Below are positions 1-64,000 of a stretch of DNA of 64,000 nucleotides, piece after piece. The notes beneath the pieces were generated by a model. The model was not told the origin of the DNA. It worked only from the letters and a program-made list of their open reading frames with translations, and ran no database searches. The stretch comes from a virus: positions 1 through 64,000 of IMG/VR virus record IMGVR_UViG_3300034691_000040; one strand, 5' to 3'. The translations under genes and the position numbers were made by a program. Within the stretch, counting starts at the first letter, position 1. Each line of letters starts with the position of its first letter.

Positions 1-5
1 CAAGC

Positions 6-299
6 ATGACATCTACCGAGTTACAAGAAGGCGCAATGATGATCACCCGGAGGCAGATTCGTGCACGAGATGTAGCATCTAGCATCTTCGATAAACCCTT
101 GGTTTCATTCAGCGCTAACTTCGACGGGGATACGCCAAACTACGCCCCAGCGGCGAAAGTGCCGAAGAACCGCACTATGCGCGTCAGACTGCGCCGAGAG
201 TTTAACAACATGTCCCTTACCAAGAAGAAGACGGTTCGTGAACTTCGCAAGAGCCTTGCAAAAGCTGCTAAATACTTAGCGGCTAAAGATCCAGAGTGA
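6..299 (+). CDS. Hypothetical basic protein
   Basis: 97-aa Lys/Arg-rich ORF followed directly by a terminator hairpin; upstream context is off-window. Confidence 0.55.
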   Translation: MTSTELQEGAMMITRRQIRARDVASSIFDKPLVSFSANFDGDTPNYAPAAKVPKNRTMRVRLRREFNNMSLTKKKTVRELRKSLAKAAKYLAAKDPE

Positions 300-305
300 C
301 ATAAC

Positions 306-350
306 GACAGAGCCCTTCGGGGCTCTGTCTAGTCATTTCTTTTTTTTTGT
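306..350 (+). terminator. Intrinsic terminator
   Basis: GACAGAGCCC-TTCG-GGGCTCTGTC 10-bp stem followed by a long T-run. Confidence 0.85.
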
Positions 351-387
351 TAGATTGGTATGAAACCCACCTAATGAGAGAGATGCC

Positions 388-819
388 ATGTCAAACACCT
401 TTAGCAATCTGGACACTCGGGAACTTGCACGTCGACTATACATGTTGCTGGATGACTTTACCAAAACAGATGAAGTGTTTGGTAAGATCGTAGCAAAGAA
501 AAGCTTTCAGACTAACTACGCATCTATCGACATCCTCTTCAAAACAGGCTTGATCTTCTTCTACGCTATCCTCGCAAGTTACGGGGATAAGTCTGCAACC
601 ATCCACGATTGGCTGTACAGTGGATACGGGATCGAAAAGGAAGATGGTTCCATCTATTACCCCACTCGCAAGGAATGCGATCAGATCTTCTTCCGTGCAT
701 TAAAGGATGAGGGGGTTGATGTCGTCAGGGCATACGCTTTCTATATCGGTGTCCGCATTGGTGGGGCGAAAGCCTACATGCAGGGACCCATGAAGTTCAT
801 CCCAACTGAAATTGATTAA
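388..819 (+). CDS. DUF1353-like phage protein
   Basis: Motifs SFQTNYASI, ATIHDWLY, RKECDQIF..AL...GV, YIGVRIGG match the remembered DUF1353 pattern. Confidence 0.7.
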   Translation: MSNTFSNLDTRELARRLYMLLDDFTKTDEVFGKIVAKKSFQTNYASIDILFKTGLIFFYAILASYGDKSATIHDWLYSGYGIEKEDGSIYYPTRKECDQIFFRALKDEGVDVVRAYAFYIGVRIGGAKAYMQGPMKFIPTEID

Positions 820-873
820 ATAGTACTTTACCCTATCCTGATATATGTTAAAAACCATCTATTCGAGGTAGCT

Positions 874-1074
874 ATGAGTCAGGTAGATAACACTCCAAAT
901 AAAAAGACCACAGGTAAGCCAACTATGACCATCGGTCAGTTGCGTCTTGACCCACCTCTCATCAAAAGCCCTCTTGGCCCTGATCACGACATCGTCATGG
1001 AAATGTGGGGTGAGAAGACCACTCGTAAGCAATATGAATTCTTCCAGCAGTGGGCTGCTGGTCTCACTCAGTAG
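874..1074 (+). CDS. Hypothetical protein
   Basis: 66-aa ORF with GAGG RBS, followed by a hairpin at 1084-1101. Confidence 0.55.
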   Translation: MSQVDNTPNKKTTGKPTMTIGQLRLDPPLIKSPLGPDHDIVMEMWGEKTTRKQYEFFQQWAAGLTQ

Positions 1075-1083
1075 AAACATGCA

Positions 1084-1108
1084 GCCTGGCTTCGGCCAGG
1101 CGTTATGC
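1084..1108 (+). terminator. Terminator-like hairpin (TATG family)
   Basis: GCCTGGC-TTCG-GCCAGGC followed by GTTATGC. Confidence 0.65.
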
Positions 1109-1371
1109 CATTGGTATTAGTTTACCAAAGCTGTTTATGAAATGAGGGGGATAAGGAGGAGCTTGCGACGACGATAGGGGGAGATAGAGGAGTAGAGATG
1201 ACGAAGGAATCTCTTCCTTATTCCTATGTAATGTAAATGAATGGTTTTTTATTCATTGGAATGGAATATGGATTGGTTAAAATGCCGGAGGTGTTTTATC
1301 TGATGTTGCTCTATTACTCTGGCTAAGAAACTATCCATTTATCTTAAAACACCTAAGAGCTAAACCCCACA

Positions 1372-1659
1372 GTGAAAAGAATCCATCTAAAACCTGATGC
1401 TAAGTCAAAAGGGTTTTACGTATTAGAACACGTAGCTACCGGTAAGGTATGCACCGGGACATGCAGTAACCTGCAAGAGAGTATCCTAGCCAGTAAGCAG
1501 CAACTGATGGTAGGTACCTTCCCTAATAAACCCTTTCAGAAAGCGTACAACAGCGACTGCGATATTAAAGCTCACTATACTGCTACAGCTACCCTTAAGG
1601 AAGCGAAAGCGCTAGAACGTGAGTACAGGCAGACTAAGTGCGATTACTTATTGCTGTAG
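1372..1659 (+). CDS. Small degenerate GIY-YIG-like protein
   Basis: GFYVLEHVATGKVCTGTCSNL aligns with GVYMLTHLPSGKFYIGSSGNI of the 4924 endonuclease; second Tyr and catalytic Arg are lost. Confidence 0.55.
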   Translation: MKRIHLKPDAKSKGFYVLEHVATGKVCTGTCSNLQESILASKQQLMVGTFPNKPFQKAYNSDCDIKAHYTATATLKEAKALEREYRQTKCDYLLL

Positions 1660-1673
1660 CGGAGATATGAAAC

Positions 1674-2084
1674 ATGGCAGTAGAAGATGGTCTTTTAAAA
1701 ACAGCATTGACTGAAGTTCGTTACGCAATCCCTGTTCAGATCTTAGAAATGGCAGGTGGTCAGTCTTTCATCGATAAGGTAGTGACTGAACGTCTTGAAG
1801 AAGTGCGTGGTCAGACGCTTAAGGTTATCCCACCCAGTTGGAGACCCAAAGTAGTTCGCTACATTGTCTATCGGTTAAAGCAAGCTATCTTTGAAGCGTG
1901 GAAAGAGTCTGAAACAGACGATGATACGCAGCGATGGAAAACACATTCCATGGATCAGGAAAGAGTCAATGAGTTTCTTGAAGAATACACGGAAGCCGAA
2001 GCATCAGCAGATGACTTGATGGATACCATTCTTAAGATCAATAGCATGCGCCGATTGGCTTCAGTAGCAGGAGTGGTCAGATGA
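1674..2084 (+). CDS. Hypothetical protein
   Basis: 136-aa ORF with GGAG RBS, operon-like spacing. Confidence 0.7.
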   Translation: MAVEDGLLKTALTEVRYAIPVQILEMAGGQSFIDKVVTERLEEVRGQTLKVIPPSWRPKVVRYIVYRLKQAIFEAWKESETDDDTQRWKTHSMDQERVNEFLEEYTEAEASADDLMDTILKINSMRRLASVAGVVR

Positions 2085-2296
2085 ATGTGTCTATCGAACA
2101 ACCTGAAAAGAGTGCGTGGAATCAGCCAGTCCTTCAGCCGTTATCAGCCCGTCCAAAATTTACAGCCCCTACGAAACAACCTGTTGTCGATTTGGGCGAT
2201 TACTCAGGTGCCGTATTTTTTGACTATACTCCAACAGAAGAAGAAAGGCAGATCGTTGAGGCCCACCTGATACAAAACACGTATCCTCGTAAATAG
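2081..2296 (+). CDS. Hypothetical protein
   Basis: 71-aa ORF overlapping the upstream stop (ATGA), ends at a bidirectional hairpin. Confidence 0.6.
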   Translation: MNVSIEQPEKSAWNQPVLQPLSARPKFTAPTKQPVVDLGDYSGAVFFDYTPTEEERQIVEAHLIQNTYPRK

Positions 2297-2300
2297 ACAG

Positions 2301-2333
2301 CATACAGCCAGCCCACAGTGGGCTGGCTGTATG
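2301..2333. terminator. Bidirectional hairpin (CATA...TATG family)
   Basis: Perfect 15-bp stem CATACAGCCAGCCCA / TGGGCTGGCTGTATG between convergent genes. Confidence 0.8.
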
Positions 2334-2337
2334 TCGT

Positions 2338-3369
2338 TTACTTGTCTTCGTCTTTCTTTTCTTCGACACCTGGACCAAAGTGTGCAAACGCCGAATGAAG
2401 CTTGAACAAGTTTTCAGCCACTTTTGTTGCAAAGATAGCTTGAGCAGAATATCGCGCGTACATCTCTTGCGCCTTCTTGCGCCCTTCTACGATCTCTCGG
2501 GTGGGTACGTCAACATGATTGAACGCACTGAGCGTCTTATAAAAGTCGTTGCCCGTGTTGACGTTCTTGGTGAACGTGTCAGCAGCAAACTTGGCATTTG
2601 CAGCAGCGTTGTAGAGGGCGTCCTCTAACTCTATAGCCACCCCTCTGGTTACCGTGTAACTACTGGTGGTCTCACCGTCCATCTTAGCGTGCCATGTGGC
2701 AAACGAAGAGTCCAGTAATTTCTGAGTTACGTCCTCACCAGTTGATGTCCTCAAAAGCCTTTTAAAATCTTCTTCATCGGATGCGTGAATAAACTTAATG
2801 AAGGCTTCATGGTCAAGCGTGCCACCGTTCACAAATTTACTTGGTACGGCGCCACATTTCACATTTTCAGCCGCTTCTTCAGCCGCCGTTTTGAATTGCT
2901 TATGCTGAATATCGGCCTTTGCTTTACGCAATGTCAGCTTTGTCATCAACTGACGGGCGCGCACCTTCAACGCTTCCCAACGGTCTTTAATCCACTTGAT
3001 CAGCGCTTCAACGACAGCTTTGGTCTTTTGACCAATAGTCTCTTTGTTCCCGCTTGCAGCTTCAAAGGACGGGACGATCACGCTTGTCGGTATGTTAGCC
3101 CCGCTGATAGCCAAGACCATGCCGATATCGGCGCGATAGCTTTCCATCGAAGACTCTGTTACATCCTGGCCTTCATATTTCTTGGCCAGGGATTCCAGGG
3201 CGCTTACAACTTCAAAGCTGCGATTAATTTCATCCGCGTTGGATTCAACCAATTCCATATAGTCTTCGATTTCTTCCGAATCGGTACGCGGAGGTAGATC
3301 GAAAGATTCCGGTTTAGGGACTTCGCCCGATTCCATCGCTACGGCCAACAGTGTTTTTTCTAGGCTCAT
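2338..3369 (-). CDS. Internal head (inner-body-like) protein, proteolytically processed
   Basis: Acidic propeptide with SLE, ALE, SME, SFE motifs, then VVEALIKWIKDRWEALK helix typical of phiKZ-like internal head paralogs. Confidence 0.75.
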   Translation of the reverse strand: MSLEKTLLAVAMESGEVPKPESFDLPPRTDSEEIEDYMELVESNADEINRSFEVVSALESLAKKYEGQDVTESSMESYRADIGMVLAISGANIPTSVIVPSFEAASGNKETIGQKTKAVVEALIKWIKDRWEALKVRARQLMTKLTLRKAKADIQHKQFKTAAEEAAENVKCGAVPSKFVNGGTLDHEAFIKFIHASDEEDFKRLLRTSTGEDVTQKLLDSSFATWHAKMDGETTSSYTVTRGVAIELEDALYNAAANAKFAADTFTKNVNTGNDFYKTLSAFNHVDVPTREIVEGRKKAQEMYARYSAQAIFATKVAENLFKLHSAFAHFGPGVEEKKDEDK

Positions 3370-3419
3370 TTAACTATACCTTAGGTTGTGTAAAGCCGGC
3401 CTTTCGGCCGGCGATGGAA

Positions 3420-4856
3420 TTACTTAACGCTGCGATCCATCCAGTGCAGCAAGGCCACTGTCGTGTCAGTTACCAGACTAGACAGACCAGGTAGGCTCCA
3501 ACCAATATCGCCATCGACATGCTGGAAATACCACATTTCGTAGTACTTCATGTAGTCGTTATTGGAGAAGTCGTAGATAGCATCTGAAAAGTCACTACCG
3601 TCCTCAAAGTCCAACCAGCGAAGGTATTTGCGACTATCAACCTTTTTACCCACTCCCAGCAGTTCACGAACGATGCCAACGGCTTCCTCGATCTCTTTGG
3701 GAGTAAGTGCCTTAATTGCCGGACCGACCTTGACGGGCACTTCTTTCGAACTAACTGCCACTGGAAGCCCACGGTGGTTTTTAGGGGTGTCCTGAGCGGT
3801 ACTCACATCACCACCTAGCAGCACCAAAGGAGCCATCTTGGCGAACGGTATCTTGATGGCCTTAAAGGCAGCACAGGCTTCTTCGGTCAGTTTAGTGACT
3901 TTGTCATGATCGCCAGCTTTAATGGCAGTCATGATCAGAGCGCTATACTTCTCGTGAACAGCTTGTACTTCGCTATCCATCTTAGACATCGTGTCATACG
4001 TGGTCTGCTCGACCTGGATGTAGTGCGCAACAGCAGTTTTCAGACCTGCCATTGAATCCACAAACTTACCATTGACCGATAAAGGTTGTGCGATACCATT
4101 CGATGACACAGAGTCCGCAAAGGACTGTTTTGCCAACCAACTTTTATTGCCGAAGAATTCCGTTAGGTACGCTTGCACCTTTGCGGCATTCACAGGAAAG
4201 TATTGTTTGGGAATGGCTTCAGCATGTTCCTTCTTTCGATCTTTGGGTTTTGAGAACAGATTCTTCACGCCACTGATCAGATCAGAGAAGCTTTCGAACG
4301 ACTCACCTGGTACACGCTTGATGTTGATCGTGTAGCCGCGCAGAGTTCCGACGATATCCACAGGTTCGCACCGAAGGACGTTATCAGTGACGGTACCTTG
4401 CGTTTTGTACTCACCGTTCATGCCGTTGACCGGATTGAAGTTCTCAACCCAACCATCTTCGGCATCAGGACGAATCGTGTAGATGTAAACGTTCAGCTTT
4501 TCGATATCCGATTTGCTGACATCCTCACCTACCACTTCAATGTCCAAGCGGTGAGCTTTAGCGTCGTACTTGTAACGCTGCAGGTTCCACTTCTTCTCAA
4601 TAGCCGAACTGATACCAAGCATCATGGCATCTTGCTTCTTGTCGCAGCTATAGAGCCAAGTGTTGTCTTCCACACCGTCCCAGCGAACTAATTCACCGCT
4701 ATGCTTAAACCCAGGTTTAAGCTCATCTTGTTTATACGCGGATGAGTGATATAAATAAGTAGGCAATGGACATAGTGCATCACAGGGACTCTCAGCGTCC
4801 TCGTATCCAGCTGCCTCTAAAGATAGTTCTAAAAGCATACCAAAATCTGTGGTCAT
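3420..4856 (-). CDS. Internal head protein with N-terminal ADP-ribosyltransferase-like domain
   Basis: SLE at aa 12-14 and ESFE near aa 185 flank a domain with LYHSS / ELKPGF / WLYS / VYIY / EYKT motifs; C-terminal part begins SFSDLISGVKNLF like internal head paralogs. Confidence 0.6.
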   Translation of the reverse strand: MTTDFGMLLELSLEAAGYEDAESPCDALCPLPTYLYHSSAYKQDELKPGFKHSGELVRWDGVEDNTWLYSCDKKQDAMMLGISSAIEKKWNLQRYKYDAKAHRLDIEVVGEDVSKSDIEKLNVYIYTIRPDAEDGWVENFNPVNGMNGEYKTQGTVTDNVLRCEPVDIVGTLRGYTINIKRVPGESFESFSDLISGVKNLFSKPKDRKKEHAEAIPKQYFPVNAAKVQAYLTEFFGNKSWLAKQSFADSVSSNGIAQPLSVNGKFVDSMAGLKTAVAHYIQVEQTTYDTMSKMDSEVQAVHEKYSALIMTAIKAGDHDKVTKLTEEACAAFKAIKIPFAKMAPLVLLGGDVSTAQDTPKNHRGLPVAVSSKEVPVKVGPAIKALTPKEIEEAVGIVRELLGVGKKVDSRKYLRWLDFEDGSDFSDAIYDFSNNDYMKYYEMWYFQHVDGDIGWSLPGLSSLVTDTTVALLHWMDRSVK

Positions 4857-4867
4857 TTAAAGCCTTC

Positions 4868-4894
4868 TTAATTTAGTTACAGTCACTCATTATT
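4868..4894 (+). promoter_or_regulatory. Putative early promoter (27-nt motif, divergent copy)
   Basis: TTAATTTAGTTACAGTCACTCATTATT matches 20/27 to the copy at 26721. Confidence 0.5.
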
Positions 4895-4923
4895 ACAGTG
4901 TGACCACTATTGATGAGAGCACT

Positions 4924-5574
4924 ATGAACCAAATACCAAATTCTCCAGGGGTCTATATGTTAACCCACTTACCATCAGGTAAGTTCTATATTGGAAGCTC
5001 TGGAAATATAAAAGCTCGTATTTTAGATCACAGGCGTTTGTTAATTGCTGGGACGCATAGCAATCCAAATCTTAATGAGTGCTATACCTGCTGGGATGAT
5101 TTTAAAGTAGATTTTGAAACTTATCAAACCAGGGATAAGGCGTATGACAGAGAGGAAGAGCTGCTTAACTATTTTCACGGCCAATCGCTTTGTTGCAATA
5201 TAGGGCGTGATCCTAGAAGCGCATTTCTCGGCGGCATGCCAGATGGGACAAAACAAAGGCTCCGGCTAGCACACCTAGGGAAAACATTTGACGATAAGTT
5301 CAAAGAGAATTGCAGAATACGGATGACCGGTAACAACCCTTCGGAAGAAACCAGAAAGCGTATGTCTGCTGCTAGAACTGGTGTCAGAGTGTCGCCAGAG
5401 ACAATAGAGAAGATGAGGGAAGTAAAAGCGGGTAAAGCTATTGTTATAAATGGAGTCCGTTACCGTAGCTATGGCGAGGCCGTGCGGACACTTGGGTTAT
5501 CTGAATCAACTATCAGGCAACGGGTAGCCAACCATTCACCTATTTTTGCAAGTTGGTGCCTTGCGAATGATTAA
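4924..5574 (+). CDS. Free-standing GIY-YIG homing endonuclease (NUMOD3 repeats, C-terminal HTH)
   Basis: GVYML...FYIGSS, Arg in KARILDH, Glu in DREEELL, Asn in CCNI; SEETRKRMS-type repeats; YRSYGEAVRTLGLS HTH. Alternative GTG start at 4900. Confidence 0.9.
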   Translation: MNQIPNSPGVYMLTHLPSGKFYIGSSGNIKARILDHRRLLIAGTHSNPNLNECYTCWDDFKVDFETYQTRDKAYDREEELLNYFHGQSLCCNIGRDPRSAFLGGMPDGTKQRLRLAHLGKTFDDKFKENCRIRMTGNNPSEETRKRMSAARTGVRVSPETIEKMREVKAGKAIVINGVRYRSYGEAVRTLGLSESTIRQRVANHSPIFASWCLAND

Positions 5575-5577
5575 TAA

Positions 5578-5597
5578 AGGGCGGGTACACCCGCCCT
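5578..5597. terminator. Hairpin between convergent genes
   Basis: AGGGCGGG-TACA-CCCGCCCT with a T-run about 10 nt downstream. Confidence 0.6.
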
Positions 5598-5613
5598 ACA
5601 GAGTGCTCTTTTT

Positions 5614-7641
5614 TTAATAAAGATTCGCTGCCTGCAAATAACCCAAGCTTTTAAATGATTCGGAATCCCAAGTTGGGATGTCTCCAGATTTCGCTTCCAA
5701 CTGCATGGTATCCAAGTCGACGTTCGACACACCCAGGATCGAAGCAGTCATTTCAGCCGACCACTGCATGATGTCGTTACTGCGAGTGGAGATGTTCGGC
5801 TTATCACCGGTATCCAGCAGCACGTCCCACACATCGACTGGCGTATCCTGACCCAAACGAGCAGCACGAGCAATCGTCTGAATACGGATCGCTTCACGAA
5901 ACGGTTGGTTGATCATGATGATCGAACTGGCCGCAGTCAGAGGTACCGCTGTGGACAGAGACGGATAGGTCGCCAGCAATGGGTTTATGTCATCGTTCTC
6001 AAAGAACGACTTGACGATGGATGACAGGTTCTTGTTGGTAGCACCATATACAGCTGCCGTCTCGTAGCCTTGCTGTGTGATGAGCTTATTAGCCTTCTCC
6101 AGCACTTCAACGAAGCTTGTGAAGATCAACGTCTTTTTCTGAGCGCCATCAATCAACTTCGAAAAGTCAATGTGGTCGACCATGTCCAAGTGACACTTCG
6201 AACGCGAACCGCCCAACACGGTACCCAAGCATTCGCCGAGGATGGTCAGGTTGACGTACTTGACAACCGACTTCGCTTTACGGAAGTCATCCTTCATGGC
6301 GTTTGGCAATGCAGGGATGATCACCTTACGTTCGAAGTTGTTCGCCATCATCGACTCAGCTTTCATCGTCTTAGGATCAAAGCCTTTACTGATCAGAGCC
6401 ACAGCTGCTTTATAGGCAGCGTAATCAGTTTTGTTATAATGAGCGTGTTGCTCAAAGTACGCCAATGCGCGGTCGTAGTCGTTTTTGAACTCAGCCTTGT
6501 GCTTATCGTAGAACGCAGTGCGCTCATTGATAAACTTACGCATCTTCTCACCAATGGCTTCCAGTGTAAACTCATCACCTGTCGGCATTTTAACCAACAC
6601 GGTTTTGGTGTTCACTGGAATGTCGACAACGTCTTGTTTAGGGACGTGGTACTTCAAGTGACCGATACGGTTACGCAGGATGTCGTTGGCGCGTTTTGCA
6701 TCACGGCCGTAGATCTTACGGAAGCGTTCTTCAGCCTCATCGTTAAACAGTGGGTCGATGCACTTAAGGAAAGGAATACACTCAACACCCAGCGCTTGGA
6801 TGGGTGTGCCCGATGCCCACAGGTTGACACGCATCTGTGGCATGGAAGCCAGGTCGATGTAGATCTGAGTGCGGTCAGACGACATGCGGTTGAAGTTGTG
6901 GGATTCATCCAGACCCAGATAGGTATTTTCGAAATCACGAGGGTTGGCTTTGACGTAATCCGCCATTTGCTTCAACTGCTCGTAATGCACGATGTAGTAG
7001 TACGCGTTGCTGTGCAGGGGTTTGTCTTCAGTCGACACCCAATACGGCAGTTTCTGCAACATGATGTCAGCAGCAGTGTCTCGCCATACACGTTCCACCG
7101 AGTTCTTCGGTACGATGATGATCATCTTCTTCACGCCGAGGCAGTGTGCAAGGATCATCTGGGTAACGGTCTTACCGGTACCTGCGCCAGCATCCAACAT
7201 GTAACCACGCAGACGATAAGCCGGAACCATCCGGCCAAAGTGTCTGACGAAATCACGCTGGAAAGGCTTGAGTGGGAAAGGCACCAAGTGATCGATATCT
7301 TTCTCATCGGTAATTGATGCAACCACTCGGTCGATGTCACCTACCCAGGTTTTCTCTTTCAGCTCGTGGATCACTTTAGCCAATACACGGCGCGCTGTAC
7401 GGGTCTGCGGGTCCGCCAACAAGGTTTCGCAAACGTACTTGAAGTCCAAAGCGAAGAAGTGCAAAAAGCGCAACTTACCACTTTGGATAGCAGAGAACAT
7501 CTGGTTCCCTACTTGGTTAGAACCCCATTTCCGATAACAATCTCTGAGAAAAGTGAAAGTATCGATACCTTCCACGGTAATGTACTTTGGAGTAGAATAA
7601 ACGTCTACTACTCCCAGCGTTTTCTTAATGGAAGAAAACAT
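5614..7641 (-). CDS. Superfamily 2 (SNF2/UvsW-like) helicase
   Basis: Walker A GAGTGKT, motif II LDESH, motif III ASGT, motif VI QTIARAARLGQ. Confidence 0.9.
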   Translation of the reverse strand: MFSSIKKTLGVVDVYSTPKYITVEGIDTFTFLRDCYRKWGSNQVGNQMFSAIQSGKLRFLHFFALDFKYVCETLLADPQTRTARRVLAKVIHELKEKTWVGDIDRVVASITDEKDIDHLVPFPLKPFQRDFVRHFGRMVPAYRLRGYMLDAGAGTGKTVTQMILAHCLGVKKMIIIVPKNSVERVWRDTAADIMLQKLPYWVSTEDKPLHSNAYYYIVHYEQLKQMADYVKANPRDFENTYLGLDESHNFNRMSSDRTQIYIDLASMPQMRVNLWASGTPIQALGVECIPFLKCIDPLFNDEAEERFRKIYGRDAKRANDILRNRIGHLKYHVPKQDVVDIPVNTKTVLVKMPTGDEFTLEAIGEKMRKFINERTAFYDKHKAEFKNDYDRALAYFEQHAHYNKTDYAAYKAAVALISKGFDPKTMKAESMMANNFERKVIIPALPNAMKDDFRKAKSVVKYVNLTILGECLGTVLGGSRSKCHLDMVDHIDFSKLIDGAQKKTLIFTSFVEVLEKANKLITQQGYETAAVYGATNKNLSSIVKSFFENDDINPLLATYPSLSTAVPLTAASSIIMINQPFREAIRIQTIARAARLGQDTPVDVWDVLLDTGDKPNISTRSNDIMQWSAEMTASILGVSNVDLDTMQLEAKSGDIPTWDSESFKSLGYLQAANLY

Positions 7642-7741
7642 GTTAGCTCCTAATGCGTTATAATGAGGGGAACGTTTAAAGTCATAAAATCAATTAAATA
7701 AAATGGGGACATACATCACCCATCCGAATACAGCTAACCAT

Positions 7742-7755
7742 ATCCTGAGGAGGAT
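7742..7755 (+). promoter_or_regulatory. SD-occluding hairpin
   Basis: ATCCT-GAGG-AGGAT; overlaps the ATG at 7754. Confidence 0.7.
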
Positions 7756-8338
7756 GTCCGTGTTTGAAGAAAAAGAAAAGATTATTCAGGATTTCTCAAA
7801 ATACTGGGAAATGAATGATGAAGCACATCGGCTGAAACATTTCGGTAATGTGGAAGGATGTGCGCTTATCATCAACGATCGGGCTGACCTGCAGTTTGAT
7901 CACGTCATGATCACATACGCAGCTTTCTTCCATGATCTGTTTGCGTGGAGTCGTTATAATCACCACGAGATGAGTTCCCATTGGGTATTGACCACAGATT
8001 ACCCACTGATCTCATTTCTTCCAGCTGGTGATAAGAAAATGTTGGCAGATGCCTGCCTTCAACACAGGGCTTCTTTTAAAGGTGAGTTTAGTAGCAAGTT
8101 TTCTGAGTTAATAAACGCAGCGGATCGTGAGATACCTGGTAATGTTCCAGCCATGATTGAGCGAGCTGTTCAATATCGGATGGCCCGAGGGTTTACGCGA
8201 GAAGAATCGTTAGGTCCTGCCGTTGCTCACATTGTCGATAAATTCTCAGCTAATGGCTATGCGCGCTATCCGCAGATCTACCTGGATGTATTTGGCGATG
8301 AGTTGTTACAGCAGCGTCAGGATATTGCAAACCTGTGA
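7754..8338 (+). CDS. HD-domain phosphohydrolase
   Basis: H..H (AHRLKH), FFHDL, HHEMS, HRAS, AADRE motifs; GAGGAGG RBS. Confidence 0.85.
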   Translation: MSVFEEKEKIIQDFSKYWEMNDEAHRLKHFGNVEGCALIINDRADLQFDHVMITYAAFFHDLFAWSRYNHHEMSSHWVLTTDYPLISFLPAGDKKMLADACLQHRASFKGEFSSKFSELINAADREIPGNVPAMIERAVQYRMARGFTREESLGPAVAHIVDKFSANGYARYPQIYLDVFGDELLQQRQDIANL

Positions 8339-8344
8339 AACAAT

Positions 8345-8373
8345 GACGGTCACCTTCGGGTGACCGTCTATGC
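8345..8373. terminator. Bidirectional hairpin (TATG family)
   Basis: GACGGTCACC-TTCG-GGTGACCGTC-TATGC between convergent genes. Confidence 0.8.
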
Positions 8374-8380
8374 TGCTTCT

Positions 8381-8746
8381 TTATTTGTCATCTTCAGGAA
8401 TATCGACCATGCTGATCGTTTTGTTCTTATGGTCGTGAGAACAATCGCCCAGATAGATGAGGTTACCTTCACGGATGAAGAAGTGGCAGGTAAAAGGCCG
8501 TGGTGTGATAACCCCGCCTGCCATCAGGATATCGCGTTCCTCGTCCGTGATACGTCCAACGCCACTAAGTAACAGGCTAGGTGAGAAGGTCGGTTCCGTT
8601 ACACTGCCGTTCCAACCCCAGAAGGCTTGCTTATTCTTTTCATGTTCCAAGTACACGTTGTGCATCATCCTGCAGCCGGGGCAGAAGAAGCTCAATGTGT
8701 ACTCGTTTACCTGCTGCAAGATCGGCGAAAGCTGTCTGATTTCCAT
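8381..8746 (-). CDS. DUF6527-like Cys/His-rich protein
   Basis: FFCPGC..MH, WGWNGSVTEPTFSPSLL, CHFFIREG...YLGDCSH; start moved to the ATG at 8746 (GGGGA RBS). Confidence 0.7.
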   Translation of the reverse strand: MEIRQLSPILQQVNEYTLSFFCPGCRMMHNVYLEHEKNKQAFWGWNGSVTEPTFSPSLLLSGVGRITDEERDILMAGGVITPRPFTCHFFIREGNLIYLGDCSHDHKNKTISMVDIPEDDK

Positions 8747-8775
8747 TTGATATGTCCCCACCGGAGCTAAGTGAA

Positions 8776-9582
8776 ATGGATAAGAAGGATGAAGTTAAAA
8801 GACTGCTGGGTCTTGCGGTCAGAGATAAAGACTTAGGTCCGATGGTCCTCAAGAAGAATTTGAATGATTTGGTTTTGATTGAGCATGATGGGAAGAGTGT
8901 TGGTTTCGCTATCCCTCGTTTTGAAAAAGATGGTCATTGGCGTACAGGTCCTATCTTTATTGAACCTGGGTATCGTAAGAAAGGTATTGCCTCAGCATGG
9001 ATCACTGAGTTCTTTAAAGGTAAAAAAGGAAGAGCTTGGATCGAACCCCATAACCATGCCAGTCAAGGCGCGTTCTCGAAAGCTGGGTTTCATAAAACTA
9101 GTAAGGAGCTTAATACTTCCGGTGAGCATTTTCTTGAATACTCAGTTGAGTCATCAGCTACATCTGCCGAACACAGATTGATCGACTTAGCGCTCAAAGA
9201 TCCACGCTTGGGTCCTGCTGCGGTAACCACAGATCCTGATCAACTGGTCTGGGTGTATGATGACAACAAAAAGAAGGTGGGTTTCTTCACACCTAAGCAA
9301 GAACCAGATGGCCGGTACAGAACCGGTACCATCTTTATCGAACCTTCAGAACGCGGGAAAGGCTACGGCTCGAACGCTGTGAATTCGTTCTTTAATGGCG
9401 CTACCACACCGGGTCGTGCTTGGATCGAACCTAGCAATATCCCGAGTCAAACCATCTTTAAAAAGGCAGGGTTTTATAAGTCAGGTCGTCACACAATGTC
9501 GAAGACAACACCCAGACTGTTTGAAGAATGGATTAACAAACCAGAACCTCCATTAGTATCCCGACCAGTGCTTGGTTGGTAA
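8776..9582 (+). CDS. Tandem (two-domain) GNAT acetyltransferase
   Basis: Two homologous halves, each with IFIEP..R.KG (acetyl-CoA motif A) and RAWIEP.N..SQ..F.KAGF; GGAG RBS supports ATG 8776. Confidence 0.85.
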   Translation: MDKKDEVKRLLGLAVRDKDLGPMVLKKNLNDLVLIEHDGKSVGFAIPRFEKDGHWRTGPIFIEPGYRKKGIASAWITEFFKGKKGRAWIEPHNHASQGAFSKAGFHKTSKELNTSGEHFLEYSVESSATSAEHRLIDLALKDPRLGPAAVTTDPDQLVWVYDDNKKKVGFFTPKQEPDGRYRTGTIFIEPSERGKGYGSNAVNSFFNGATTPGRAWIEPSNIPSQTIFKKAGFYKSGRHTMSKTTPRLFEEWINKPEPPLVSRPVLGW

Positions 9583-9599
9583 AAAGATACATTATATGG

Positions 9600-9840
9600 G
9601 TAATGAATACAACCTGTTCATCTTGCTCGCTGGACAGGTTACTTGTGGTCGGGACGTTCCCTTCGACCTGGGTCATTGTCGTTCCTGGTCGTGTGACAGT
9701 GACTGCTGAGTATCACTTAGCCTATAAATCACTTAGTGTGGGAACGGAGTGCTTTATAGAGTGTGTGGTGCGTTGTGGTGCTGAAGGTGGGTTGGGGGAG
9801 TGAAAACATATCGGCAGGGCGCAAGCCCTGCCTTTATGCC
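9600..9840 (+). ncRNA. Candidate structured non-coding RNA A
   Basis: Five consecutive hairpins, a GU-rich tail and a terminator hairpin; TACATTAT upstream; strand inferred. Confidence 0.5.
9813..9840 (+). terminator. Terminator-like hairpin (TATG family)
   Basis: GGCAGGGC-GCAA-GCCCTGCC-TTTATGCC. Confidence 0.7.
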
Positions 9841-9853
9841 GTCTGTATTCGAT

Positions 9854-9880
9854 TTAACTTTTTTATAGTCACACATCACG
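9854..9880 (+). promoter_or_regulatory. Putative early promoter (27-nt motif)
   Basis: TTAACTTTTTTATAGTCACACATCACG, 26/27 identical to 26721-26747; both head + strand accessory operons. Confidence 0.75.
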
Positions 9881-9920
9881 ATCGTACTAAACCTATACCC
9901 CTACCCTAAAAGGATTTATC

Positions 9921-10295
9921 ATGTTTAACAAAAACGTTTTGACGCTGGTTGGATTAGGTGTCGCTGGTGCGATTATTGGCGGTCTGATCGGTCGCCATCT
10001 CGGCAAAACCATCGGTATGCTGCAAAAGGATATCAGCCTTCTAGACCGTCGTATCATCGAGCTTGAAGTCAAAGCCCTGGGTTCGCCGCCAATGGAAACC
10101 GTTAAGCAGCGAGAAGCATACGCTGCTATTGTCGTCCAGCTTCTTTCCGATAGGGTCCGTCAGTACCAAAGGGTTTTGCCAACTGGCGGTAACGAGAAGA
10201 TCCACACTCTGCGCACGCAGTTTATTGACGGTGAAATTACCACCGACGCATTTACAAACGGCCTTCTGTTTGACATTTACAGCAGCGCAAAATAA
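9921..10295 (+). CDS. Hypothetical protein with N-terminal transmembrane/Gly-zipper segment
   Basis: VLTLVGLGVAGAIIGGLIG hydrophobic segment followed by a coiled-coil. Confidence 0.7.
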   Translation: MFNKNVLTLVGLGVAGAIIGGLIGRHLGKTIGMLQKDISLLDRRIIELEVKALGSPPMETVKQREAYAAIVVQLLSDRVRQYQRVLPTGGNEKIHTLRTQFIDGEITTDAFTNGLLFDIYSSAK

Positions 10296-10312
10296 CGCAC
10301 GTATTTAACCCT

Positions 10313-10326
10313 GTTCTTTGGAGAAC
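10313..10326 (+). promoter_or_regulatory. SD-occluding hairpin
   Basis: GTTCT-TTGG-AGAAC, 4 nt before ATG 10331. Confidence 0.7.
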
Positions 10327-10330
10327 TCAC

Positions 10331-10672
10331 ATGCAATTCATCGATCTGATCCTGGTAACTGCTTACGTTGGTCTGGTGCTTTCTATCCAGACTAAAAGTT
10401 TCATCAAGCTTTATAACTCCGCTGATGGCGGTTTTATTCAGCGTTACAGCTGCGCTGTTGCATTCATCGTTACTACGCAATACCTACAGTTGAAAAATAA
10501 CGCAAAGCTTCGCCGTGGGTACATGACAGCCTTATACGTAGTGCCCTGCGCGCTCTGGCTGTTAGACCTGCACTATTGCCTGATCGCAAACGTGGTCTTC
10601 ATCGCTCAGGGTGTTCTCTACACCTATTTGGGCAAAGTGCTGTTTTACAAATTCACAAGCATCGCAGCTTAA
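10331..10672 (+). CDS. Small multi-pass membrane protein
   Basis: 113 aa with 3-4 hydrophobic segments. Confidence 0.7.
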   Translation: MQFIDLILVTAYVGLVLSIQTKSFIKLYNSADGGFIQRYSCAVAFIVTTQYLQLKNNAKLRRGYMTALYVVPCALWLLDLHYCLIANVVFIAQGVLYTYLGKVLFYKFTSIAA

Positions 10673-10684
10673 GGAACCAATGCC

Positions 10685-11017
10685 ATGTCTTCAGAAGCTA
10701 TCATCCGTGGTGTGTCGATTGTAGTCTGCGTTGCAGCTGCAGCATACACCTCTTACAAAATTGGTTCCTGGTTCGCTACTACTCGGCGTAAAGTTCACTA
10801 CGTCGAGGAGATCACCGTTGGGTTGATGCGACTCAAGTCGGGCGAGCCAGTCGGGGATGTAGAATCCCTCAAATTGCTGAGCTCGGACCTGGAGCAAATC
10901 ACTGAACAGTTGCAGAAGGTTGCCGAGAATTTCAGCTCTGTAACCGAAGAACAACTAATGCGTACAGTTGTACGTATCAGCAATCTGCATCTGGAATACA
11001 AGATCCCAAAAGAGTAA
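10685..11017 (+). CDS. Hypothetical protein with N-terminal membrane anchor
   Basis: GVSIVVCVAAAAY hydrophobic segment, then helical domain. Confidence 0.7.
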   Translation: MSSEAIIRGVSIVVCVAAAAYTSYKIGSWFATTRRKVHYVEEITVGLMRLKSGEPVGDVESLKLLSSDLEQITEQLQKVAENFSSVTEEQLMRTVVRISNLHLEYKIPKE

Positions 11018-11026
11018 CAGCATAAG

Positions 11027-11070
11027 CACCTACTGCGAGAGAGTCTCGCAGTAGGTGTCTCCTTTTTATT
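11027..11070 (+). terminator. Intrinsic terminator
   Basis: 14-bp stem CACCTACTGCGAGA / TCTCGCAGTAGGTG preceded by CATA and followed by T-runs. Confidence 0.8.
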
Positions 11071-11114
11071 TTCTACAAAAACGGATGTTCCTATAACTTT
11101 CGGAGCACGACAAC

Positions 11115-11894
11115 ATGAAATACTTACATCAAGATGATGCTAAACACCTAGAAATCATGGAGGGGTTTGCTAAAGGCCCCCTCACGATCGCTGAGCTGCT
11201 GATCAAGCGTGTCATTGCATTCTTCCATGGGTACGAGTACACTTCCGATAGCAGTGTCCATGCGGCCTGCTTGCAGGAAGAACTCCAGCTGCGTCAAGAG
11301 ATTGCAGACAGTGACCAGATCAATGCTGAAGTAAAAGCATTGGCGCTAAAGGCACTGAAAGACCATTTAGAATTTCCAGGTGGTCCGCTCGATCAACTGA
11401 AGTCTCGTTACCCTCGTGTGCAGCATGAAGGCATGGTGAAGTCAGGATTTGCGACACTGCTTCACAAACATGGTGATGCGTACATGGAACAAGTGATCGA
11501 ATACTTGCGTGATTTGGATGCTCTGATTAAAGAGCTTCCAGCCAATCAGGTCCCAGGTTACTTTGTCCATACGCCATCTACTCCTCATTGGAAGCAGATG
11601 CGCGAATATGCATTGTCCGATACCCCACCAACTAACCCTGTCTCATTCTTTGGGTGCATCCTCTCAGATGAGCTACAGGCTAAAGTAACGTCGTTCTTTG
11701 AGCGTAGCATCATCAGCGCCGAAGCGTGGCGTACAACGGTCTGTGAGAACGACCTGACCAGTGCTGCATCGGTAGGGGTAAGCTTCAAGATCGAATATGT
11801 GGCTGATGTACTCGCTCCTTCTAAGAACGAACCTGGATCTGCAACCTGGATCAATGTGAGTACTGAAGGTCGGCATTACAGCTTCTACGTTTGA
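11115..11894 (+). CDS. Hypothetical protein
   Basis: 259-aa ORF with GGAG RBS, flanked by terminators. Confidence 0.8.
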   Translation: MKYLHQDDAKHLEIMEGFAKGPLTIAELLIKRVIAFFHGYEYTSDSSVHAACLQEELQLRQEIADSDQINAEVKALALKALKDHLEFPGGPLDQLKSRYPRVQHEGMVKSGFATLLHKHGDAYMEQVIEYLRDLDALIKELPANQVPGYFVHTPSTPHWKQMREYALSDTPPTNPVSFFGCILSDELQAKVTSFFERSIISAEAWRTTVCENDLTSAASVGVSFKIEYVADVLAPSKNEPGSATWINVSTEGRHYSFYV

Positions 11895-12211
11895 CCACAC
11901 CCACGGTTCGCCGTGGGTGACCTCTACGCATCTCTTTTTTTTGTAGTGGCTAATTAATACTACTATGTATTACGAGTTCTTTTACAACCTAAAACTTTAA
12001 GCTAATCTTCACAGTAAGTCGTTTGTGCGACAGCTCCCTGTTGAAAGGCACTCTTACAGACCTCAGTCTGACTTAGGCTTTGTTCCTCGAACATAGTCGG
12101 CTTTCCAAACGATGCAATATACAACGTAAAGCATTCAAAGGACTCTTTGTGCTGACAACGCTTTCAATTGGTGCGCGCGTTTGGTCTGACCTAACACCCT
12201 TACAGGCAATT

Positions 12212-12237
12212 GGCTGACTTCGGTCAGCCTTTATGCT
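12212..12237 (+). terminator. Terminator-like hairpin (TATG family)
   Basis: GGCTGAC-TTCG-GTCAGCC-TTTATGC. Confidence 0.7.
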
Positions 12238-12257
12238 GCATTCTGTAATAGGTTGAT

Positions 12258-12287
12258 TTGTAAGAAGTTACTTCCCGTATCTATAAT
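12258..12287 (+). promoter_or_regulatory. Sigma70-like promoter
   Basis: TTGTAA-N18-TATAAT upstream of an ORF-free structured segment. Confidence 0.45.
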
Positions 12288-12293
12288 CTGAAT

Positions 12294-12515
12294 AGAAATT
12301 TCTCTCCAGGGCAGTTGTAGAGAATCTTCGGTTACCTAATCCTGTAACACCGAAGCGGGTATAGGTGAGATAAGCGTTCGGGCGTACGCTGGTTTCTAAA
12401 GGATAGTTTGACGCTTAGCGTTTAACCGTCAGCCACTTATGGGCGTAAGTGGCTGGTGGATGTGCGTTGGGGGTGGTGTAGAAAACAAGCACCCTTCACG
12501 GGGTGCTTTTTATGC
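12294..12515 (+). ncRNA. Candidate structured non-coding RNA B
   Basis: Several hairpins including CAGCCACTTA/TAAGTGGCTG, a GU-rich tail and a terminator at 12487-12515; no ORF of note. Confidence 0.5.
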
Positions 12516-12528
12516 CGTAATGAGATGG

Positions 12529-12532
12529 TATG
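12529..12532 (+). promoter_or_regulatory. Possible late promoter core (TATG)
   Basis: GGTATG context also at 359-362; TATG also at 34415 upstream of the capsid gene; TATG is the remembered phiKZ late-promoter core. The motif is short, so weak on its own. Confidence 0.35.
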
Positions 12533-12577
12533 TAGTCGCAGTGACTATATCCTACTTCTTAAGAAGGTATATGTATC

Positions 12578-13102
12578 ATGGCAAAGGTAAACCTCACACT
12601 CAGCGCCTCCGCTAACGTCCTGGCCCTGATCAATGCCGCCAACCCAGCGCTGAACGCAACCGATACCCAAGTTACTCTGGGTACTCCTTCGGTTGCTGCC
12701 GGTACTGGCGGCCGTAACACCAGCCTCATCGTTACCGCCGTCTCCAACCAAGGCTTCAGCGGCGAGCAGATCTTTGCTTACACCCGTCAAGCCCTGGCTT
12801 CCGGCGCCGCAATCGCCACTGCAAAAGCAGTGCCGTTCGCCATCGCTCCAGGCGACACCAACGCTCAGATTCTGACCAAAGCAGCCACCGCTCTGGGTCT
12901 GCTGGAATCGGAACTGACCCTCGCCAACATCGTTCAGCCTGTGAACGAAACCACCCCAGGTTCGGCCGATGTCGTGGCCAACGTGGCTAGCCTGCTGTAC
13001 ACCGGCACCTACGCCGCCACCCTGACCGTACCGGATGCAGACGTCCCTTTGGATGAAGCTGCGACCGTGACCGATCTGAGCGGTTTCGACGCAGAGGCCT
13101 AA
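12578..13102 (+). CDS. Tail-fibre/decoration family paralog (short class)
   Basis: FAYTRQAL core and C-terminal PLDEAATVTDLSGFD motif; strongly C-ending codons like the capsid gene. Confidence 0.75.
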   Translation: MAKVNLTLSASANVLALINAANPALNATDTQVTLGTPSVAAGTGGRNTSLIVTAVSNQGFSGEQIFAYTRQALASGAAIATAKAVPFAIAPGDTNAQILTKAATALGLLESELTLANIVQPVNETTPGSADVVANVASLLYTGTYAATLTVPDADVPLDEAATVTDLSGFDAEA

Positions 13103-13110
13103 GGGCTAAA

Positions 13111-13140
13111 CATATAGCCGGGAGCAATCCCGGCTATATG
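13111..13140. terminator. Hairpin (CATA...TATG family)
   Basis: Perfect 13-bp stem CATATAGCCGGGA-GCAA-TCCCGGCTATATG. Confidence 0.8.
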
Positions 13141-13215
13141 CCGCAAAGATGAAAGTGACAGTTTACATTTGACGCTTATTAGATAATACCACCCCAACCG
13201 CCCTGGAGTATTATC

Positions 13216-13839
13216 ATGTCTAAGATTGAGCTCATCAATATCCCTTACACACCAAGCCCTTTGGTTGTTAAGGTTACTCATGTACCAGAAGAGTTGAAAG
13301 ACCGTCCAGATCTGGAACATGCGTTTAAATACATTGTCGAGAAACTCGCCGTAGATGTTGGCGATACCTGGATGCCGACGGCGCTTCAAACCTATGGCGT
13401 ACCGGTGGCCGATAAATCAGGTGTTGATATGGCATTCTATTGCCTGCCAGAACCCGAAACCAAAACGATCAACGTCGTCGTTGCCGAAGTCAAAAACAAA
13501 CGTATTTCACGCACATTAAAAGAAATCTGTAAGCTCTGCTTTAAAGAAAAGCCAGTGCCGATAGCTAACATTAATCAGGTAGGCGTTGGGTTTGATCTTC
13601 TGATCTATGAACTGGATGAAGCAGGTCTAGAAGTGATCGATGCCTGGAAGCTGATTAACTTCACGATTCCTTATGGGTTGGATATTCCTTTGTCCTTTTC
13701 AAAGGACCGTAGTGTCCCAACATCTGAACATCGTCCGCTTTATAGCTTCCCGCTTGAAGGTCTGTTCTTCTCGCATGATGCCGTGCTTGATGAAGCTACT
13801 GACCTCCACCGTCTTGAATCACAAACCAAGGCAGGGTAA
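13216..13839 (+). CDS. Hypothetical protein
   Basis: 207-aa ORF with GGAG RBS. Confidence 0.8.
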   Translation: MSKIELINIPYTPSPLVVKVTHVPEELKDRPDLEHAFKYIVEKLAVDVGDTWMPTALQTYGVPVADKSGVDMAFYCLPEPETKTINVVVAEVKNKRISRTLKEICKLCFKEKPVPIANINQVGVGFDLLIYELDEAGLEVIDAWKLINFTIPYGLDIPLSFSKDRSVPTSEHRPLYSFPLEGLFFSHDAVLDEATDLHRLESQTKAG

Positions 13840-13842
13840 CCC

Positions 13843-14355
13843 ATGGAAAACAAATACTACCTGACGCTCATTGGTACGGACTGTTCTGACGATGTGTTTC
13901 CGGGGTTCCGGCCTGATTTCAAATGGACAAAAGCGATAGCTGGGCTCTTGGAATCTAGCTCGGCTATCAGCATTGTCGGTAAGGGGGTTCCTACTAAAGA
14001 ACCTCATGACGGACCTGATCTCCCCAATAGTCTAAAGCTGACCTTTGACGAAGATGTTCAAAAGAATGCAAACCTGTTTAAACTGCTCATGCAGGTTGAG
14101 CGAAGGTTTACCATGTCTATTCTTTTGACACCAGTGACCGGAGTTACTACTGAAGACCCAGCGATCTTTTTGAATACGGCCATAATGGGCGATTACGTGA
14201 CCGCTGATGTTGACAAACCTGAACAGGGTATCCTTGATATCTCGTTTGTTGAAGCCAGTACGTCATACACCGTTCAGCAGTTCGCCACACATGTAGCGAT
14301 TGCTAAAAACACGTCACCGGCTGTAGCCGTCATTCACGGCAAACCAGAGCAATAA
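13843..14355 (+). CDS. Hypothetical protein
   Basis: 170-aa ORF 3 nt after the upstream stop. Confidence 0.8.
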   Translation: MENKYYLTLIGTDCSDDVFPGFRPDFKWTKAIAGLLESSSAISIVGKGVPTKEPHDGPDLPNSLKLTFDEDVQKNANLFKLLMQVERRFTMSILLTPVTGVTTEDPAIFLNTAIMGDYVTADVDKPEQGILDISFVEASTSYTVQQFATHVAIAKNTSPAVAVIHGKPEQ

Positions 14356-14358
14356 CGG

Positions 14359-14391
14359 CATAGACCCCGGTCCTTGCGACCGGGGTCTATG
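14359..14391. terminator. Bidirectional hairpin (CATA...TATG family)
   Basis: Perfect 14-bp stem CATAGACCCCGGTC / GACCGGGGTCTATG between convergent genes. Confidence 0.8.
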
Positions 14392-14396
14392 TTACA

Positions 14397-14951
14397 TCAT
14401 GAAGGATCGAAGCCGTCAAGATTGGTTTCTGAGGCCAGATCTGCAAGGGATGGAGTCGATCCAGAGGCGTTAAGAGTCACCTGCGAGCCTGGATTATAAT
14501 ACGCCGATGTCGACACAGCTGTCAGAGTAATCTGACCACCTGCTGTACCGATCGTTGTATTGGCCACATCCTTTTGTTCCAGTGCGATACCAAACTTGGT
14601 ATTGATCGCCGATAGCGCTGCGTATACGTTTGCATACGTGCCTGTCAATGTCATCTCTTTCCCTGTAAAAGCAGAAGCGAGATCGGTCCGGTTATACCGA
14701 AAGGTATATGTTCCCTTATACCCTTTACCTACCACAGATGTCAGTAGGACGCTACTGTTAAACAGCAAGTCCCCTACGCTAACCGCGGGGTCGGCAATGG
14801 TGATTTGGGCACTTGTTATCGTAGTGCCCTGCTCACGGTTGATGGCCGCGAGTAATCCAACAGAACCTGCCACCGAGAAAGGCGGTAAGTTAGCAATGGA
14901 GTACAATGCGAACGCATCAAGCGAGCGTAAAACGAATTGTGGGTTAGCCAT
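14397..14951 (-). CDS. Tail-fibre family paralog (short class)
   Basis: LLAAINRE N-terminus, FRYNRTDL core, PSLADLASETNLDGFD end. Confidence 0.75.
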   Translation of the reverse strand: MANPQFVLRSLDAFALYSIANLPPFSVAGSVGLLAAINREQGTTITSAQITIADPAVSVGDLLFNSSVLLTSVVGKGYKGTYTFRYNRTDLASAFTGKEMTLTGTYANVYAALSAINTKFGIALEQKDVANTTIGTAGGQITLTAVSTSAYYNPGSQVTLNASGSTPSLADLASETNLDGFDPS

Positions 14952-14954
14952 GCA

Positions 14955-16052
14955 TTACACCTTCGGCTTAACTTTGATGGTGAGTCCGGCAATAGCAGGC
15001 TGAGTCCACGCCAAACCTGCTGGCGTTTTCGTCAGCGAGAGCATCCGGTCGTACCATGTCTGAGCTGCCACCATTGTGGTATCGACATCCGCCGATTCCG
15101 TTCCGCCCACGGTGGCACTGATCCCTAAGTGTCCAGTGGTAGCCCCTGTAACCGCCGACCGCCCCTTAACCAACACACCCAGGATCTTCGTATTAAGTGG
15201 AATGACGCTGGCATCATAAGTGATCGAGCCCGCTGTCATTGCCGCATCCGTAGTTGCCGTAGGGGTAGCGAGCGGCGATGTCGGGTTGGCGTACCCTTTT
15301 TTGAATACAGACGAAACGTCGCCAGTACTCGGTGTCCATACCGTAGCCGCAACTGCCGCCACCGGCACCTTCACCACAGTCTGAGAACCCAAGAACTGAG
15401 CTACCTCACCCGATTCCCATTCGACGCAATGAAAATCTCGCCATGAGTAGGTGTGGACCTGTCCTTGCGACGCGCTGTAGTTCGTACCAATACCACCAAA
15501 CGAAAACATTGTCAACAACGCACCTGGCGTCGCACTCACTGCCGTCAGCATCCAAGCCGGCATGGCAATAGCTGGGGCCACCACACCGTCAACTCGGCGA
15601 TTGATCATCCCCGTTGTATAGTTGAGATTGACTTCCAGAAAGTACGATTTATTTGCCGCATATGCAGGTAAATTGGCGGTTGATATCACCGCGACCAAGT
15701 TGGCTTGGTCAGTGTCTGAACACATGCCCAATATAGTGGTGCCAGTAAACACTGTACCAAACTTCATTCGAAGACCTATGTAAATATTAGAACTGGCGGA
15801 TAAATCCCGAACCATGTCTTTAACATTCACGTTTGCCTTAAACCGAAAGCTGCCGTAGTTCACGGTACCGACGTTCAGACTACACAACATCCAACCGTCT
15901 GTCTGCAGAGCCCATGTCGTAGTTGCTTCGGTGTTAGATGCGTATATTTGAAACGGGCCATTAGGCAGCAGGTTGTTTAGCGCTGTAACCGTCCCAGCGC
16001 CAGATACACCTGCCGGTGGCATCTCTAACCCATACAAAGCATGAATCTTCAT
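14955..16052 (-). CDS. Lectin/concanavalin-like putative receptor-binding protein (paralog 1)
   Basis: All-beta composition; HALYGLE start, YFLEVNL...RRVDGV, WRDFHCVE...FLGSQTVVKV shared with 16709 and 17679. Confidence 0.6.
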   Translation of the reverse strand: MKIHALYGLEMPPAGVSGAGTVTALNNLLPNGPFQIYASNTEATTTWALQTDGWMLCSLNVGTVNYGSFRFKANVNVKDMVRDLSASSNIYIGLRMKFGTVFTGTTILGMCSDTDQANLVAVISTANLPAYAANKSYFLEVNLNYTTGMINRRVDGVVAPAIAMPAWMLTAVSATPGALLTMFSFGGIGTNYSASQGQVHTYSWRDFHCVEWESGEVAQFLGSQTVVKVPVAAVAATVWTPSTGDVSSVFKKGYANPTSPLATPTATTDAAMTAGSITYDASVIPLNTKILGVLVKGRSAVTGATTGHLGISATVGGTESADVDTTMVAAQTWYDRMLSLTKTPAGLAWTQPAIAGLTIKVKPKV

Positions 16053-16064
16053 GAAGTGGGTTCC

Positions 16065-16697
16065 TTACGTCCAGAGGATCGTGTCAGATTTGAAAGCCGA
16101 AGCCAACGTTGGAGTGAAGCCAACCTGAGTCGTATCTCCGGGTATAAAAAACCGACTCGTAGAAGCTGCCGTGATCGTGACTTCAACCGAACCGGCTGCG
16201 ATGGGTACATCGACGATATCGTCAGTTGTCAATACCATGCCGCTGGCCGTGTTGATTGCCGCGATCAGACCTTGGGTCGAAGTAGCCGATCCGATGACGA
16301 TCGCGGTCAAGTTGGCTGGGATACGCGCCAACGATACGCGACTGTAATAGAAGTACATCGACCCTGATAACGCCGACGTTGCCCCCGCTGTGACATTTAC
16401 GCGGCTATTGTGTAGGATCGTTTCAGAACCAGCATAGCTCTCCGGCGCGCCGAAGGTAAACTGACTGGCTGGTCGAATGCTTTTGCTTTGCGCTAGCACA
16501 AGGTTCGCTAACGCTGTGATGCCATTTACACCTTTTGGAAGTGCGATATCCGACACTAACGCATAGCCCTGAACGTTTCTCAGAGTCAGGATATTTGGTT
16601 CTGGGTAAGTCGCGTAAGCTGTGACGCCACTCACTGCAGCAAGGTTGGGTTCTTTATAGAGCCCGTATGTCGTGATACCAGAAATGGAAGCAGACAT
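16065..16697 (-). CDS. Tail-fibre family paralog with three N-terminal 17-aa repeats
   Basis: Tyr at aa 11, 28, 45 in imperfect repeats; FYYSRVSL core. Confidence 0.75.
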   Translation of the reverse strand: MSASISGITTYGLYKEPNLAAVSGVTAYATYPEPNILTLRNVQGYALVSDIALPKGVNGITALANLVLAQSKSIRPASQFTFGAPESYAGSETILHNSRVNVTAGATSALSGSMYFYYSRVSLARIPANLTAIVIGSATSTQGLIAAINTASGMVLTTDDIVDVPIAAGSVEVTITAASTSRFFIPGDTTQVGFTPTLASAFKSDTILWT

Positions 16698-16708
16698 GCG
16701 TTACCTCC

Positions 16709-17659
16709 TTATACATCCGGTGTCAAGATAACATCGGTGACATCAAGCACAGCGTTTGTCCAAGGCTGACCACCTGGGGCTGTTGCAAAAACACCGACTG
16801 GGTTGTTGTAGGTGATTACGTTGCTCGCAGCGCCGCTAACGTTTGCGCCCAGTAACTCGTCAGATCCATTTTTAAGCTTTACGGCACATGCGACCGTGTT
16901 AGCAATGGTTGATGCGGCCGCCACAGTCAGCTCAATCGCCGAAGCCGTAATCCCCGCCGGTAGGTCTGGGCGTAGCGACGCAATCAATGGATCTTTACTG
17001 ACACCAGATATACCTTTGGTAGTGTCCAGTAAGTCAAGGCTTCCGATCAGCGGGTTGGTGTTTGACGTTGTCCAACCCGTACCACTGACGGCATCGAACT
17101 GAATTCGTTTAACAACCTGCGCGCCGAGGAAACCACCGGTCCCACCCTGATCATCGTTGATGTAGATATCTCGCCAGTAGAACGCATTGGCCCCACCGCC
17201 TTTACCTTCTAGCCAAACGACACCACTTCGACTTCCAGCCGCACTGACCGAGGATATAGCAACACCGTTAACTCTGCGATCGATGTTACCTGTAGCCAGG
17301 TCCCAGCTAAACTCCAGATAGGCCGTTGTGCCTGGGACCATCGTCGCCAAAATATCTGAGGTGTTAAATACAGCAAGGCCTTGAACATATATGCACGCTA
17401 TCTGCCTAGTCCAAGCAGTTAAGATCAACCTCACCCCAAACCAGAGTTTCCCAACCGGAAGTGCACTATAACTAGCAAGTGGAACACTTAGCCGTTCTTG
17501 AGCAACCGCAGTGGTATTAAGAGCACCTACTCGACCATTCGATACAATCATTAAAGCGTTAGTTCCGGAGGTGTGTACGAGACCATGGTCGGCATTATTA
17601 ATCCATGTAGTAACGGCTTGAGTATAATGATCAAACCCAATCATTGCTCTTATAGACAT
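16709..17659 (-). CDS. Lectin/concanavalin-like putative receptor-binding protein (paralog 2)
   Basis: RAMIGFD start, YLEFSWDL...RRVNGV, WRDIYINDD...FLGAQVVKRI. Confidence 0.6.
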   Translation of the reverse strand: MSIRAMIGFDHYTQAVTTWINNADHGLVHTSGTNALMIVSNGRVGALNTTAVAQERLSVPLASYSALPVGKLWFGVRLILTAWTRQIACIYVQGLAVFNTSDILATMVPGTTAYLEFSWDLATGNIDRRVNGVAISSVSAAGSRSGVVWLEGKGGGANAFYWRDIYINDDQGGTGGFLGAQVVKRIQFDAVSGTGWTTSNTNPLIGSLDLLDTTKGISGVSKDPLIASLRPDLPAGITASAIELTVAAASTIANTVACAVKLKNGSDELLGANVSGAASNVITYNNPVGVFATAPGGQPWTNAVLDVTDVILTPDV

Positions 17660-17678
17660 GCTTTTTTAACTCCGTTAA

Positions 17679-18740
17679 TTAGACAGCCGTATCTGGCGTT
17701 AATTTGAAGGACACTGCTGCAATTTTAGCCGTGTTCCAATTGCCGCCATCTAGAGCTTTTGAATAGACGCCTAATGGTAAACCATATTTCAAACCACCAG
17801 CCGGGGTCAGTGCTGCAATTGCCGGTAGGTTAACGCCGCTAGCGCTAATCTCTACTTTTGTAGGACTGACTGAAATGGTGGTACTGGCACCTGCCATACT
17901 GAAAGCCACACCTAACACGCGCGCACCTGTTATTGCCGAACCGCTTAGTCCAACCGTCAATGGCGTTTTATCGGTCGGTGAATTAATCGTTACGGCACTT
18001 GGCTGAACCAGGTTCATGGTATCGGTTAATGACGCAGATCCAGAACTTGGCGCCCAGCCGGCACCCGCAGCACTAGCCACACTCAACGGTACGATACGGG
18101 CTTGACCGATCGAGCCAGTGATACCATCTCCGGCTATATCGTCGATTACGTGCACATCACGGATAGCGAAACGCGTTGTGCCGTTAGTGCCGATACCGCT
18201 CAGTACAAAGTTCAGCACCAACTTACCGGCATCCCAGGCTGTAGCACCAGCCGCTGACAGAGTGAACGTGCGAGTAGCGGCCTGCGCGACACCATTGACA
18301 GTATAACTGGTAAGGCCTGTCGTGCGGGTATACGTGACCTCAACAAACAGTTCAGCACCTACCGCCTGAGTCGCTAACCAAACGGCCGATGTGGTGAATA
18401 GATAATCAACACCTACGTTTGGAGCACCTTCTTGAGCAAAACTCAACACTTGGTAGTTACCGGCGATCGCCGATAGTACTTTTAGCTTGAAGCAGATCGT
18501 GATGCGCGCGGCGGAGGCAGGTACGAACCCATTAAGAAACATGGGTACATTACTGATTATACCTGAGGTTGACGCCATGCCAGAGATGTAACCATTCTGG
18601 TCGATGCACGCCTTCGTTGGGTTTTGACCAAGACCAGCACCCGGAATGCCTGAACTGGTCCACCAATCGGCGAATGTTGTATTCACTACCGGATTGGTTA
18701 CCTTCAACGCACTGTCGGTGCCAAAGATTGCACGAAGCAT
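17679..18740 (-). CDS. Lectin/concanavalin-like putative receptor-binding protein (paralog 3)
   Basis: RAIFGTD start, FVEVTY...YTVNGV, IRDVHVIDD...SIGQARIVPL. Confidence 0.6.
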   Translation of the reverse strand: MLRAIFGTDSALKVTNPVVNTTFADWWTSSGIPGAGLGQNPTKACIDQNGYISGMASTSGIISNVPMFLNGFVPASAARITICFKLKVLSAIAGNYQVLSFAQEGAPNVGVDYLFTTSAVWLATQAVGAELFVEVTYTRTTGLTSYTVNGVAQAATRTFTLSAAGATAWDAGKLVLNFVLSGIGTNGTTRFAIRDVHVIDDIAGDGITGSIGQARIVPLSVASAAGAGWAPSSGSASLTDTMNLVQPSAVTINSPTDKTPLTVGLSGSAITGARVLGVAFSMAGASTTISVSPTKVEISASGVNLPAIAALTPAGGLKYGLPLGVYSKALDGGNWNTAKIAAVSFKLTPDTAV

Positions 18741-18745
18741 GTTTG

Positions 18746-19150
18746 CTACTCCTCTACGGCAACTGGTACTGGCTCATCCAGCGGTGGCTCCTCAGTGCTC
18801 ACCACAGGCGCTTTAGCGGCGGGTTCGTGCCAGCACATGTAGATAGTACCAGCGGGAGCTGTGGACACCTCTGGGAACTTCAGACCGAGAGCGTATTTGA
18901 AGAAGCTGAAGGTGGGTAACGAGACCTTGTTCAGATCGTTAAACACCACTTCTACGCCATTGAGGGAGTATTCTGTTCCATACTCCTCCATGTTCCACTT
19001 ATCCTTATCCGCCTGATCAGCGCCTTCTGAAAGTACCGCCGCAATCAAACGTTGATTGCTCTCATCGAGCAGACCCAGTGGGACAGCTGCCAGTTCATTA
19101 CCGTGCAGGGTGAAGTCCTGACGGATCAGGTAATTGGGCCAATTTGACAT
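18746..19150 (-). CDS. Hypothetical protein (possible fibre assembly factor)
   Basis: 134-aa acidic ORF embedded in the fibre array; function inferred from position only. Confidence 0.55.
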   Translation of the reverse strand: MSNWPNYLIRQDFTLHGNELAAVPLGLLDESNQRLIAAVLSEGADQADKDKWNMEEYGTEYSLNGVEVVFNDLNKVSLPTFSFFKYALGLKFPEVSTAPAGTIYMCWHEPAAKAPVVSTEEPPLDEPVPVAVEE

Positions 19151-19168
19151 GTTGAAAATCCTCTGGCG

Positions 19169-19663
19169 TTAGAAGCCGATTAACTGATTGCTGTTAAACG
19201 CCGTGGTGATGTCCGGCGCAGCTGGGAACTTCAAACTGGCAGTACCGAGCCAACCAAGACTTGTTGAGGTGGCTTCAAGCACTGCGACCACCTTTCCGTT
19301 AACGGTAGCGGACGCATGCTCAACTAAACTTGCAGCCGTAATCGGGACGTTAATGTACCCTATTACTAGAGGGAGCCATTGGGCGACTGCCAAGTTCTCT
19401 GTGATGCTGCAGCTAGTCAGGTCAAAGTTCTCCAATCCGCTAAGATTCAGACGGTCGTAAAACACTGTCGTGAACCCGATTGCGATGGTTGAAGAATCCG
19501 CTACTTTAAAATCAACCGCGGTGTTTTTACCGTACGTGGTTAACTCTGCAGCTGTTGGTGTTCTTGGCGAAGCGAACGATAGCTCTGTGGTTGAGAACGA
19601 GACACCGCCGGCAACGTTTACCATAGCCGTCAGGTCTGCCGCACTTGTTACGAAAATGCTCAT
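19169..19663 (-). CDS. Tail-fibre family paralog (short class)
   Basis: VFYDRLNL core, SLGWLG, PDITTAFNSNQLIGF end. Confidence 0.75.
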   Translation of the reverse strand: MSIFVTSAADLTAMVNVAGGVSFSTTELSFASPRTPTAAELTTYGKNTAVDFKVADSSTIAIGFTTVFYDRLNLSGLENFDLTSCSITENLAVAQWLPLVIGYINVPITAASLVEHASATVNGKVVAVLEATSTSLGWLGTASLKFPAAPDITTAFNSNQLIGF

Positions 19664-19671
19664 AGCTGACC

Positions 19672-20583
19672 CTACGCGTTATAGTGAATGATGATCTTGC
19701 CAGCAAACCAGCTATTTGCCCCACTCTGAATTACGATGCACCGAGTGTACTTAGCCGAGTTACCTTCAGGAATTGCGACGTTAGGCAAGGTATACTTGTA
19801 CCAGATCACTCCGGTAATGCCACCGGATTCCGTAACCGTTCCTGTGTTCCAGTCGGTCCGCGACGTGTTGGCCAGCAAAAAGTTTACAACCTGCGTTACC
19901 GTGGAATCTGTGGATGACGGCGCGCTGCTGGAAGCAAGAGCCTCAAGAAGAGTTTTAAGACTGCTTGCATCTTGACAGTAGACCAGGAACTCACCTTGCG
20001 GTTTTCGCCCAGCCGTGGTGAAGTCGTTGCCGCCCGGATAGAGCCTGCCAACTAGCGCCCGGTTTGCGTCAGTAATGATGGAGGTGATTAGACGCTTACC
20101 ACTCACCCAATTGAGGACGAAACTACCTTTGTAACATAACGAGGTAGCTTTTATTGCAATGGTAGTGTTGCCGCCATTGATCGCCCCAGTGTTAGTGAAA
20201 TCAGCATCTACGATATTGATACCGTATTGGGATCTGAAACTACCTTTCCAAACAGCCTCCGCCAGCGTCGTCCCTGCGGAATAATCAGTAAGCTTAATAA
20301 CCATGGATTTGAATATGGTCGTCATGTCGATGCGGCGATACCGAATAGTCTGGTTACCTATCTTACCAGCGCCTGGCGCTGAGGAGACTGTAACCGTAGT
20401 ATCGGTATTATAAGCATCACCCGCTACCACGCTAACCGAAGTCGGCGCACTAAACTGAATAGTGCCTTTTGGAAACTGTGCTGTGAATCCAGGGTTACTG
20501 TATTCGATCAGCTTATAGAGCAGGTCGGTGCTCGATAATTTGTAATCTGTTGGTACCGGCAGACCTATGTTAGACATGCCCAT
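19672..20583 (-). CDS. Tail-fibre family paralog (long class)
   Basis: IRYRRIDM core; C-terminal domain ending GKIIIHYN. Confidence 0.75.
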   Translation of the reverse strand: MGMSNIGLPVPTDYKLSSTDLLYKLIEYSNPGFTAQFPKGTIQFSAPTSVSVVAGDAYNTDTTVTVSSAPGAGKIGNQTIRYRRIDMTTIFKSMVIKLTDYSAGTTLAEAVWKGSFRSQYGINIVDADFTNTGAINGGNTTIAIKATSLCYKGSFVLNWVSGKRLITSIITDANRALVGRLYPGGNDFTTAGRKPQGEFLVYCQDASSLKTLLEALASSSAPSSTDSTVTQVVNFLLANTSRTDWNTGTVTESGGITGVIWYKYTLPNVAIPEGNSAKYTRCIVIQSGANSWFAGKIIIHYNA

Positions 20584-20597
20584 CTCCTGAAGTAATC

Positions 20598-20626
20598 GAT
20601 GAGCGCCGCTTGGCGCTCATCTATGC
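20598..20626. terminator. Hairpin (TATG family) inside the fibre array
   Basis: GATGAGCGCC-GCTT-GGCGCTCATC-TATGC. Confidence 0.65.
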
Positions 20627-20631
20627 CCTAG

Positions 20632-21510
20632 TTATACCGCGTCAGGATTGAACGGGTCATTATAGTGCAGGTACAACAGACCAGCCGGAGTGGTGACGGT
20701 TGCATCAAGCTGCAACACGAGCACGTACTTGTACGCTGGGTTGGTTGGCAACGATGTCGAGTTCAGACCGTTGCTTACAACGGTTGCGCCAAACACGTTC
20801 CAGGTGGTAACGCCGGAAGTGTTCGCCCAAAGAGCTTTACCCGACCCGACGTCAACCGCTTTGAATGCCGTAACGAGGGCATCCGCTTTTGCCGATACCA
20901 GCACGCCGGTGGCGAGGGTTGCGATATCGGAGAAGTACGAAGTGAAGTCGTAAGGGTACATGTACAGAGGACCGTACACATCGGTATCGCTGGCGGTTGG
21001 GTAGTTCAGACCATTCAGCGAAGTAACCGTGATCACCTGATCGATTGCAGCACCACCGACTTTCACGATCAGATCGGTTTGCCCAACCCAACCCAAGCTA
21101 CCTGCCTTGGCTTTCAGTGTGGCAGTCAGGGTATTATCGCCATTGTCCACCAATGCGAGATCTTCCAGATCGTCATTGCCGAACATGATACCGGTCCAGT
21201 TGAGTAACGCCGGATACAGGCCATGTACGGTGGTGACACCGTATGCCGAACATTGGAAGCCGGGCATGTTAGTCGCCGACAAGGCGCTCAGACTCAAACG
21301 ATCGTAGGTCAGTGTCTGAGTGCCCTGATACAGACCACCCTGCACTGCGGTGAGTTTAATTGCGGTGTTGTGCGTAGTGACCTGACCGTGCCAAGTACCG
21401 GACACTGGCTGTGGTGTTCCGTAAAGGAAATCGCCTGCAACGTATGCCGTGGAGTTTGCTGCGTTCAAAGCCGCCAGGAATTCACTGAGCGGCTGATTCA
21501 TATACGACAT
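20632..21510 (-). CDS. Tail-fibre family paralog (long class)
   Basis: LTYDRLSL core; TSLNGLNYP linker; GLLYLHYN end. Confidence 0.75.
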   Translation of the reverse strand: MSYMNQPLSEFLAALNAANSTAYVAGDFLYGTPQPVSGTWHGQVTTHNTAIKLTAVQGGLYQGTQTLTYDRLSLSALSATNMPGFQCSAYGVTTVHGLYPALLNWTGIMFGNDDLEDLALVDNGDNTLTATLKAKAGSLGWVGQTDLIVKVGGAAIDQVITVTSLNGLNYPTASDTDVYGPLYMYPYDFTSYFSDIATLATGVLVSAKADALVTAFKAVDVGSGKALWANTSGVTTWNVFGATVVSNGLNSTSLPTNPAYKYVLVLQLDATVTTPAGLLYLHYNDPFNPDAV

Positions 21511-21521
21511 TGGGTCTACCC

Positions 21522-22442
21522 TCAGACGTTAAAGTGAATGTAGTTGCGGCCGTTACCATAGGTTGCCACAAGAGCCTCTGGAGTATCCCAGGTCAGCAGA
21601 CGGTTGTAGTACTTGGAGTTAGCCTCTGGGTACTTGGTCGACGGCAGAGTGATGATTTCAACCCCAGCGAACATTGCAGTCACCCACGCAGACTGGGTAG
21701 GGAACGCAGTACCGAATGCGGCGTTACACTGGTTGAACACTGCGTTCAGGAATGTGGTGGTAGCCACGTTTTGAACCATCAGGTTCGGGTAACCCGAGTA
21801 AGGAGTGGTGCTCAGCAAGGCTGACCAATCAGTCGAATACATCAGGTTGTTCATGACAGGACGGCGACCTTCGGTGGTGAAGTCGTTGCCGCCTGGGAAC
21901 AGGCGCGCATTGAGATCAGTCACGGTGATCATGGAAGCCAGATCCTGAGGTGCACTTTTCCATTTCAGCTGAACTGTGCCGATATAGCCAAGGCTGGTAA
22001 CCTTAGTTTGCACGGTAACTGTAGACGTATAGAAACCATCTTCCAGAGTGTTGCCTCGGGTGATGTTGACATTAGCAACATCATTTTCTGTCAGGTTCAG
22101 ACCGTACTGCGCGTTGATGATCGGCAGTAGTTGGTACAGTGTAAACACGACAGTATAGGAGGCTGTCTGAGTAGCGGAGTAGCGGTTGATCTGAAGCACC
22201 TGGCCACGGAACAGTACCGCCAAGTCAAGGCGGCGGTAGTTCAGTGACTTACGCCCAATGTAATCACCACCGATCGAAACGCAGTTGATCGATGTGTTCA
22301 TTGCAGCGTTGCCAGAGACCGTCGCTGCCTTCACATCGGACAGTGCCATGTTCAGTGGCGTGAGCGGTACCGGCAGCAGCGGGTTGGCCTGATTGATGAG
22401 GTCGTAAACCAGCTCGCTCGATGGCTTGTTATATAAAGGCAT
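21522..22442 (-). CDS. Tail-fibre family paralog (long class)
   Basis: LNYRRLDL core; GRNYIHFN end. Confidence 0.75.
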   Translation of the reverse strand: MPLYNKPSSELVYDLINQANPLLPVPLTPLNMALSDVKAATVSGNAAMNTSINCVSIGGDYIGRKSLNYRRLDLAVLFRGQVLQINRYSATQTASYTVVFTLYQLLPIINAQYGLNLTENDVANVNITRGNTLEDGFYTSTVTVQTKVTSLGYIGTVQLKWKSAPQDLASMITVTDLNARLFPGGNDFTTEGRRPVMNNLMYSTDWSALLSTTPYSGYPNLMVQNVATTTFLNAVFNQCNAAFGTAFPTQSAWVTAMFAGVEIITLPSTKYPEANSKYYNRLLTWDTPEALVATYGNGRNYIHFNV

Positions 22443-22447
22443 CTTGA

Positions 22448-23245
22448 TTAAACCTCGTCAAGCAAATTGTAGTGAAAATACAGAGGCCCGAAAATGTAGG
22501 CGCTGTTAACTACCGGTTGAATGGTGACCCGATCAAACGCTGGGTTGCTATCAGGAACATCAGCAGTAGCGGAATCAATCAGCTGCCCTTTGGCCCATGA
22601 TGGGATCTGCAAATAAATGCAAGCCGATTGAAAAGTTGCCCAATCGGTATACGACAGTGTCAACGGATTGATCTTTAACGAATCACGAAGACTGGTAAAG
22701 TCAATGCCCCAAGTTGCCATCCGTCCCGACTGCTTATTAAACGCAGGGTCGTTAGGGTGGTTAAACAACTTGAGCAAACGAATGCCGATCACTGACTCAA
22801 GCAGGGTTCTGCCGTACATGAGCTGAATCTGAACCTGCCCCACAAACCCAAAGCTTTCAGCCTTAGGAATAAGCGTCAATGATGCTGTCTCATTGAGAGC
22901 CAATGTGGGCGGTGTAAACGGTTCAAGGTCATCGATCGTAATGAACAGACCCAGCTGAGTATTCACCATGTCGATCACCATTTGTGTGGTGAACGGTACG
23001 ATGTTTCTTAACTGAAGACCTGCCAGTGCGTCGGTGAGGCTAATCCGCTTATACAGAAGCGTCTGACTACCCGTATACACACGACCAAGCACACCCTCGA
23101 TGGTAACCTGAGTGTTGTGCTTTTCATTACCTTCAAGGACCTGAGGGACCTGTGGGGTAATGTTGATCAGTGTGAGTGGACGTTTAGGAGAGTTCTTCTC
23201 GTTGGCCTCATTAAGAAGCCTTGTAATACTGTTGTCCATCAGCAA
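22448..23245 (-). CDS. Tail-fibre family paralog (long class)
   Basis: LLYKRISL core; GPLYFHYN end. Confidence 0.75.
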   Translation of the reverse strand: MLMDNSITRLLNEANEKNSPKRPLTLINITPQVPQVLEGNEKHNTQVTIEGVLGRVYTGSQTLLYKRISLTDALAGLQLRNIVPFTTQMVIDMVNTQLGLFITIDDLEPFTPPTLALNETASLTLIPKAESFGFVGQVQIQLMYGRTLLESVIGIRLLKLFNHPNDPAFNKQSGRMATWGIDFTSLRDSLKINPLTLSYTDWATFQSACIYLQIPSWAKGQLIDSATADVPDSNPAFDRVTIQPVVNSAYIFGPLYFHYNLLDEV

Positions 23246-23251
23246 GGCTCC

Positions 23252-24082
23252 TTAATCGACAGCAGGCGGGTTATAGTGCAGGTACAACGACCCACTCAAG
23301 CCTACCGAGTTGGTTTCATTGAGTTGAACAATGATCACTTTCTCGTAATCGGTGTTGACATCAGTTCGGCCAGTGGTGACCCCGGCGTAAGTAACCGTTG
23401 CCCCCATTACGCTATAGCGCCCGGCTGCTGTTGACGACCACACGTTTTTAGTGATCGCTGTCAGCACATCACGCACCACGTCGATCTGATCGACGCCAAC
23501 CAGCACGGTTTCCAACGCCACTGCGGAGGCGGAGAAATTCTGCCAGTAAGAGTAGGCGGCGGCGTATGGTTTATCGATCGAAGGCGCTGGGTAGTTCAAG
23601 CCAGGCAGTGACGTTACCGTTAGGAACGCCTCCAGCGGCCGCTGGCCTTGCGCAACGGTGATATCCACACTACCAATCCAATAACGACTGGTCGTCTTCG
23701 CTGTAAGCGTTATAGTGCCCACGCCGTCAACTAAGCCGGTTGGACCGTCAGTGAAGTCATCGGCCGTGAAGTTCAATCCGTAAAGCTTATTCAGGCGATT
23801 GGCGACATCCAGGATCGTGGTGAGGTTGTAGCCTTTGATGGACGTATCGATCAACGTACCCAAGTCGGCCAGATCAAGACGCTTATACAGGATCGGCACA
23901 GAACCATCGTAGGTACTTTGGACGTCCTTGGCGGTGATCGTCATGCTGGTGTTTTCACCAGACGCCCCTGTCGGAATAACTACAGGATCAGCGTACAAGT
24001 ATTCTGCTTCAACCAGAGTCACATTGTTCTGTGTCTTGATTGCCTTGAGTATTGCCTCAAGTGGCATTTCGTACAAAGCCAT
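23252..24082 (-). CDS. Tail-fibre family paralog (long class)
   Basis: ILYKRLDL core; TSLPGLNYP linker; GSLYLHYN end. Confidence 0.75.
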   Translation of the reverse strand: MALYEMPLEAILKAIKTQNNVTLVEAEYLYADPVVIPTGASGENTSMTITAKDVQSTYDGSVPILYKRLDLADLGTLIDTSIKGYNLTTILDVANRLNKLYGLNFTADDFTDGPTGLVDGVGTITLTAKTTSRYWIGSVDITVAQGQRPLEAFLTVTSLPGLNYPAPSIDKPYAAAYSYWQNFSASAVALETVLVGVDQIDVVRDVLTAITKNVWSSTAAGRYSVMGATVTYAGVTTGRTDVNTDYEKVIIVQLNETNSVGLSGSLYLHYNPPAVD

Positions 24083-24093
24083 AAATGAAGCCT

Positions 24094-24900
24094 CTACGCC
24101 CGGTTGAAGTGGAAGTACGCGTCGCCGTTGAACTCAGGCGTTACGACGTTCTTTTGAATGATGACGTGACTGAAATCCGTGTTAGCGCCAGGGACGTCTT
24201 TAGTTGCGTAAAGCGTGACGCCAATCCCAAACCCGAAAACGTTGACGGGGAAATTAGGAAACCCGTTCTGAGCCATTATTGCCTTGACTTCTTGAGGGAA
24301 CCACCAGCCCTCACGATAGATCTTCAGCTTTACTTGGTCTTCGGTGAAGTCAAACCCCCACGTCGCCATGGACATGGATTTCTTGTTACTGACGATCGGA
24401 TCGGGGAATGCCAATACGGGCAGGGTCCGACTTACTACGGCTGAAGTAATGTCCGGCCGCAGACGAATAAATTGAACAACCATCCGTCCTTCGTATGCCA
24501 GGGAATATGGCTGAATAACGAATTGCAGGTTAGCCTGCTCGTTACCGCCCAGCCAAACAATAGACTGGTCAACGATGTCATTGGGTTCTAACGACAGACC
24601 TGTCGCCTTATTGATAACTGGCAACAGTCTAGTTAAACTGGTTTGGCCAATAGCCTCAACCACAGGCCGGATCTCTTTGAAGATAATCGAGAGATTCAGG
24701 CGCTTATAGTTAAGTACTGCGTATCCTTCGTAGTCCTCATTGTTAAACTGAGTGACTACAGGGAGTCGCGTAACTCCCCCCGCTACCGATTTAGGAAGAC
24801 CGTAATACAGATCGCCAGGCTCCAATGGCACGGGTAAAGCGTTGTTCGCATTGATAAGATTCATCAATGCTTGTTCAGATGTTCCTTGTAGAAGGAGCAT
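24094..24900 (-). CDS. Tail-fibre family paralog (long class)
   Basis: LNYKRLNL core; GDAYFHFN end; start moved to MLLLQG (AGGAG RBS). Confidence 0.75.
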   Translation of the reverse strand: MLLLQGTSEQALMNLINANNALPVPLEPGDLYYGLPKSVAGGVTRLPVVTQFNNEDYEGYAVLNYKRLNLSIIFKEIRPVVEAIGQTSLTRLLPVINKATGLSLEPNDIVDQSIVWLGGNEQANLQFVIQPYSLAYEGRMVVQFIRLRPDITSAVVSRTLPVLAFPDPIVSNKKSMSMATWGFDFTEDQVKLKIYREGWWFPQEVKAIMAQNGFPNFPVNVFGFGIGVTLYATKDVPGANTDFSHVIIQKNVVTPEFNGDAYFHFNRA

Positions 24901-24936
24901 GACGTATCTCCTGACTAAATCATAACCGACATAGGT

Positions 24937-24978
24937 GTGTAGACGAGGATGAGGTAAACACCCCATCCTCGTCTACAC
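24937..24978. terminator. Long hairpin inside the fibre array
   Basis: 15-bp stem GTGTAGACGAGGATG / CATCCTCGTCTACAC. Confidence 0.7.
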
Positions 24979-24997
24979 GGGGTAACTACTGATGCAC

Positions 24998-25546
24998 TTA
25001 CGGCGTGGTAGGCGGAGCGGCGTAAGTCAGGCCGTCCATTTCTGCGTCAGGGATCGCAGTGGCCAGATCGACGTCGTCAGCTTTCAGCGTCAGCGTGATG
25101 CTGCCGGTGTAGATCAGGGAGTCAGCCTTGACAACGACCTGTACAGGGTGGGTTTCGTTTACCGCACCGGTGAAGGTCGGCAGATCGCCGTCAGTGAAGT
25201 CATCGCCAGTCAGGGCAATGTTCAGGCGGGCATTCAGCTCTGGAATCAGGTCAGCGATCTTGGTGGCATCACCGATGCTGAACACCAGGTCGCGGCCGGT
25301 AGCCGACGCAATGAATGCAGCACCGATGTCAGTACCGAGGTGCATGCGGTTGTATCGGATGATGCGGGTGTTTTTGTAACCCGAACCTGCAACTGCAACG
25401 AGGGAAAGGCTGGTGTTTTTGCCACTAGGCTCAACTTCTGGCAGACCTGCCCATGCGAAGGTTGCCAGGGTGAAACCTGCGCCAGACTTGGCATTGACCA
25501 TATCCAGAATAATCTGTTTTGGCGCTTTGGTTAAATCGTTAGCCAT
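24998..25546 (-). CDS. Tail-fibre/decoration family paralog (short class)
   Basis: IRYNRMHL core; DLATAIPDAEMDGLTY end; strongly biased codon use. Confidence 0.75.
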   Translation of the reverse strand: MANDLTKAPKQIILDMVNAKSGAGFTLATFAWAGLPEVEPSGKNTSLSLVAVAGSGYKNTRIIRYNRMHLGTDIGAAFIASATGRDLVFSIGDATKIADLIPELNARLNIALTGDDFTDGDLPTFTGAVNETHPVQVVVKADSLIYTGSITLTLKADDVDLATAIPDAEMDGLTYAAPPTTP

Positions 25547-25625
25547 GAAAAGAACTCCAAGGGTGTAGTGGGACTATGGTCGAATACTGACACATAGAAT
25601 TGAAGACTATTTGTGCGATTGCCGC

Positions 25626-26159
25626 CTACACCGGAGGGGGTGCGTACGTCAAACCATCCATCTGCACATCCGGAATAGCAAAATAAAGATCGTTGCTATC
25701 ACGGATCAATTTTACAAGCAATGTGTCCTTATAGACCAACGATGCAGGTAACACTTGAATCAAGACATCCACCCCACCTTCATCATCCTGGATCTCGGGG
25801 AGGTTAAAGTCAATGATGCGGTCGGCAGTCAACTTTATCTGTAACCGCTCATTTAACTCTGGGAGCAGGTCGCTGATGAATTGCTTGCCGAACGGATCAA
25901 ACGTTAAATCGGTAACCCCGGCTTCTACAAACTTATTCAGGGGTACCCGGTTGTAGTAAAACGTTTGGCTACCGCGGTACTGATAGCCGGGTCTTGCAGT
26001 TGCTACGATCATGGTGTTACGGTTAATGTCCACAGTCGGCGTAAAGACCTGAGGGTTACCGAAACTTACCATTAAAGGATATAAACTTTTATTGCTGTTG
26101 TCGCGGCGGATCAGATCGATCAATACATCAATCTCATCGCGAGTATAATCAGTAGCCAT
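25626..26159 (-). CDS. Tail-fibre family paralog (short class)
   Basis: FYYNRVPL core; FAIPDVQMDGLTY end. Confidence 0.75.
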   Translation of the reverse strand: MATDYTRDEIDVLIDLIRRDNSNKSLYPLMVSFGNPQVFTPTVDINRNTMIVATARPGYQYRGSQTFYYNRVPLNKFVEAGVTDLTFDPFGKQFISDLLPELNERLQIKLTADRIIDFNLPEIQDDEGGVDVLIQVLPASLVYKDTLLVKLIRDSNDLYFAIPDVQMDGLTYAPPPV

Positions 26160-26184
26160 GACTTACGATCTCGTGAGGTGGGGA

Positions 26185-26673
26185 TCAATCCAATCCGTTA
26201 AGGACATTATTAGGGAACGCTACTGACAACTCCTCTATCGTTATTTCAGCGATAGATACAACCAGCTCACCCGTCCAAATTAAAGAATTACCAACCACCT
26301 TAATGGTAAAGAGGTCATCCTTAAATGTAAGTGATTCTATTTCACTGGCATGGATCACAAAGTTGTATTTGTTCTTCAGGGCAATCAGCAGACCAGCGCC
26401 GTTCCACGACTCCACCTGAACGCTAGGTAGCGTAATGCCGATATCTGCAAACGCTTGTTGCATATCCAAGCGGGTGTAATAGTAGACGTAACTGCCTTCA
26501 ACAAACTGAGTGTCGGCTGTGACGCCAACCATGGTGTTAGTGCCGCCTTCAAAATCCCCAGCCGTAGGGTCAGTGAACGTTAAGTCTTTTGCAGTCAACG
26601 TTACATTGAATTCGTCCAGGTAGCTCTGGTTTGTCGACACGATTAAATCGGTCAACATTTGCTTGTTGGTCAT
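26185..26673 (-). CDS. Tail-fibre family paralog (short class)
   Basis: YYYTRLDM core; AFPNNVLNGLD end; start moved to MTNKQML because the longer ORF overlaps the divergent promoter. Confidence 0.7.
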   Translation of the reverse strand: MTNKQMLTDLIVSTNQSYLDEFNVTLTAKDLTFTDPTAGDFEGGTNTMVGVTADTQFVEGSYVYYYTRLDMQQAFADIGITLPSVQVESWNGAGLLIALKNKYNFVIHASEIESLTFKDDLFTIKVVGNSLIWTGELVVSIAEITIEELSVAFPNNVLNGLD

Positions 26674-26720
26674 CGGGTTGTACCTGGGGAAGTTATCGAG
26701 TACATAAAAGAGCAGCATAC

Positions 26721-26747
26721 TTAACTTTTTTACAGTCACACATCACG
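26721..26747 (+). promoter_or_regulatory. Putative early promoter (27-nt motif)
   Basis: TTAACTTTTTTACAGTCACACATCACG, 26/27 identical to 9854-9880. Confidence 0.75.
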
Positions 26748-26767
26748 TACTTGAACAAACTCACCTT

Positions 26768-26781
26768 ATCCTTAGGAGGAT
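26768..26781 (+). promoter_or_regulatory. SD-occluding hairpin
   Basis: ATCCT-TAGG-AGGAT, 6 nt before ATG 26788. Confidence 0.7.
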
Positions 26782-26787
26782 TGGCAG

Positions 26788-27225
26788 ATGGTTAGCTTAC
26801 AGTTTACCAAATCCCTTGAAGCATTTAAAAACGTTGCGGCTATGACCAAGGCGTTTAGTAACATGGGACCTGTGTTGCGTAGAGAAGCGATTCTGTACGC
26901 GCAGCAATATTCGGAAAAAGTCGAAGTCGGGCGCAAGTGGGCTTGGACTGGCGAAAAGGGTACCAGTGTCATGGTCGGCGGTATCGAAGGACATGTACTC
27001 TTCGACAGTTCACTGAATGTCAAGATCTGCGATAACTATAAATCAACAGCGATTTATAAGCAGAAGCCGGACTTGCTGATCAATCTCTTGGAGTATGCCT
27101 TTTACGAAGGCTATCCAATGTTTGCCCTGATTGAAGCATTGGACAAACAAGTCCAGTGTCACGAACAAAATATCGATGGGTTTGTAAAGATCCACGAATC
27201 CCTCGTACGTTTACAATTGAGCTAA
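26788..27225 (+). CDS. Hypothetical protein
   Basis: 145-aa ORF, first gene after the promoter motif. Confidence 0.8.
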   Translation: MVSLQFTKSLEAFKNVAAMTKAFSNMGPVLRREAILYAQQYSEKVEVGRKWAWTGEKGTSVMVGGIEGHVLFDSSLNVKICDNYKSTAIYKQKPDLLINLLEYAFYEGYPMFALIEALDKQVQCHEQNIDGFVKIHESLVRLQLS

Positions 27226-27236
27226 TGGAGCCTATC

Positions 27237-27593
27237 ATGACTCACGTCAACATCACCGTAGATAATAACGACCTGGTTGTATACCTGGATAAAGATAAAC
27301 GTCCGGCCGGTATGCCAAAGGTCGGCACAGTGCCGCTGACTATTAAACCAGGCTCTGTGCGGGAACTGGTACAGGTCAGCGGCTTCATCCGCGTGTACGA
27401 CGATAAGCGCAGCCGCGCTGAGTTCGAGCAAGAACTGCGTCAACAGATCGAACGCCCAGGTGTGTTGCTTCAACTGTTTGGTGAACTGGGCGATAATCCA
27501 AGCACCAACAAGATGAATCCATCCATCCATACCCGTAAACAATCCGGTTGGCTGCGTCCAGGCGAGACGCCTAAATCTACAGCAAAGCAATAA
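27237..27593 (+). CDS. Hypothetical protein
   Basis: GGAG RBS supports ATG 27237 (MTHVNIT). Confidence 0.75.
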   Translation: MTHVNITVDNNDLVVYLDKDKRPAGMPKVGTVPLTIKPGSVRELVQVSGFIRVYDDKRSRAEFEQELRQQIERPGVLLQLFGELGDNPSTNKMNPSIHTRKQSGWLRPGETPKSTAKQ

Positions 27594-27609
27594 CCCCCGT
27601 AACACCAAC

Positions 27610-27623
27610 GTCCTTTGGAGGAC
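27610..27623 (+). promoter_or_regulatory. SD-occluding hairpin
   Basis: GTCCT-TTGG-AGGAC, 3 nt before ATG 27627. Confidence 0.7.
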
Positions 27624-27626
27624 CCA

Positions 27627-27974
27627 ATGAGCAAAGCTGCAGAGTCAAGATTGAAGAAGGCGGTATCCGAACTCAATTCGGATCTCGATATGTTAGCCAA
27701 GGTTTTGGGTTACCGCTGCCCTCTGTACGACATGATCACCACTCGTGATCGTGACTTTTTGAAAGTCAAAGTTGTAGTGGATGGTAAGCTTGCCACTATC
27801 CACTACACTTGGGAAAAGGAAGGGTTTGGTACCAATGCTCATTATCTGATTGACGAAGTCAGGCGATTTACATTCGAGCGGTTCTGTGAGACGCTCTACG
27901 GCGATGTAGTTAAAAATACAGCCTGCCGTTCAGCCCATCAGGGAATAAGTATTGACGCTGATTTCAGCAAATAA
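27627..27974 (+). CDS. Hypothetical protein
   Basis: 115-aa ORF, GGAGG RBS. Confidence 0.75.
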   Translation: MSKAAESRLKKAVSELNSDLDMLAKVLGYRCPLYDMITTRDRDFLKVKVVVDGKLATIHYTWEKEGFGTNAHYLIDEVRRFTFERFCETLYGDVVKNTACRSAHQGISIDADFSK

Positions 27975-27981
27975 AATAACT

Positions 27982-27995
27982 GTCCTAAGGGGGAC
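27982..27995 (+). promoter_or_regulatory. SD-occluding hairpin
   Basis: GTCCT-AAGG-GGGAC (one G-U pair), 5 nt before ATG 28001. Confidence 0.65.
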
Positions 27996-28000
27996 TTATA

Positions 28001-28570
28001 ATGCGTATCATCAAACTCGAAAAGAAACCTGGTCAGTCGCAACGTCTGGTCGTCAGCGAAAACGGCAGCAGTCTGGTTCTGACTCTGCCATGCGGTGTTA
28101 GCTTTAACGAAGAAAGCGGTCGCTTCAATACCTGGATCATCAACGAAGATACCAAGGGTTGGAGAAATAAAAGCTGGTCGTCTAAAAAGCACGGTGCTGT
28201 AACAGCGTTTGAAAGTGCGGTGGAAGCCCGTGAAGATTCACTCGATTTCCTGCTTAACCGCCGCCTGCTGCCTCGTATCCGTAAAGAGTACGAGTACCGT
28301 GAGATCAACGGTCTCATCATCGTCCGCGATCCGTTGGAGAAGAAGAACCGTTACTTCTCTTCACTTAAAGCTGCGGTCGAGTTCAACACGACGATCACCA
28401 AACAGTGGATTGATACGTACCTGTTTGATAAGGCATCGATGATCCAGCACCAGAACGGTAAACAGTTCCGGCGGCTGGCGCTTTTGGATAAGGGTATCTT
28501 TGAAGAACACTACATCAAACCCGTTATTGCCAATACCATGCTGCAAGACATCTCGGAGACTCGTCACTGA
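28001..28570 (+). CDS. Putative AP2-domain DNA-binding protein
   Basis: GVSFNEESGRFNTW...NKSWSSKKHG..TAFESAVEARE fits the AP2 pattern GV.F....W......K.FS..KYG...A...A...R. Confidence 0.55.
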   Translation: MRIIKLEKKPGQSQRLVVSENGSSLVLTLPCGVSFNEESGRFNTWIINEDTKGWRNKSWSSKKHGAVTAFESAVEAREDSLDFLLNRRLLPRIRKEYEYREINGLIIVRDPLEKKNRYFSSLKAAVEFNTTITKQWIDTYLFDKASMIQHQNGKQFRRLALLDKGIFEEHYIKPVIANTMLQDISETRH

Positions 28571-28716
28571 TGCTACCGACAAACGAGGAACTCGATAAGC
28601 GCGCCCGTGATCGTGAGTCACAGGAAATCATTAACAAAACTATCTTCTGCCTAAAGCTGATTTCACTCTCTGGCGTTGTAGTGCTGATCATTCAAATAGT
28701 CAAGGAGTTTATCTAA
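28570..28716 (+). CDS. Small membrane protein (48 aa, not in ORF track)
   Basis: MLPTNEELDKRARDRESQEIINKTIFCLKLISLSGVVVLIIQIVKEFI; coupled by TGATG and TAATG overlaps. Confidence 0.6.
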   Translation: MLPTNEELDKRARDRESQEIINKTIFCLKLISLSGVVVLIIQIVKEFI

Positions 28717-28916
28717 TGGCCCGGCGTAAAGAACCCATTGATATCTTTCTTTGGATATTGACGGCGCTGTTTGTGATCCTGTTGAACATCACAGTGGCTT
28801 TTAATAGACCGTCTCAGGAAGAGCTTGCGTGCGCGTCTAACGCGAGCCGCACCAGTGCCCTGCTCCTTGCCTCACCTCAGGTCGCAAACCACAAGTACCG
28901 CTGCTACACGCGCTAA
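28716..28916 (+). CDS. Small membrane-anchored protein
   Basis: IFLWILTALFVILLNITVAF segment and two Cys in the C-terminal part. Confidence 0.65.
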   Translation: MARRKEPIDIFLWILTALFVILLNITVAFNRPSQEELACASNASRTSALLLASPQVANHKYRCYTR

Positions 28917-28920
28917 CAGA

Positions 28921-28953
28921 CATATAGCCAGGGCACAACGCCCTGGCTATATG
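28921..28953. terminator. Hairpin (CATA...TATG family)
   Basis: Perfect 14-bp stem CATATAGCCAGGGC / GCCCTGGCTATATG, T-rich downstream. Confidence 0.8.
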
Positions 28954-28965
28954 CTTTCTTTTTAT

Positions 28966-28979
28966 ATTCCTAGGGGAAT
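28966..28979 (+). promoter_or_regulatory. SD-occluding hairpin
   Basis: ATTCC-TAGG-GGAAT, 5 nt before ATG 28985. Confidence 0.7.
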
Positions 28980-28984
28980 TGACA

Positions 28985-29506
28985 ATGGAACGTGTTACTA
29001 AAACCTTGTACGGCTATACTTTGCTGAAAGTACCCGAAGGTGAATTCAGTGAAGCGTTTTACGAATATCTACTAAAAGAACATTACGGGCTCCGTAGCCG
29101 TGTTAACTTTCTTATTGAACACAAGAAAGATGGTCGTGTTGCATTTAGCAGCGCCATTGAAACCACCGTACGTAACATGCTGCAACGGTTCAGTCGCGGC
29201 CAGACTGTGAAGTGTGTTCAGACTCTATTCCCAACGGCAAGGCGGTTTCACAATAACGTCAACGTTTGGGCTGTGATTGAAGAACCGCCACACAATGTCT
29301 TAACGTTGGAGATCCTCACGCTGGGTAAGTGGTTTGATAAAACCGCCGAGAAGCACAAATGTAAGCGTCTAGCCGAAAGACATGTTCGGGCCGAGCCGCA
29401 TGGCTACCATGCGGTAACTCGGTTCCTAAAAGACGCTGTAAAGACACGTCCAGATCTGATTGACTTTATCAATCAGCACTCAGGTAAGTGGCAAGTTCAA
29501 ATTTAA
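28985..29506 (+). CDS. Hypothetical protein
   Basis: 173-aa ORF from ATG 28985. Confidence 0.75.
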   Translation: MERVTKTLYGYTLLKVPEGEFSEAFYEYLLKEHYGLRSRVNFLIEHKKDGRVAFSSAIETTVRNMLQRFSRGQTVKCVQTLFPTARRFHNNVNVWAVIEEPPHNVLTLEILTLGKWFDKTAEKHKCKRLAERHVRAEPHGYHAVTRFLKDAVKTRPDLIDFINQHSGKWQVQI

Positions 29507-29508
29507 CT

Positions 29509-29522
29509 GTCCTAAGGAGGAC
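29509..29522 (+). promoter_or_regulatory. SD-occluding hairpin
   Basis: GTCCT-AAGG-AGGAC, 3 nt before ATG 29526. Confidence 0.7.
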
Positions 29523-29525
29523 TAC

Positions 29526-29903
29526 ATGAACGTATTTGACAAAGCTCTGAAATCATTTAACACTCGGGCAGTGTTGCAGAAAGCGGCATTAGGTAAGCTT
29601 GAAGGTAGTTGGGTAAATATAGCTGGTCAGAACGTACTACCTCCGGTGTCATGGGACGTTGTCGTAGGTCCCGGCATTGCGTTGACGTATGACGATGCGT
29701 TCAGAATATTGCACGTTCACCTCTTCGTTAAATTGAAGAATGATGGTCATGGGCACATTGGACTGATCTCCGGCCGGACCGATCCGCGATACCACAGCCG
29801 GTCTCTCAGAAAACTTGTCGCTCCGTATATCCAGGAGTTACTGGTTGAGTGCGCTGATCAACTCGCCCCTTACTTCGGCGAAAAATTTAATACCACGTTC
29901 TAA
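29526..29903 (+). CDS. Hypothetical protein with shared MxVFDKALKSFN leader
   Basis: AAGGAGG RBS supports ATG 29526. Confidence 0.75.
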   Translation: MNVFDKALKSFNTRAVLQKAALGKLEGSWVNIAGQNVLPPVSWDVVVGPGIALTYDDAFRILHVHLFVKLKNDGHGHIGLISGRTDPRYHSRSLRKLVAPYIQELLVECADQLAPYFGEKFNTTF

Positions 29904-29910
29904 GGAGAAC
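29897..29910 (+). promoter_or_regulatory. SD-occluding hairpin
   Basis: GTTCT-AAGG-AGAAC; contains the upstream TAA stop. Confidence 0.7.
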
Positions 29911-29913
29911 ATA

Positions 29914-31470
29914 ATGAAAGTATTTGATAAAGCTTTGAAGTCGTTCAACCAGAAAGCGCTTCTTCCAACTTACCGTCTGCGCAACCAAGCACTCCTCACG
30001 GTCTTCGCTCAGGAAATCAAAGATCTCCAAAGCAAGAAAGGTATTGTTCGCAAACCTTTAAGGCATCATAGCCCGTTACAACCAGCCGATCATGAGCCGG
30101 TGGCCATTCAACCGGCCATTGCGCCGATGACCCTCGGTGGTTTACTTGAGGCGTCTGCGGCGTTTCCTGTATCGGCAGCGCGGCAAGAGATGTTTGAAGG
30201 TCACCGCAAGCCCTTCGATCGTTCTGAAGGGTGTCCTGCATTCTCCATGCCAGAGCCGTTGGTTGTCGTTGACGAAGCCCCGGCCGTTGAGAAGAACGTG
30301 CTGGAATACGCACAGCGTAAAGTCCAGTTGTACCTGGGGCAGCTCGGTAAGCATGTTGACATCTACGATCGCATCACAGCACAGACCCGCCTCCTGCCTG
30401 ATTCAACACTGACCGGCGATTTCCTGATCAATATTCAGATTGACGGAATAGTCGTCGACGACCTGGCAAGGCATTTTCGTCGTGGCCAAATCGGAGGTGT
30501 GGTCGGTAAGCGGATTCGGGCTTTTACAGCTTTGGTAGCGTATACCTTGGAAGAAGGCGGTTTCCGCTTTTCGAAGATCGAGCAATTGGTCAAAGAACTG
30601 AAGCCAATTGTCGTTGATGAAATTCCGCATTCCGCAGAGGAGGTTAAAAAACCATTTACCTTTGCTGATCTTGGCCGTCGGGCTCTTCGCCCCTTGAGTC
30701 ATGTCGAAGAACAGTTCGGCTGGATGACGGATGGTAGCGAAGTTCACCAAGCCATTTACGATGACTTGAAAGCTATCGGGGCTAGCGTCGGCTGGATTTG
30801 GAACGTTGATTTCCTTTACAGAATTGCGCCCTTTGGCGAGAGTGGGTATTTTGTAAAGGTCATGAGTCCGGTCAATCTGTGTAAGATGTCTGAGGAGATT
30901 TCTACTGTAGGCGATGAGCGGTTCAAACGCGATATGGTACACGATAAGCAAGTTGCATTTGCTTCTGTTCTTGTTCAAGCTTTGGATGGGAGTGTGTACT
31001 CTGCTAGAAAGATCCATCAGCTGGCGGAAGAGATGCGTAAAAAGGCCTTGGTGGAAAACCCAAAGGCTGAAGTGCATCTTGTAAGACCTACTGAAGTTGC
31101 CGTGTTATTGAAAGACATCATCGGCGGTAAATACCAAAGCTGTGATGTCTTCACCAACAAGGTCGTGTTTGACATTTACCCGTCGCAGTTTGCGGCCGAG
31201 CATACGAACCCGCTCACTATTCAAATATCTCTTCCGTACGTGGGGCTTTACACCCTGTTCAAAGAAGAGATGCTGAACGAGCTGGCGAGGTATCCCGGGG
31301 CGAACGCAGTGGTGGTTGAACAAATTAGTGCGCAAGACCCAACTGAGCATAATCGGCATGTCATCCACCTGATGGGTAGTTCGATCGAAAAGGTTCGCCA
31401 GATCGAAAAGCGGGTAACCGTCATCGACGCCGAGCTGTACGAATACATCACTCCCGCTACTTCGCTCTAA
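29914..31470 (+). CDS. Hypothetical protein with shared MxVFDKALKSFN leader
   Basis: 518-aa ORF from ATG 29914 (AAGGAG RBS). Confidence 0.8.
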   Translation: MKVFDKALKSFNQKALLPTYRLRNQALLTVFAQEIKDLQSKKGIVRKPLRHHSPLQPADHEPVAIQPAIAPMTLGGLLEASAAFPVSAARQEMFEGHRKPFDRSEGCPAFSMPEPLVVVDEAPAVEKNVLEYAQRKVQLYLGQLGKHVDIYDRITAQTRLLPDSTLTGDFLINIQIDGIVVDDLARHFRRGQIGGVVGKRIRAFTALVAYTLEEGGFRFSKIEQLVKELKPIVVDEIPHSAEEVKKPFTFADLGRRALRPLSHVEEQFGWMTDGSEVHQAIYDDLKAIGASVGWIWNVDFLYRIAPFGESGYFVKVMSPVNLCKMSEEISTVGDERFKRDMVHDKQVAFASVLVQALDGSVYSARKIHQLAEEMRKKALVENPKAEVHLVRPTEVAVLLKDIIGGKYQSCDVFTNKVVFDIYPSQFAAEHTNPLTIQISLPYVGLYTLFKEEMLNELARYPGANAVVVEQISAQDPTEHNRHVIHLMGSSIEKVRQIEKRVTVIDAELYEYITPATSL

Positions 31471-31477
31471 GGAGAGC
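31464..31477 (+). promoter_or_regulatory. SD-occluding hairpin
   Basis: GCTCT-AAGG-AGAGC; contains the upstream TAA stop. Confidence 0.7.
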
Positions 31478-31479
31478 TC

Positions 31480-31677
31480 ATGGACAAGGTTTATACTGGC
31501 CGTAAAGAAATCGTCGAGGGTATTGTTGAACTCTTTGACCAGGGTTTGATGCACGAACAGATGTCCGACATCCTTGTCGTTCTTGAAGACGACCTGCAGG
31601 ATAAAGACACCATGCAAATCACTGATGATGGTGTCATCACTCTGCGTACTCGCGGTCTCAGCATCGGTACGTTCTAA
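31480..31677 (+). CDS. Small acidic hypothetical protein
   Basis: 65-aa ORF, AAGGAG RBS. Confidence 0.7.
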   Translation: MDKVYTGRKEIVEGIVELFDQGLMHEQMSDILVVLEDDLQDKDTMQITDDGVITLRTRGLSIGTF

Positions 31678-31684
31678 GGAGAAC
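31671..31684 (+). promoter_or_regulatory. SD-occluding hairpin
   Basis: GTTCT-AAGG-AGAAC; 19-nt identity (ACGTTCTAAGGAGAACATA) with 29895-29913. Confidence 0.7.
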
Positions 31685-31690
31685 ATATCG

Positions 31691-31981
31691 ATGAAAGAAA
31701 TCAAATCAATCGACTTGATAAACATTAAGGAGAAAGTGATCTATACCGACAGGGATTATTGGCCGTATGGAAATGCCTTCAACGTCACGCACTATCAAAT
31801 GCCGGCAGTATTCTTTAACAAATCTGATAGAGCTGTCGTGTTTGACAAAGAAGACATTCTGTACATGATCGCTTGCCTTGCTCCATTAGCGACCGCAATA
31901 GTTCCGCCTGAGGACATCGAGCGCGTAAGAGATAGGCTTCGAGGCAAAGACCTTCATTGGCTGTATAGTTTGATCGTCTAG
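31691..31981 (+). CDS. Hypothetical protein
   Basis: 96-aa ORF from ATG 31691. Confidence 0.7.
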   Translation: MKEIKSIDLINIKEKVIYTDRDYWPYGNAFNVTHYQMPAVFFNKSDRAVVFDKEDILYMIACLAPLATAIVPPEDIERVRDRLRGKDLHWLYSLIV

Positions 31982-31994
31982 TTCATTAAAGCGA

Positions 31995-32040
31995 CATACA
32001 CCCCGGCCAATGGCCGGGGTGTATGCTACTTCTTTTTTTT
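31995..32040. terminator. Bidirectional hairpin (CATA...TATG family)
   Basis: CATACACCCCGGCC / GGCCGGGGTGTATG stem with a T-run; convergent genes. Confidence 0.8.
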
Positions 32041-32041
32041 G

Positions 32042-32248
32042 TTACAAGGTGCCGTTATCGCGGGCGATGATGTCTTCCACCTCAACATTGATACCGAGGT
32101 TTGAAAGATACTCTACCGCTTCACGTTTGGCGTGCAGTTCAGAATGAAAGTTCTGACCCTGAAACAAAAGCTTTCCTTCATGAGCGAAGCTGTAATGTGG
32201 ACGCCCACTCCAACATCCGCCTACGTTTAACACATGCTCAGTCTTCAT
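32042..32248 (-). CDS. Small hypothetical protein
   Basis: 68-aa ORF with GGGGG RBS, downstream of the DnaB-like gene. Confidence 0.6.
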   Translation of the reverse strand: MKTEHVLNVGGCWSGRPHYSFAHEGKLLFQGQNFHSELHAKREAVEYLSNLGINVEVEDIIARDNGTL

Positions 32249-32259
32249 GGTAAACCCCC

Positions 32260-33807
32260 TTATTCATCAAAGTCGCTGAAATCACGTCCTTGCTCACCAC
32301 CTGCAAGACGACCACCCACTTTCTTGTAGGAGATATCTTCAGTGCTGAACAGATCGTATTTGAAACCGATCATACCCAGTTCAAGGAACCGCAGTGCAAA
32401 CCGTTTATGGTCTTCGTTGGTTGCCCCCAACTTACGGTGTTTGCCCCACTGAACTTCTTGCCATGTCACGCCTGCATGGACACGTTTGGCAATGAAGTAC
32501 TCAAAGTCAAATTCTGTGTCGAGCTTCTTACAGCCTTCGTAGTACCCCTTACCTACCAACCTGGCTAGATAGTCATCAGGATACATCCGCGCTTCTTCCT
32601 TGGCCTGCGTGGAGAGCTGGTGGGCGGTATAATGGAAGATGTTGTTAGGTGAAGTGAAGTGACGCGTGTAACGATGTACGCCTTGGACCTCATCACCTGC
32701 GGTTTGAACTGGAATACCTTGCTTACCCATGAGGTTAGCGTAGTCCAAACCAGCCGAGATGATTTCGTAGCCTTCTTCTTGATAACTGCGAAGCGATTCG
32801 ATGTAATCGGTGTAAGGTTGACCGCCTGTAAATTCTTGAAACTTAACTTTGAAACCACGTTCTTGAAGTCGGTCACGAACGTAAGTAGCCATCTCGATTG
32901 GCGAAAGACCACGGATGTCGATTGGGCGTTCCCAGTTGTACTCCTGCTGTTTGAGCATGATGTACAGTTTCTGGAATACCAGCTCAAGCTTATCTTCAAT
33001 CGTTGTGTAAACGTGAAGAGGGATCTTGGTCTCATCGAACAACACTGGACTGTTGTAGCAGCACATCGACACCAGGAAGTCCAGCAGGTTGCCTGACTTG
33101 TTCTGCCCTGGTAGTGCGCTGACGTTAAGCCACTCACCACGACGGTAACCATCTTGGTCACCGGTCATCCGGTTGAAAGCTTTAATAGCGTGCTTGAGGA
33201 TGGACTTAGGGTCAATGGCGGTTTGCGCCAAGTTAAAGACCTCGGCCATCGACTCCAAATCATCGACGTCAATAGAGCGCGCAATTGCAGCAGCACGCTT
33301 CTTATCGCCCAATGACAAGTTCTGCAGCTTCATGACAATTTCGTTACGAAACTCCATGACGCTTTTAATACTGTCGCGTTCAAACGCAAGACGACGACTG
33401 GCTTTTCTGATCAGTGCTTCAAACTCTTGCACTGCCGAAAAGGACATCAGTTCGTGACTGAACTCTTCGTACTTATCTTTGGCCGCCTGCGGATCGTCAA
33501 CTAAAAGTAAAGTCTTACAAAATAGATCATATAGACGATCATTATCCCCCGTGGCGATACGCACACGGGTCATTAGGTCATCCAAGTCCATGGGTTTTTC
33601 AGAACCACGGTGCTTTAACCAGATCAGCAATGCGCGTAGCTTCAGCAGAGATGACTTCTCAGTGTTGACTAGCTGACGCTCATCTGAAATTTGAACGTGG
33701 GCTACAGCGCTTTCCAATACGTTATGAAGCGCATCTTCGTTTATATTGCAGTGGCTCGCGTAATACGCAGCGCCGATAGCTTTCGCTAGGAGTAGCTTGA
33801 TTTCCAT
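32260..33807 (-). CDS. dnaB: DnaB-like replicative helicase (phiKZ gp118-like)
   Basis: Variant Walker A SALPGQNKSG, Walker B GLDYANLM, TAHQLS; position divergent from the capsid cluster. Confidence 0.85.
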   Translation of the reverse strand: MEIKLLLAKAIGAAYYASHCNINEDALHNVLESAVAHVQISDERQLVNTEKSSLLKLRALLIWLKHRGSEKPMDLDDLMTRVRIATGDNDRLYDLFCKTLLLVDDPQAAKDKYEEFSHELMSFSAVQEFEALIRKASRRLAFERDSIKSVMEFRNEIVMKLQNLSLGDKKRAAAIARSIDVDDLESMAEVFNLAQTAIDPKSILKHAIKAFNRMTGDQDGYRRGEWLNVSALPGQNKSGNLLDFLVSMCCYNSPVLFDETKIPLHVYTTIEDKLELVFQKLYIMLKQQEYNWERPIDIRGLSPIEMATYVRDRLQERGFKVKFQEFTGGQPYTDYIESLRSYQEEGYEIISAGLDYANLMGKQGIPVQTAGDEVQGVHRYTRHFTSPNNIFHYTAHQLSTQAKEEARMYPDDYLARLVGKGYYEGCKKLDTEFDFEYFIAKRVHAGVTWQEVQWGKHRKLGATNEDHKRFALRFLELGMIGFKYDLFSTEDISYKKVGGRLAGGEQGRDFSDFDE

Positions 33808-33842
33808 ACCGCCTCACAGAAGGCTTTAACAGGATTCACATA

Positions 33843-34391
33843 ATGGACAAACCCATTGAGTTGCGGTTCATCCCACTGTGGTTGAGTAAGGTGGTGTCGT
33901 ACTACAACACCGACCCAAAAGAATTCGAAAGCATAGTATCAAGCCACGACCAAAAGTTGTTTAAATTGGCCAACCATTTGCTTCGTTCTAAACTTAAACT
34001 GTTGGGGATTACCGATTATGTTTTCCCTGCAGTGGATGTCGAAGAAGGGTTTGATACTGATGAAGCGTTGTTCGCGCTTTACGGAAACAACGAGGACGGC
34101 CACAAACTGGCTGAGTATACCCTCAAGAATTTCGTAATTGTACCCGATAAGTATGATGGCATCTTGCTGATTGAGAAGCCCGCCGGTGCTGAAGAGAAGG
34201 AATTGATTTATGAGCTGTTGTTAGCTCTGGCTCTTTACCGTGGGAAAGAGGTTGCTTATAGCTCTGACCTGTTCAAACAATATCTGGTTGCCGTGAATAA
34301 AAACTACGGCAGCGGCAGTAGCGCTGATCATTTCCATGAGCACCTTAAAGCAGCACTGGCTAAAGCCCGTGCCGAAGATGCTGATGACTAA
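33843..34391 (+). CDS. Conserved phiKZ-like hypothetical protein between helicase and capsid genes
   Basis: 182-aa ORF; call from synteny. Confidence 0.65.
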   Translation: MDKPIELRFIPLWLSKVVSYYNTDPKEFESIVSSHDQKLFKLANHLLRSKLKLLGITDYVFPAVDVEEGFDTDEALFALYGNNEDGHKLAEYTLKNFVIVPDKYDGILLIEKPAGAEEKELIYELLLALALYRGKEVAYSSDLFKQYLVAVNKNYGSGSSADHFHEHLKAALAKARAEDADD

Positions 34392-34540
34392 AAAGAGCAG
34401 TGCTGTAAAAGTGTTATGTGTAAATCGCCTAGTGGGTCGTAGGTCTGCCTTTAGTAGTCGACTACTTTGGGAATCGGCGCAGTCCTAAAAACAAAGCTTT
34501 GTAATTACGACTATCTGGTAGTCATTTTGGAGCACCACGT

Positions 34541-36820
34541 ATGAGTCTCATCCGCATCAACAAGGAACAATACGTTACCAAGTCCGGCCTCGACGCCAAC
34601 GCTTTGGTCACCCACGTCAACGGCGGCAGCGGCTACAGCGTTGAAGGCAAGGAGCTGGTTTCCTCGCTCAAAGACGGCAGCTTCGAAGGCAAGATCCAAC
34701 TCGGCACCATCGCCGATAAACTGAAGTCGACCCTGAGCTTCGAAGGCGCTGCTGTCTCCGCCGACGGCAAGCCTGATTACAGCTTCAACTCGCGTCAAGC
34801 CGGTCTGGCCTCCGCTTCCCTGATCATGGCCTTCGCCGCCGATCCTGCTGCTTACCAGCGCGCCTGCATCTCCTTCGAGCAGAAAGCTCTGCCAGAAGGT
34901 TCGAGCATCGCCAACGCCACCGGCCTGGAACACGACTCGATCTCCGAGTTCTACTCCAAGGAATCCTTCGACAACCAAAACCTGGTTGACTCGTTGTTCC
35001 TCTCGGTTGGCCTGAACTACAAAATCGCCCGCCAAGGCCCAGCAATGGACATGATGTACCGTCCACTGCCGATGACCCCGGACCAAGGCGCGTTCGACAT
35101 CGAGATCCCTTGCCTGTACGTTCAAAACAACGTCAAGCACGCTCAAGATGGCAGCCCATCCGACTTCGGCCTGCGCCGTGTACTCGACGCCGCGATCGAC
35201 CACGAAATCCTGAACGACAACGCTACAGCCGTAATCCCAGGCTATAACGATGCCACCAAGGAAAACTTCGTCGAAACCGCAGTGGTTGCACCGTTCGAAA
35301 AAACCGAAGGCCGTCGCGTCGTAACGACCAGCGCCCTGAAAGTGAACCGGACCATCAACCTGTTCGGCCTGGGCAACGTGGACAACATCCAACGCGTTGG
35401 TCAAGCGGATTACTCCGAAGCTCTCGACCGTAACATCGGCGTGGCCTCGGTGTTCCTGCGTCTGGGTAGCGATACCCTGGTTGTTGATACCCGCATGGCT
35501 CCGTACAGCCGTTTCTACAAAGGTCCAGAACAAGGCGGCCGTTCGGTCAAGCTGTCCTTCCCTGTGACCCTGCTGGAACTGAACAAAGATAGCATGAACT
35601 ACCTGGGTGAAGCCCTGTCGGCTCCGGTGTTCGGCATCATTGCCAACGGCAAGTACACCGTGCGCTGCAAGTTCACCCTGAACGGTGATGGCGACGTTGA
35701 ACGTGGTACCGTGAGCGTCAACCCTTCGCAAGTCGAAGTGATGTCGATCTACGACGAACTGGGCGGCGCTGTGTCCCTGACCGGCACCGTTGGTCTGAGC
35801 ATCGTGAACGGCCTGCAAGCCATCGTTGTTTCCGGCTGGTATCCTGATGCCCGCCTGACCAACAGCAACCACCGTTACCTGGGTCTGCAACTGAACACCC
35901 GTCCGGTGCGTGAGCGTCTGCTCAGCCGTACTCGTGCTCCGTTCTTCGTTCCTTACCCACTGGGTGAAGAGCGCGACCAAACCGTTCTGGATCAGTTGAC
36001 CTACGTCGTTGGCCAATACACCAACAACGAAGCCATCGGTACCATGATCGGTTACCACGAACGCACCATGCGGCTCACCAACGGCGGCCTGCGTGGCAAC
36101 CTGACCATGGGCGACTTCGAGCTGAACTCCAAGCCGATCGAAGGTATCAGCCGCTGGTTGATCAACCCGTACGTCGTCGAGCTGAACGTTGACTTCCGTA
36201 ACGCTCAGTCGCTGGAAACCAGCAACAACGTCGAGAACGCCTGCGAAACCCTGTTCAACGTGCTGCGCTCTGCCGCCTTCGACGGCCTGCAACGTTCCAA
36301 CTACGAAACCGTGTGCCGGTTCGTGGATGGTGGCGAAGTGGCCAACAAATGGCGCCTGGCGATCGTTACCAGCCCGAAAATCAAGCGCTTCCTGACCCTG
36401 CAAGGCGACAGCCGTACCCTGGGTGCGGATCTGCCATTCCAGCTGGAAAGCGACATCGACAACCGCATGAACGGCAAGCTCTACATGGGCCTGGTCCGCG
36501 ACGGCGATGGTTTCGACCCAATGTCCAACGGCATCATGCTGTTGACTCCGACAATGGTTACCACCATCACCGCTACCCGCGACAACTCGCCGCGTAAAGA
36601 AGCAGTGGTTCAACCACGTTTCCAACACTACCAAATCCTGCCGTGGCTGATCAAAGTCAACGTGTTCGGCGTGGACGAACTGTTGGAATCCACCCTGCCT
36701 TTTCGTGTCGAAAACAAGCCGGTTGCAGCTTTCGGTGGTGATGCCATCGTCCCAGCTCCAGTCACCACTACCGCAGTTGCACCAGTGAATGGCGCAGCTG
36801 ATAGCGGTGCCGGCGCGTAA
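34541..36820 (+). CDS. Major capsid protein (phiKZ gp120-like)
   Basis: 759 aa; propeptide with SFE repeats ending SKESFD; extreme codon bias; synteny with DnaB and RNAP beta. Confidence 0.9.
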   Translation: MSLIRINKEQYVTKSGLDANALVTHVNGGSGYSVEGKELVSSLKDGSFEGKIQLGTIADKLKSTLSFEGAAVSADGKPDYSFNSRQAGLASASLIMAFAADPAAYQRACISFEQKALPEGSSIANATGLEHDSISEFYSKESFDNQNLVDSLFLSVGLNYKIARQGPAMDMMYRPLPMTPDQGAFDIEIPCLYVQNNVKHAQDGSPSDFGLRRVLDAAIDHEILNDNATAVIPGYNDATKENFVETAVVAPFEKTEGRRVVTTSALKVNRTINLFGLGNVDNIQRVGQADYSEALDRNIGVASVFLRLGSDTLVVDTRMAPYSRFYKGPEQGGRSVKLSFPVTLLELNKDSMNYLGEALSAPVFGIIANGKYTVRCKFTLNGDGDVERGTVSVNPSQVEVMSIYDELGGAVSLTGTVGLSIVNGLQAIVVSGWYPDARLTNSNHRYLGLQLNTRPVRERLLSRTRAPFFVPYPLGEERDQTVLDQLTYVVGQYTNNEAIGTMIGYHERTMRLTNGGLRGNLTMGDFELNSKPIEGISRWLINPYVVELNVDFRNAQSLETSNNVENACETLFNVLRSAAFDGLQRSNYETVCRFVDGGEVANKWRLAIVTSPKIKRFLTLQGDSRTLGADLPFQLESDIDNRMNGKLYMGLVRDGDGFDPMSNGIMLLTPTMVTTITATRDNSPRKEAVVQPRFQHYQILPWLIKVNVFGVDELLESTLPFRVENKPVAAFGGDAIVPAPVTTTAVAPVNGAADSGAGA

Positions 36821-36850
36821 CTGAGCAATCAGTGAGCGGTAGGTAGTCAA

Positions 36851-36881
36851 CATAGAGCCCGGCGCAATGCCGGGCTCTATG
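36851..36881. terminator. Hairpin (CATA...TATG family) after the capsid gene
   Basis: Perfect 13-bp stem CATAGAGCCCGGC / GCCGGGCTCTATG, no T-run. Confidence 0.75.
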
Positions 36882-36903
36882 CCGTAACTATTCATTTTAT
36901 TGC

Positions 36904-36930
36904 TCAACACGATTACAGCAATACATTACT
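36904..36930 (+). promoter_or_regulatory. Putative early/middle promoter (divergent copy of 27-nt motif)
   Basis: TCAACACGATTACAGCAATACATTACT, 17/27 match, core TACATTAC; heads the operon with the RNAP beta gene. Confidence 0.5.
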
Positions 36931-36999
36931 ATTTAGTAGAGCGGAAAGAATAAAAGGGACACTCCAACTAGAGTGAAAATTAACTAGGGGCCATTACCT

Positions 37000-38115
37000 A
37001 TGACGTCAAAAGATCATCGGGTAAGTGTGTTGGATACTTGTTCCTATTCGCCGCGTTATGGGGGGTTCGCCTTAACGCACGATTCCAGCAACACTTATTC
37101 GAAGACCGTAAGGTACGTTAATAATACCAAACAAGAAGTCGACGTTAAAGAACGTAGTGGTGTGGTCGTGGCGCTTGCGCCGAATCCGTACCAGCAAACG
37201 CGTGTTGAATCAATCGAGATTGAGGTTGAGTGGCGCATGACCAATCAGTGTTTCATGGAAACAGCTGATCGGTTAGCGGAAGGTCATCCAGGTGACCCAC
37301 TACTTAAGGTCGTGATTGAAGCGTTTGATAACCGCAATAAGCGTGGTGGTAAAGAGACTGAGACATCTTCTTTGGCCCTAAGCATTAGCTTTCCGCTCGA
37401 AGACTTGCGCAAGGCAGGTGGTTCAGTTTATCTTGAAGAGTTAGACATTACTTTAGGCATGCCTATTATGCCAGGTAGTCGAAAAATCAACCATCCGTTC
37501 GAGCCGCGTGAACGTGTGAAGAAATCTTTCGCAAGTTCGGTTCCCTTCGTGACGAATGAAACATTCTTGTTCTCCATGAAGGCAATTAATAATGATCAAG
37601 TGGCTAAAAACCACGATCGTTTTATGCTGCTTGGTAGTCAGGTGTACCGAGTACCGGTGGAGCGAGACCCGCACCATCAGAACGGTATCCACATCGTCAG
37701 ACGGCGCAATGCTGATAGTGATCCTCCAGACGTAGGTACTGTAGTCGAGGAACACATGACGTTTGAGGAGGCTGATAAACGATTTAGGCTTTACGATACT
37801 GTTGAAATGGCCCGCAAGATGGGCGATCCTGAAGTGCACTTTAAGCTCGAACTTGCAGAGATGGGTCGAGCGCAAAAGATCGAAGAGATTGCACAGAAAC
37901 GAGTGGATGCTGAAGATGCTGCTGTAATCACTGCGCGCCGGTTAGATCTGGAACGAGAGAGGTTAGAGATGGCAACGGCAAAAGCCCGTGAAGACTTAGC
38001 CAAAGACAGGGTGAGGAACTTTGGCGACTGGGTAGGTCTGTGTGGCAAGTTCTTATTGGTGGCATTAGGGGCGCTTACATCGCTTGCGAAGTTGAGTACC
38101 TTAAAACCAGTTTAA
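37000..38115 (+). CDS. Conserved hypothetical protein with C-terminal coiled-coil and hydrophobic tail
   Basis: 371-aa ORF between capsid and RNAP genes. Confidence 0.7.
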   Translation: MTSKDHRVSVLDTCSYSPRYGGFALTHDSSNTYSKTVRYVNNTKQEVDVKERSGVVVALAPNPYQQTRVESIEIEVEWRMTNQCFMETADRLAEGHPGDPLLKVVIEAFDNRNKRGGKETETSSLALSISFPLEDLRKAGGSVYLEELDITLGMPIMPGSRKINHPFEPRERVKKSFASSVPFVTNETFLFSMKAINNDQVAKNHDRFMLLGSQVYRVPVERDPHHQNGIHIVRRRNADSDPPDVGTVVEEHMTFEEADKRFRLYDTVEMARKMGDPEVHFKLELAEMGRAQKIEEIAQKRVDAEDAAVITARRLDLERERLEMATAKAREDLAKDRVRNFGDWVGLCGKFLLVALGALTSLAKLSTLKPV

Positions 38116-38126
38116 ATAGGCCCAGC

Positions 38127-39770
38127 ATGGATATTGAGTGGTTCAACGATTTACAAGCGGACAGGCCCAAGTTCAACCAAGACATCATCGATGGTATTGC
38201 GTATAAGGAACTCAAGAAGGCTGAAGACCGCGTAGTCAATGTCATTCATTGCGCGGAACCTAGCTTTCCTGATAAGTTCGAGTTCTTGGGTGCTTCTGTT
38301 TGTGGACCACGGGAAACGTTTCAAGTCATCGCCGGCGGGTTAACCAAATCCAACCGGATGCCACCTACCGTGGATCTGGCCATCACCGATGCTAAGCTGG
38401 TAAAGTTCCAGTTCGCGTTTGATGACCGGGAATTATATCCTCGGTATTTCTACGTGCCCTATAGTCGCCTCGGTGGCTTCATGGGCATTGCAGGCAACCA
38501 GTTCCTGATCAGTGCAGTCTTGGCAGACCCATGCTTTAGCGTGGGCACTGACCATGTCTTCCTGCGTGTGAACCGGGCGCCGATGACGTTCAAGCTTGTT
38601 GATACGACCATGCGTATTGATGGCGTGTTAGCCAGTCGGGACATCCCGTACAGTTGGCTTCACCACAAAGGGGCCTCTAACAAGACCTCTGAAAGTGATG
38701 TATTGCAGTTAGGGCATGTTGTCACCACGTTACCGCATTATTTGTTCTGCAAGTACGGCCTGCGCGAAGCTTTCAAGAAGTTCTGCAAAGTCGACGTCAT
38801 CATTCAGCACGAAGACGAACCTGTAGATACAAAAGAATACGTGGTGTTCTCAAGCCAGAAGGTAAACAAGCCACGCACTCTGAAAATGAAGGCTGACTTG
38901 TACAAACTGATAGCATCGCCCATGGTGCTGTTGGTGCCTCGTAAGAAACAGTCGGAGTTGGTGAATCAGTTTGCAGCTGCGTTCTTCTACATCGTCGACC
39001 ACTTCCCAGAAGCACGGGAGGTTGAAGACCTGATGGGGGATGAGCTGTGGAAAGTATGGCTGGGGTATGTGTTGTTCGGCGATCAGCTGGGACGGCACAA
39101 GTTGGTTGAGAACGTTGAGAACCACCTTGTCAGAGGTATTGACGAGTATGTGGATCATGACTGTCGGCAGATGCTGTACGATGAGGAAAACCTCATCATC
39201 AACGACATCTACGAGCTGTTCATCTACTTGATCAACAACATCAAGGGGATGATTCAGAACAGTGAGAAAGATATCGCTAGCATGTTCGGTAAGCGCTTAA
39301 CTGTCGCGCCGTATGTGCTACGCGATATCACCAGTCAGGTCATGCGGTGTTTGTTTGAAATCACAAACAACCGCAAGAAGGTGTTGAAGTTCGATGACTA
39401 TAACAAGATCCTTGGTAAGTTCTTCAGACACACTGAAGTGTTCAATCTGAGAAAGACCAATGAGAAACGGTTCATGTCGTCTGTATCGACGCCTGGAGAT
39501 AACCTTCTCTTCAAACTCACAACCAAGATTGTTAAGCAAGCCCACACCTCAGGTAGCAAGAAGGCGCCTAGCGTTAACGTGAATGATCCTTCAAGCTGGC
39601 TGCACTATTCGTCTCTTGAGGCGGGTAACTACGGCATGCTACCTAAGCACGGACCCCTTGCAAACAATACCATCAGCCCAACCGTCAAACTGGATGAGAA
39701 CAACACCATCGTCGAGAAAGAACACCTCAAAGCTACAAACGCCTACGTTAACTACGTTATTCGCCGTTAA
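38127..39770 (+). CDS. Non-virion RNA polymerase beta subunit, N-terminal part (phiKZ gp123-like)
   Basis: 547 aa from ATG 38127; YFYVPY...IAGNQFLISAVLAD and WLHYSSLEAG...LP motifs; synteny after the capsid gene. Confidence 0.8.
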   Translation: MDIEWFNDLQADRPKFNQDIIDGIAYKELKKAEDRVVNVIHCAEPSFPDKFEFLGASVCGPRETFQVIAGGLTKSNRMPPTVDLAITDAKLVKFQFAFDDRELYPRYFYVPYSRLGGFMGIAGNQFLISAVLADPCFSVGTDHVFLRVNRAPMTFKLVDTTMRIDGVLASRDIPYSWLHHKGASNKTSESDVLQLGHVVTTLPHYLFCKYGLREAFKKFCKVDVIIQHEDEPVDTKEYVVFSSQKVNKPRTLKMKADLYKLIASPMVLLVPRKKQSELVNQFAAAFFYIVDHFPEAREVEDLMGDELWKVWLGYVLFGDQLGRHKLVENVENHLVRGIDEYVDHDCRQMLYDEENLIINDIYELFIYLINNIKGMIQNSEKDIASMFGKRLTVAPYVLRDITSQVMRCLFEITNNRKKVLKFDDYNKILGKFFRHTEVFNLRKTNEKRFMSSVSTPGDNLLFKLTTKIVKQAHTSGSKKAPSVNVNDPSSWLHYSSLEAGNYGMLPKHGPLANNTISPTVKLDENNTIVEKEHLKATNAYVNYVIRR

Positions 39771-39796
39771 AAAACCGCCCGTTCCCTGGAGTGCCT

Positions 39797-41659
39797 ATGT
39801 ATAATGGTGGAGAGGACCGTCGATTAGTCGACTATGTCTTCAAGAGTTGCGCCGACCTGATTGATCGAAACGCACGCCAAAGTGATTTGCGTAACGCTTA
39901 CGCGGACATGATGGCGTCAAACCAATGGGTGAACCGTGACATCGACGGTTTGGTCAACGCTATCGTTGAAGCCCTGCCTGCGCTTGAGCGCCTATTTGCT
40001 CGCGGTAATGAGCAGTTGGCCGATTGGATCGACCAGGCCATTTCGAGTATGGTGGATGGTCACTTCGCCGGCATCATCTTGAAGTCTAAGGTGGCTAACG
40101 ATCTTGACCGTAACACTTACGAAGAAATGCGCCGTGCGGCCAATGGCTTTATCGATGTGTGCAAGACGGCTCAACGTGGTGGTCGTGACATTGGCCGCGG
40201 TGATGACCGCACACCTGCGCGAGCCGTGAACGACATCGGCGCTGTCGGTAATTACCGAGGTGGCGGTGAACGTGGCAACGAGAAGGCTTCGCTGGATGAC
40301 GGCTGGTTGGAAATTGCCCGTGCTAAGCAGGGCGTGACCGATGTAGTCGAACATGTGGAAGACCGGCCTGCTTCGCCACGCTATGTTGAAGAACAGGCTC
40401 GGCAGACGCCGCTGTACCGCGAACCTGATCGTCCAGACACTGTCATCGAAGGGCCTGATTACACCAAGGCCGATCCATGGCGTGAATTCTGGCGGCAAGG
40501 CGAGCACTGGCAGATTGCCCACCATTCCAAATGGAAGCTGACAGTCGATCCAGATGCTGACATCGACGATGGCATTAAAGCAATTCCGTCGTTTTACAAC
40601 ATCAACACCCATCTCAAATATTACGTCAAGAATGAAAGCGGCGAAGTCCGTGAGGAGTTAATCGAAGTGAATGACGATAACAGATACCAAGCTCATCAGC
40701 TGCTCGCATCCGAAGACGAATCGTTCAAACCACCAGTGCGTAGCGCCGGCATGTCTCTGAACCCTCGTAAAGTCCAGCCGGCCGATGACGTGTTGGGTAA
40801 CGATGTTCTCGACACCCCCGCTCCGGCGCCTGACCTTGTGGGTATTCTGGCCACGCTGGATGAAGAAAGCCTCGTTCCAAGCGGTGACAAAACTCTGATT
40901 ACTGACAGCCTGTACGCGTCGGTATTCAGTGTCCGTGCAAAAATGATCCGTGAGAATGCGCCGACCAGCGTAGAACTCTCCGTCATGCGAACGCCAGTAT
41001 TGGTGAAGTCGATTGACCAGACCGAACTGATCAACAAGGTATTCGAAGCCCCAACCATGATGGCCGCGGCCAACGCCATGAATGAGCAGAAGCATCTGTT
41101 CGAGCCGAATTTGTGGAATGTTCTGAACGACCGTATTACCAGCAAGTTCCATCATGCCACTCGTTACGCGTTTAGCTACGACGGCCTGAGCAGCAAAGTA
41201 AAATTCGCCCAACACTTCGACAAGGTTCTGCAGCACGTCGAGGGCAAACGCGGTAAAGAATGGGCGGCATCGTATGCTTCTCGTGTGAAATACGTTCTGG
41301 CGTCCGCCTGCGGACACTTGAATGCTGAAGATTTGTCCGACGGTTTGTCGGGCTTGGGTGATCTGACAGGCATCAACGCGGTGGTCTTCTCAGACTACCA
41401 GGTTGTTGTCGCGTTGGATTACACCCTGGACCAATTGGGATTGGGTAAGGCACTTATCGACAGTCCAATGGGTCTGTCCGTATCGGGGTCGGAGCATCCG
41501 CGTCTTCACGCTGCGTTGCTGCGCGTGTACAAGAAGCTGGACGACACCTATGCGGCGATCCACATTCGCGTCGTGTTGTCGACTTCGGATAATCAGCTGG
41601 TTGAGATCGTGCCGTACAGCGTCCGCACTTCGTCCTTCGTGCTGGCTCTGCTTAACTAA
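39797..41659 (+). CDS. Conserved hypothetical protein
   Basis: About 620-aa ORF with GGAG RBS following the RNAP beta gene. Confidence 0.75.
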   Translation: MYNGGEDRRLVDYVFKSCADLIDRNARQSDLRNAYADMMASNQWVNRDIDGLVNAIVEALPALERLFARGNEQLADWIDQAISSMVDGHFAGIILKSKVANDLDRNTYEEMRRAANGFIDVCKTAQRGGRDIGRGDDRTPARAVNDIGAVGNYRGGGERGNEKASLDDGWLEIARAKQGVTDVVEHVEDRPASPRYVEEQARQTPLYREPDRPDTVIEGPDYTKADPWREFWRQGEHWQIAHHSKWKLTVDPDADIDDGIKAIPSFYNINTHLKYYVKNESGEVREELIEVNDDNRYQAHQLLASEDESFKPPVRSAGMSLNPRKVQPADDVLGNDVLDTPAPAPDLVGILATLDEESLVPSGDKTLITDSLYASVFSVRAKMIRENAPTSVELSVMRTPVLVKSIDQTELINKVFEAPTMMAAANAMNEQKHLFEPNLWNVLNDRITSKFHHATRYAFSYDGLSSKVKFAQHFDKVLQHVEGKRGKEWAASYASRVKYVLASACGHLNAEDLSDGLSGLGDLTGINAVVFSDYQVVVALDYTLDQLGLGKALIDSPMGLSVSGSEHPRLHAALLRVYKKLDDTYAAIHIRVVLSTSDNQLVEIVPYSVRTSSFVLALLN

Positions 41660-41755
41660 CTGACTTCCGCTCTACAAGCCTGAAGTCGGCAACGTAACGA
41701 CCGTGCTAGCACGGTGTAGGTCGAGTCCGTCGTCACTAATGTGATTACGGCAGGT

Positions 41756-41793
41756 TGCGGGATGTCACAAATCCCGCAGTCTTGTTTTTTTTG
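41756..41793 (+). terminator. Intrinsic terminator
   Basis: TGCGGGAT / ATCCCGCA stem followed by a T-run. Confidence 0.8.
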
Positions 41794-41806
41794 TTCCGAG
41801 GACGCT

Positions 41807-42442
41807 ATGAACATCATTGAACAACTTGCGTTTCAAGACACCGGTGGCGAGTCATTTGAAGCCGCTAAGGTGGAGTATGAAATTGAGATCTACCTTGAAG
41901 GTTTTGATATCGAGGAGGTGAAGGCTAAGGCTTCGTCTTACGAGGTTCAAGAGCAATGGGGTATCTACGTTCCAAAGACTGAGCAAAACGCCTCAGGCGG
42001 CTCTATGCGAGTCCGTAGGACCGATACCACAGAGGTCGGGAGTGTGTTTGTTCACACCACCAAGCTTGAACGTAAAGGTGCCGGTAAACCTGAGCATGAA
42101 GTAGCGGCTCATGAAGACCTGTTTGACATGTACAAGTTGATGGCCGATCAGGGTTTGATCAAGACACGTTACAACGTTCCTGCTGAATTGGCTAATGGGA
42201 CTAAATACGTTCTTGAAGTCGACGTGTTCTACAACAAGTTAGGTGAGTTGGTTCCGTGGTGTAAGATCGACGCTGAGTTTCCAGAAGGCGCTGATGTTAA
42301 GCTGACCAAGGAAGATATTCCTTTCAGTTACACGGACATCATCATCTGCACCCCTGAACAGAAGGGCGAAGATAAGGCACTGGCTAAACGCATCGGTGCT
42401 CTGTATGAAAAGTATTTCCGTACACCCAATATCGCGGTTTGA
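41807..42442 (+). CDS. CYTH / triphosphate tunnel metalloenzyme
   Basis: EYEIE (ExExK-like), EQWGIY, MRVRR, TTK, EHEV, KTRY, LEVDVF, IDAEF; GAGG RBS supports ATG 41807. Confidence 0.8.
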   Translation: MNIIEQLAFQDTGGESFEAAKVEYEIEIYLEGFDIEEVKAKASSYEVQEQWGIYVPKTEQNASGGSMRVRRTDTTEVGSVFVHTTKLERKGAGKPEHEVAAHEDLFDMYKLMADQGLIKTRYNVPAELANGTKYVLEVDVFYNKLGELVPWCKIDAEFPEGADVKLTKEDIPFSYTDIIICTPEQKGEDKALAKRIGALYEKYFRTPNIAV

Positions 42443-42452
42443 ATGAAGACAG

Positions 42453-42484
42453 CATATAGCCCGGCCAAACGGCCGGGCTATATG
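42453..42484. terminator. Bidirectional hairpin (CATA...TATG family)
   Basis: Perfect 14-bp stem CATATAGCCCGGCC-AAAC-GGCCGGGCTATATG. Confidence 0.8.
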
Positions 42485-42501
42485 ACGTTACCCAACGGAT
42501 A

Positions 42502-42939
42502 TCAGTTACCGGACAGCAACGATGCCAAGACTTTAAACATCTCAACAATGTCGGCAGCTGCCGCTCCACGCAAAGCCATCATGATCGTGACACCAGCCGC
42601 AACGAACCCCAACCCACCCAGCATAACCTGATGGAAGGCTGTTGCATTCATTGGCCCCAAAGATGGGACCGGTAACGGTAGTGGCACAGGCACAGGTGAG
42701 GGCATTGGGGCATTGGCCGGGAACGGAACACTATCAAGGCTTGCGCCGTAGATCATGTCCTTTGTACCCGCATCCAACGACTCAATTGCTAAACGTATCT
42801 CGGCAGCTTGCGCTGTATTTGGATCTAACTGACTGGCCTGTCCAATGAATCCATTCACCAGGCCTACTAAGGTCCCTTCCCATGGGAATCCTACCGCCGG
42901 GTTCTTTTCCATCAACGTAAGTGCATCTTTAACGATCAT
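42502..42939 (-). CDS. Membrane protein with Pro-rich linker
   Basis: PMPSPVPVPLPLPVP linker, then hydrophobic C-terminal helices. Confidence 0.65.
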   Translation of the reverse strand: MIVKDALTLMEKNPAVGFPWEGTLVGLVNGFIGQASQLDPNTAQAAEIRLAIESLDAGTKDMIYGASLDSVPFPANAPMPSPVPVPLPLPVPSLGPMNATAFHQVMLGGLGFVAAGVTIMMALRGAAAADIVEMFKVLASLLSGN

Positions 42940-42963
42940 GGGAACCCCCGGTTATCAATCTGT

Positions 42964-43608
42964 CTAGTTCATTCCTCTCGCAGGCAATGTTAGGGCAAAC
43001 TGTTCAGCTTTGCCACTTCTCAACCAAAATGCATTCAAGCTAACTCGTGTCCCAACGGCGTGCGCTACGGCAATCGCATCGACCGCGTGTTCGTCAAACC
43101 TTTCTATCGACAATCCATTGTCAAACACAATGCTTTTGTTAATACCAATCATTTCACGAATGTGTTCTTTACTATTGCCGTACTGACCAACAGGACACAC
43201 TGCTTTTTTTGCACTGCCTGGAGCAACCTTTTCAAATTCCAAAGTCGTACAATAGTTGAAAGCTGTTTCTGCCAATCCATTCATTGCCGTTGTAAGCGCA
43301 GCAAACGATTGAGCGTGAAGATGTTGAAACGGCGATTCGCAACCAATTACATCAGGGTCAAATTCAGTAAGCACCTCCCAGAAGAACGTTGAAATGACAT
43401 CCAGTCTGGCGTGCATCTTTCCACGGGCATCTAACCTACCTTCGTGTCGGGTGTACGCCGTCTTACTGGCCGTGAGTGTTTCAGCATGAACAACTTTGGA
43501 AATACCCGTGATGAGGTGATGATCGATGACGGCTACCCCGACAGTATCGGTACCGTTGTCGACACCCAATACGCGGTAAATGAACTTGTCGTCTGTAAGC
43601 TCGATCAT
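42964..43608 (-). CDS. ruvC: RuvC-like Holliday junction resolvase
   Basis: LGVDNG (D), GCESPF (E), PGSAKK, SKE, DEHAVDAIAVA (DxxD) catalytic motifs. Confidence 0.85.
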   Translation of the reverse strand: MIELTDDKFIYRVLGVDNGTDTVGVAVIDHHLITGISKVVHAETLTASKTAYTRHEGRLDARGKMHARLDVISTFFWEVLTEFDPDVIGCESPFQHLHAQSFAALTTAMNGLAETAFNYCTTLEFEKVAPGSAKKAVCPVGQYGNSKEHIREMIGINKSIVFDNGLSIERFDEHAVDAIAVAHAVGTRVSLNAFWLRSGKAEQFALTLPARGMN

Positions 43609-43657
43609 AACACACCTACGTCCTTTTTCAAGGACGTAGCTCCTTAACTAACTGAGA

Positions 43658-44533
43658 CTAGGGAATAACCTTCAGCGTTGGGATTGACGCAGTGCCCAGC
43701 AGTGGAACTTGGTTACCGATATCGAATCGGATGTTCAAGGTCTGGTCATTCATGTACACCGCTTTGTAGTCAGCGGCGAAGCAGTAAACCTGAGTGGCGA
43801 TCGACTCAAGGAAGTTGACCTGGCCTTGTGTCGAAGTAACCTGGATGGTGCGGTCAGCGCCGGTGCACAGAGAGAACTCGGAGATGATCGCATAACGTTC
43901 ATCGCCGCCGTTCATGATCTTAGCCACGTTGACGTACTCGGCGACATCGTTCTCGCTCAGAGGTACTTCAAAGATAGCTTTGATCGCAATCTTCACATCA
44001 GAGGCAGTAACCGCACCGGCGACTGGTAGCGTGATGGGGTCTGGATACAGGTTTGAGGTGTCCGGTACGAATGGTTCTTCTACGGTCTGTCCGTCTTCGG
44101 TGGTCATCTTCACCATTTCGACGTTGACTTCTTCCGGGTTGATTTCGATCCGCAGACCGTAATACGCGAAATATTCAACGCCGCCGATATTGATCTGCAG
44201 ACGCAGCGCATACCGTGCACGTTGTTCCAGCGTCAGGTCATTGTCGATGGTGCGCAGACAGAAAGGCACTGGGCCAAACAATGATCCGTCGGTAGCCATG
44301 TGGTTCTGCGGACTGGTCAGGGCGATGCCGTTGTTACCAGTGACGCCGACATGACCTTTGTTACCGGCCATCAGGATACCCAACTTGACCCGCTCTGTAA
44401 GCGTGGGCACTGCCGAAGGTTCGATGTTCAACCGTTCGTTCATAGTCGAGTGATTATCAATAACCGGCGTTTTACCGATCAGCATGTGGATGAGCAACTT
44501 TGCGCCGTAGGCTGTGGCTTGTACCGTATTCAT
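43658..44533 (-). CDS. Conserved virion structural (baseplate-region) protein
   Basis: 291-aa ORF in a structural operon; call from context. Confidence 0.55.
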   Translation of the reverse strand: MNTVQATAYGAKLLIHMLIGKTPVIDNHSTMNERLNIEPSAVPTLTERVKLGILMAGNKGHVGVTGNNGIALTSPQNHMATDGSLFGPVPFCLRTIDNDLTLEQRARYALRLQINIGGVEYFAYYGLRIEINPEEVNVEMVKMTTEDGQTVEEPFVPDTSNLYPDPITLPVAGAVTASDVKIAIKAIFEVPLSENDVAEYVNVAKIMNGGDERYAIISEFSLCTGADRTIQVTSTQGQVNFLESIATQVYCFAADYKAVYMNDQTLNIRFDIGNQVPLLGTASIPTLKVIP

Positions 44534-44542
44534 GAAAAATCC

Positions 44543-45583
44543 TTAACTGTTAAAGAGTGGTAATACAGAGGCCTGGTTGTACGGATTATTACCAGGGGTG
44601 TCGCTGCTGCTGTACTGATACCCGATCTTGATGATACCGGTCAGGTTCGTGCACAGCGCCCCAAGCTCAATCGCCACAACAAAGTTATACCCGGCGTTTT
44701 CAAGAGTTTGATCCTTAGAGACAAACCCATTGTAAATTACCTTAGCGCCGAACAGGTTGAACTCGGATGGGGTTTGTGTAGCGACCCACTTATCCTTGGT
44801 CAATGTCGCCAGCAACGTCGGTAACTGCCAAGCCACATCCAGCAGATTATCGACCTTCATTCCATAAAGCATGGCCTCAACAGCACGACGCTGATAGTGC
44901 TGTGGAAACACTTCACGGGTAACATACAACTCACCTTTCGGGATCAGAAGATCGACCTGAGGTACGTTCATGTTTCCATCCGCGTAGTAGGTCCGAAGGT
45001 CCAACAGCGAATCAATCGAAATACCCAACGATTCTACAGCCCGCCGAGTATAGATCTGCAGCTCACCGAAAAAGATCAGGTGGGTCTGTTTAAACCGCAG
45101 CGTGTAGTTACGGTTTTCCAGATACGCGGGTACGGGTTCTTGCGGAACGGGTTCGCCGTTACTGCTTTCTGCTTCAAACCCATTGACCGTTACATTCCTT
45201 GTAGCGTCAGGAAGTGACCGCGTGATCAGTTCCAGCTGTGCAAACTCGGGTTCAATTAAGATCCCATACTGCTGGTAGATGGCATTGTAGATATCGATGT
45301 CGGTATAGCCACCCACGTAAATGACCACCGGTTGTCCTTTAAGGAACACCGAGGGTTCTACGCGGTAATACGCCATGATCTGTTTTTCATCACCCCAGCC
45401 GTTCAGGGGTGAAAAGCCAACCATTATTTCAGTCAGGCCATGTTCATTCATGGTGCTAGGTGCGCCAAACTCTAACTGGTCTGGATGCAGATCACGGTTA
45501 TTGTGGTCATTGATGTAATCGACCAGCAAGTCTTTACTTTTCTTACCGTAGCGCCCCAATCGAGCATCTGGCCGATGTGACAT
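44543..45583 (-). CDS. Tail-fibre family paralog (long class, divergent)
   Basis: LLVDYINDHN start, MAYYRV core, FNLFGAKVIYNG...GIIKIGY C-terminal domain. Confidence 0.65.
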   Translation of the reverse strand: MSHRPDARLGRYGKKSKDLLVDYINDHNNRDLHPDQLEFGAPSTMNEHGLTEIMVGFSPLNGWGDEKQIMAYYRVEPSVFLKGQPVVIYVGGYTDIDIYNAIYQQYGILIEPEFAQLELITRSLPDATRNVTVNGFEAESSNGEPVPQEPVPAYLENRNYTLRFKQTHLIFFGELQIYTRRAVESLGISIDSLLDLRTYYADGNMNVPQVDLLIPKGELYVTREVFPQHYQRRAVEAMLYGMKVDNLLDVAWQLPTLLATLTKDKWVATQTPSEFNLFGAKVIYNGFVSKDQTLENAGYNFVVAIELGALCTNLTGIIKIGYQYSSSDTPGNNPYNQASVLPLFNS

Positions 45584-46194
45584 TACATAACCCTCGGTGT
45601 GTTCACAGGTGGTGCGTACACCAGACCGTCCATTACGGGGTCCGGTATCGCTGCAGCAAGCGCAATGTCCGGACCAAAATTAGGCGCCCACAGACCATCC
45701 AGAATGTTGTTCGAAAAGACCTCGGAAAGCTCTAAAGTCTCAGTAGGTTCATCAAGCACTACTGTCGTGCTACCCACCCACCTCAGTGAGTTGACTGAAG
45801 CTTTAAGTTCAAAGCTTGAGCCTTCTACTAATGCGTTTTCAAAGTCATCGTCGGTAATGACCAATCCTGAGGCCAGTGCGAGGTTATTCATCACGCCCCG
45901 CACTGTAACCGGAGGTGACACCTCTAACGCCAGCCCTGCAAAATAATCACTCACATTCAGACGATTGTAACGATAACGAAAAGACCCAGTGTAGCGAGTC
46001 TCAATGTATTCGTCGACTGACTCATGCGCCGTGAAAGTAACCTCAGTGAGCGTCCCCCCAATTGCGGTAGGGGCACTCACTGAGATACCCTGGGGCATCA
46101 TCCGCAAATTGAGATGGTTGTTGGCTAAGATCAGCAGTGCCACGGTTGGATCATGTTTCAATAACCGTAGCGTATCAGACATGGTGTTATCCAA
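45583..46194 (-). CDS. Tail-fibre family paralog (short class)
   Basis: YRYNRLNV core, SLRWVG; C-terminal motif present twice. Confidence 0.7.
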   Translation of the reverse strand: MDNTMSDTLRLLKHDPTVALLILANNHLNLRMMPQGISVSAPTAIGGTLTEVTFTAHESVDEYIETRYTGSFRYRYNRLNVSDYFAGLALEVSPPVTVRGVMNNLALASGLVITDDDFENALVEGSSFELKASVNSLRWVGSTTVVLDEPTETLELSEVFSNNILDGLWAPNFGPDIALAAAIPDPVMDGLVYAPPVNTPRVM

Positions 46195-46202
46195 TTAAAG
46201 AC

Positions 46203-47156
46203 TTAGACGGTTCTGTTGTACTCAATAAAAATCGAGCCAACATAGGCTAACGAGGCTTTGTTAAAGTTCACGACTGCTTTTTTACGACTGCCCACGGTTT
46301 GTGTAGGCAACGCCTCATCAGCGATGTCATCTGCCGTGATGGTACATTTCATTGCCTCAGAAAGCTGAATTGCCAAAGCTTTAGTGGTTAACCGCTGAGG
46401 ACCTGAGAGCTTTATTGATTTGTTAAACGACCTCGGAAAACTACGCCGCTGGTAAACCAACGTGAGTGATCCCACGTAAGGAAACCCATTAAACGTCAGG
46501 GTGACTCGTGTGTTATCGCCATCATGATCGGCACCGATCTGCTCAGGTAGCTCGTAGGTCACCATCGTTGGGGAGATGACGGTTGGCAAGCCGGTGTTGG
46601 TCATGTTCAGCGCAAACACCAAACTACCAATAACGGACGATGACATAAACCCAGCGTTGAATGGAATGGTCAGGACAGTGTTACGCACGAGGCCGGTAAT
46701 CTCAATGGCTTGCGCACCGATCACCATGTCAACTGAACCAACCCACCGATAGGATTCATCAGCCGCCAATACTTCGGCAACCCCTAAGGCAGTCCATGTC
46801 GCTTCTGTTACATCGCCATTAACCACAGGGATCTGAGCAGGCAGCAGCAAAGCTCTGAGGAGATCGGACGAATCCGTAGGAAGCTGGGACTGTAGGCGCA
46901 GGTCCATCCCCGCCACGAATCCAGCCAGATCAATCCGGTCATACTCGAAGATAAACCCTCCAGCACGATCCCACAACTCAACGGGTGCAAGCTTCTTATC
47001 CAAAGTCGCAAACACTTGCGTCCTCAGACCACCCAATGAGATCGGCTTATCTATCTTTAAATAGCTTGCTCGAAGCGGTGCACGAACCTGCTCTTGTATC
47101 TGAGCACGCACCGCTTCGAGCGGATGCATCTTTAATAACGTTTCTGGTGCGATCAT
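46203..47156 (-). CDS. Tail-fibre family paralog with two core domains
   Basis: FEYDRIDL...SYRWVG and LVYQRRSF...SLAYVG. Confidence 0.65.
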   Translation of the reverse strand: MIAPETLLKMHPLEAVRAQIQEQVRAPLRASYLKIDKPISLGGLRTQVFATLDKKLAPVELWDRAGGFIFEYDRIDLAGFVAGMDLRLQSQLPTDSSDLLRALLLPAQIPVVNGDVTEATWTALGVAEVLAADESYRWVGSVDMVIGAQAIEITGLVRNTVLTIPFNAGFMSSSVIGSLVFALNMTNTGLPTVISPTMVTYELPEQIGADHDGDNTRVTLTFNGFPYVGSLTLVYQRRSFPRSFNKSIKLSGPQRLTTKALAIQLSEAMKCTITADDIADEALPTQTVGSRKKAVVNFNKASLAYVGSIFIEYNRTV

Positions 47157-47172
47157 CTCGCCTCCCTACTCT

Positions 47173-49452
47173 TTATAGGCCGAGAAGAATAAGCCTTCGG
47201 GCATTCGTTAATGCGCTGTATCCAGGCGAGGGTGCGGCAACGAACAATGCGTCGAGCGGTTTAGGCACCAGCGGACTGTATCCGTAGACGTCATTTACCT
47301 CAAGTGCATCGAGATCAACCATGGCGTCAGGGATTACCGAAATCAACGGCATCGGGTTTTCAAGAGGGTGGAGTGTATCTACCATCCCCAAGTACCTGAT
47401 GTTAACCGCTACTGGAACCTTTACAAACTGTTCTGAAGTAGTGGACCGAAGTTTCAGCATCGGCTGATGCAATGTGGCCTTTACATTCGTGACGCTTTTT
47501 TCCGTGATCTTAAGAATCGTAGGAAGCGGATTCTCAATCTCAAAGGTGGTGTCAGTAAAGATGTTTGGCAAAGACAGTTTAGGGAACTTGCCATCAACGA
47601 TCTTGATAGGACTGTCGTTAATCTGAGCAATGAACTGAACAGAATAGGACGACAATGCTTTCATGATCCGGATCATTGCAGCGTGAACATCCCGCATACG
47701 CAATGAAACACCCAGGTCGGCACCTGTAGCCGTTTGCAGAATCTGATTAGCGATCGCAGCGTACTCGACCTGACCCATGGCGCTGGTATCAATCCCCAAC
47801 TCCCCGAACCATTCTTCATACGTCTTGGTTTCACCCAAGTCAATACGAATGTCCATGTAGCAGCGATCAATCATGGCATGCAACGTACCTTCGGTTTTGT
47901 AATCACCTTGGTAATGCCGCATGTCACGAAGGTGTAGCATGGATTTGTGAATGGAGACACATGCTTCACGGAACGACTCAATGCTCACGAATGCATTGAT
48001 GGGAACCTGACTATCCAAAATGTGATTAATGAAGTAATCGGGCACTTGTCGCTTCGAACCCATCCCACGTAGTTCGGCAAACGTAGGCGCAGTGATCGTT
48101 GGATCGACCGGAAGTCTTACAACCCGATTCGCGCCAAGCACTGGCAGGTGTGGAAGCTTTTGGTTATTGGCTGCGTTGTATGCGTACAGATAGAAAATGA
48201 ACGCATTCTTCATCGAGAGCTTGTAGATGTCACCATTGGCCGGGTTTGTAACCGTGATCACCGATGCGTACAGATTAAAGTTCGCAAAGTAAATCCAATG
48301 GTTCAGCAGTACGTCTGTCAACGTAAACGGTTCAGCATCAGTACGGTCAACCACGTTCGATTCAAGAACCTTGGTTTTAAGACCCACCAACTTACTGTCA
48401 CGCACACGTTGATTGTACGTCAGCTCGACATCGTCACGCTCACGAGGGTTATCGCGGGCAACGCCCAACTCCATGTCAAGCATCTGACCCACAGTCTTGG
48501 TCGGATCGCCGGCTGCAGGCTCAATGCCATTAAGCGTAAAGCGATTAAGCACGACTGTTGGTTCAAGGTTGGTGACCAGATCCTTATAGTCATGATCGAC
48601 CCGATAGCCAGACAGGTTGTATCCCCGATCTGTCAAGATGTGATCAGTAACCAATGTCAAGATTTCTTCACGACCTAAGTTGCGGTTCAAGTACCTGATG
48701 TTACGGTACAGCCACAGCTTTTGCTTTAAGGTCATGTAGTCAAACTCTTTACCGACTTCGCTGAAGGATAAGAGATATTGACGGATGTGGTAGCTGTGGG
48801 CTTGGTCTGTCAGACACGCCGCTTTACGGATGTTGATAATCCAGTTAGCGATACGGGTCTGAAGCACCATGAACAAACCCGGATAGAAATAGGGTTCGAA
48901 CAGGGTGTAGTCAATGTTGTAATACCGAACGAAATAGCGAAGAATCCTGTTCTGAAGTTCCGGGATCAATTTCTGTTCTGTGGGCTCGACCAACGACTTA
49001 TCGTAAAATAAGATGGTATGGTCATCCGCTGCGTAGGCAGTGTCTATGTCGATTGGATTGACGATGCCTTTAATCAGGCTAACCTGATCCGGATACGCTT
49101 TGAGCAAGTCATTGTAGAACTTACTACCGTAGATGTACTGTCGCTTTGTCCCTCGGTGGATCTTAAGGTTCTCAACAGTAAAGTCGATAACCTCTTCGGT
49201 GTCCAACGAAATGATTTGCATGCGCGACTGAGTGCCGCCAGACAAAGCAAGAATTTGGTCGATGTCACGCTTGTGGTATTGACCCGACAAGTTCAGGTAA
49301 TACTTCCACGAACGAGGATCATCTGGATCGACAGCATATTCGAGTTGCACGAGCAGCTTATTTACAGCCGACACCTCGTACTCGCTTTTGATGATCAGCG
49401 TTGCCGCTAGACTCAAAATGCTTTTTATATAGAGCCGATAATAGGCGTTCAT
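47173..49452 (-). CDS. Baseplate-type virion structural protein (phiKZ gp128-like)
   Basis: WKYYLNLSGQYH and HSYHIRQYL motifs; divergent from the portal gene as remembered for phiKZ-like phages. Confidence 0.6.
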   Translation of the reverse strand: MNAYYRLYIKSILSLAATLIIKSEYEVSAVNKLLVQLEYAVDPDDPRSWKYYLNLSGQYHKRDIDQILALSGGTQSRMQIISLDTEEVIDFTVENLKIHRGTKRQYIYGSKFYNDLLKAYPDQVSLIKGIVNPIDIDTAYAADDHTILFYDKSLVEPTEQKLIPELQNRILRYFVRYYNIDYTLFEPYFYPGLFMVLQTRIANWIINIRKAACLTDQAHSYHIRQYLLSFSEVGKEFDYMTLKQKLWLYRNIRYLNRNLGREEILTLVTDHILTDRGYNLSGYRVDHDYKDLVTNLEPTVVLNRFTLNGIEPAAGDPTKTVGQMLDMELGVARDNPRERDDVELTYNQRVRDSKLVGLKTKVLESNVVDRTDAEPFTLTDVLLNHWIYFANFNLYASVITVTNPANGDIYKLSMKNAFIFYLYAYNAANNQKLPHLPVLGANRVVRLPVDPTITAPTFAELRGMGSKRQVPDYFINHILDSQVPINAFVSIESFREACVSIHKSMLHLRDMRHYQGDYKTEGTLHAMIDRCYMDIRIDLGETKTYEEWFGELGIDTSAMGQVEYAAIANQILQTATGADLGVSLRMRDVHAAMIRIMKALSSYSVQFIAQINDSPIKIVDGKFPKLSLPNIFTDTTFEIENPLPTILKITEKSVTNVKATLHQPMLKLRSTTSEQFVKVPVAVNIRYLGMVDTLHPLENPMPLISVIPDAMVDLDALEVNDVYGYSPLVPKPLDALFVAAPSPGYSALTNARRLILLGL

Positions 49453-49482
49453 GGTTTACTACCTGATCGTTTAGGAGAGCAG

Positions 49483-52311
49483 TTGATGGATAACGATAAT
49501 GCACGCGGTTCTTCTCGCGTCGAGCGGTTCAAGAACGCGTCGGAAGCTGACCTGCGCGTCGTCGAGCGCCTGACCGCCGACAGATCCAACCCACGTAAGC
49601 CAGGTGGGCGCGACATCGACGCAACGGCGCTGAATGCGGTCTTCAGAAGAACCTTGCGTGAAACGACAGATGTTCGTAACATCTTTAAGATCATGCCTGA
49701 CCTTAACCTGCCAAGAGAAATCTTGGTCAGCGCCGTTGTAGCCCCAGGCGATCTTGCAACAACCAGCCTGCTGTTTAAAAACAACTGCGGTAAGGACACC
49801 TCACTCACCGGCGCGTTGACCGACCTGCTTCACAACCACTTTGTTAACGAACAAAAGCTTGAGCGTAAAGTCGCTAACTGGATTGATGATGCCTTGATCA
49901 TGTCAGGCTCTCACCCAATCATGATCCTTCCAGAAGCGTCTATCGACCGCCTGGTACGTGGTGATGATGGCGGCGGTGCAAGCATGGAGTCCGTCAACTA
50001 TTACGGCGGTGAGTTTGAGAACAAATGGTTCAAGCCAAAAGGTATCTTCGGCCTGTCCTTGAGTGGGCAGAACGAGAAGCAGCACTACCTTAGCGTCGAG
50101 AACGCAAGGGCAAGAACAGACATGCGAGACATGCTGGACTGCCATACCATCAAGGTCGGGCGTCCTAATGGCACTCGCATAATGCTCCCTATCCGCGTTA
50201 CGGATAACTTGGTGGCACTGCGTCAGCCAGCGGTTCAAAAGGTCCGTACAGCACAAGCGCTTGAATCGGTTTATGGTACGCCTGAACTGGAATCCCGTCG
50301 TCGTGCGCGCCGCCAACGCGAACACACTGAAGACGTGGCGGCTGGTCGTGATCCAAAGGCCAGTAAAGGCAAGAAGTCTGAAAAGACCATCGGTGATACA
50401 GCTGTCTTTAATCGTTTCTTTAAAGCCCCTCAGAAGGCGTCAAAGAACCGGTTGGAAGTTATCCCTACGCTGAAACAAGTAGGCGGTAAGACAGTAGGTC
50501 ACCCATTGGTGTATCACCTTGCCGCTGAATCGGTTATGCCGATCTTCGTTCCAGGTGACCCAACTAACCACTTGGCTTATATCGTAGCCTTGGGTGGGAA
50601 TGGTTATCCGATCTCGTTCACCACTTCGCTTGACTTCTACGACGACATCCGTAAAGGTTCGGCTGGCGGTGCTGACCAGGTGGGTTCTGCCTCCCAAGTA
50701 GCTGGCGAATTGCTGAACATGTCTAAGGAGACTATTCAGGGCGGTATAGCTAACGCCAGTGACGTGGTGATTGACCGTTTAGCCAGCATGCACGGTGACA
50801 TGATTGAAGGCGACATCCTTGCTCGTTTGAAGTCGGGTATGTTGGGCGGTGATTTTGAACTGTCCCGCACTGACCACATCGACCGTATGTTGCTTGCCCG
50901 TACTAACAAAAACCAACTGACCACATTGCTGTACGTGCCAGCTGAGTTGATGGTGTACTGGGCTTACGACTATAACGAATACGGTATTGGTCGCTCGATC
51001 CTTGAAGACGCCAAGACGCTGGCCGCTCAGCGTGCTGCCGTCATGATGGCTTCGGTTATCGGCATGACCCGCAACTCTATCCCCGGTAAGAACATCAAGT
51101 TGACTGTGGATGAGTCCGACCGTGATCCATTGGGTGCTGTTACATTTGCTGCCAGTGAAGCCATGGCGTTGGCGTTTAACCAGTTCCCTCTGGGTATCAG
51201 TAGTCCTCAGAGTTTGGCTGAACAGTTGCAGATGTCTGCGATGTCGTTGAGCGTATCGGGCAACCCTCGGTTCCCAACGATTGAAACAGAGATCACAGCC
51301 GCTGAGAGCTCGTACAAGGCGGTTGACATTGACTTCTTGAACAGTATGCGTGCTGACTTGGTTCGTGTCTTCAGCCTGACACCAGAGATGGTAGACGGCG
51401 TGAACCAAGCTGACTTCGCAACCAGTATTGTTCGCCAGTCCGTGATGTTGCTCAAACGCGTAATGGTGTTGCAGGGTGAGACTAACCCTCAGATCGCCGA
51501 CTACGTGCGGATCTTTACTTTGAACTCAGGGCTTCTCATCGACTCGATGATGGACTTGATTGAAGAGAACAAGGCCGAGATACCAGAAGAGTACGCAGAT
51601 GATCCTGAAGGCTTCCTGGAGGTCTTCATGAACCAGCTGACGGTGACTCTGCCTGAAGTTGTAACGGACTCCATGTCCAAGCAGTTGGAGATGTACAAAG
51701 AGTACGAAGCGGGTCTGGACGATCTGATCGCAGCTTATCTCAAGGAAGATTACTTCGACGGTTACATGGACCCTGTTACACAAGCAGGTCTTACAAGCGC
51801 TGCTGCTGCTTGGAAAGGTCGTGAGCTGCGTCGTTGGATGCGTGAACGTGGCATGTTCCGCGATCTCGATATCTTCGGCACTGATGAAGAAGGGAGTCCT
51901 CTCTTCAAGTTGGGTGAGGAGATGGAGACTTACGCTGAATCCGTCATGGCCGCTATTAGCGATTTCAGTAAGAAATCTGCTCGTGCTGCTGCTGCGCGTA
52001 AAAATGATGTCAAGACACTGAACAAGTTGGACCAGGTGGCTAAGGATGCCATTGCTGGCGGTGAGGATGAACCTGTTCCGGTAGAAGGTGCTGAAACACC
52101 GACTGATGGCCTTGATAATCAAGAGAATCAATGGCAAGACACCGGTGGTACGGATACCGAAGATGCAGCTAGCGATGATCTGAGCCCTCCTGATTTGGAT
52201 GGTACAGGCGCGCCTGCTGAGGAAACTCCAGAGGAAACTGGTGATGAAACTGCAAAGGCTAAACCTGCCGCCACTGATGACAGTGACGACTTGAGTCCAC
52301 CTAAGCTGTAA
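49483..52311 (+). CDS. Portal protein (phiKZ gp129-like)
   Basis: 942 aa, helical, with a long acidic C-terminal tail; size and synteny. Confidence 0.7.
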   Translation: MMDNDNARGSSRVERFKNASEADLRVVERLTADRSNPRKPGGRDIDATALNAVFRRTLRETTDVRNIFKIMPDLNLPREILVSAVVAPGDLATTSLLFKNNCGKDTSLTGALTDLLHNHFVNEQKLERKVANWIDDALIMSGSHPIMILPEASIDRLVRGDDGGGASMESVNYYGGEFENKWFKPKGIFGLSLSGQNEKQHYLSVENARARTDMRDMLDCHTIKVGRPNGTRIMLPIRVTDNLVALRQPAVQKVRTAQALESVYGTPELESRRRARRQREHTEDVAAGRDPKASKGKKSEKTIGDTAVFNRFFKAPQKASKNRLEVIPTLKQVGGKTVGHPLVYHLAAESVMPIFVPGDPTNHLAYIVALGGNGYPISFTTSLDFYDDIRKGSAGGADQVGSASQVAGELLNMSKETIQGGIANASDVVIDRLASMHGDMIEGDILARLKSGMLGGDFELSRTDHIDRMLLARTNKNQLTTLLYVPAELMVYWAYDYNEYGIGRSILEDAKTLAAQRAAVMMASVIGMTRNSIPGKNIKLTVDESDRDPLGAVTFAASEAMALAFNQFPLGISSPQSLAEQLQMSAMSLSVSGNPRFPTIETEITAAESSYKAVDIDFLNSMRADLVRVFSLTPEMVDGVNQADFATSIVRQSVMLLKRVMVLQGETNPQIADYVRIFTLNSGLLIDSMMDLIEENKAEIPEEYADDPEGFLEVFMNQLTVTLPEVVTDSMSKQLEMYKEYEAGLDDLIAAYLKEDYFDGYMDPVTQAGLTSAAAAWKGRELRRWMRERGMFRDLDIFGTDEEGSPLFKLGEEMETYAESVMAAISDFSKKSARAAAARKNDVKTLNKLDQVAKDAIAGGEDEPVPVEGAETPTDGLDNQENQWQDTGGTDTEDAASDDLSPPDLDGTGAPAEETPEETGDETAKAKPAATDDSDDLSPPKL

Positions 52312-52318
52312 GCATTTT

Positions 52319-52350
52319 GCGGACGGGCTTCGGCTCGTCCGTTTATGCCG
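52319..52350 (+). terminator. Hairpin (TATG family)
   Basis: GCGGACGGGC-TTCG-GCTCGTCCGT-TTATGCC. Confidence 0.7.
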
Positions 52351-52574
52351 TAAGTTGTTTTGTAAACTTTAACTTTTGAGTTATTTATTGTATAGGCAAA
52401 ACTAGTGCAGAGAACTCGGTAGACTTGGGACTATATTCATGGGGAGGGGGGTTTTTTAGTGGAACACTCATTAAACATTAGTAGTGTTTAAATACAAGAC
52501 CTCATGATTAAATGTCTAGGAATAAGTCCTGAAGGCTTCCTAGATACATTCCATACCCTAATCGGAATCTAACC

Positions 52575-53369
52575 ATGACAGAGTTAAACGCTAACCCCAT
52601 CCTCACCAGACTCGGTAACAAGACATCGGGTACTATCAAGTTTGATGAATCATTCCGTAATGACTACTTCGCCATTACGTCAATGGACCCGACCATCCCA
52701 ACCCCATTTCAAGACCTTCCAAACTTTGGTCTGATCTTAAAGTCTACCCGGACACACAAACTCTATCACGCAGTTTTTAGCGTAAGGCCCTCGGGTTGGA
52801 GTTTTGAAGGTGTTCAGCTTAGCAGCCTTATTGAATCGACGGTAACTCAGTTCACCGCAATGCTCGCTGAGAAAGGCTACGAGTTCGACGATTACTGCTT
52901 TGACCCTAAATGTCACATCGCCACACCACGGCGCAGTAACCAGTTACGTGGACTGCTTCGTTCCGTCATGGGTCAGTTTAATTTTAACGTGCGTAGTGAG
53001 CTAAAGGCCACATCCAGCAACAGAGTCTTTCAGTTCTATCTTCGGTTTGATCTAGTCGTGCGTGGCTTTAATGCTGACAAGATGGGTAAGATCGGCCATC
53101 AGCTGGACTGCACGTATGACGGTAAGGGAGCTCCTAAAGGCGTTGTCAAGTACCATGGTCAGGACGTCGTGTTCTTCCTTCATTCTGATTCGCACATGGA
53201 TCTGAGTACTTACGTCGGCAATGAAGAAGTAGAGAAACAGATCAAGGATAAGTTCACAGAACTGTGGCCGTTTGACCCAACAACGCTTGAGTGGACATTT
53301 TATCCACCTGCATCCAGTCCGACTAGTCTGTACGACGTGTATCGTCGATTTAACTCAATCGATAGCTAA
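52575..53369 (+). CDS. Hypothetical protein
   Basis: 264-aa ORF. Confidence 0.75.
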   Translation: MTELNANPILTRLGNKTSGTIKFDESFRNDYFAITSMDPTIPTPFQDLPNFGLILKSTRTHKLYHAVFSVRPSGWSFEGVQLSSLIESTVTQFTAMLAEKGYEFDDYCFDPKCHIATPRRSNQLRGLLRSVMGQFNFNVRSELKATSSNRVFQFYLRFDLVVRGFNADKMGKIGHQLDCTYDGKGAPKGVVKYHGQDVVFFLHSDSHMDLSTYVGNEEVEKQIKDKFTELWPFDPTTLEWTFYPPASSPTSLYDVYRRFNSIDS

Positions 53370-53378
53370 GTCGCTAAA

Positions 53379-53408
53379 GCACACCGGCACGAAGCCGGTG
53401 TGTATGCC
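53379..53408 (+). terminator. Hairpin (TATG family)
   Basis: GCACACCGGC / GCCGGTGTGT followed by ATGCC. Confidence 0.7.
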
Positions 53409-53415
53409 GCATCAT

Positions 53416-53442
53416 TGAACTTTACGCTAGTCATACATCACG
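53416..53442 (+). promoter_or_regulatory. Putative early promoter (27-nt motif)
   Basis: TGAACTTTACGCTAGTCATACATCACG, 21/27 match to 9854-9880. Confidence 0.6.
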
Positions 53443-53532
53443 ATGATGCCATACACCTAACAAGGGTTATTGGTAATCCCTCAAACAACCTAACGAGCAT
53501 ACACACTCTAGGGTTAGCACAAGGTAAACATC

Positions 53533-54690
53533 ATGAAAACTATCTGTAATCGTTTCACCGTTGACGGTCTGTTGATTAACGTGCACGATTTGAATGTTCC
53601 AATGTCCGGCCTACGAGACCTGTATACGGCCATAATCGTCACTGCTGACGGTGGTCCAGAAGGACGTAGTGATTTCGGCCTGTCTATCCAGCCAACTGAA
53701 GTCACTGAAGGTCTTTCAAATTACGATCTTCAGCGGCGGATTGCCACGGATTACTTTCGCAAGATGGTGTTAGCTGAGTTGAACGGTTTGGACATCCAAC
53801 CATCTTACTTGGATGGGTTACTGGAACAACTGTCAAGAACTGTGGCATCTCAGTCAGAAGGCGTTAAGCGCTTGGGTCGGATGTACACTCAAGACAGCGA
53901 TATGTTCGCGAAAATCAACATCGATGACATTTGGTCAGTAAACATTTTTAATGAAGTTCATTCTTCAATCAAATTTGAAGATGGGTTGTGGGGGCAGTTT
54001 CTTTGCAGCGCCATGCCAACTGCCATGTTTCAACTAACCCATCGTGAATACGCATATGGCACTCGTGTTCCATTTAAGCATAACGGCATGGTGGATATTA
54101 AACACAAGGATGAAATGCAACATTGGCTGAAAGTAGAGTTCTTGGAGCGTTGGGGCAGATTACTTTCGCAAGAGGTCGTCGACTCAATTGAATTTGTATT
54201 TGATGGTCAGTGCTTAGCGGTACCGTTACATGAAAAACGCAGTGAGCGGATCTTGTCACCTCACGAGTACCATGTGGGGGAGGAGATACAAATGGACAGC
54301 CAAAGAATGGGCCGGGTTGATGTTACTGTAACCCCGGGTCCGAAAGAGTTTTTGACACCGTCGTCATCCGAACACCAGATATCGGTGAGTGTCAATAAAC
54401 TTAACCCGCCAGGTGGTTTCTCCGCTGAGTATGAAGTGGGTACTTCGGCTGAACGTAGAATGCGTAAGCTGCGCCCCGGTGTGGAAATCCAGGTATATGG
54501 GGCAGTCAGCGAGATCACTGAAATTGTACCGCTGGACGAATCCACAGAAGCTGGTACTCGTATCTTGATTATGTCTATCGCGAGTGACGGTGAAACTTTC
54601 TTGTTCCTAATCGGAGCTCGTGGGCAAGATCACGTCTACGCTACAGGTATTCCCGTAGCCGATATTACTGACATTTTGCTTACTGTCTAA
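53533..54690 (+). CDS. Hypothetical protein
   Basis: 385-aa ORF with AAGG RBS. Confidence 0.8.
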   Translation: MKTICNRFTVDGLLINVHDLNVPMSGLRDLYTAIIVTADGGPEGRSDFGLSIQPTEVTEGLSNYDLQRRIATDYFRKMVLAELNGLDIQPSYLDGLLEQLSRTVASQSEGVKRLGRMYTQDSDMFAKINIDDIWSVNIFNEVHSSIKFEDGLWGQFLCSAMPTAMFQLTHREYAYGTRVPFKHNGMVDIKHKDEMQHWLKVEFLERWGRLLSQEVVDSIEFVFDGQCLAVPLHEKRSERILSPHEYHVGEEIQMDSQRMGRVDVTVTPGPKEFLTPSSSEHQISVSVNKLNPPGGFSAEYEVGTSAERRMRKLRPGVEIQVYGAVSEITEIVPLDESTEAGTRILIMSIASDGETFLFLIGARGQDHVYATGIPVADITDILLTV

Positions 54691-54697
54691 CTAGCAG

Positions 54698-54729
54698 CAT
54701 ACACCCCCGGCATTAGCCGGGGGTGTATG
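54698..54729. terminator. Bidirectional hairpin (CATA...TATG family)
   Basis: Perfect 14-bp stem CATACACCCCCGGC-ATTA-GCCGGGGGTGTATG. Confidence 0.8.
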
Positions 54730-54742
54730 TCTATTCTTTTTT

Positions 54743-55486
54743 TTAGTACTGTTTCACGTTGTCACCGATGAAACCTTCAATAAGAAGATTGGTAACGCGG
54801 TGGGTGCATTCGGCACGAGTTACGGTACCGTCCAGGTTCATGTCCAACCCGGCATTTTGAGCGTAACTGGTCGGCTGCTTGTCTTTAGACCACAGGACGT
54901 AATCGTCAGGCTTACCGACACCGGCCGGCCAAAGGATGGCCAGATAAGCATCACCGATATTATTCACTTTCCCCGCATACGGAGTGAAGTACTTCTCGAC
55001 GTAATCCAGTTGTTGCAACACCGTCATCGCACCCAACCGTTTACATGCCGCAATACCTGCGGCTTTCTTTTCATCGGCGGACATGGCGGCAATTTGAGCC
55101 GCAGTGTTGAAGTACACGATCGCAGTCGGCGGGATGAACTGAATCAGACCAGTCGCCCCGATGCCGTTTGTCTGTGCGGGATCAAAGCTACGACCTGTTT
55201 CGAAAGCGATATTGCCCATGATCCATTGAAGAGCTGCGGCAGGCCAGCGCAGGTTAGTGATCATCTGCTTCAGACGCGCTGTCTCGGCAGGACCGAACTT
55301 CACACCCCATGCCAGCTTGTTCACACCCAGAGGTTTACTTGGATCGAGCGTGGAGTTGATCAGGTCATTCAACGCTTTGACGGAACCTGCTCCCCAACCA
55401 CCATCGATTGCCAATGGTGGGTTGTAAAACCCCAGTGTCCTGAGCCAGGTCTGGGATTTCATCACCGTACTTTTTTGATCAGCCAT
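54743..55486 (-). CDS. Modular endolysin: peptidoglycan-binding domain plus lysozyme/transglycosylase-like domain
   Basis: QTWLRTLGFY...IDGGWG (PG-binding); FETG...GATGLIQF catalytic region; EF-hand-like DMNLDGTVTRAE. Confidence 0.85.
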   Translation of the reverse strand: MADQKSTVMKSQTWLRTLGFYNPPLAIDGGWGAGSVKALNDLINSTLDPSKPLGVNKLAWGVKFGPAETARLKQMITNLRWPAAALQWIMGNIAFETGRSFDPAQTNGIGATGLIQFIPPTAIVYFNTAAQIAAMSADEKKAAGIAACKRLGAMTVLQQLDYVEKYFTPYAGKVNNIGDAYLAILWPAGVGKPDDYVLWSKDKQPTSYAQNAGLDMNLDGTVTRAECTHRVTNLLIEGFIGDNVKQY

Positions 55487-55494
55487 GCGAGCCT

Positions 55495-56115
55495 CTACTT
55501 GGTTTTAAGGATACTGAGTGCTACCCGTACAGGATCAAACTCACCTGCTGGTAGTGCGGTTTCATCGAGGTGCTGTGCTGCACCGTCCTTCGTGTAATCA
55601 ATGCTGAGCGAGGCACTGATGCGAGTCAGCGGACTGCCTGCGACGGTATTGAAGGTGGCCGTCAATTCAATCTCATCAAGACCGGCAAACGTACCCATGG
55701 TCTTAGTGAAGATAGTGCCTTGCTCAAGCACCGTGTCTTTTTCGATACCTTCAAGCTTTACACCGTCCTGGCCGTGGTACCATTTCAAGTAGCTTTCGCT
55801 ACCCCAGTACTCAGCCAAGATAGGTGTCAGTACAGGTCCGCGAACCAGACAGTCAAACCACTCAGTACCATCCGGTGCTTTCAGGACCTCACCAGCGGCG
55901 TACTGAGGGGCGGTAGCCGGCATTTGAGTATATCGCATCACTTGGTATTCCATTACGCCCACAGCGGCGTTAGGACCCTTGGTGAGGTATCTGGCAGCGT
56001 GAATACGTGCAAGCTTCACACCATCGGCACTGTGGATCAGAAACAATCCACGGTCTAGACCGTCATACGGGTTTGTCACTTGTACGTTAATCGGTAATTC
56101 AGGTGTGGGTTGCAT
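55495..56115 (-). CDS. Hypothetical tail-associated protein
   Basis: Start moved to MQPTPEL (56115) to avoid overlap; last-but-one gene of the fibre operon. Confidence 0.65.
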   Translation of the reverse strand: MQPTPELPINVQVTNPYDGLDRGLFLIHSADGVKLARIHAARYLTKGPNAAVGVMEYQVMRYTQMPATAPQYAAGEVLKAPDGTEWFDCLVRGPVLTPILAEYWGSESYLKWYHGQDGVKLEGIEKDTVLEQGTIFTKTMGTFAGLDEIELTATFNTVAGSPLTRISASLSIDYTKDGAAQHLDETALPAGEFDPVRVALSILKTK

Positions 56116-56129
56116 GTGTGGTGCTTCCG

Positions 56130-57917
56130 TTAATTGATGCGGTTGATGGCGCCAGCGACGGTAAGTCTGAATTTGATTGCGTTTGTGATACCTGTAACGA
56201 TGCGGGGGGCACCAAAGATATCTTGCGCAGTCAAGCCAGGAATAATCACCCATGACGGATAGACGTATTCAAACACCTCATTACGCTGTGCATCGATGAT
56301 GCAAGGCGGTTGAGTGGTGAGACTTGCCTTTGCAGCGTTTGCGGACGCTGTGGTCTGAAAGATGTAAGCCGTGGTATCTGCACCAACGTACCCTGCTGTG
56401 AACTGACGAATAAACGACAAGTTACGAGCAGACTCACCAATCATGGTAAGCTTTTGAGTTGGGAACAAATCCTTTACATCACTGATAACATTGTTGATCA
56501 GGTTGTTACGATCAACATTGGCATACGCATCACGCGCCATCAGGGAGGTAGATTCAGCAAAATCAATCGAGGTGGCAATAGGTGGCTGATAACGATCAAT
56601 CGTCAACGTCTTCTTGTAACTAAAAGGCGTCGTCACATCAATCGTGAACACATCTTTATTGGCGACCGGAAATACATTGCTACCCGCAAACCAATTGAAC
56701 ACCGTACCCGTCTGATCATCGCGAATAAAGCTAGCGATCTTTTTACCATTACGAAGAATGTTGCCTCTCAGTGTGCCGAGACCTGCAGATTCAATGTACG
56801 GCAAGAAGTCAGAGTTTGGCTGAACGGTCTTATAGGTATCGCCGAGGTTATTCATCGCAGCATCACGCCACCAGATGAACTCACCGATAACTACGTTGTA
56901 CAGATATCTGAATGTGCGGGTAGTGCCGTCTTTCATAACGGCCAAGACAGACACAACGTATTTACCATCAACGTCGAAATTCAACGTAGGGGCTGTTTCC
57001 TTGGTGTACTCAGGATACGTCGCCACCACTACTTTCGATTCACTACCGCCAGCCTTCAGAGTGTCAGCGTTGGACATGCCATTATACAGCGCATGGTCAC
57101 CATAAGTCCGACGCAGGAACCCAATGTTTACAGGAACCCGGTCGTAGTTACCTGTGAAGAACGAACCGAAGTTACGCATGACCAAGTTGGCTGTTCTGTA
57201 AAACCCAGCGTTCCGGACATCGGCCTGTTCAAGGGTATCGTTTACATAGCTACCATGATCGGTGATGAAGATCAAACCGTTACCGGATTCACGGTAAGTC
57301 ACCATGTCCGTGATCGCCGCATCGGTAATCAACTGAACGCTGGTGTAGTTTGAACTCATCATCAATACGCAAGCGTACTGGTCCATCTCCGTAAACGTTG
57401 GTTGGAGTTGATTGCCCCCAGCATAGGACCGTTGGTCTTTAAACGTGGGTGTGAATCCAGCTACTCGGCAGATACCGGACAGTGAGTTAAAGAACCCATC
57501 GCCTCGGTTACCGTCCATCAGCGAGTAATAGTTACCAGGTGTTACATCCCCCAGCAGCAAGATCTTCTTGTTACCGATCGCTACCTTGGCAGGGTTGGCG
57601 CAAAAGTGAATAGCGTTGTGCAGGTACTTACCCGCGCCACTCAATGCGTCAAAGTTTGAAGGCTTGGCGGGGTTACCACTAGCGTTATAAAACTTTGGAA
57701 ACCCGCCATCGTACACAACGTTACCGCGACCATCCTGCGTTACAGCCAGAAATGGGTTAGGTGGCGTGAGGGTGTCGTATGCGATATACCGAGACATGGT
57801 CGGCTGAGGACCATTGACCGTATAACTGAACCGATCAACTTCAGCATCAAGCGACCAGTTCAGAGAGATCGCATTGTGATACAGACCACCTGGTAAAGTA
57901 AGCTCAACTTCAGCCAT
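56130..57917 (-). CDS. Tail-associated protein with class I glutamine-amidotransferase-like fold segment
   Basis: MDQYACVLMMSS...ITDAAITDMVTYRESGNGLIFITDHG pattern; lies in the fibre operon. Confidence 0.5.
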   Translation of the reverse strand: MAEVELTLPGGLYHNAISLNWSLDAEVDRFSYTVNGPQPTMSRYIAYDTLTPPNPFLAVTQDGRGNVVYDGGFPKFYNASGNPAKPSNFDALSGAGKYLHNAIHFCANPAKVAIGNKKILLLGDVTPGNYYSLMDGNRGDGFFNSLSGICRVAGFTPTFKDQRSYAGGNQLQPTFTEMDQYACVLMMSSNYTSVQLITDAAITDMVTYRESGNGLIFITDHGSYVNDTLEQADVRNAGFYRTANLVMRNFGSFFTGNYDRVPVNIGFLRRTYGDHALYNGMSNADTLKAGGSESKVVVATYPEYTKETAPTLNFDVDGKYVVSVLAVMKDGTTRTFRYLYNVVIGEFIWWRDAAMNNLGDTYKTVQPNSDFLPYIESAGLGTLRGNILRNGKKIASFIRDDQTGTVFNWFAGSNVFPVANKDVFTIDVTTPFSYKKTLTIDRYQPPIATSIDFAESTSLMARDAYANVDRNNLINNVISDVKDLFPTQKLTMIGESARNLSFIRQFTAGYVGADTTAYIFQTTASANAAKASLTTQPPCIIDAQRNEVFEYVYPSWVIIPGLTAQDIFGAPRIVTGITNAIKFRLTVAGAINRIN

Positions 57918-57926
57918 GATAGCTCC

Positions 57927-58820
57927 TTAGGAAGCTCTAGGTACGTCAACGCGCACAAAGAACTCCAACGGTGTGGTGAAGTAATTGACCAGCGTGATCT
58001 TACCCTCGGGGGTAATTGCTTGGGTCAGAACGTTTTCGGTATTGATCATCATGTTGAATGTTGGTGAAGCCGAGTTCGGGTTTTGGACACGCGTGGTGAT
58101 GCGCGCTGCCATCATGTCCCATTCAAGGTACCCGGTACCAAGCAGTGTCTTCATGTTGTAGTTTACGGTACCGCCGGCAGGAATCGTGATCGTTTCACGC
58201 ACGATAGGTTTAACGCTATCGCGCATCCCCTGGATCACACCGTTCCAGTACGTGTCACGGTCCGACAGCTGCTTAAGCAACAGAGTGCGAGAAGCGCCAT
58301 CACCTTCACGAATAGCGGCAGCGATGTCGTATTCCGATTCAACCAGGTACTTCATCCCGTACAGGTCGTAGACGTCGTGCAGGTGAGGTGCCGCTGCGAA
58401 CATGGCGGGTACGCCAACAAGATCGCCCCAGTTTACCTGACGATTATCGTTAAGCAATGCTTCGATGGCCTGCTGGATAGCGTAGTACGAATAAGAGAAC
58501 TCGCCACCTACGTATTGCACTGAGGCAAGGATTTCAGTACTGACGTCAGGGTTGACAATCTGAACGGCCGTATAGACAGCCTGCCCGGCACGGTCGGAGG
58601 CTTCTTTGTACTTGTGGACCAGTCTGTAATCAAGCACTGGTTTCAGTTCAGCGCCGGTGGCAGCGTCAATGAAGACAGCGCTGTTGCCAAAGAAGGGACC
58701 GTAGTCAGCGACGAAGATACGGCCGACGCGAGTACCGATCGTGTGAGCTTCGCCAACCACCTTGTTATTGATGCTGTTACCAAGAAGGTCTAACGGGTAT
58801 TTAAAGATCGTGTTAGCCAT
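57927..58820 (-). CDS. Tail-fibre anchor-domain protein
   Basis: YPLDLLG...NKVVGEAH N-terminus paralogous to 59706; PHLHDVYDL motif. Confidence 0.7.
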   Translation of the reverse strand: MANTIFKYPLDLLGNSINNKVVGEAHTIGTRVGRIFVADYGPFFGNSAVFIDAATGAELKPVLDYRLVHKYKEASDRAGQAVYTAVQIVNPDVSTEILASVQYVGGEFSYSYYAIQQAIEALLNDNRQVNWGDLVGVPAMFAAAPHLHDVYDLYGMKYLVESEYDIAAAIREGDGASRTLLLKQLSDRDTYWNGVIQGMRDSVKPIVRETITIPAGGTVNYNMKTLLGTGYLEWDMMAARITTRVQNPNSASPTFNMMINTENVLTQAITPEGKITLVNYFTTPLEFFVRVDVPRAS

Positions 58821-58890
58821 GAAAGAAGGTCCCTACGAATATAAAGAAGTAACGCCACCGGCTGCCGGTGGCGAGTTACTAATGATGGGG

Positions 58891-59694
58891 TTATTGAATG
58901 GGGCCTCGGATATCGCCTTGAGTTGTGATGGTCAACAACCCGTTGGATACAATTGCTGCGCCCGCCGCACCGCCCGGACCGTAACGGTTATCGCTACTGC
59001 CGATCGCACCGCCACCACCACCAGGTTGTCCAGGTGCGCCGCCATAACCCACTCCGTAACCGCTGGTATTACCGCCAGCCGTTTGACTACCAGCCGTGCC
59101 GGGGTAGGTATATCCAGGACGCCAGGTAATCGCACCACCTTGACCACCCAATAAACCAGAACCACCGCCACCAGGGCCGTTGTTGTCGTTACTACCACCC
59201 CATTCGGCTGAGCCACCGCCACCGCCACCGCCACCCCAAATCTTCGCTCCGTTCTGGAGTTCAGTGGGATAGTCGAGGAACAAAGCCATCGACCCTGCTT
59301 GACCTTGCACGTAGCTCTTATCGCTGTTAAACCAACCGCCCTGACCGCCCATACCCTGGATCACCCCATTGTTCTGGATGATCAGCACGGAGCCCTCAGG
59401 GAACACACCTGTCTTCAACGACGGTACGCCCCAGGTGTTAGAACCGATGTTGCCGTTGTTAATGAAGATGTACGTAGACGGCGTGTCGATTTCCCCGAAC
59501 AAGTCTTTAATGTTCAGGTTATAACCAGTGCCTGTCCAAGTGTAGTAAACAACGCCTGGCCATACTTCTTTCCAACCAGCCTCTGTTTTTACAGAAACCT
59601 TTTTAGCAGCGACCCAATCGCCATTCTGTTTAACGAATGGCTTTTTAACTTTGGAGAACGCTGCATCAGCGGTTTTGATACTGATGCTAGGCAT
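58891..59694 (-). CDS. gp38-like polyglycine adhesin (tail-fibre tip)
   Basis: Trp-rich short N-terminus, IFINNG.I / LIIQNNGVIQGMGGQGG beta-helix, then GGGGGGG, GGGGSG, GGAPG, GGAAG glycine motifs. Confidence 0.75.
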   Translation of the reverse strand: MPSISIKTADAAFSKVKKPFVKQNGDWVAAKKVSVKTEAGWKEVWPGVVYYTWTGTGYNLNIKDLFGEIDTPSTYIFINNGNIGSNTWGVPSLKTGVFPEGSVLIIQNNGVIQGMGGQGGWFNSDKSYVQGQAGSMALFLDYPTELQNGAKIWGGGGGGGGSAEWGGSNDNNGPGGGGSGLLGGQGGAITWRPGYTYPGTAGSQTAGGNTSGYGVGYGGAPGQPGGGGGAIGSSDNRYGPGGAAGAAIVSNGLLTITTQGDIRGPIQ

Positions 59695-59705
59695 GCCCTA
59701 ACTCC

Positions 59706-61049
59706 TTAGATCTGGAACCAGACGTCACCGACTACCCCAACAGCCGCTGTTGGCAAGGCTGTCGAAACGAACAAGTCTCGGTCACCCATGTTACCAATGC
59801 GTTTGAATGCCAGTGGTGTAGTGCCTACGGTGATGGTACCCTTGGTGGTCAAGTTCCACTTAGTACTACCAAATTTGGCACCGCCCGCTCTGACTTTAAC
59901 AAGCAGACCATCGAGGATTGGATAATCGACACGTTTCCACGCACCGGAGTCAACGACGTACAGCCCATTTTCAATAGCGTTAACCTGACCCGCTGCCAAC
60001 ACCGTAGTGCGTGCGCCGAGGACCTTGTTATCAATGGTCTGCAAGTCAGCCAGTGTGATCTGGGTATCGGAGACTGAATCCACCGTGTATTGGTTCAGCA
60101 CCAAGTTAACCGTGTTGCTAACCACTGCCGCAAGATCACTGTTGAGATCAGCAAACATCTGGTCAATTTCACGGGTGCTGTAGGTGTTATCGCTGAAGTA
60201 CGTCTTGGTAACGTAATCGTCCAATGCGTTCTTCAGCAGGTACCGTTGATCACCCGCTACCTTAGTAACGTAATCATCCAGAACAGTGGAGTTACCATCC
60301 TGAAGATCCTTGATCAATGCCCGGAGAGTCGTGTCGAGGTCGGTCAGCTTGCCATCGGTCTGACCACGGGTGTAATAGTTAGCAAACTGCTGCTGGATCA
60401 GGATATTGTAAGCAGCGATCAGCTCTGGCGTCATGTCACCTGGGAGATGAGGCGGATTATCCAACCAATCCTGGGTGCGTTCACGGATAGCTGCAGCGAT
60501 GTCGTAATTGGAAGCGATCAGTTCTTTGGCGCCAGTAACGTCATTGATGTCGTGGTCATGCGGTAACGCTGGAAAGCGGTCAGGCTTCTCGGCTACTTCC
60601 TCAAACGACAGCGTACGGGGGTCAGCTGCGCGGTTAGAAAGGATCTCAAGAATCTTGTTCTCGTTGAGGGTCCACGTACCGCCAAGAGTTTGGTATTTCT
60701 CAAGCGCCACCTGACCGCTCAGCGTTGGATCAAAGAACATGATGCTGGCGTAAATACCGCCCTGCCGGCCTTCTGTTTCTTTACTGGCGTCAATGAACTT
60801 ATGACCCACGGCATAGTGAATGCCGCGATACAACAACTGACCAGACGCAATGTGTCGAAGCACAACGCTGTCACGATAGAAAGGTGCGGCGAACGGGATG
60901 ATGAAGTGAAAGCTAATTTCCCCGTTGTTTTCCTCTGGAGTCGGCGGCGGATTCAGCGTTTGACGCTCGTTCAGGACCAGGTTCGTAACAGCCGACCCGG
61001 TGATGTCTAACGGGTACAAGTAGTTGGTGACATTTTCGCCAGCCATCAT
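59706..61049 (-). CDS. Tail fibre protein
   Basis: YPLDITG...NLVLNE anchor domain, coiled-coil, TQITLADLQTIDN...ENGLYVV...WKR fibre domain, C-terminal VSTALP...GDVWFQI. Confidence 0.8.
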   Translation of the reverse strand: MMAGENVTNYLYPLDITGSAVTNLVLNERQTLNPPPTPEENNGEISFHFIIPFAAPFYRDSVVLRHIASGQLLYRGIHYAVGHKFIDASKETEGRQGGIYASIMFFDPTLSGQVALEKYQTLGGTWTLNENKILEILSNRAADPRTLSFEEVAEKPDRFPALPHDHDINDVTGAKELIASNYDIAAAIRERTQDWLDNPPHLPGDMTPELIAAYNILIQQQFANYYTRGQTDGKLTDLDTTLRALIKDLQDGNSTVLDDYVTKVAGDQRYLLKNALDDYVTKTYFSDNTYSTREIDQMFADLNSDLAAVVSNTVNLVLNQYTVDSVSDTQITLADLQTIDNKVLGARTTVLAAGQVNAIENGLYVVDSGAWKRVDYPILDGLLVKVRAGGAKFGSTKWNLTTKGTITVGTTPLAFKRIGNMGDRDLFVSTALPTAAVGVVGDVWFQI

Positions 61050-61125
61050 TTAATCTCCATTGAAAATATGAGCACTGGCGCCAATTAAACGCCGAGCATA
61101 TTATTTTTTAACAGGGTAGGTCTCT

Positions 61126-62394
61126 ATGTACAGCTGCGTAAAAGCATACACCCGTTCTAACGTACCGGGTTCTAAATTCAAAGAAATTGCTGCTGGTTTC
61201 GCACTGGCTTCTGTACGGTCCTATCTTGAACAAGGTGATTGCTATTTAACACTCACCAACAACGCTAGCCAAAATACCTACTTGCTAAACCTTGTAGATG
61301 CTTCAGATTTGATCTATACCAAAAGTCCAGATATCACGATCGCCCAATGGCTCGTGGCAATTGGCGACACCACCTTACCTGTTGTGATCATTGACCCCAC
61401 GAAGTTCGGCATTAAGAAAAACCTGATCAAGTACAATGACCTGATCAATGCGGGATACGACCCTCAGCTCGCACACCCAACCATCGGTGCGGGTACTGAA
61501 CTTCCTTACTCCGAACTGACAGACATCACCATCACTAAAGCGGGTGCTGACTATCTGAAGGTTGTGCGTAACTGCCTCTTTACAGTCAACGGGTTACTGC
61601 ACATCGCAGACCATTCCACCAACGGCATCCGTGTGACTGATGCAGGGCGTTCCGTCTACCACTCTAATGCAAATCAGCTTAGCATTATCAGCCTTCAGCA
61701 ACTGGGGCAGATTACCTGCCTACCTGTCACAAAAGAAATGCTCAAACCGCTCACACCAGAGGGTAAATTAAAGGATGGGTTCAGCATCTCATTCGGTCAA
61801 GACATCGATTTATCGAACAAAGTCGTCATGATGTCACTGGGTGGCGTGCTCCACCACTCTAATCAGTGCTACCAACTTCAAGGCGATCATTCAATGATTG
61901 TCCAGTGGTGGAAGGTGCCTTTCCGCCGGCGGTACTTCGACACTAAAAAGTTTATCGACCTTAAGTCATTTGAAGATACCATCACCCGTAACCCTGCCCA
62001 TCATGACACGCTCGACATCACCAAGGCGTTGTCAGATGAATCCATCAGCGCGTACATGGAGCTGTCACAGACCTTCGTTATCCTACTGGATGCGAAGTCG
62101 ATGTACTACAGCCTTGATGAAGTGGAGCAGACCGATCTGCCAGGTCGTTACTACACCTATTCGAGACCTTCCGTTCCATTGCTGCTGGATAATGGGTTCC
62201 TGGCTGAGTATGTAGCAATACCGGAAAATGGTACATGGGTCTTGGCTATTGATAACGGCTATAACTACAACTATTACGGTCAGACCAAGCCGTCAGAGTC
62301 CAATGATTATATCCCAGACGCCGAGGTGTCGAATAAACCATTTCAGTACTGCCGTGGGTGGCTGCTTGAAATGGGGAGTGAATACCTAGGCTAA
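61126..62394 (+). CDS. Conserved virion structural protein
   Basis: 422-aa ORF with NCLFTVNGLLH and SLGGVLH motifs; located between fibre and spike genes. Confidence 0.6.
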   Translation: MYSCVKAYTRSNVPGSKFKEIAAGFALASVRSYLEQGDCYLTLTNNASQNTYLLNLVDASDLIYTKSPDITIAQWLVAIGDTTLPVVIIDPTKFGIKKNLIKYNDLINAGYDPQLAHPTIGAGTELPYSELTDITITKAGADYLKVVRNCLFTVNGLLHIADHSTNGIRVTDAGRSVYHSNANQLSIISLQQLGQITCLPVTKEMLKPLTPEGKLKDGFSISFGQDIDLSNKVVMMSLGGVLHHSNQCYQLQGDHSMIVQWWKVPFRRRYFDTKKFIDLKSFEDTITRNPAHHDTLDITKALSDESISAYMELSQTFVILLDAKSMYYSLDEVEQTDLPGRYYTYSRPSVPLLLDNGFLAEYVAIPENGTWVLAIDNGYNYNYYGQTKPSESNDYIPDAEVSNKPFQYCRGWLLEMGSEYLG

Positions 62395-62396
62395 CC

Positions 62397-62432
62397 GCAT
62401 AGCGCCGCAGGCCATTGCCTGCGGCGCTATGC
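62397..62432. terminator. Bidirectional hairpin (CATA...TATG family)
   Basis: Perfect 16-bp stem GCATAGCGCCGCAGGC-CATT-GCCTGCGGCGCTATGC. Confidence 0.8.
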
Positions 62433-62436
62433 TGCA

Positions 62437-62703
62437 TTAGCTACTGCAATTGAACCATGGCTGTCCATCAGTGACGTCACCGCATGTCGCAGCATTACCG
62501 GCGATACAAACGGGGATTCCATTGATTTTAAAGAAGGTCGATCCTTGAGCCATCTTAGGTCCTTGGTGAGGACCATTGCCGTGAGAGGCAACCGTATCAC
62601 CCAACACAGATACTAACGCACCAATCGCCTTGCAGAAGGTCTGACCCCCACCTTGCTGCAGACCCCCGGCTGAGTTAAGCCCAACTAATGCAACACCTGG
62701 CAT
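62437..62703 (-). CDS. PAAR-like spike tip protein
   Basis: 88 aa; SHGNGPH, GSTFFKINGIPVCIAG..ATCG metal-binding pattern; directly after the spike gene. Confidence 0.85.
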   Translation of the reverse strand: MPGVALVGLNSAGGLQQGGGQTFCKAIGALVSVLGDTVASHGNGPHQGPKMAQGSTFFKINGIPVCIAGNAATCGDVTDGQPWFNCSS

Positions 62704-62712
62704 GATGCCTCC

Positions 62713-63582
62713 TTACCCTTTATTGATATCTACAGTAGGAGAAGTGATAGCGACATTACCAGCATCGGCTTTGTAAGTGCTACCGCCACCGTCGATTAGT
62801 ACATCCGTACCTGCGGTGAGCTTAAAACTCTTACCGATATTGACAGTGCCGTTGTTACCCGCAGTGATTTTCAAATCGCGTGTAATGTTAGCGATCAGGT
62901 CCTGAGGGGCAAACATCTTGATGTCTTTCTTATCCAGCTTAACAAAGGTACCTTTATCGTTCTGAAGGTGGATAAGGGAAAGAGCGCTGACAAGATTGAT
63001 CAAATTACCGACGTCATCCGTCAGGTTGAATTCACCTTTCTTGGTGTCGAAATACATCTCGTACAAGAACGGTTCACCATCGGACTTAGACGTACAGAAA
63101 GCCAGTCGTTTACTGTGGGTCGAAAACTCAATCCAGTACATGTTTTCAGGAGTGAGTGAATTAGCATTTTCGTCCTGTGTGTTAGAGATACCGATGATGA
63201 TAGTCTCAAGCTTGAACAGGCCATGGTCAAGACCCATGTCTCTCCAGTAGTACTTGTCTTCATCGGCCGCCTGAAGGATCTCGACGCGCACACCTCTTCG
63301 CACATCAGGAGGGGTTAGGCGGTTACTGCATGCGCCAGGTAGCCATTGCGCCTTGATCGTGTTAGTGCCGACGATAGCACCTTTAACTGAAACGCCATCC
63401 TGGTCCTTAGTCTCATACTCCATGACGGTGGCATTTTGAGTCATCTCACCATCGCGCATACCGATCCATTCGGTTGGGATGATTTCAACGTCAGTGCAAA
63501 AACTACCATCGGCATTGGTGATAGGTTTGTTACCATCAATACGACCTTGACCGACTGTGCGGAATACAGATACTTGACTCAT
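62713..63582 (-). CDS. Baseplate central spike protein (phiKZ gp164-like)
   Basis: NRLTPPDVRRGVRV OB-fold region, C-terminal beta-helical repeats ending ITSPTVDINKG; start moved to MSQVSVF. Confidence 0.8.
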   Translation of the reverse strand: MSQVSVFRTVGQGRIDGNKPITNADGSFCTDVEIIPTEWIGMRDGEMTQNATVMEYETKDQDGVSVKGAIVGTNTIKAQWLPGACSNRLTPPDVRRGVRVEILQAADEDKYYWRDMGLDHGLFKLETIIIGISNTQDENANSLTPENMYWIEFSTHSKRLAFCTSKSDGEPFLYEMYFDTKKGEFNLTDDVGNLINLVSALSLIHLQNDKGTFVKLDKKDIKMFAPQDLIANITRDLKITAGNNGTVNIGKSFKLTAGTDVLIDGGGSTYKADAGNVAITSPTVDINKG

Positions 63583-63652
63583 CTCAACACCTTGTAAATA
63601 AAAGTTAACGAAACACACTGATAATACAATGACAATGTGCCGAGTATAAGCC

Positions 63653-64000
63653 ATGTTTTTCGAAGAAATTATCATGAACCAGTGCAACCGTACTGCACTC
63701 AACGGTAAAAACTCGTTCACCATTCGCCCTACCGAAAAAGCCCAAATGGTTCTAGGTACTAACGGTAGTGGCAAGTCTAGCCTCATAGAGATCGGCTTCT
63801 CTCCACTCCCTCCCGAGATTACAGACTTCGACGATGGCGGATCTTTGATTCAAACGGTCTTTCATAAAGGCCATCGTTATCGTCTCGAAAACCACCTCAG
63901 CGGTAAGTGGACGTATTCATTTTCAATCGATGGTGGCGAGAACCTGAATAAGGGGCGTAACGTCACCGCACAGCTGGAGTTGATTAAGCACCACTTGGGT
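63653..64000 (+). CDS. sbcC: SbcC/Rad50-like SMC ATPase (partial, runs off window; not in ORF track)
   Basis: MFFEEIIMNQCNR...QMVLGTNGSGKSSL Walker A at the N-terminus. Confidence 0.85.
   Translation, partial: MFFEEIIMNQCNRTALNGKNSFTIRPTEKAQMVLGTNGSGKSSLIEIGFSPLPPEITDFDDGGSLIQTVFHKGHRYRLENHLSGKWTYSFSIDGGENLNKGRNVTAQLELIKHHLG

Follow-up and report, generated by a model that had tools for sequence, protein, structure and literature searches.

Why should the start codons of some genes in a giant phage be preceded by a small RNA hairpin that takes up their own Shine-Dalgarno (SD) sequence, and is this hairpin a signal at all? The question is raised by a stretch of 64,000 nucleotides, called the window below. 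Its phage is a distant phiKZ-like (chimallivirus), an uncultured giant or jumbo phage; in the genome comparisons it is denoted G000, with a contig of 126,847 nt, and G001 is a complete relative. For the uncultured genomes the gene starts were called heuristically, with 134 starts in the G000 set.

The first-pass annotation had described ten such hairpins close to start codons, and all ten 14-nt elements were found at the positions given in Table 1, with a spacing of 2–6 nt to the start codon. Nine of them are perfect 5-bp Watson-Crick stems, the exception being 27982 with one G.U closing pair. Three extra hairpins lie on the contig beyond the window, at 100619, 119630 and about 121719, and no copy was found on the minus strand of the contig. 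In 9/10 native contexts the hairpin is within the minimum-free-energy fold, the one at 31464 lying outside it. The hairpin at 31671 is enclosed by an outer 8-bp helix, such that ATG 31691 is buried too (−15.8 kcal/mol, z −3.7), and the stem at 7742 can lengthen to 7 bp, spanning 7740–7757. The latter precedes a gene of 192 aa (phrog_3921), for which position 7754 had been proposed as the start. This ATG falls within the stem itself, and the most likely start is instead GTG 7760, 6 nt past GGAGG.

Table 1. Coordinates of the ribosome-binding-site (RBS) hairpins and of the promoter- and terminator-like elements in the window.
Element	Position	Strand	Context
RBS hairpin ATCCT-GAGG-AGGAT	7742..7755	+	in minimum-free-energy fold, z −2.0
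Promoter-like motif, second copy	9854..9878	+	heads unit with genes 9921 and 10331
RBS hairpin GTTCT-TTGG-AGAAC	10313..10326	+	precedes ATG 10331, 113-aa ORFan, second gene downstream of the motif at 9854
Promoter-like motif TTAAC-T6-AC-AGTCACACAT-CA	26721..26745	+	putative promoter of the early type, 23 nt upstream of the 26768 hairpin
RBS hairpin ATCCT-TAGG-AGGAT	26768..26781	+	precedes ATG 26788, 145 aa; first gene of accessory operon
RBS hairpin GTCCT-TTGG-AGGAC	27610..27623	+	precedes ATG 27627, 115-aa ORFan; no orthologue in G001
RBS hairpin GTCCT-AAGG-GGGAC, one G.U pair	27982..27995	+	precedes ATG 28001, 189 aa
Terminator-like GC hairpin, then TATG	28921..28953	+	divides accessory cluster into two halves; directly followed by the 28966 hairpin
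RBS hairpin ATTCC-TAGG-GGAAT	28966..28979	+	precedes ATG 28985, 173 aa
RBS hairpin GTCCT-AAGG-AGGAC	29509..29522	+	precedes ATG 29526, 125 aa
RBS hairpin GTTCT-AAGG-AGAAC	29897..29910	+	precedes ATG 29914, 518 aa; upstream TAA inside loop
RBS hairpin GCTCT-AAGG-AGAGC	31464..31477	+	precedes ATG 31480, 65 aa; upstream TAA inside loop
RBS hairpin GTTCT-AAGG-AGAAC	31671–31684, nested structure 31662..31693	+	precedes ATG 31691, 96 aa
Terminator-like hairpin	31995..32025	.	closes accessory cluster, between convergent genes

One explanation would be that the hairpin is an artefact of the SD consensus, in that CTAAGGAG by itself yields two inner pairs and the remainder is due to chance or to common descent of duplicates. 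Indeed, CTAAGGA(G) occurs also in many genes without a hairpin, genes 29526 and 29914 are alike in their first 17 codons, and the sites at 10313 and 100619 are identical over 22 nt. However, among the 134 called starts the Watson-Crick stem around the NNGG loop has a length of 0, 1, 2, 3, 4 and 5 bp in 78, 32, 10, 4, 0 and 10 cases, respectively, that is, the counts spike at 5 bp and vanish at 4 bp, and the spike is also present in G001. A scan that does not use gene calls gave ten 5-bp sites, compared to none in the reversed-sequence control. With the inner core as given, complementarity of the three outer pairs exceeds expectation about 19-fold: at YY-NNGG-RR cores with an ATG, all three are Watson-Crick in 10/34 sites where 1/64 is expected (binomial p 8e-11), and the complementarity of the outer pairs at core sites amounts to 10/34, 15/69 and 8/72 against this same expectation. 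Sites in which four of the five positions are paired are at chance level, G.U cases apart, which means that selection acts on the pairing and not on a decaying sequence motif. The carrier proteins are, moreover, otherwise unrelated.

The relatives point in the same direction. In an alignment of 33 sites, which were selected for pairing, both sides change in four of the five pairs. Two comparisons avoid this circularity. Namely, the orthologues of gene 28001 in eight genomes, chosen by protein homology, all have the SD hairpin, with the stem GUCC/GGAC swapped for GACC/GGUC, and in genomes G005–G007 positions 2 and 12, which the search pattern did not fix, are T/A in 20 cases, A/T in 16, A/A in 5 and T/T in none (Fisher p 2.4e-7). 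Orthologues in G000 and G001 retain the hairpin at a protein identity of only 31–55%; the counterpart of the 10313 hairpin in G001 reads GTCCT-TTGG-AGGAC, and a partial orthologue of the gene at 29897 has ATTCC-AAGG-GGAAT, corresponding to two compensatory pair changes. The earlier proposal of compensatory changes and of selection on RNA structure is thus borne out, and the SD-consensus artefact is refuted by the stem-length spike, the outer-pair excess, the orthologue conservation and the G005–G007 covariation; what probability it retains is negligible. Since relatives retain the hairpin with compensating base changes, we conclude from the sequences that it is a real signal, presumably one of translation, whose pairing is under selection. 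Single copies are nevertheless dispensable, since in strain L025 (about 85% identical) only 3 bp are left of the one at 31464.

The form of the hairpin differs across the clade. G000, G001 and G002 have a 5-bp stem and an NNGG loop, the cultured Pseudomonas phage pPa_SNUABM_DT01 has stems of 5–7 bp, with GenBank gene starts 2–5 nt downstream, and four further genomes, a sister clade, have a 4-bp stem and a GWGGA loop (class b), with 10–19 copies per genome in the larger three. Neither form was found in a phiKZ-species phage or in PCH45. The fixed geometry noted in the first-pass annotation therefore holds inside one subclade but not across the clade. What is conserved is the sequence of the SD: the second stem pair is C-G in 33/33 sites, GG is in the loop every time, and all invariant or near-invariant columns belong to GGAG or its complement, with no other nucleotide conserved.

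This pattern bears on the possibility that the hairpin is the address tag of a regulon, where an RNA-binding protein (from phage or host) or a ribosome modified by the phage recognizes the C-G-closed GG/GGA loop and represses, activates or times the translation of the 10–19 tagged genes jointly. Several observations are in line with such a reader, such as the single geometry per subclade, the one orientation on one strand, the strict register, and the invariant C-G and near-invariant U-A pairs. In the GWGGA form the first loop G is nearly invariant although it is dispensable for rRNA pairing, the stems are weak, so that an extra binder would matter, and operon-first genes are tagged as well, as the earlier annotation had held and as gene 26788 illustrates. 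Furthermore, phiKZ is known to produce ribosome-binding proteins early in infection (PMC11849849).

CsrA/RsmA sites are short hairpins that overlap the SD and have GGA as part of their loop, and CsrA targets usually contain two or more GGA sites. The present hairpins resemble them in the short C-G-closed stem over the SD and in the loop GGA (GWGGA in the sister clade) or GG (in the window), but there is one site per leader, and within the window the A of GGA takes part in the pairing. The T4 RegB and RegA regulons are similar in that many early or accessory messages are controlled jointly at their start regions, with RegB cutting GG|AG in SD sequences (PMC3014915). However, RegA operators are AU-rich and unstructured, and RegB depends on GGA being unpaired, with structure acting as an inhibitor (PMC3014915). 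No CsrA homologue was found in six related genomes and no RegA or RegB homologue in two, so these earlier suggested analogues are not supported. Of ten small proteins that are co-distributed with the tag, none has an RNA-binding domain. As the invariant bases are all accounted for by GGAG and its complement, and the DT01 stems vary freely in length and sequence, the sequences do not require a reader protein, and we consider a trans-acting one, and with it this regulon reading, less probable than the reading preferred below.

The hairpin could also be an RNA processing or stability element, being either the target of an endoribonuclease that cuts GG|AG where loop and stem meet and so inactivates early messages, or a protective stem against decay of the SD or of a processed 5' end. 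Its 3' half, GGAGRAY, coincides with the seven bases that open the strong RegB/S1 consensus GGAGRAYARAA (PMC3014915), GGAG is found in the start regions of the accessory genes, nearly all cistron junctions of the cluster have a hairpin, and RNA contigs from a peat metatranscriptome start at 26765 and end at 28970, adjoining two hairpins. Yet contig ends cannot reveal RNA ends, and those at 27166, 28327 and 29589 are away from hairpins. Considering also that the known nuclease, RegB, lacks a homologue in the two genomes searched and disfavours structured sites, and that a 5-bp stem is a weak barrier to exonucleases, we find this option improbable.

We now turn to the genes that carry the hairpin. 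They make up about one in ten genes and are small, fast-evolving, non-structural ORFans; Pfam and PHROG searches of the carriers gave no significant function. The reported absence from structural genes is supported, with no hairpin among the roughly 47 genes of the minus strand, for the most part virion genes, versus 12/87 on the plus strand (p 0.008). A G001 orthologue exists for 6/12 carriers, which are also shorter, compared to 102/121 other genes. Several carrier operons have at their head an AT-rich promoter-like motif (T-rich/AGTCACACAT), similar to the early promoters of the phiKZ type (PMC8244752). The same motif is located ahead of hairpin genes at 100564 on the contig and at 32922, 33664, 203593 and 247167 in G001, and this resemblance suggests that the carriers may be early genes. 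The terminators of phiKZ carry a conserved hairpin plus TTAT (PMC10914365), and near the terminator-like hairpin that closes the cluster an RNA contig ends at 31992.

In the cluster at 26.7–32 kb, the three hairpin-less genes overlap the upstream stop codon or keep their SD within the upstream gene, and the genes that lack an orthologue in the other genome, nine in number, all have the hairpin. The latter finding could mean that the near-identical 14-nt repeat is chiefly a recombination junction, with microhomology for the exchange, deletion and reordering of accessory cassettes, as for the PeSL motifs in phages of the T4 type (Arbiol et al. 2010, PMC2839356). There, a repeated stem-loop motif is located between small ORFans of hyperplastic regions, and insertions, deletions and reshuffling have their junctions at the motif. 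Here, homology blocks between G001 and G002 begin or end at hairpins, where the genes also stand in a permuted order; G000 and G001 have promoter, leader and hairpin in common and then diverge, the homology at 26768 spanning promoter and hairpin and ending there. Single-cassette indels are seen among near strains: L025 is without the cassette 31691–31981, the junction being the TAA in the loop, and landfill strain X3 seems to skip 29507–29896, which is the cassette of the 29509 hairpin, as well as 28979–29502. Recombination would, however, need identity among the copies and not self-complementarity, and the copies in G000 and DT01 differ yet pair with themselves. BLAST blocks necessarily end at shared repeats, which in part predetermines the coincidence, a length of 14 nt would be very little for exchange by homology, and the exact register with SD and start codon indicates translation. 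PeSLs, moreover, act on transcription through a sigma70-type early promoter and a terminator stem-loop (PMC2839356), while the hairpin repeat is a much shorter ribosome-binding site that covaries instead of conserving its sequence. A chiefly recombinational role is thus unlikely.

The first-pass annotation considered the SD to be locked in the hairpin. The calculated stem energies are −2.2 to −6.7 kcal/mol, to be compared with an SD:anti-SD duplex of −9 to −13; they refer to 37 °C, and in the peat that is the source the stems would be more stable. The mean stem energies in three genomes are about −3.9, −4.6 and −4.4 kcal/mol, in spite of lengths that range over 5–7 bp, the value for most class-b sites is −4.5 kcal/mol, and in G000 and G001 a sixth pair is avoided (1/26 sites, p 0.005). 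The SD:anti-SD duplex of the carriers is −9.8 and −10.4 kcal/mol, whereas the remaining genes have −6.5 and −6.7 kcal/mol (p 8e-5 and 9e-9). This means that the weak stem is offset by an unusually strong SD, bringing the net energy to about the level of an average gene. In G000 the folding energy of the whole region is nearly equal for carriers and other genes, and since the predicted SD accessibility is barely lower for carriers (0.45 vs 0.51, p 0.1), a purely thermodynamic effect may be small. According to these models the stability is tuned, and "locked" is too strong a word.

In zipper-type RNA thermometers (fourU), a weak short hairpin has a pyrimidine run that pairs with the AGGA of the SD, with non-canonical or weak pairs, and they control heat-shock or virulence genes singly. 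The hairpins here share the pyrimidine run, but have canonical pairs and constitute a multi-copy phage tag. The RBS hairpins of T4 e, soc, 49 and I-TevI also have the SD and/or AUG in an mRNA helix, which lowers 30S binding and gives cis-acting temporal or quantitative control (PMC3014915). Those helices are, however, long and specific to one gene each, and a late promoter within the helix relieves them by giving a shorter transcript (PMC3014915), whereas the present ones are uniform (13–18 nt), occur at 10–19 genes, have no room for an internal promoter, and amount to about 4 kcal/mol. Another likeness is to the start-associated sequence (SAS) of mycobacteriophages in Cluster K (Pope et al. 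2011, PMC3203893), a short repeat that holds the SD core 3–7 nt ahead of start codons, in 11–19 copies per genome and one orientation, in the non-structural half of the genome only, often with the upstream stop codon inside, and kept across subclusters before unrelated genes, with symmetric outer bases (GGG...CCC). The SAS is a conserved 13-nt GGGATAGGAGCCC with 3-nt symmetry and no covariation reported, unlike the hairpin, where the sequence varies and 4–7 bp of pairing are kept, and its phages are actinobacterial siphoviruses, unrelated in lineage and hosts to the phiKZ-like jumbo phages.

Finally, the reading that we prefer, with a probability of roughly 0.5, is that the hairpin is a cis-acting, self-contained translation-start module of the accessory genes frequently exchanged in one phiKZ-like clade. 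The block ends at hairpins, the permuted gene order and the single-cassette indels described above accord with it. Each carrier gene has an unusually strong SD of the UAAGGAGG type, whose 3' part (AG and the 2–5 following bases) would pair with the complementary 5' arm and whose first GG (GGA in the sister clade) would be left exposed in the 4–5-nt loop. The folding cost of about 4–4.5 kcal/mol would roughly cancel the surplus SD strength, and the exposed GG would nucleate the pairing to the 3' terminus of 16S rRNA, thereby displacing the 5' arm. At hairpins that contain or adjoin the upstream stop codon, a terminating ribosome could open the stem, and the translation of the two genes would be coupled. 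In this way the local hairpin would give the start site a single defined state of moderate accessibility, irrespective of the flanking sequence, and such a neighbour-independent start site would suit genes that are acquired, lost and rearranged in the form of cassettes.

The first-pass annotation had placed ten small hairpins over Shine-Dalgarno (SD) sequences between 7742 and 31684, and every one of them was found where claimed, 2-6 nt upstream of a start codon. The 5-bp stem is perfect at nine of the ten sites, while that at 27982 contains one G.U pair. At 7742 the hairpin stands, but GTG 7760 is a more likely start than the assigned ATG 7754. The window is the initial 64 kb of a 126,847-nt contig (G000), which holds three extra copies further on (100619, 119630 and ~121719), giving a total of 13, with none on its minus strand.

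Gene starts in G000 were called by a simple heuristic based on codon bias and the SD. Over the 134 starts, the Watson-Crick stem around an NNGG loop has 0 bp in 78 cases, 1 in 32, 2 in 10, 3 in 4, 4 in none and 5 in 10, and a scan independent of gene calls returned ten 5-bp sites in G000 and none in the reversed sequence. Ordinary genes here often read CTAAGGAG, which provides the two inner pairs without selection, and the pairing test was therefore conditioned on that core. Given the core, all three outer pairs are complementary at 10 of 34 sites, compared to an expected 1/64 (p 8e-11), and sites with a single mismatch occur at chance level. These results show thus that the hairpin reflects selection for pairing and is not a decaying sequence motif. 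The consensus is GTCCT-WWGG-AGGAC, with variable, covarying arms, and Rfam gave no family in the window at gathering score. It is important to point out that the within-class permutation test and the pair counts on one of our alignments (A1) are biased, the sites having been picked for pairing. We rely instead on the stem-length spikes, the mismatch counts, the core-conditioned outer pairs and, from the relatives discussed below, the orthologues of gene 28001 and the free-position pattern of the distant clade.

The 941-aa virion protein of the window matches only phiKZ-like jumbo phages, the top match being the cultured Pseudomonas phage pPa_SNUABM_DT01 (DT01) with 31% identity. Together with the gene identities from PHROG (see table), this identifies G000, on sequence grounds, as a distant, uncultured chimallivirus. 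It is contained in sequencing runs of peat and landfill samples. Relatives were located through the helicase adjoining the hairpin cluster. They include a complete genome of 248,574 nt with terminal repeats (G001; helicase 88% identical, 108 reciprocal best hits with a mean identity of 65%), a 14-kb fragment (G002), and a more distant clade with helicase identities of 54-56%. A near-identity DNA search of cultured-phage records with the hairpin gene cluster returned no matches. Between 14397 and 26739, 16 minus-strand genes stand in a row, most of them detectable paralogues of each other (PHROG 1037/2935/3589, a virion structural family). Their G001 orthologues are 37-77% identical, and none of the 16 has the ribosome-binding-site (RBS) hairpin.

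Features of the window, the remainder of its contig (G000) and the related genome G001
Feature	Position	Strand	Basis or remark
phiKZ-type major head protein	34541-36820		PHROG match
DnaB-like helicase	32260-33807	minus	PHROG match
Polymerase	38127-39770		PHROG match
Large virion protein paralogue family	14.4-26.7 kb	minus	PHROG match
Promoter-like motif	window 9854-9878, 26721-26745	plus	TTAAC, T-run, AGTCACACAT
Promoter-like motif, weaker copies	window 4868, 53416	plus	
Promoter-like motif	contig 100564, 101888	plus	
Promoter-like motif, G001	32922, 33664, 47967, 118127, 125569, 172625, 203593, 230855, 247167	plus	
GC-rich terminator-like hairpins	window 9813-9845, 28921-28953, 31995-32025; contig ~100530, ~119590		with (T)TATG(C)

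The stem-length spike recurs in G001, where 304 starts give one 4-bp, thirteen 5-bp and one 6-bp stem, and G002 has six copies within 4.5 kb. In DT01 the design is the same, with stems of 5-7 bp whose outer pairs vary freely, located 2-5 nt upstream of GenBank-annotated starts, each of a small hypothetical gene. The fixed geometry that had been proposed (5-bp stem, 4-nt loop) holds thus for G000, G001 and G002, but not for the clade as a whole. We also considered that the distant clade lacks the hairpin. This was ruled out, as the hairpins of this clade have 4-bp stems and 5-nt loops (class b). When positions 2 and 12 of the class-b pattern are left free, 41 sites are found in three of its genomes (G005-G007) and none with the reversed-pattern control, the two positions being T/A at 20 sites, A/T at 16, A/A at 5 and T/T at none (Fisher p 2.4e-7). 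Sites were listed for G007 (16, plus strand), G005 (9 credible) and the fragment G004 (4), each upstream of an ATG or GTG whose open reading frame (ORF) is nearly always small. In all eight genomes from which protein homology yielded an orthologue of gene 28001, the SD of that gene lies in a hairpin, as GTCCT-NNGG-RGGAC in three and as GACC-/GTCC-GNGGA-GGTC/-GGAC in five. These orthologues and the class-b covariation bear out the compensatory pair changes noted earlier.

Small hairpins of any kind are not generally enriched over SDs; the excess above the reversed-sequence control is confined to exactly one geometry in each subclade. Neither KTN4, of the phiKZ species, nor the Serratia phage PCH45 has the element. 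An apparent enrichment in KTN4 is most likely due to its GC-rich terminators, in which TTATG provides the 'ATG'. The element is thus real and clade-wide, with strong statistical and phylogenetic support.

The hairpin marks a particular set of genes, called carriers here. In G000 it precedes 12 of 87 plus-strand genes and none of ~47 on the minus strand (p 0.008). No replication or transcription gene is tagged, and no virion gene, as the first-pass annotation had observed for structural starts. Carriers are short (median 135 aa, versus 240 aa for other genes), and a G001 orthologue is present for 6 of 12, versus 102 of 121 other genes. Where there is one, the hairpin is kept through compensatory changes although the proteins are merely 31-55% identical, the median for other genes being 71%. 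Pfam and PHROG searches with ten carrier proteins gave only phrog_3921, of unknown function, and sub-threshold noise. The carrier proteins are mutually unrelated, except for a 17-residue N-terminus common to 29526 and 29914.

As for hairpin strength, the stem energies lie between -2.2 and -6.7 kcal/mol, averaging about -4 to -4.6 kcal/mol in G000, G001 and DT01 at differing stem lengths, and most class-b sites are at -4.5 kcal/mol. A sixth pair is avoided in G000 and G001 (present at 1 of 26 sites). The SD:anti-SD duplexes of the carriers amount to -9.8 and -10.4 kcal/mol, versus -6.5 and -6.7 kcal/mol for the remaining genes, and the hairpin cost roughly cancels this excess. In the native context the hairpin is part of the minimum-energy fold for nine of the ten sites, and only at 31671 does it lie in a strong extended helix, in which the AUG is buried as well. 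Carriers and other genes of G000 hardly differ in how strongly the start region folds as a whole or in how accessible the SD is predicted to be. With such weak stems on stronger SDs, the earlier description of the SD as "locked" is too strong; it is better described as a strong SD half-masked to average net strength.

We infer a function in translation, and the most economical reading of the sequences is a cis-acting start module. In this proposal, the local stem would half-mask a strong SD, the 16S 3' end would find a toehold in the loop GG, and cassette-shuffled genes would obtain a defined, context-independent start of moderate strength. With a stop codon in or near the hairpin, a terminating ribosome would open the stem and couple the two genes.

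A serious rival is that a dedicated factor reads the hairpin. The strict register would fit such a reader, as would the first loop G of the sister clade, which is conserved without an rRNA-pairing reason, and on weak stems a binder would matter. However, all invariant or near-invariant columns of a 33-site alignment reduce to GGAG or its complement, and the DT01 stems are freely variable. Nor do the proteins suggested as analogues appear to be encoded: neither the RegB profile PF10715 nor the RegA profile PF01818 has a match above threshold in G000 or G001, and no CsrA-family protein was found in G000, G001, G005-G007 or DT01. Pfam was searched with ten small proteins out of the 27 of G001 that occur in DT01 and are absent from KTN4 and PCH45. 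None has an RNA-binding domain, the sole match being an SH3 domain associated with DNA polymerases.

CsrA/RsmA sites expose GGA in a hairpin loop overlapping the SD, and a leader usually has at least two of them to accommodate the dimer. The sister-clade loop GWGGA resembles this; in the window the loop has only GG, the A being paired. The leaders are C/A-rich with a single hairpin. RegA operators are AU-rich, unstructured and located over the AUG, while the present element is structured and upstream of it. RegB needs an unstructured GGAG and structure protects from cleavage (PMC3014915), whereas here the AG of GGAG is part of the stem. RNA processing as the primary function is less likely for the same reason. 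The fuller proposal, a translational-regulon address in a clade of nucleus-forming jumbo phages, whose reader would bind the C-G-closed GG(A) loop and switch 10-19 host-takeover genes, the hairpin serving also as a joint for swapping promoterless cassettes, we consider unlikely.

An anti-RBS small RNA was considered as well. A scan for 8-mer complements in the ORF-free gaps of G000 and G001 gave no convincing partner, the matches being reverse strands of ordinary SDs or terminator-like hairpin stems near contig 123.7 kb. Two ORF-free stretches of the plus-strand block, 9583-9850 (338 nt) and 11895-12577 (683 nt), had been put forward as candidate non-coding RNAs; no 8-nt complement to the hairpin was found in them. 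Another ORF-free stretch, contig 123365-123850, is conserved in G001 (56489-56898). Its plus strand is dense in GGA, AGGA and GGGGA around a perfect hairpin, followed by two tandem hairpins with stems formed by SD-like GGAGGT and 16S-like ACCTCC. The stretch may be an RNA of the sponge type, rich in GGA, or one that mimics the SD.

The element is of a known kind in a new form. The closest described one is the start-associated sequence (SAS) of Cluster K mycobacteriophages, whose function is unknown (PMC3203893). Placement, copy number, orientation and gene class are alike: G000 has 13 copies of the hairpin and G001 ~19, every one of them plus-strand, 2-6 nt ahead of a start and never at a virion gene. 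However, SAS is a conserved 13-nt sequence, GGGATAGGAGCCC, in an unrelated phage group, and not a covarying hairpin with variable arms. The T4 hairpins at genes e, soc, 49 and I-TevI follow the same principle, an SD and/or AUG paired in the mRNA, but they are long, gene-specific and relieved by promoters (PMC3014915). Such relief, through a shorter transcript initiated within the helix, does not apply here: only 4 nt separate the 5' arm from the SD and, at 26768, there are 23 nt between the end of the promoter-like motif and the hairpin.

We now turn to the behaviour of the genes as cassettes. Between G000 and G001, nucleotide homology spans from the promoter to the first hairpin and ends there. 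Between G001 and G002 the block edges are at hairpins and the gene order is permuted, although an alignment is bound to stop wherever a repeat is shared. Nine genes of the 26.7-32 kb cluster and its G001 counterpart lack an orthologue, and all of them are tagged; the three untagged genes of the cluster either overlap with the stop codon of the gene before them or have an SD that lies within that gene. A near strain locus (L025, 85-94% identical) lacks gene 31691-31981 (96 aa), the junction being the TAA in the hairpin loop, and its hairpin at 31464 has decayed to 3 bp. Compared with window 31678-31986, this deletion is flanked by TTCTAA and TTCATTAA, and its junction is of the microhomology type. 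A landfill strain seems to skip 29507-29896 and 28979-29502, one cassette each. The adjoining 125- and 518-aa proteins share their first 17 residues (29526-29576 and 29914-29964; 13 identical, MxVFDKALK...), and it may be at this repeat, combined with the RBS hairpin, that the landfill strain lost the first gene. No relatives of the 518-aa ORFan were found among viral contigs. Apparent junctions at a repeated motif recall PeSL cassettes, but these consist of a sigma70-like early promoter and a terminator stem-loop, whereas the present element is the RBS itself, with separate promoter-like and terminator motifs. A recombination joint as the primary function is less likely, because what is conserved is self-complementarity and not identity between copies.

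The promoter-like motif lies 25-60 nt upstream of gene starts and heads the G000 units starting at 9921, 26788 and 100637 and four tagged first genes of G001. Of the nine motif-proximal genes of G001, four are tagged, versus 15 of the 295 others (p 0.001). It resembles phiKZ early promoters in its T-rich tract and conserved core, with leaders of 30-45 nt (PMC8244752), and is probably the early (virion RNA polymerase) promoter of this clade. By this resemblance, "early" is a reasonable inference for the tagged genes. Some of the remaining ones stand behind terminator-like hairpins with TATG. These match the phiKZ terminator motif, a hairpin plus TTAT (PMC10914365), and contain the late-promoter word TATG (PMC5312081); several are palindromic through CATA...TATG. 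Peat metatranscriptome contigs span 26765-31992, although such contigs cannot show RNA ends, strand or level. A metatranscriptome contig that covers the major head gene starts at 34476, straight after Illumina adapter sequence, which points to a discrete RNA end 65 nt before the ATG. This position is directly 3' of the palindrome GTAGTCGACTAC, where TATG is absent.

Regulation after transcription has hardly been explored in phiKZ-like phages; promoters, terminators and small RNAs are mapped in those phiKZ and 201phi2-1 transcriptome papers that were consulted, and none of them mentions RBS structure. The hairpin is a simple, countable mark of the accessory genes of eight or more related genomes, with a form that shifts between subclades. 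Since DT01 is cultured, the function of the hairpin is directly testable. A dedicated reader, if it exists, would imply a new translational regulon. For uncultured relatives, the hairpin aids annotation, as it pinpoints true start codons and flags accessory, probably early, genes. Finally, a portable, context-insulated start module, if confirmed, would explain how shuffled ORFan genes remain expressible, and it could serve as a design part.

What the first reader, a model, noticed from the sequence alone, without database searches (positions are those of the whole stretch)
9600..9840. Candidate ncRNA A: five consecutive hairpins, GU-rich tail, own terminator
Seen in sequence: AACCTGTTCA/TGGACAGGTT (9611-9640), GGTCG/CGACC with inner GGA/TCC (9647-9668), GTCATTGTC/GACAGTGAC (9672-9703), CTGAGT/ACTTAG (9706-9720), CTATAAA+CACT / AGTG+TTTATAG (9722-9759), then an unpaired GU-rich stretch and the 9813 hairpin. 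TACATTAT at 9588 resembles the promoter core. The overlapping 75-aa ORF has no RBS and begins inside the upstream gene. A phage this gene-dense rarely leaves 330 nt empty.
Basis: partly seen in the sequence, partly recalled or inferred. Interest (0 to 1): 0.7.

Follow-up and report, generated by a model that had tools for sequence, protein, structure and literature searches.

The report
Kissing-loop RNA gene, jumbo phage
The gene-free gap after an acetyltransferase gene in this uncultured giant (phiKZ-like) phage is a real gene for a folded RNA of about 240 bases that is in no catalogue. Related phages keep its five hairpins and one loop-to-loop contact through matching mutations, but what it does is still unknown.

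Summary
Confirmed. The 338-nt spacer after the tandem-GNAT gene holds a real folded-RNA gene on the + strand.

- **Hairpins:** H2 is a 7-bp stem with an 8-nt loop, not GGTCG plus an inner GGA/TCC.
- **Distribution:** 11 distinct sequences from four lineages of uncultured phiKZ-like jumbo phages. There is one copy per genome, 7-10 nt after the GNAT stop codon wherever that flank was held.
- **Covariation:** on a covariance-model alignment 98% of cells pair and 28 of 56 pairs change on both sides (slid controls about 40% and 4-7).
- **Loop contact:** the H2 and H5 loops form a 7-bp contact that covaries (CGUUCCC/GGGAACG, CAUUCCC/GGGAGUG, CGCUCUC/GAGAGCG).
- **Strand and coding:** G.U pairs fix the strand, and the 75-aa ORF is not conserved.
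- **Boundaries:** a TATATG kept in every full-length copy (phiKZ late-promoter motif TATG, +1 at G9598) precedes it. The phage's standard terminator (CATA-hairpin-TATGCCG) ends it.
- **Tail:** the GU-rich tail is not conserved. Neither tail nor loops match phage ribosome sites better than chance.
- **Known families:** no Rfam, tRNA or cultured-phage match.

Function is unknown. It is most likely a compact stand-alone RNA that works through its shape. This scan has already reported this family on other genomes (e1-5392801, e1-5706735, e1-5402481).

The parts
8752..9582 (+). Tandem-GNAT acetyltransferase gene. It is the upstream neighbour in every homolog whose upstream flank was held.
   Evidence: Pfam GNAT families match twice. 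Its homologs P0001-P0005 are all followed by the RNA. A single-domain version in L136 still abuts the RNA.
9582..9598 (+). Conserved promoter-like block AAAGATACATTATATG. TATATG (9593-9598) is kept in every full-length copy. The putative start is G9598.
   Evidence: Alignments A2-A5. In phiKZ the nvRNAP late promoter is TATG with +1 at the G (PMC4666361). TATG is the second most depleted tetranucleotide in this genome. A phiKZ-type nvRNAP subunit is encoded at 38040-39770. Function as a promoter is inferred, not shown.
9611..9640 (+). Hairpin H1, with a 9-10 bp stem and the C/U-rich loop UCUUGCUCGC.
   Evidence: 7 of 9 pairs change on both sides and 100% of cells pair.
9647..9668 (+). Hairpin H2, with stem GGUCGGG/UUCGACC and loop ACGUUCCC (9654-9661). 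It is the most conserved sequence of the element.
   Evidence: 100% of cells pair and G-C changes to A-U in clade B. It is near-identical in clade C.
9671..9704 (+). Hairpin H3, with a 13-bp stem and apical loop CUGGUC.
   Evidence: 4 pairs change on both sides and 96.9% of cells pair.
9705..9721 (+). Hairpin H4, with stem GCUGAGU/ACUUAGC and loop AUC. It is directly contiguous with H3 and H5.
   Evidence: 100% of cells pair, and A-U changes to G-C and G.U to A-U.
9722..9759 (+). Hairpin H5, a long stem with the G-rich loop UAGUGUGGGAACGG.
   Evidence: 12 of 13 pairs change on both sides.
9655..9661 (+). CGUUCCC in the H2 loop, one half of the 7-bp loop-loop (kissing) contact with 9740-9746.
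   Evidence: Cognate loops pair over 7 bp in every lineage (6 bp in L005/L006). Non-cognate combinations give 3-5 bp in 30 of 42 cross-lineage combinations. 100% of cells pair on A10.
9740..9746 (+). GGGAACG in the H5 loop, the other half of the kissing contact.
   Evidence: Clade A has CGUUCCC/GGGAACG, clade B CAUUCCC/GGGAGUG, clade D CAUUCCC/GGGAAUG and clade C CGCUCUC/GAGAGCG.
9760..9806 (+). G/U-rich tail. Its first 4 nt, AGUG, may pair with UACU at 9640-9643 to close a junction (weak).
   Evidence: Composition is. The tail is replaced in L005-L008 and differs in clade C. The 4-bp closing helix is kept in clades A and B but not in clade C.
9807..9838 (+). Terminator of the phage's standard type: CATA, then GGCAGGGC-GCAA-GCCCUGCC, then UUUAUG(CCG).
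   Evidence: About 25 such CATA-hairpin-TATGCYG sites occur in the 127-kb record. Compensatory changes occur in the stem among relatives.
9854..9878 (+). Promoter-like repeat TTAACTTTTTTATAGTCACACATCA for the downstream 124-aa gene. It marks the outer boundary and is not part of the RNA.
   Evidence: Repeated at 26721 and 100564, each upstream of a gene.

Best explanation
Window 9598-9838 (+ strand) is a gene for a non-coding RNA of about 240 nt whose conserved core is about 165 nt (9611-9763).

Shown:
- The RNA-level fold is under selection. It is a 5' hairpin (H1) followed by four abutting hairpins (H2-H5).
- The H2 and H5 loops pair over 7 bp.
- The element is single-copy and confined to one clade of uncultured phiKZ-like jumbo phages.
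- It sits 7-10 nt after a GNAT gene's stop codon wherever that flank was held.

Inferred:
- It is made as a discrete RNA. Either the phage's own non-virion RNA polymerase starts at the G of the conserved TATATG (G9598), or the RNA is also carried as the 3' end of the GNAT message. It ends at the phage's standard terminator.
- It acts through its compact three-dimensional shape, as a binding platform or decoy for a phage or host protein, or as a self-associating particle. It probably does not act as a simple antisense regulator. The parts that selection holds fixed are the hairpins, their loops and the tertiary contact, while the single-stranded GU-rich tail is freely replaced.
For: Covariation:
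- The covariance-model alignment of 10 distinct sequences has 98.2% paired cells. 28 of 56 pairs change on both sides, against about 40% and 4-7 pairs when partners are slid, and 0 of 500 shuffles reach this.
- The same holds on a MAFFT alignment not fitted to the model.
- The loop-loop contact covaries in three steps across lineages.

Strand and selection:
- G.U pairs are frequent on the + strand. They would be A.C mismatches on the other strand.
- A 281-nt run of perfect identity (9562-9842) lies in an alignment that is 86.6% identical.
- All four substitutions between the window and L009 keep pairing.

Boundaries:
- TATATG is kept upstream in every full-length copy.
- TATG with +1 at the G is the phiKZ nvRNAP late promoter (PMC4666361).
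- An nvRNAP subunit homolog is present, and TATG is strongly depleted genome-wide.
- The RNA ends in the phage's canonical terminator.

Distribution and modularity:
- There is one copy per genome in the window's own 127-kb record, two near-complete genomes (95% and 100%) and a third record that is 75% complete.
- The core survives when the tail and terminator are swapped out by a GIY-YIG insertion.
Against: - There are no expression data, so neither the transcript ends nor the promoter is shown.
- The phage is only distantly related to phiKZ (major capsid protein 23-35% identical), so carrying over the TATG rule is an analogy.
- No terminator separates the GNAT stop from the element, so it is at least also a 3' UTR.
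- The conserved ATTATA is also a perfect TATAAT on the minus strand.
- The junction-closing helix is only 4 bp and is not kept in clade C.
- No partner protein or target is identified. 'Works through its shape' is a weak inference from what is and is not conserved.
Confidence: 0.45

Rival explanations
1. The element is a cis-acting 3' UTR of the GNAT mRNA. It is never a separate functional RNA, and its folded block protects, localises or times the acetyltransferase message. The conserved A/U-rich AUUAUAUG could be an RNase E-type processing site rather than a promoter.
For: It sits 7-10 nt after the GNAT stop codon in all four lineages, including where GNAT is single-domain. No terminator lies between the stop codon and the element. 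More distant GNAT-like genes that lack the spacer also lack the RNA.
Against: A stabiliser does not need a covarying tertiary loop-loop contact or loop sequences fixed across lineages. The conserved motif matches the phage polymerase's start motif. Gene order is conserved throughout this region, so adjacency alone is weak evidence.
Confidence: 0.22
2. The element is a base-pairing regulatory sRNA. The GU-rich tail would pair with CA-rich leaders, or the C/U-rich loops of H1-H3 would pair with purine-rich ribosome-binding sites of phage or host mRNAs, controlling translation.
For: The tail is predicted unpaired and G/U-rich in lineages A, B and D. H1-H3 loops carry UCC/UUCC motifs complementary to Shine-Dalgarno-like sequences. 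Another agent of this scan raised the same idea for this family (e1-5402481).
Against: The tail is replaced in L005-L008 and differs in clade C. The motif shared with ncRNA B is not kept in relatives. Duplex energies of the H1 loop, H3 loop and tail with 129 phage translation-initiation regions are no better than with random genome windows: -8.1 vs -8.5, -10.3 vs -10.5 and -24.0 vs -26.4 kcal/mol. The H2 and H5 loops are occupied with each other. Host targets could not be tested because the host is unknown.
Confidence: 0.12
3. The element is a self-assembling RNA. The covarying H2 and H5 loops pair between molecules rather than within one, building dimers, rings or cages as in phi29 pRNA or the ROOL and GOLLD nanocages.
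For: Covariation shows that the two loops pair but cannot say whether in cis or in trans. A straight kissing stack of 7 + 7 + 13 bp is long compared with the short linkers that join H2 and H5 in one molecule (my own geometric inference). Conserved intermolecular kissing loops are documented for ornate phage-associated RNAs (PMC12286853).
Against: Intramolecular loop-loop contacts across a junction are common in riboswitch aptamers, and H5 has bulges that could bend it. There is no evidence of oligomers, and the RNA is far smaller than ROOL or GOLLD.
Confidence: 0.1
4. The element is a riboswitch-like attenuator. The multi-helix domain would bind a ligand and decide whether transcription reads through the 9813 terminator into the downstream small-membrane-protein genes.
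For: The order structured domain, linker, terminator, genes is that of a transcriptional riboswitch. A multi-helix junction with a loop-loop contact recalls large aptamers.
Against: No segment is complementary to the terminator arm, so no antiterminator can form. The terminator and linker are exchanged wholesale in L005-L008 and the terminator is missing in L125. The downstream genes have their own promoter-like motif and differ between lineages. The closing helix is weak. There is no Rfam riboswitch hit.
Confidence: 0.04
5. The element is not an RNA at all. It would be a DNA-level element (origin, packaging or recombination site) or the 75-aa ORF.
For: The minus strand also folds better than shuffles, with z -3.83. 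A G-rich non-template stretch could favour R-loops.
Against: Many G.U pairs work on one strand only. The ORF is broken by stops and 1-nt indels in other lineages and has no family match. No cumulative GC-skew turning point lies near the locus.
Confidence: 0.02

Closest known systems
sRNA candidates mapped in chimalliviruses phiKZ and 201phi2-1 by ONT-cappable-seq (PMC11512511, PMC10914365)
   Same: They are short non-coding transcription units in phiKZ-like jumbo phages, defined by a start site closely followed by a terminator. One is conserved across genera, and their function is unknown.
   Different: No homology: model R2 finds nothing in phiKZ, pPa_SNUABM_DT01, Xoo-sp14, LucasX or FLC9. 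Most of the 201phi2-1 candidates (8 of 11) are 5'-UTR-derived, including the conserved one. This RNA follows a gene and has a covarying tertiary contact. Theirs have expression data and this one has none.
phi29 pRNA (Rfam RF00044)
   Same: It is a phage-encoded RNA of comparable size (my recollection, not checked here). Two of its loops are complementary and covary among related phages.
   Different: No Rfam match. pRNA loop pairing is intermolecular and short, and belongs to small phi29-like podoviruses (my knowledge, not tested here). Cis versus trans pairing is undetermined for this RNA, and there is no link to packaging genes.
Ornate phage and prophage RNAs ROOL, GOLLD and OLE (PMC12286853)
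   Same: They are orphan, highly structured RNAs, often carried by phages. They have conserved kissing loops and no known function.
   Different: Those are several-fold larger and form RNA-only multimers. This RNA has about 240 nt, gives no Rfam hit, and its oligomeric state is unknown.
Large riboswitch aptamers with a loop-loop contact (lysine, cobalamin)
   Same: Several helices around a junction are held together by a loop-loop contact.
   Different: There is no Rfam hit and no expression platform. The closing helix is weak, the element lies after a gene rather than before one, and a separate promoter-like motif follows it.
Candidate structured RNAs (csRNAs) mined from IMG/VR intergenic regions (PMC10690425)
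   Same: They come from the same data source and the same kind of evidence (covariation in phage intergenic regions). Part of this element may be among the 8,495 unnamed candidates.
   Different: Those motifs are 29-151 nt long (mean 67) and are not functionally described. Their alignments are not held here, so overlap could not be checked.

Membership tests
Any Rfam 15 family | A covariance-model score at or above the gathering threshold | tested here: not met
   No hit at gathering threshold in the whole window. With an E-value cut-off of 10 on 9300-10100, only two sub-threshold chance matches appear: PhotoRC-I at 13.9 bits against a threshold of 45, and GlsR5.
tRNA / tmRNA | A cloverleaf or tmRNA architecture recognised by ARAGORN | tested here: not met
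   0 genes in the window.
Conserved structured RNA (generic) | Base pairs maintained by compensatory substitutions beyond controls | tested here: met
   98.2% of cells pair, 28 of 56 pairs carry double changes, and 0 of 500 shuffles reach this. Slid controls give about 40% and 4-7 pairs. This is confirmed on MAFFT alignments.
phiKZ-type late (nvRNAP) transcription unit | A TATG motif with +1 at the G, in a phage that encodes the non-virion RNA polymerase | tested here: inconclusive
   TATATG is kept upstream in every full-length copy. An nvRNAP beta/beta' homolog lies at 38040-39770. TATG is depleted genome-wide. In phiKZ, TATG is necessary but not sufficient (PMC4666361). No start site is mapped here.
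Terminator class of this phage | CATA, a GC-rich hairpin, then TATGCYG | tested here: met
   Window 9807-9841 fits the pattern, which occurs about 25 times in the record.
phiKZ / 201phi2-1 sRNAs | Sequence and structure homology to RNAs of cultured chimalliviruses | tested here: not met
   Model R2 finds no match in phiKZ or four other cultured jumbo phages.
phi29 pRNA-like self-assembling RNA | Intermolecular loop-loop pairing that builds an oligomer | not testable with these tools
   The loops covary, but sequence cannot distinguish pairing in cis from pairing in trans. The Rfam pRNA model does not match.
Transcriptional riboswitch | An aptamer whose closing helix competes with a terminator or antiterminator, upstream of the regulated genes | tested here: not met
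   No antiterminator complementarity is seen. The terminator and linker are exchangeable or absent in relatives, and a separate downstream promoter-like motif follows.
Protein-coding gene (75-aa ORF 9576-9803) | An open frame conserved among relatives, with a ribosome-binding site or a family match | tested here: not met
   Stops and 1-nt indels break the frame in clades B and C. There is no Pfam or PHROG match.

The most novel reading that the evidence does not exclude
The covarying H2 and H5 loops pair between molecules, so the RNA assembles into a defined homo-oligomer (ring, filament or small cage). That assembly would act inside cells infected by a nucleus-forming jumbo phage, for example as a scaffold or sponge. 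It would be a compact relative in principle, not by descent, of phi29 pRNA and the ROOL and GOLLD nanocages.
Probability: 0.1. Interest if true: 0.85.

Novelty: new variant of a known kind. Interest (0 to 1): 0.6.

Why it matters
Non-coding RNAs of phiKZ-like jumbo phages are almost unexplored. Only a handful of sRNA candidates are known from transcript mapping, and none has a function. This RNA family has strong comparative support for its hairpins and for one tertiary contact. It is more conserved than the protein genes around it, is confined to an uncultured soil-type clade, and is flanked by the phage polymerase's own start and stop signals.

The RNA is small enough to synthesise, so it offers a practical way to ask what structured RNAs do in phages that transcribe inside a protein-walled nucleus. 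It also gives annotators a covariance model for a recurring 'empty' gap. This scan has met the same family in other genomes, so the finding is robust but not unique to this window.

Tried and rejected
- **Rfam and ARAGORN.** Searches of the locus and of the whole window found nothing.
- **DNA and protein searches against cultured phages.** The locus gives no DNA match. The downstream 124-aa protein gives no match in cultured phages or in IMG/VR viral contigs. The only cultured hit for the GNAT is a single-domain gene in Burkholderia phage FLC9, which has no spacer and no RNA.
- **Paralogy with candidate ncRNA B.** Local alignment is not above shuffles (score 25 against a maximum of 27). The covariance model finds one copy only. 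The shared tail motif is not kept in relatives.
- **H3-loop x H5-loop and H1-loop x H5-loop contacts.** Both are possible, but they are shorter and less consistent than H2 x H5.
- **A leader-tail closing helix.** It is predicted on one alignment but broken in clade A.
- **Target prediction on 129 phage translation-initiation regions.** No enrichment.
- **Origin or R-loop idea.** There is no GC-skew turning point.
- **Sigma70 promoter on the + strand.** None was found. The one on the minus strand has a -35 box that is not conserved.
- **A shared TTKGTAA...TTAC promoter family.** The genome scan was inconclusive.
- **Cellular homologs.** A pattern scan of 185,579 species genomes gave two chance hits, and the model rejects both.
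- **Metagenome pattern scan.** Most of the 103 hits were GC-rich coding false positives.

Full report
**Setting.**
- The window is the first 64 kb of a 126.8-kb IMG/VR phage fragment with 50% G+C and an estimated 51% completeness.
- Its major capsid protein is 23-35% identical to those of phiKZ-like jumbo phages.
- The ORF at 38040-39770 is 37% identical to an annotated non-virion RNA-polymerase beta/beta' subunit.
- The phage is therefore a deep-branching, uncultured relative of the phiKZ group.
- The finding lies in the 338-nt spacer between a tandem-GNAT acetyltransferase gene (8752-9582) and a 124-aa gene (9921-10295).

**Observation.**
- The five inverted repeats, the G/U-rich stretch (25 G and 16 T in 9751-9800) and the 9813 hairpin are all present at the stated coordinates.
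- On its own the + strand folds at z = -2.96 and the - strand at z = -3.83 against shuffles. This is suggestive but not decisive.
- Rfam and ARAGORN find nothing.

**Relatives.**
- A close relative, L004 (a 237-kb IMG/VR contig), aligns over 5.2 kb at 86.6% identity. The longest perfectly identical run is 281 nt at window 9562-9842, which is exactly the candidate.
- I collected more copies through homologs of the GNAT protein and pattern scans of viral and metagenome contigs.
- The result is 11 distinct sequences in four lineages:
  - Clade A: window, L004, L009, L005, L006-8.
  - Clade B: L012, L045, L068/L136.
  - Clade D: L125.
  - Clade C: L010, L035, L015, L014. Its GNAT is only 44% identical to the window's.
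- Wherever the upstream flank was held, the element starts 7-10 nt after the GNAT stop codon. This holds even where GNAT has a single domain.
- Covariance models find exactly one copy in the window's own 127-kb record, in two near-complete genomes (95% and 100%) and in a 75%-complete record.
- The models find none in phiKZ, pPa_SNUABM_DT01, Xoo-sp14, LucasX or FLC9. A pattern scan of the species-genome collection gave only two chance hits, which the model rejects.

**Fold.**
- RNAalifold on a MAFFT alignment of clades A and B gives 56 pairs, 14 with compensatory changes.
- Model R1, built from that alignment, recovers clade C at E of about 1e-13 and clade D at E of 3e-45.
- On the 10-sequence model alignment, 98.2% of cells are standard pairs and 28 of 56 pairs change on both sides. 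When partners are slid, the figures are 35-42% and 4-7 pairs. No shuffle of 500 reaches the observed values.
- The helices are H1 (9611-9640), H2 (9647-9668; stem GGUCGGG/UUCGACC, loop ACGUUCCC), H3 (9671-9704), H4 (9705-9721) and H5 (9722-9759).
- H3, H4 and H5 abut without spacers.
- A 4-bp helix, UACU (9640-9643) with AGUG (9760-9763), could close a five-way junction. It is short and is not kept in clade C. An alternative leader-tail helix fails in clade A. How the junction closes is therefore open.
- Frequent G.U pairs assign the RNA to the + strand.

**Tertiary contact.**
- The H2 loop and the H5 loop are complementary over 7 bp in every lineage, and the pairs change together:

| Clade | H2 loop | H5 loop |
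|---|---|---|
| A | CGUUCCC | GGGAACG |
| B | CAUUCCC | GGGAGUG |
| D | CAUUCCC | GGGAAUG |
| C | CGCUCUC | GAGAGCG |

- L005 and L006 pair over 6 bp.
- Non-cognate loop combinations give only 3-5 bp in 30 of 42 cross-lineage combinations.
- Shuffled loops reach the observed length in 1.4-6% of trials per lineage.
- Counted as a pseudoknot on a MAFFT alignment, the contact is 100% paired.
- Sequence cannot say whether this contact forms within one molecule or between molecules.

**Not coding.**
- The 75-aa ORF has no family match.
- One-nucleotide indels and stop codons interrupt it in clades B and C.

**Boundaries.**
- The block AAAGATACATTATATG (9582-9598) is conserved, and TATATG is kept in every full-length copy.
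- In phiKZ, late promoters of the non-virion polymerase are TATG with the G as +1. [quoted passage not shown]
- TATG/CATA is the second most depleted tetranucleotide in this genome.
- Many remaining copies sit in a recurrent terminator type, CATA-GC hairpin-TATGCYG, with about 25 copies. Window 9807-9841 is one of them.
- I infer a transcript from about G9598 to about 9838, roughly 240 nt.
- No terminator lies between the GNAT stop and the element, so the element must also be carried at the 3' end of the GNAT message.
- A separate promoter-like repeat (9854-9878, repeated at 26721 and 100564) serves the next gene.

**What is and is not conserved.**
- The core hairpins and loops are held more tightly than the neighbouring coding sequence.
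- The G/U-rich tail is not. In L005-L008 a GIY-YIG gene has been inserted just after the core, with a new tail and terminator. Clade C has a different tail. L125 lacks the terminator hairpin.
- Duplex energies of the tail and of the free H1 and H3 loops with 129 phage translation-initiation regions are no better than with random windows.
- These points argue against a seed-pairing sRNA. They favour an RNA that works as a folded object. Which partner it binds, or whether it self-assembles, is unknown.

**Comparison and novelty.**
- The nearest described things are the sRNA candidates of phiKZ and 201phi2-1, which have expression evidence but no homology to this RNA (PMC11512511).
- In principle it also resembles phi29 pRNA, the ornate ROOL/GOLLD/OLE RNAs with conserved kissing loops (PMC12286853) and large junction-type aptamers. 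It meets the membership test of none of these.
- Part of it may be among the unnamed IMG/VR csRNAs of PMC10690425, which I could not check.
- Earlier follow-ups of this scan describe what appears to be the same family on other genomes: a kissing-loop RNA after an acetyltransferase gene (e1-5392801, e1-5706735, e1-5402481). My analysis was done independently before reading them and agrees with them.

**Verdict.** This is a real, uncatalogued structured-RNA gene. The function is unresolved.

Noticed in passing
window 11895-12577: Two further conserved non-coding blocks lie here, at 11900-12150 and 12257-12522 (candidate ncRNA B). Each is about 75% identical in clade-B phages, where about 750 nt separates them. 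B shows compensatory changes and a conserved TTTGTAA-N17-CTATAAT upstream. It is not a paralog of RNA A.
   Followed up: partly
whole record, e.g. window 13096-13143, 36840-36884, 9807-9841: The phage has a recurrent terminator type, CATA-GC-rich hairpin-TATGCYG, with about 25 copies and little or no U-tract. TATG/CATA is the second most depleted tetranucleotide after CTAG (observed/expected 0.56).
   Followed up: partly
window 9854-9878, 26721-26745; G000 100564-100588; degenerate copies at 4868 and 53416: A 25-nt promoter-like repeat, TTAACTTTTTTAYAGTCACACATCA, lies 40-50 nt upstream of start codons. It is probably the early-type promoter of this phage.
   Followed up: partly
L005-L006 4120-4707 (L008 1690-2265; L007 ends before it): A free-standing GIY-YIG homing-endonuclease gene is inserted directly after the RNA core. 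It replaces the tail and terminator, which suggests the highly conserved RNA gene or its flank is the homing target.
   Followed up: no
window 8381-8761 (- strand): A DUF6527/BubE-family gene lies antisense, and its 5' end overlaps the start of the GNAT gene by 10 nt. It is conserved in the same place in the relatives (L009, L010, L125, L136).
   Followed up: no
L136 3498-3953: One lineage has a single-domain GNAT of 151 aa, 71% identical to the C-terminal half of the window's tandem protein. The tandem form is therefore a lineage-specific duplication or the single form a loss. The RNA is unchanged.
   Followed up: partly
window 9591-9620 (- strand): A sigma70-like TGAACA-18-TATAAT (10 of 12 matches) points into the GNAT 3' end. 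It uses the reverse complement of the conserved ATTATA. Its -35 box is not conserved in other lineages.
   Followed up: partly
L125 3545-3600: In this low-coverage contig the terminator hairpin after the RNA is precisely absent while both flanks are kept. This is either natural variation or an assembly artefact.
   Followed up: no
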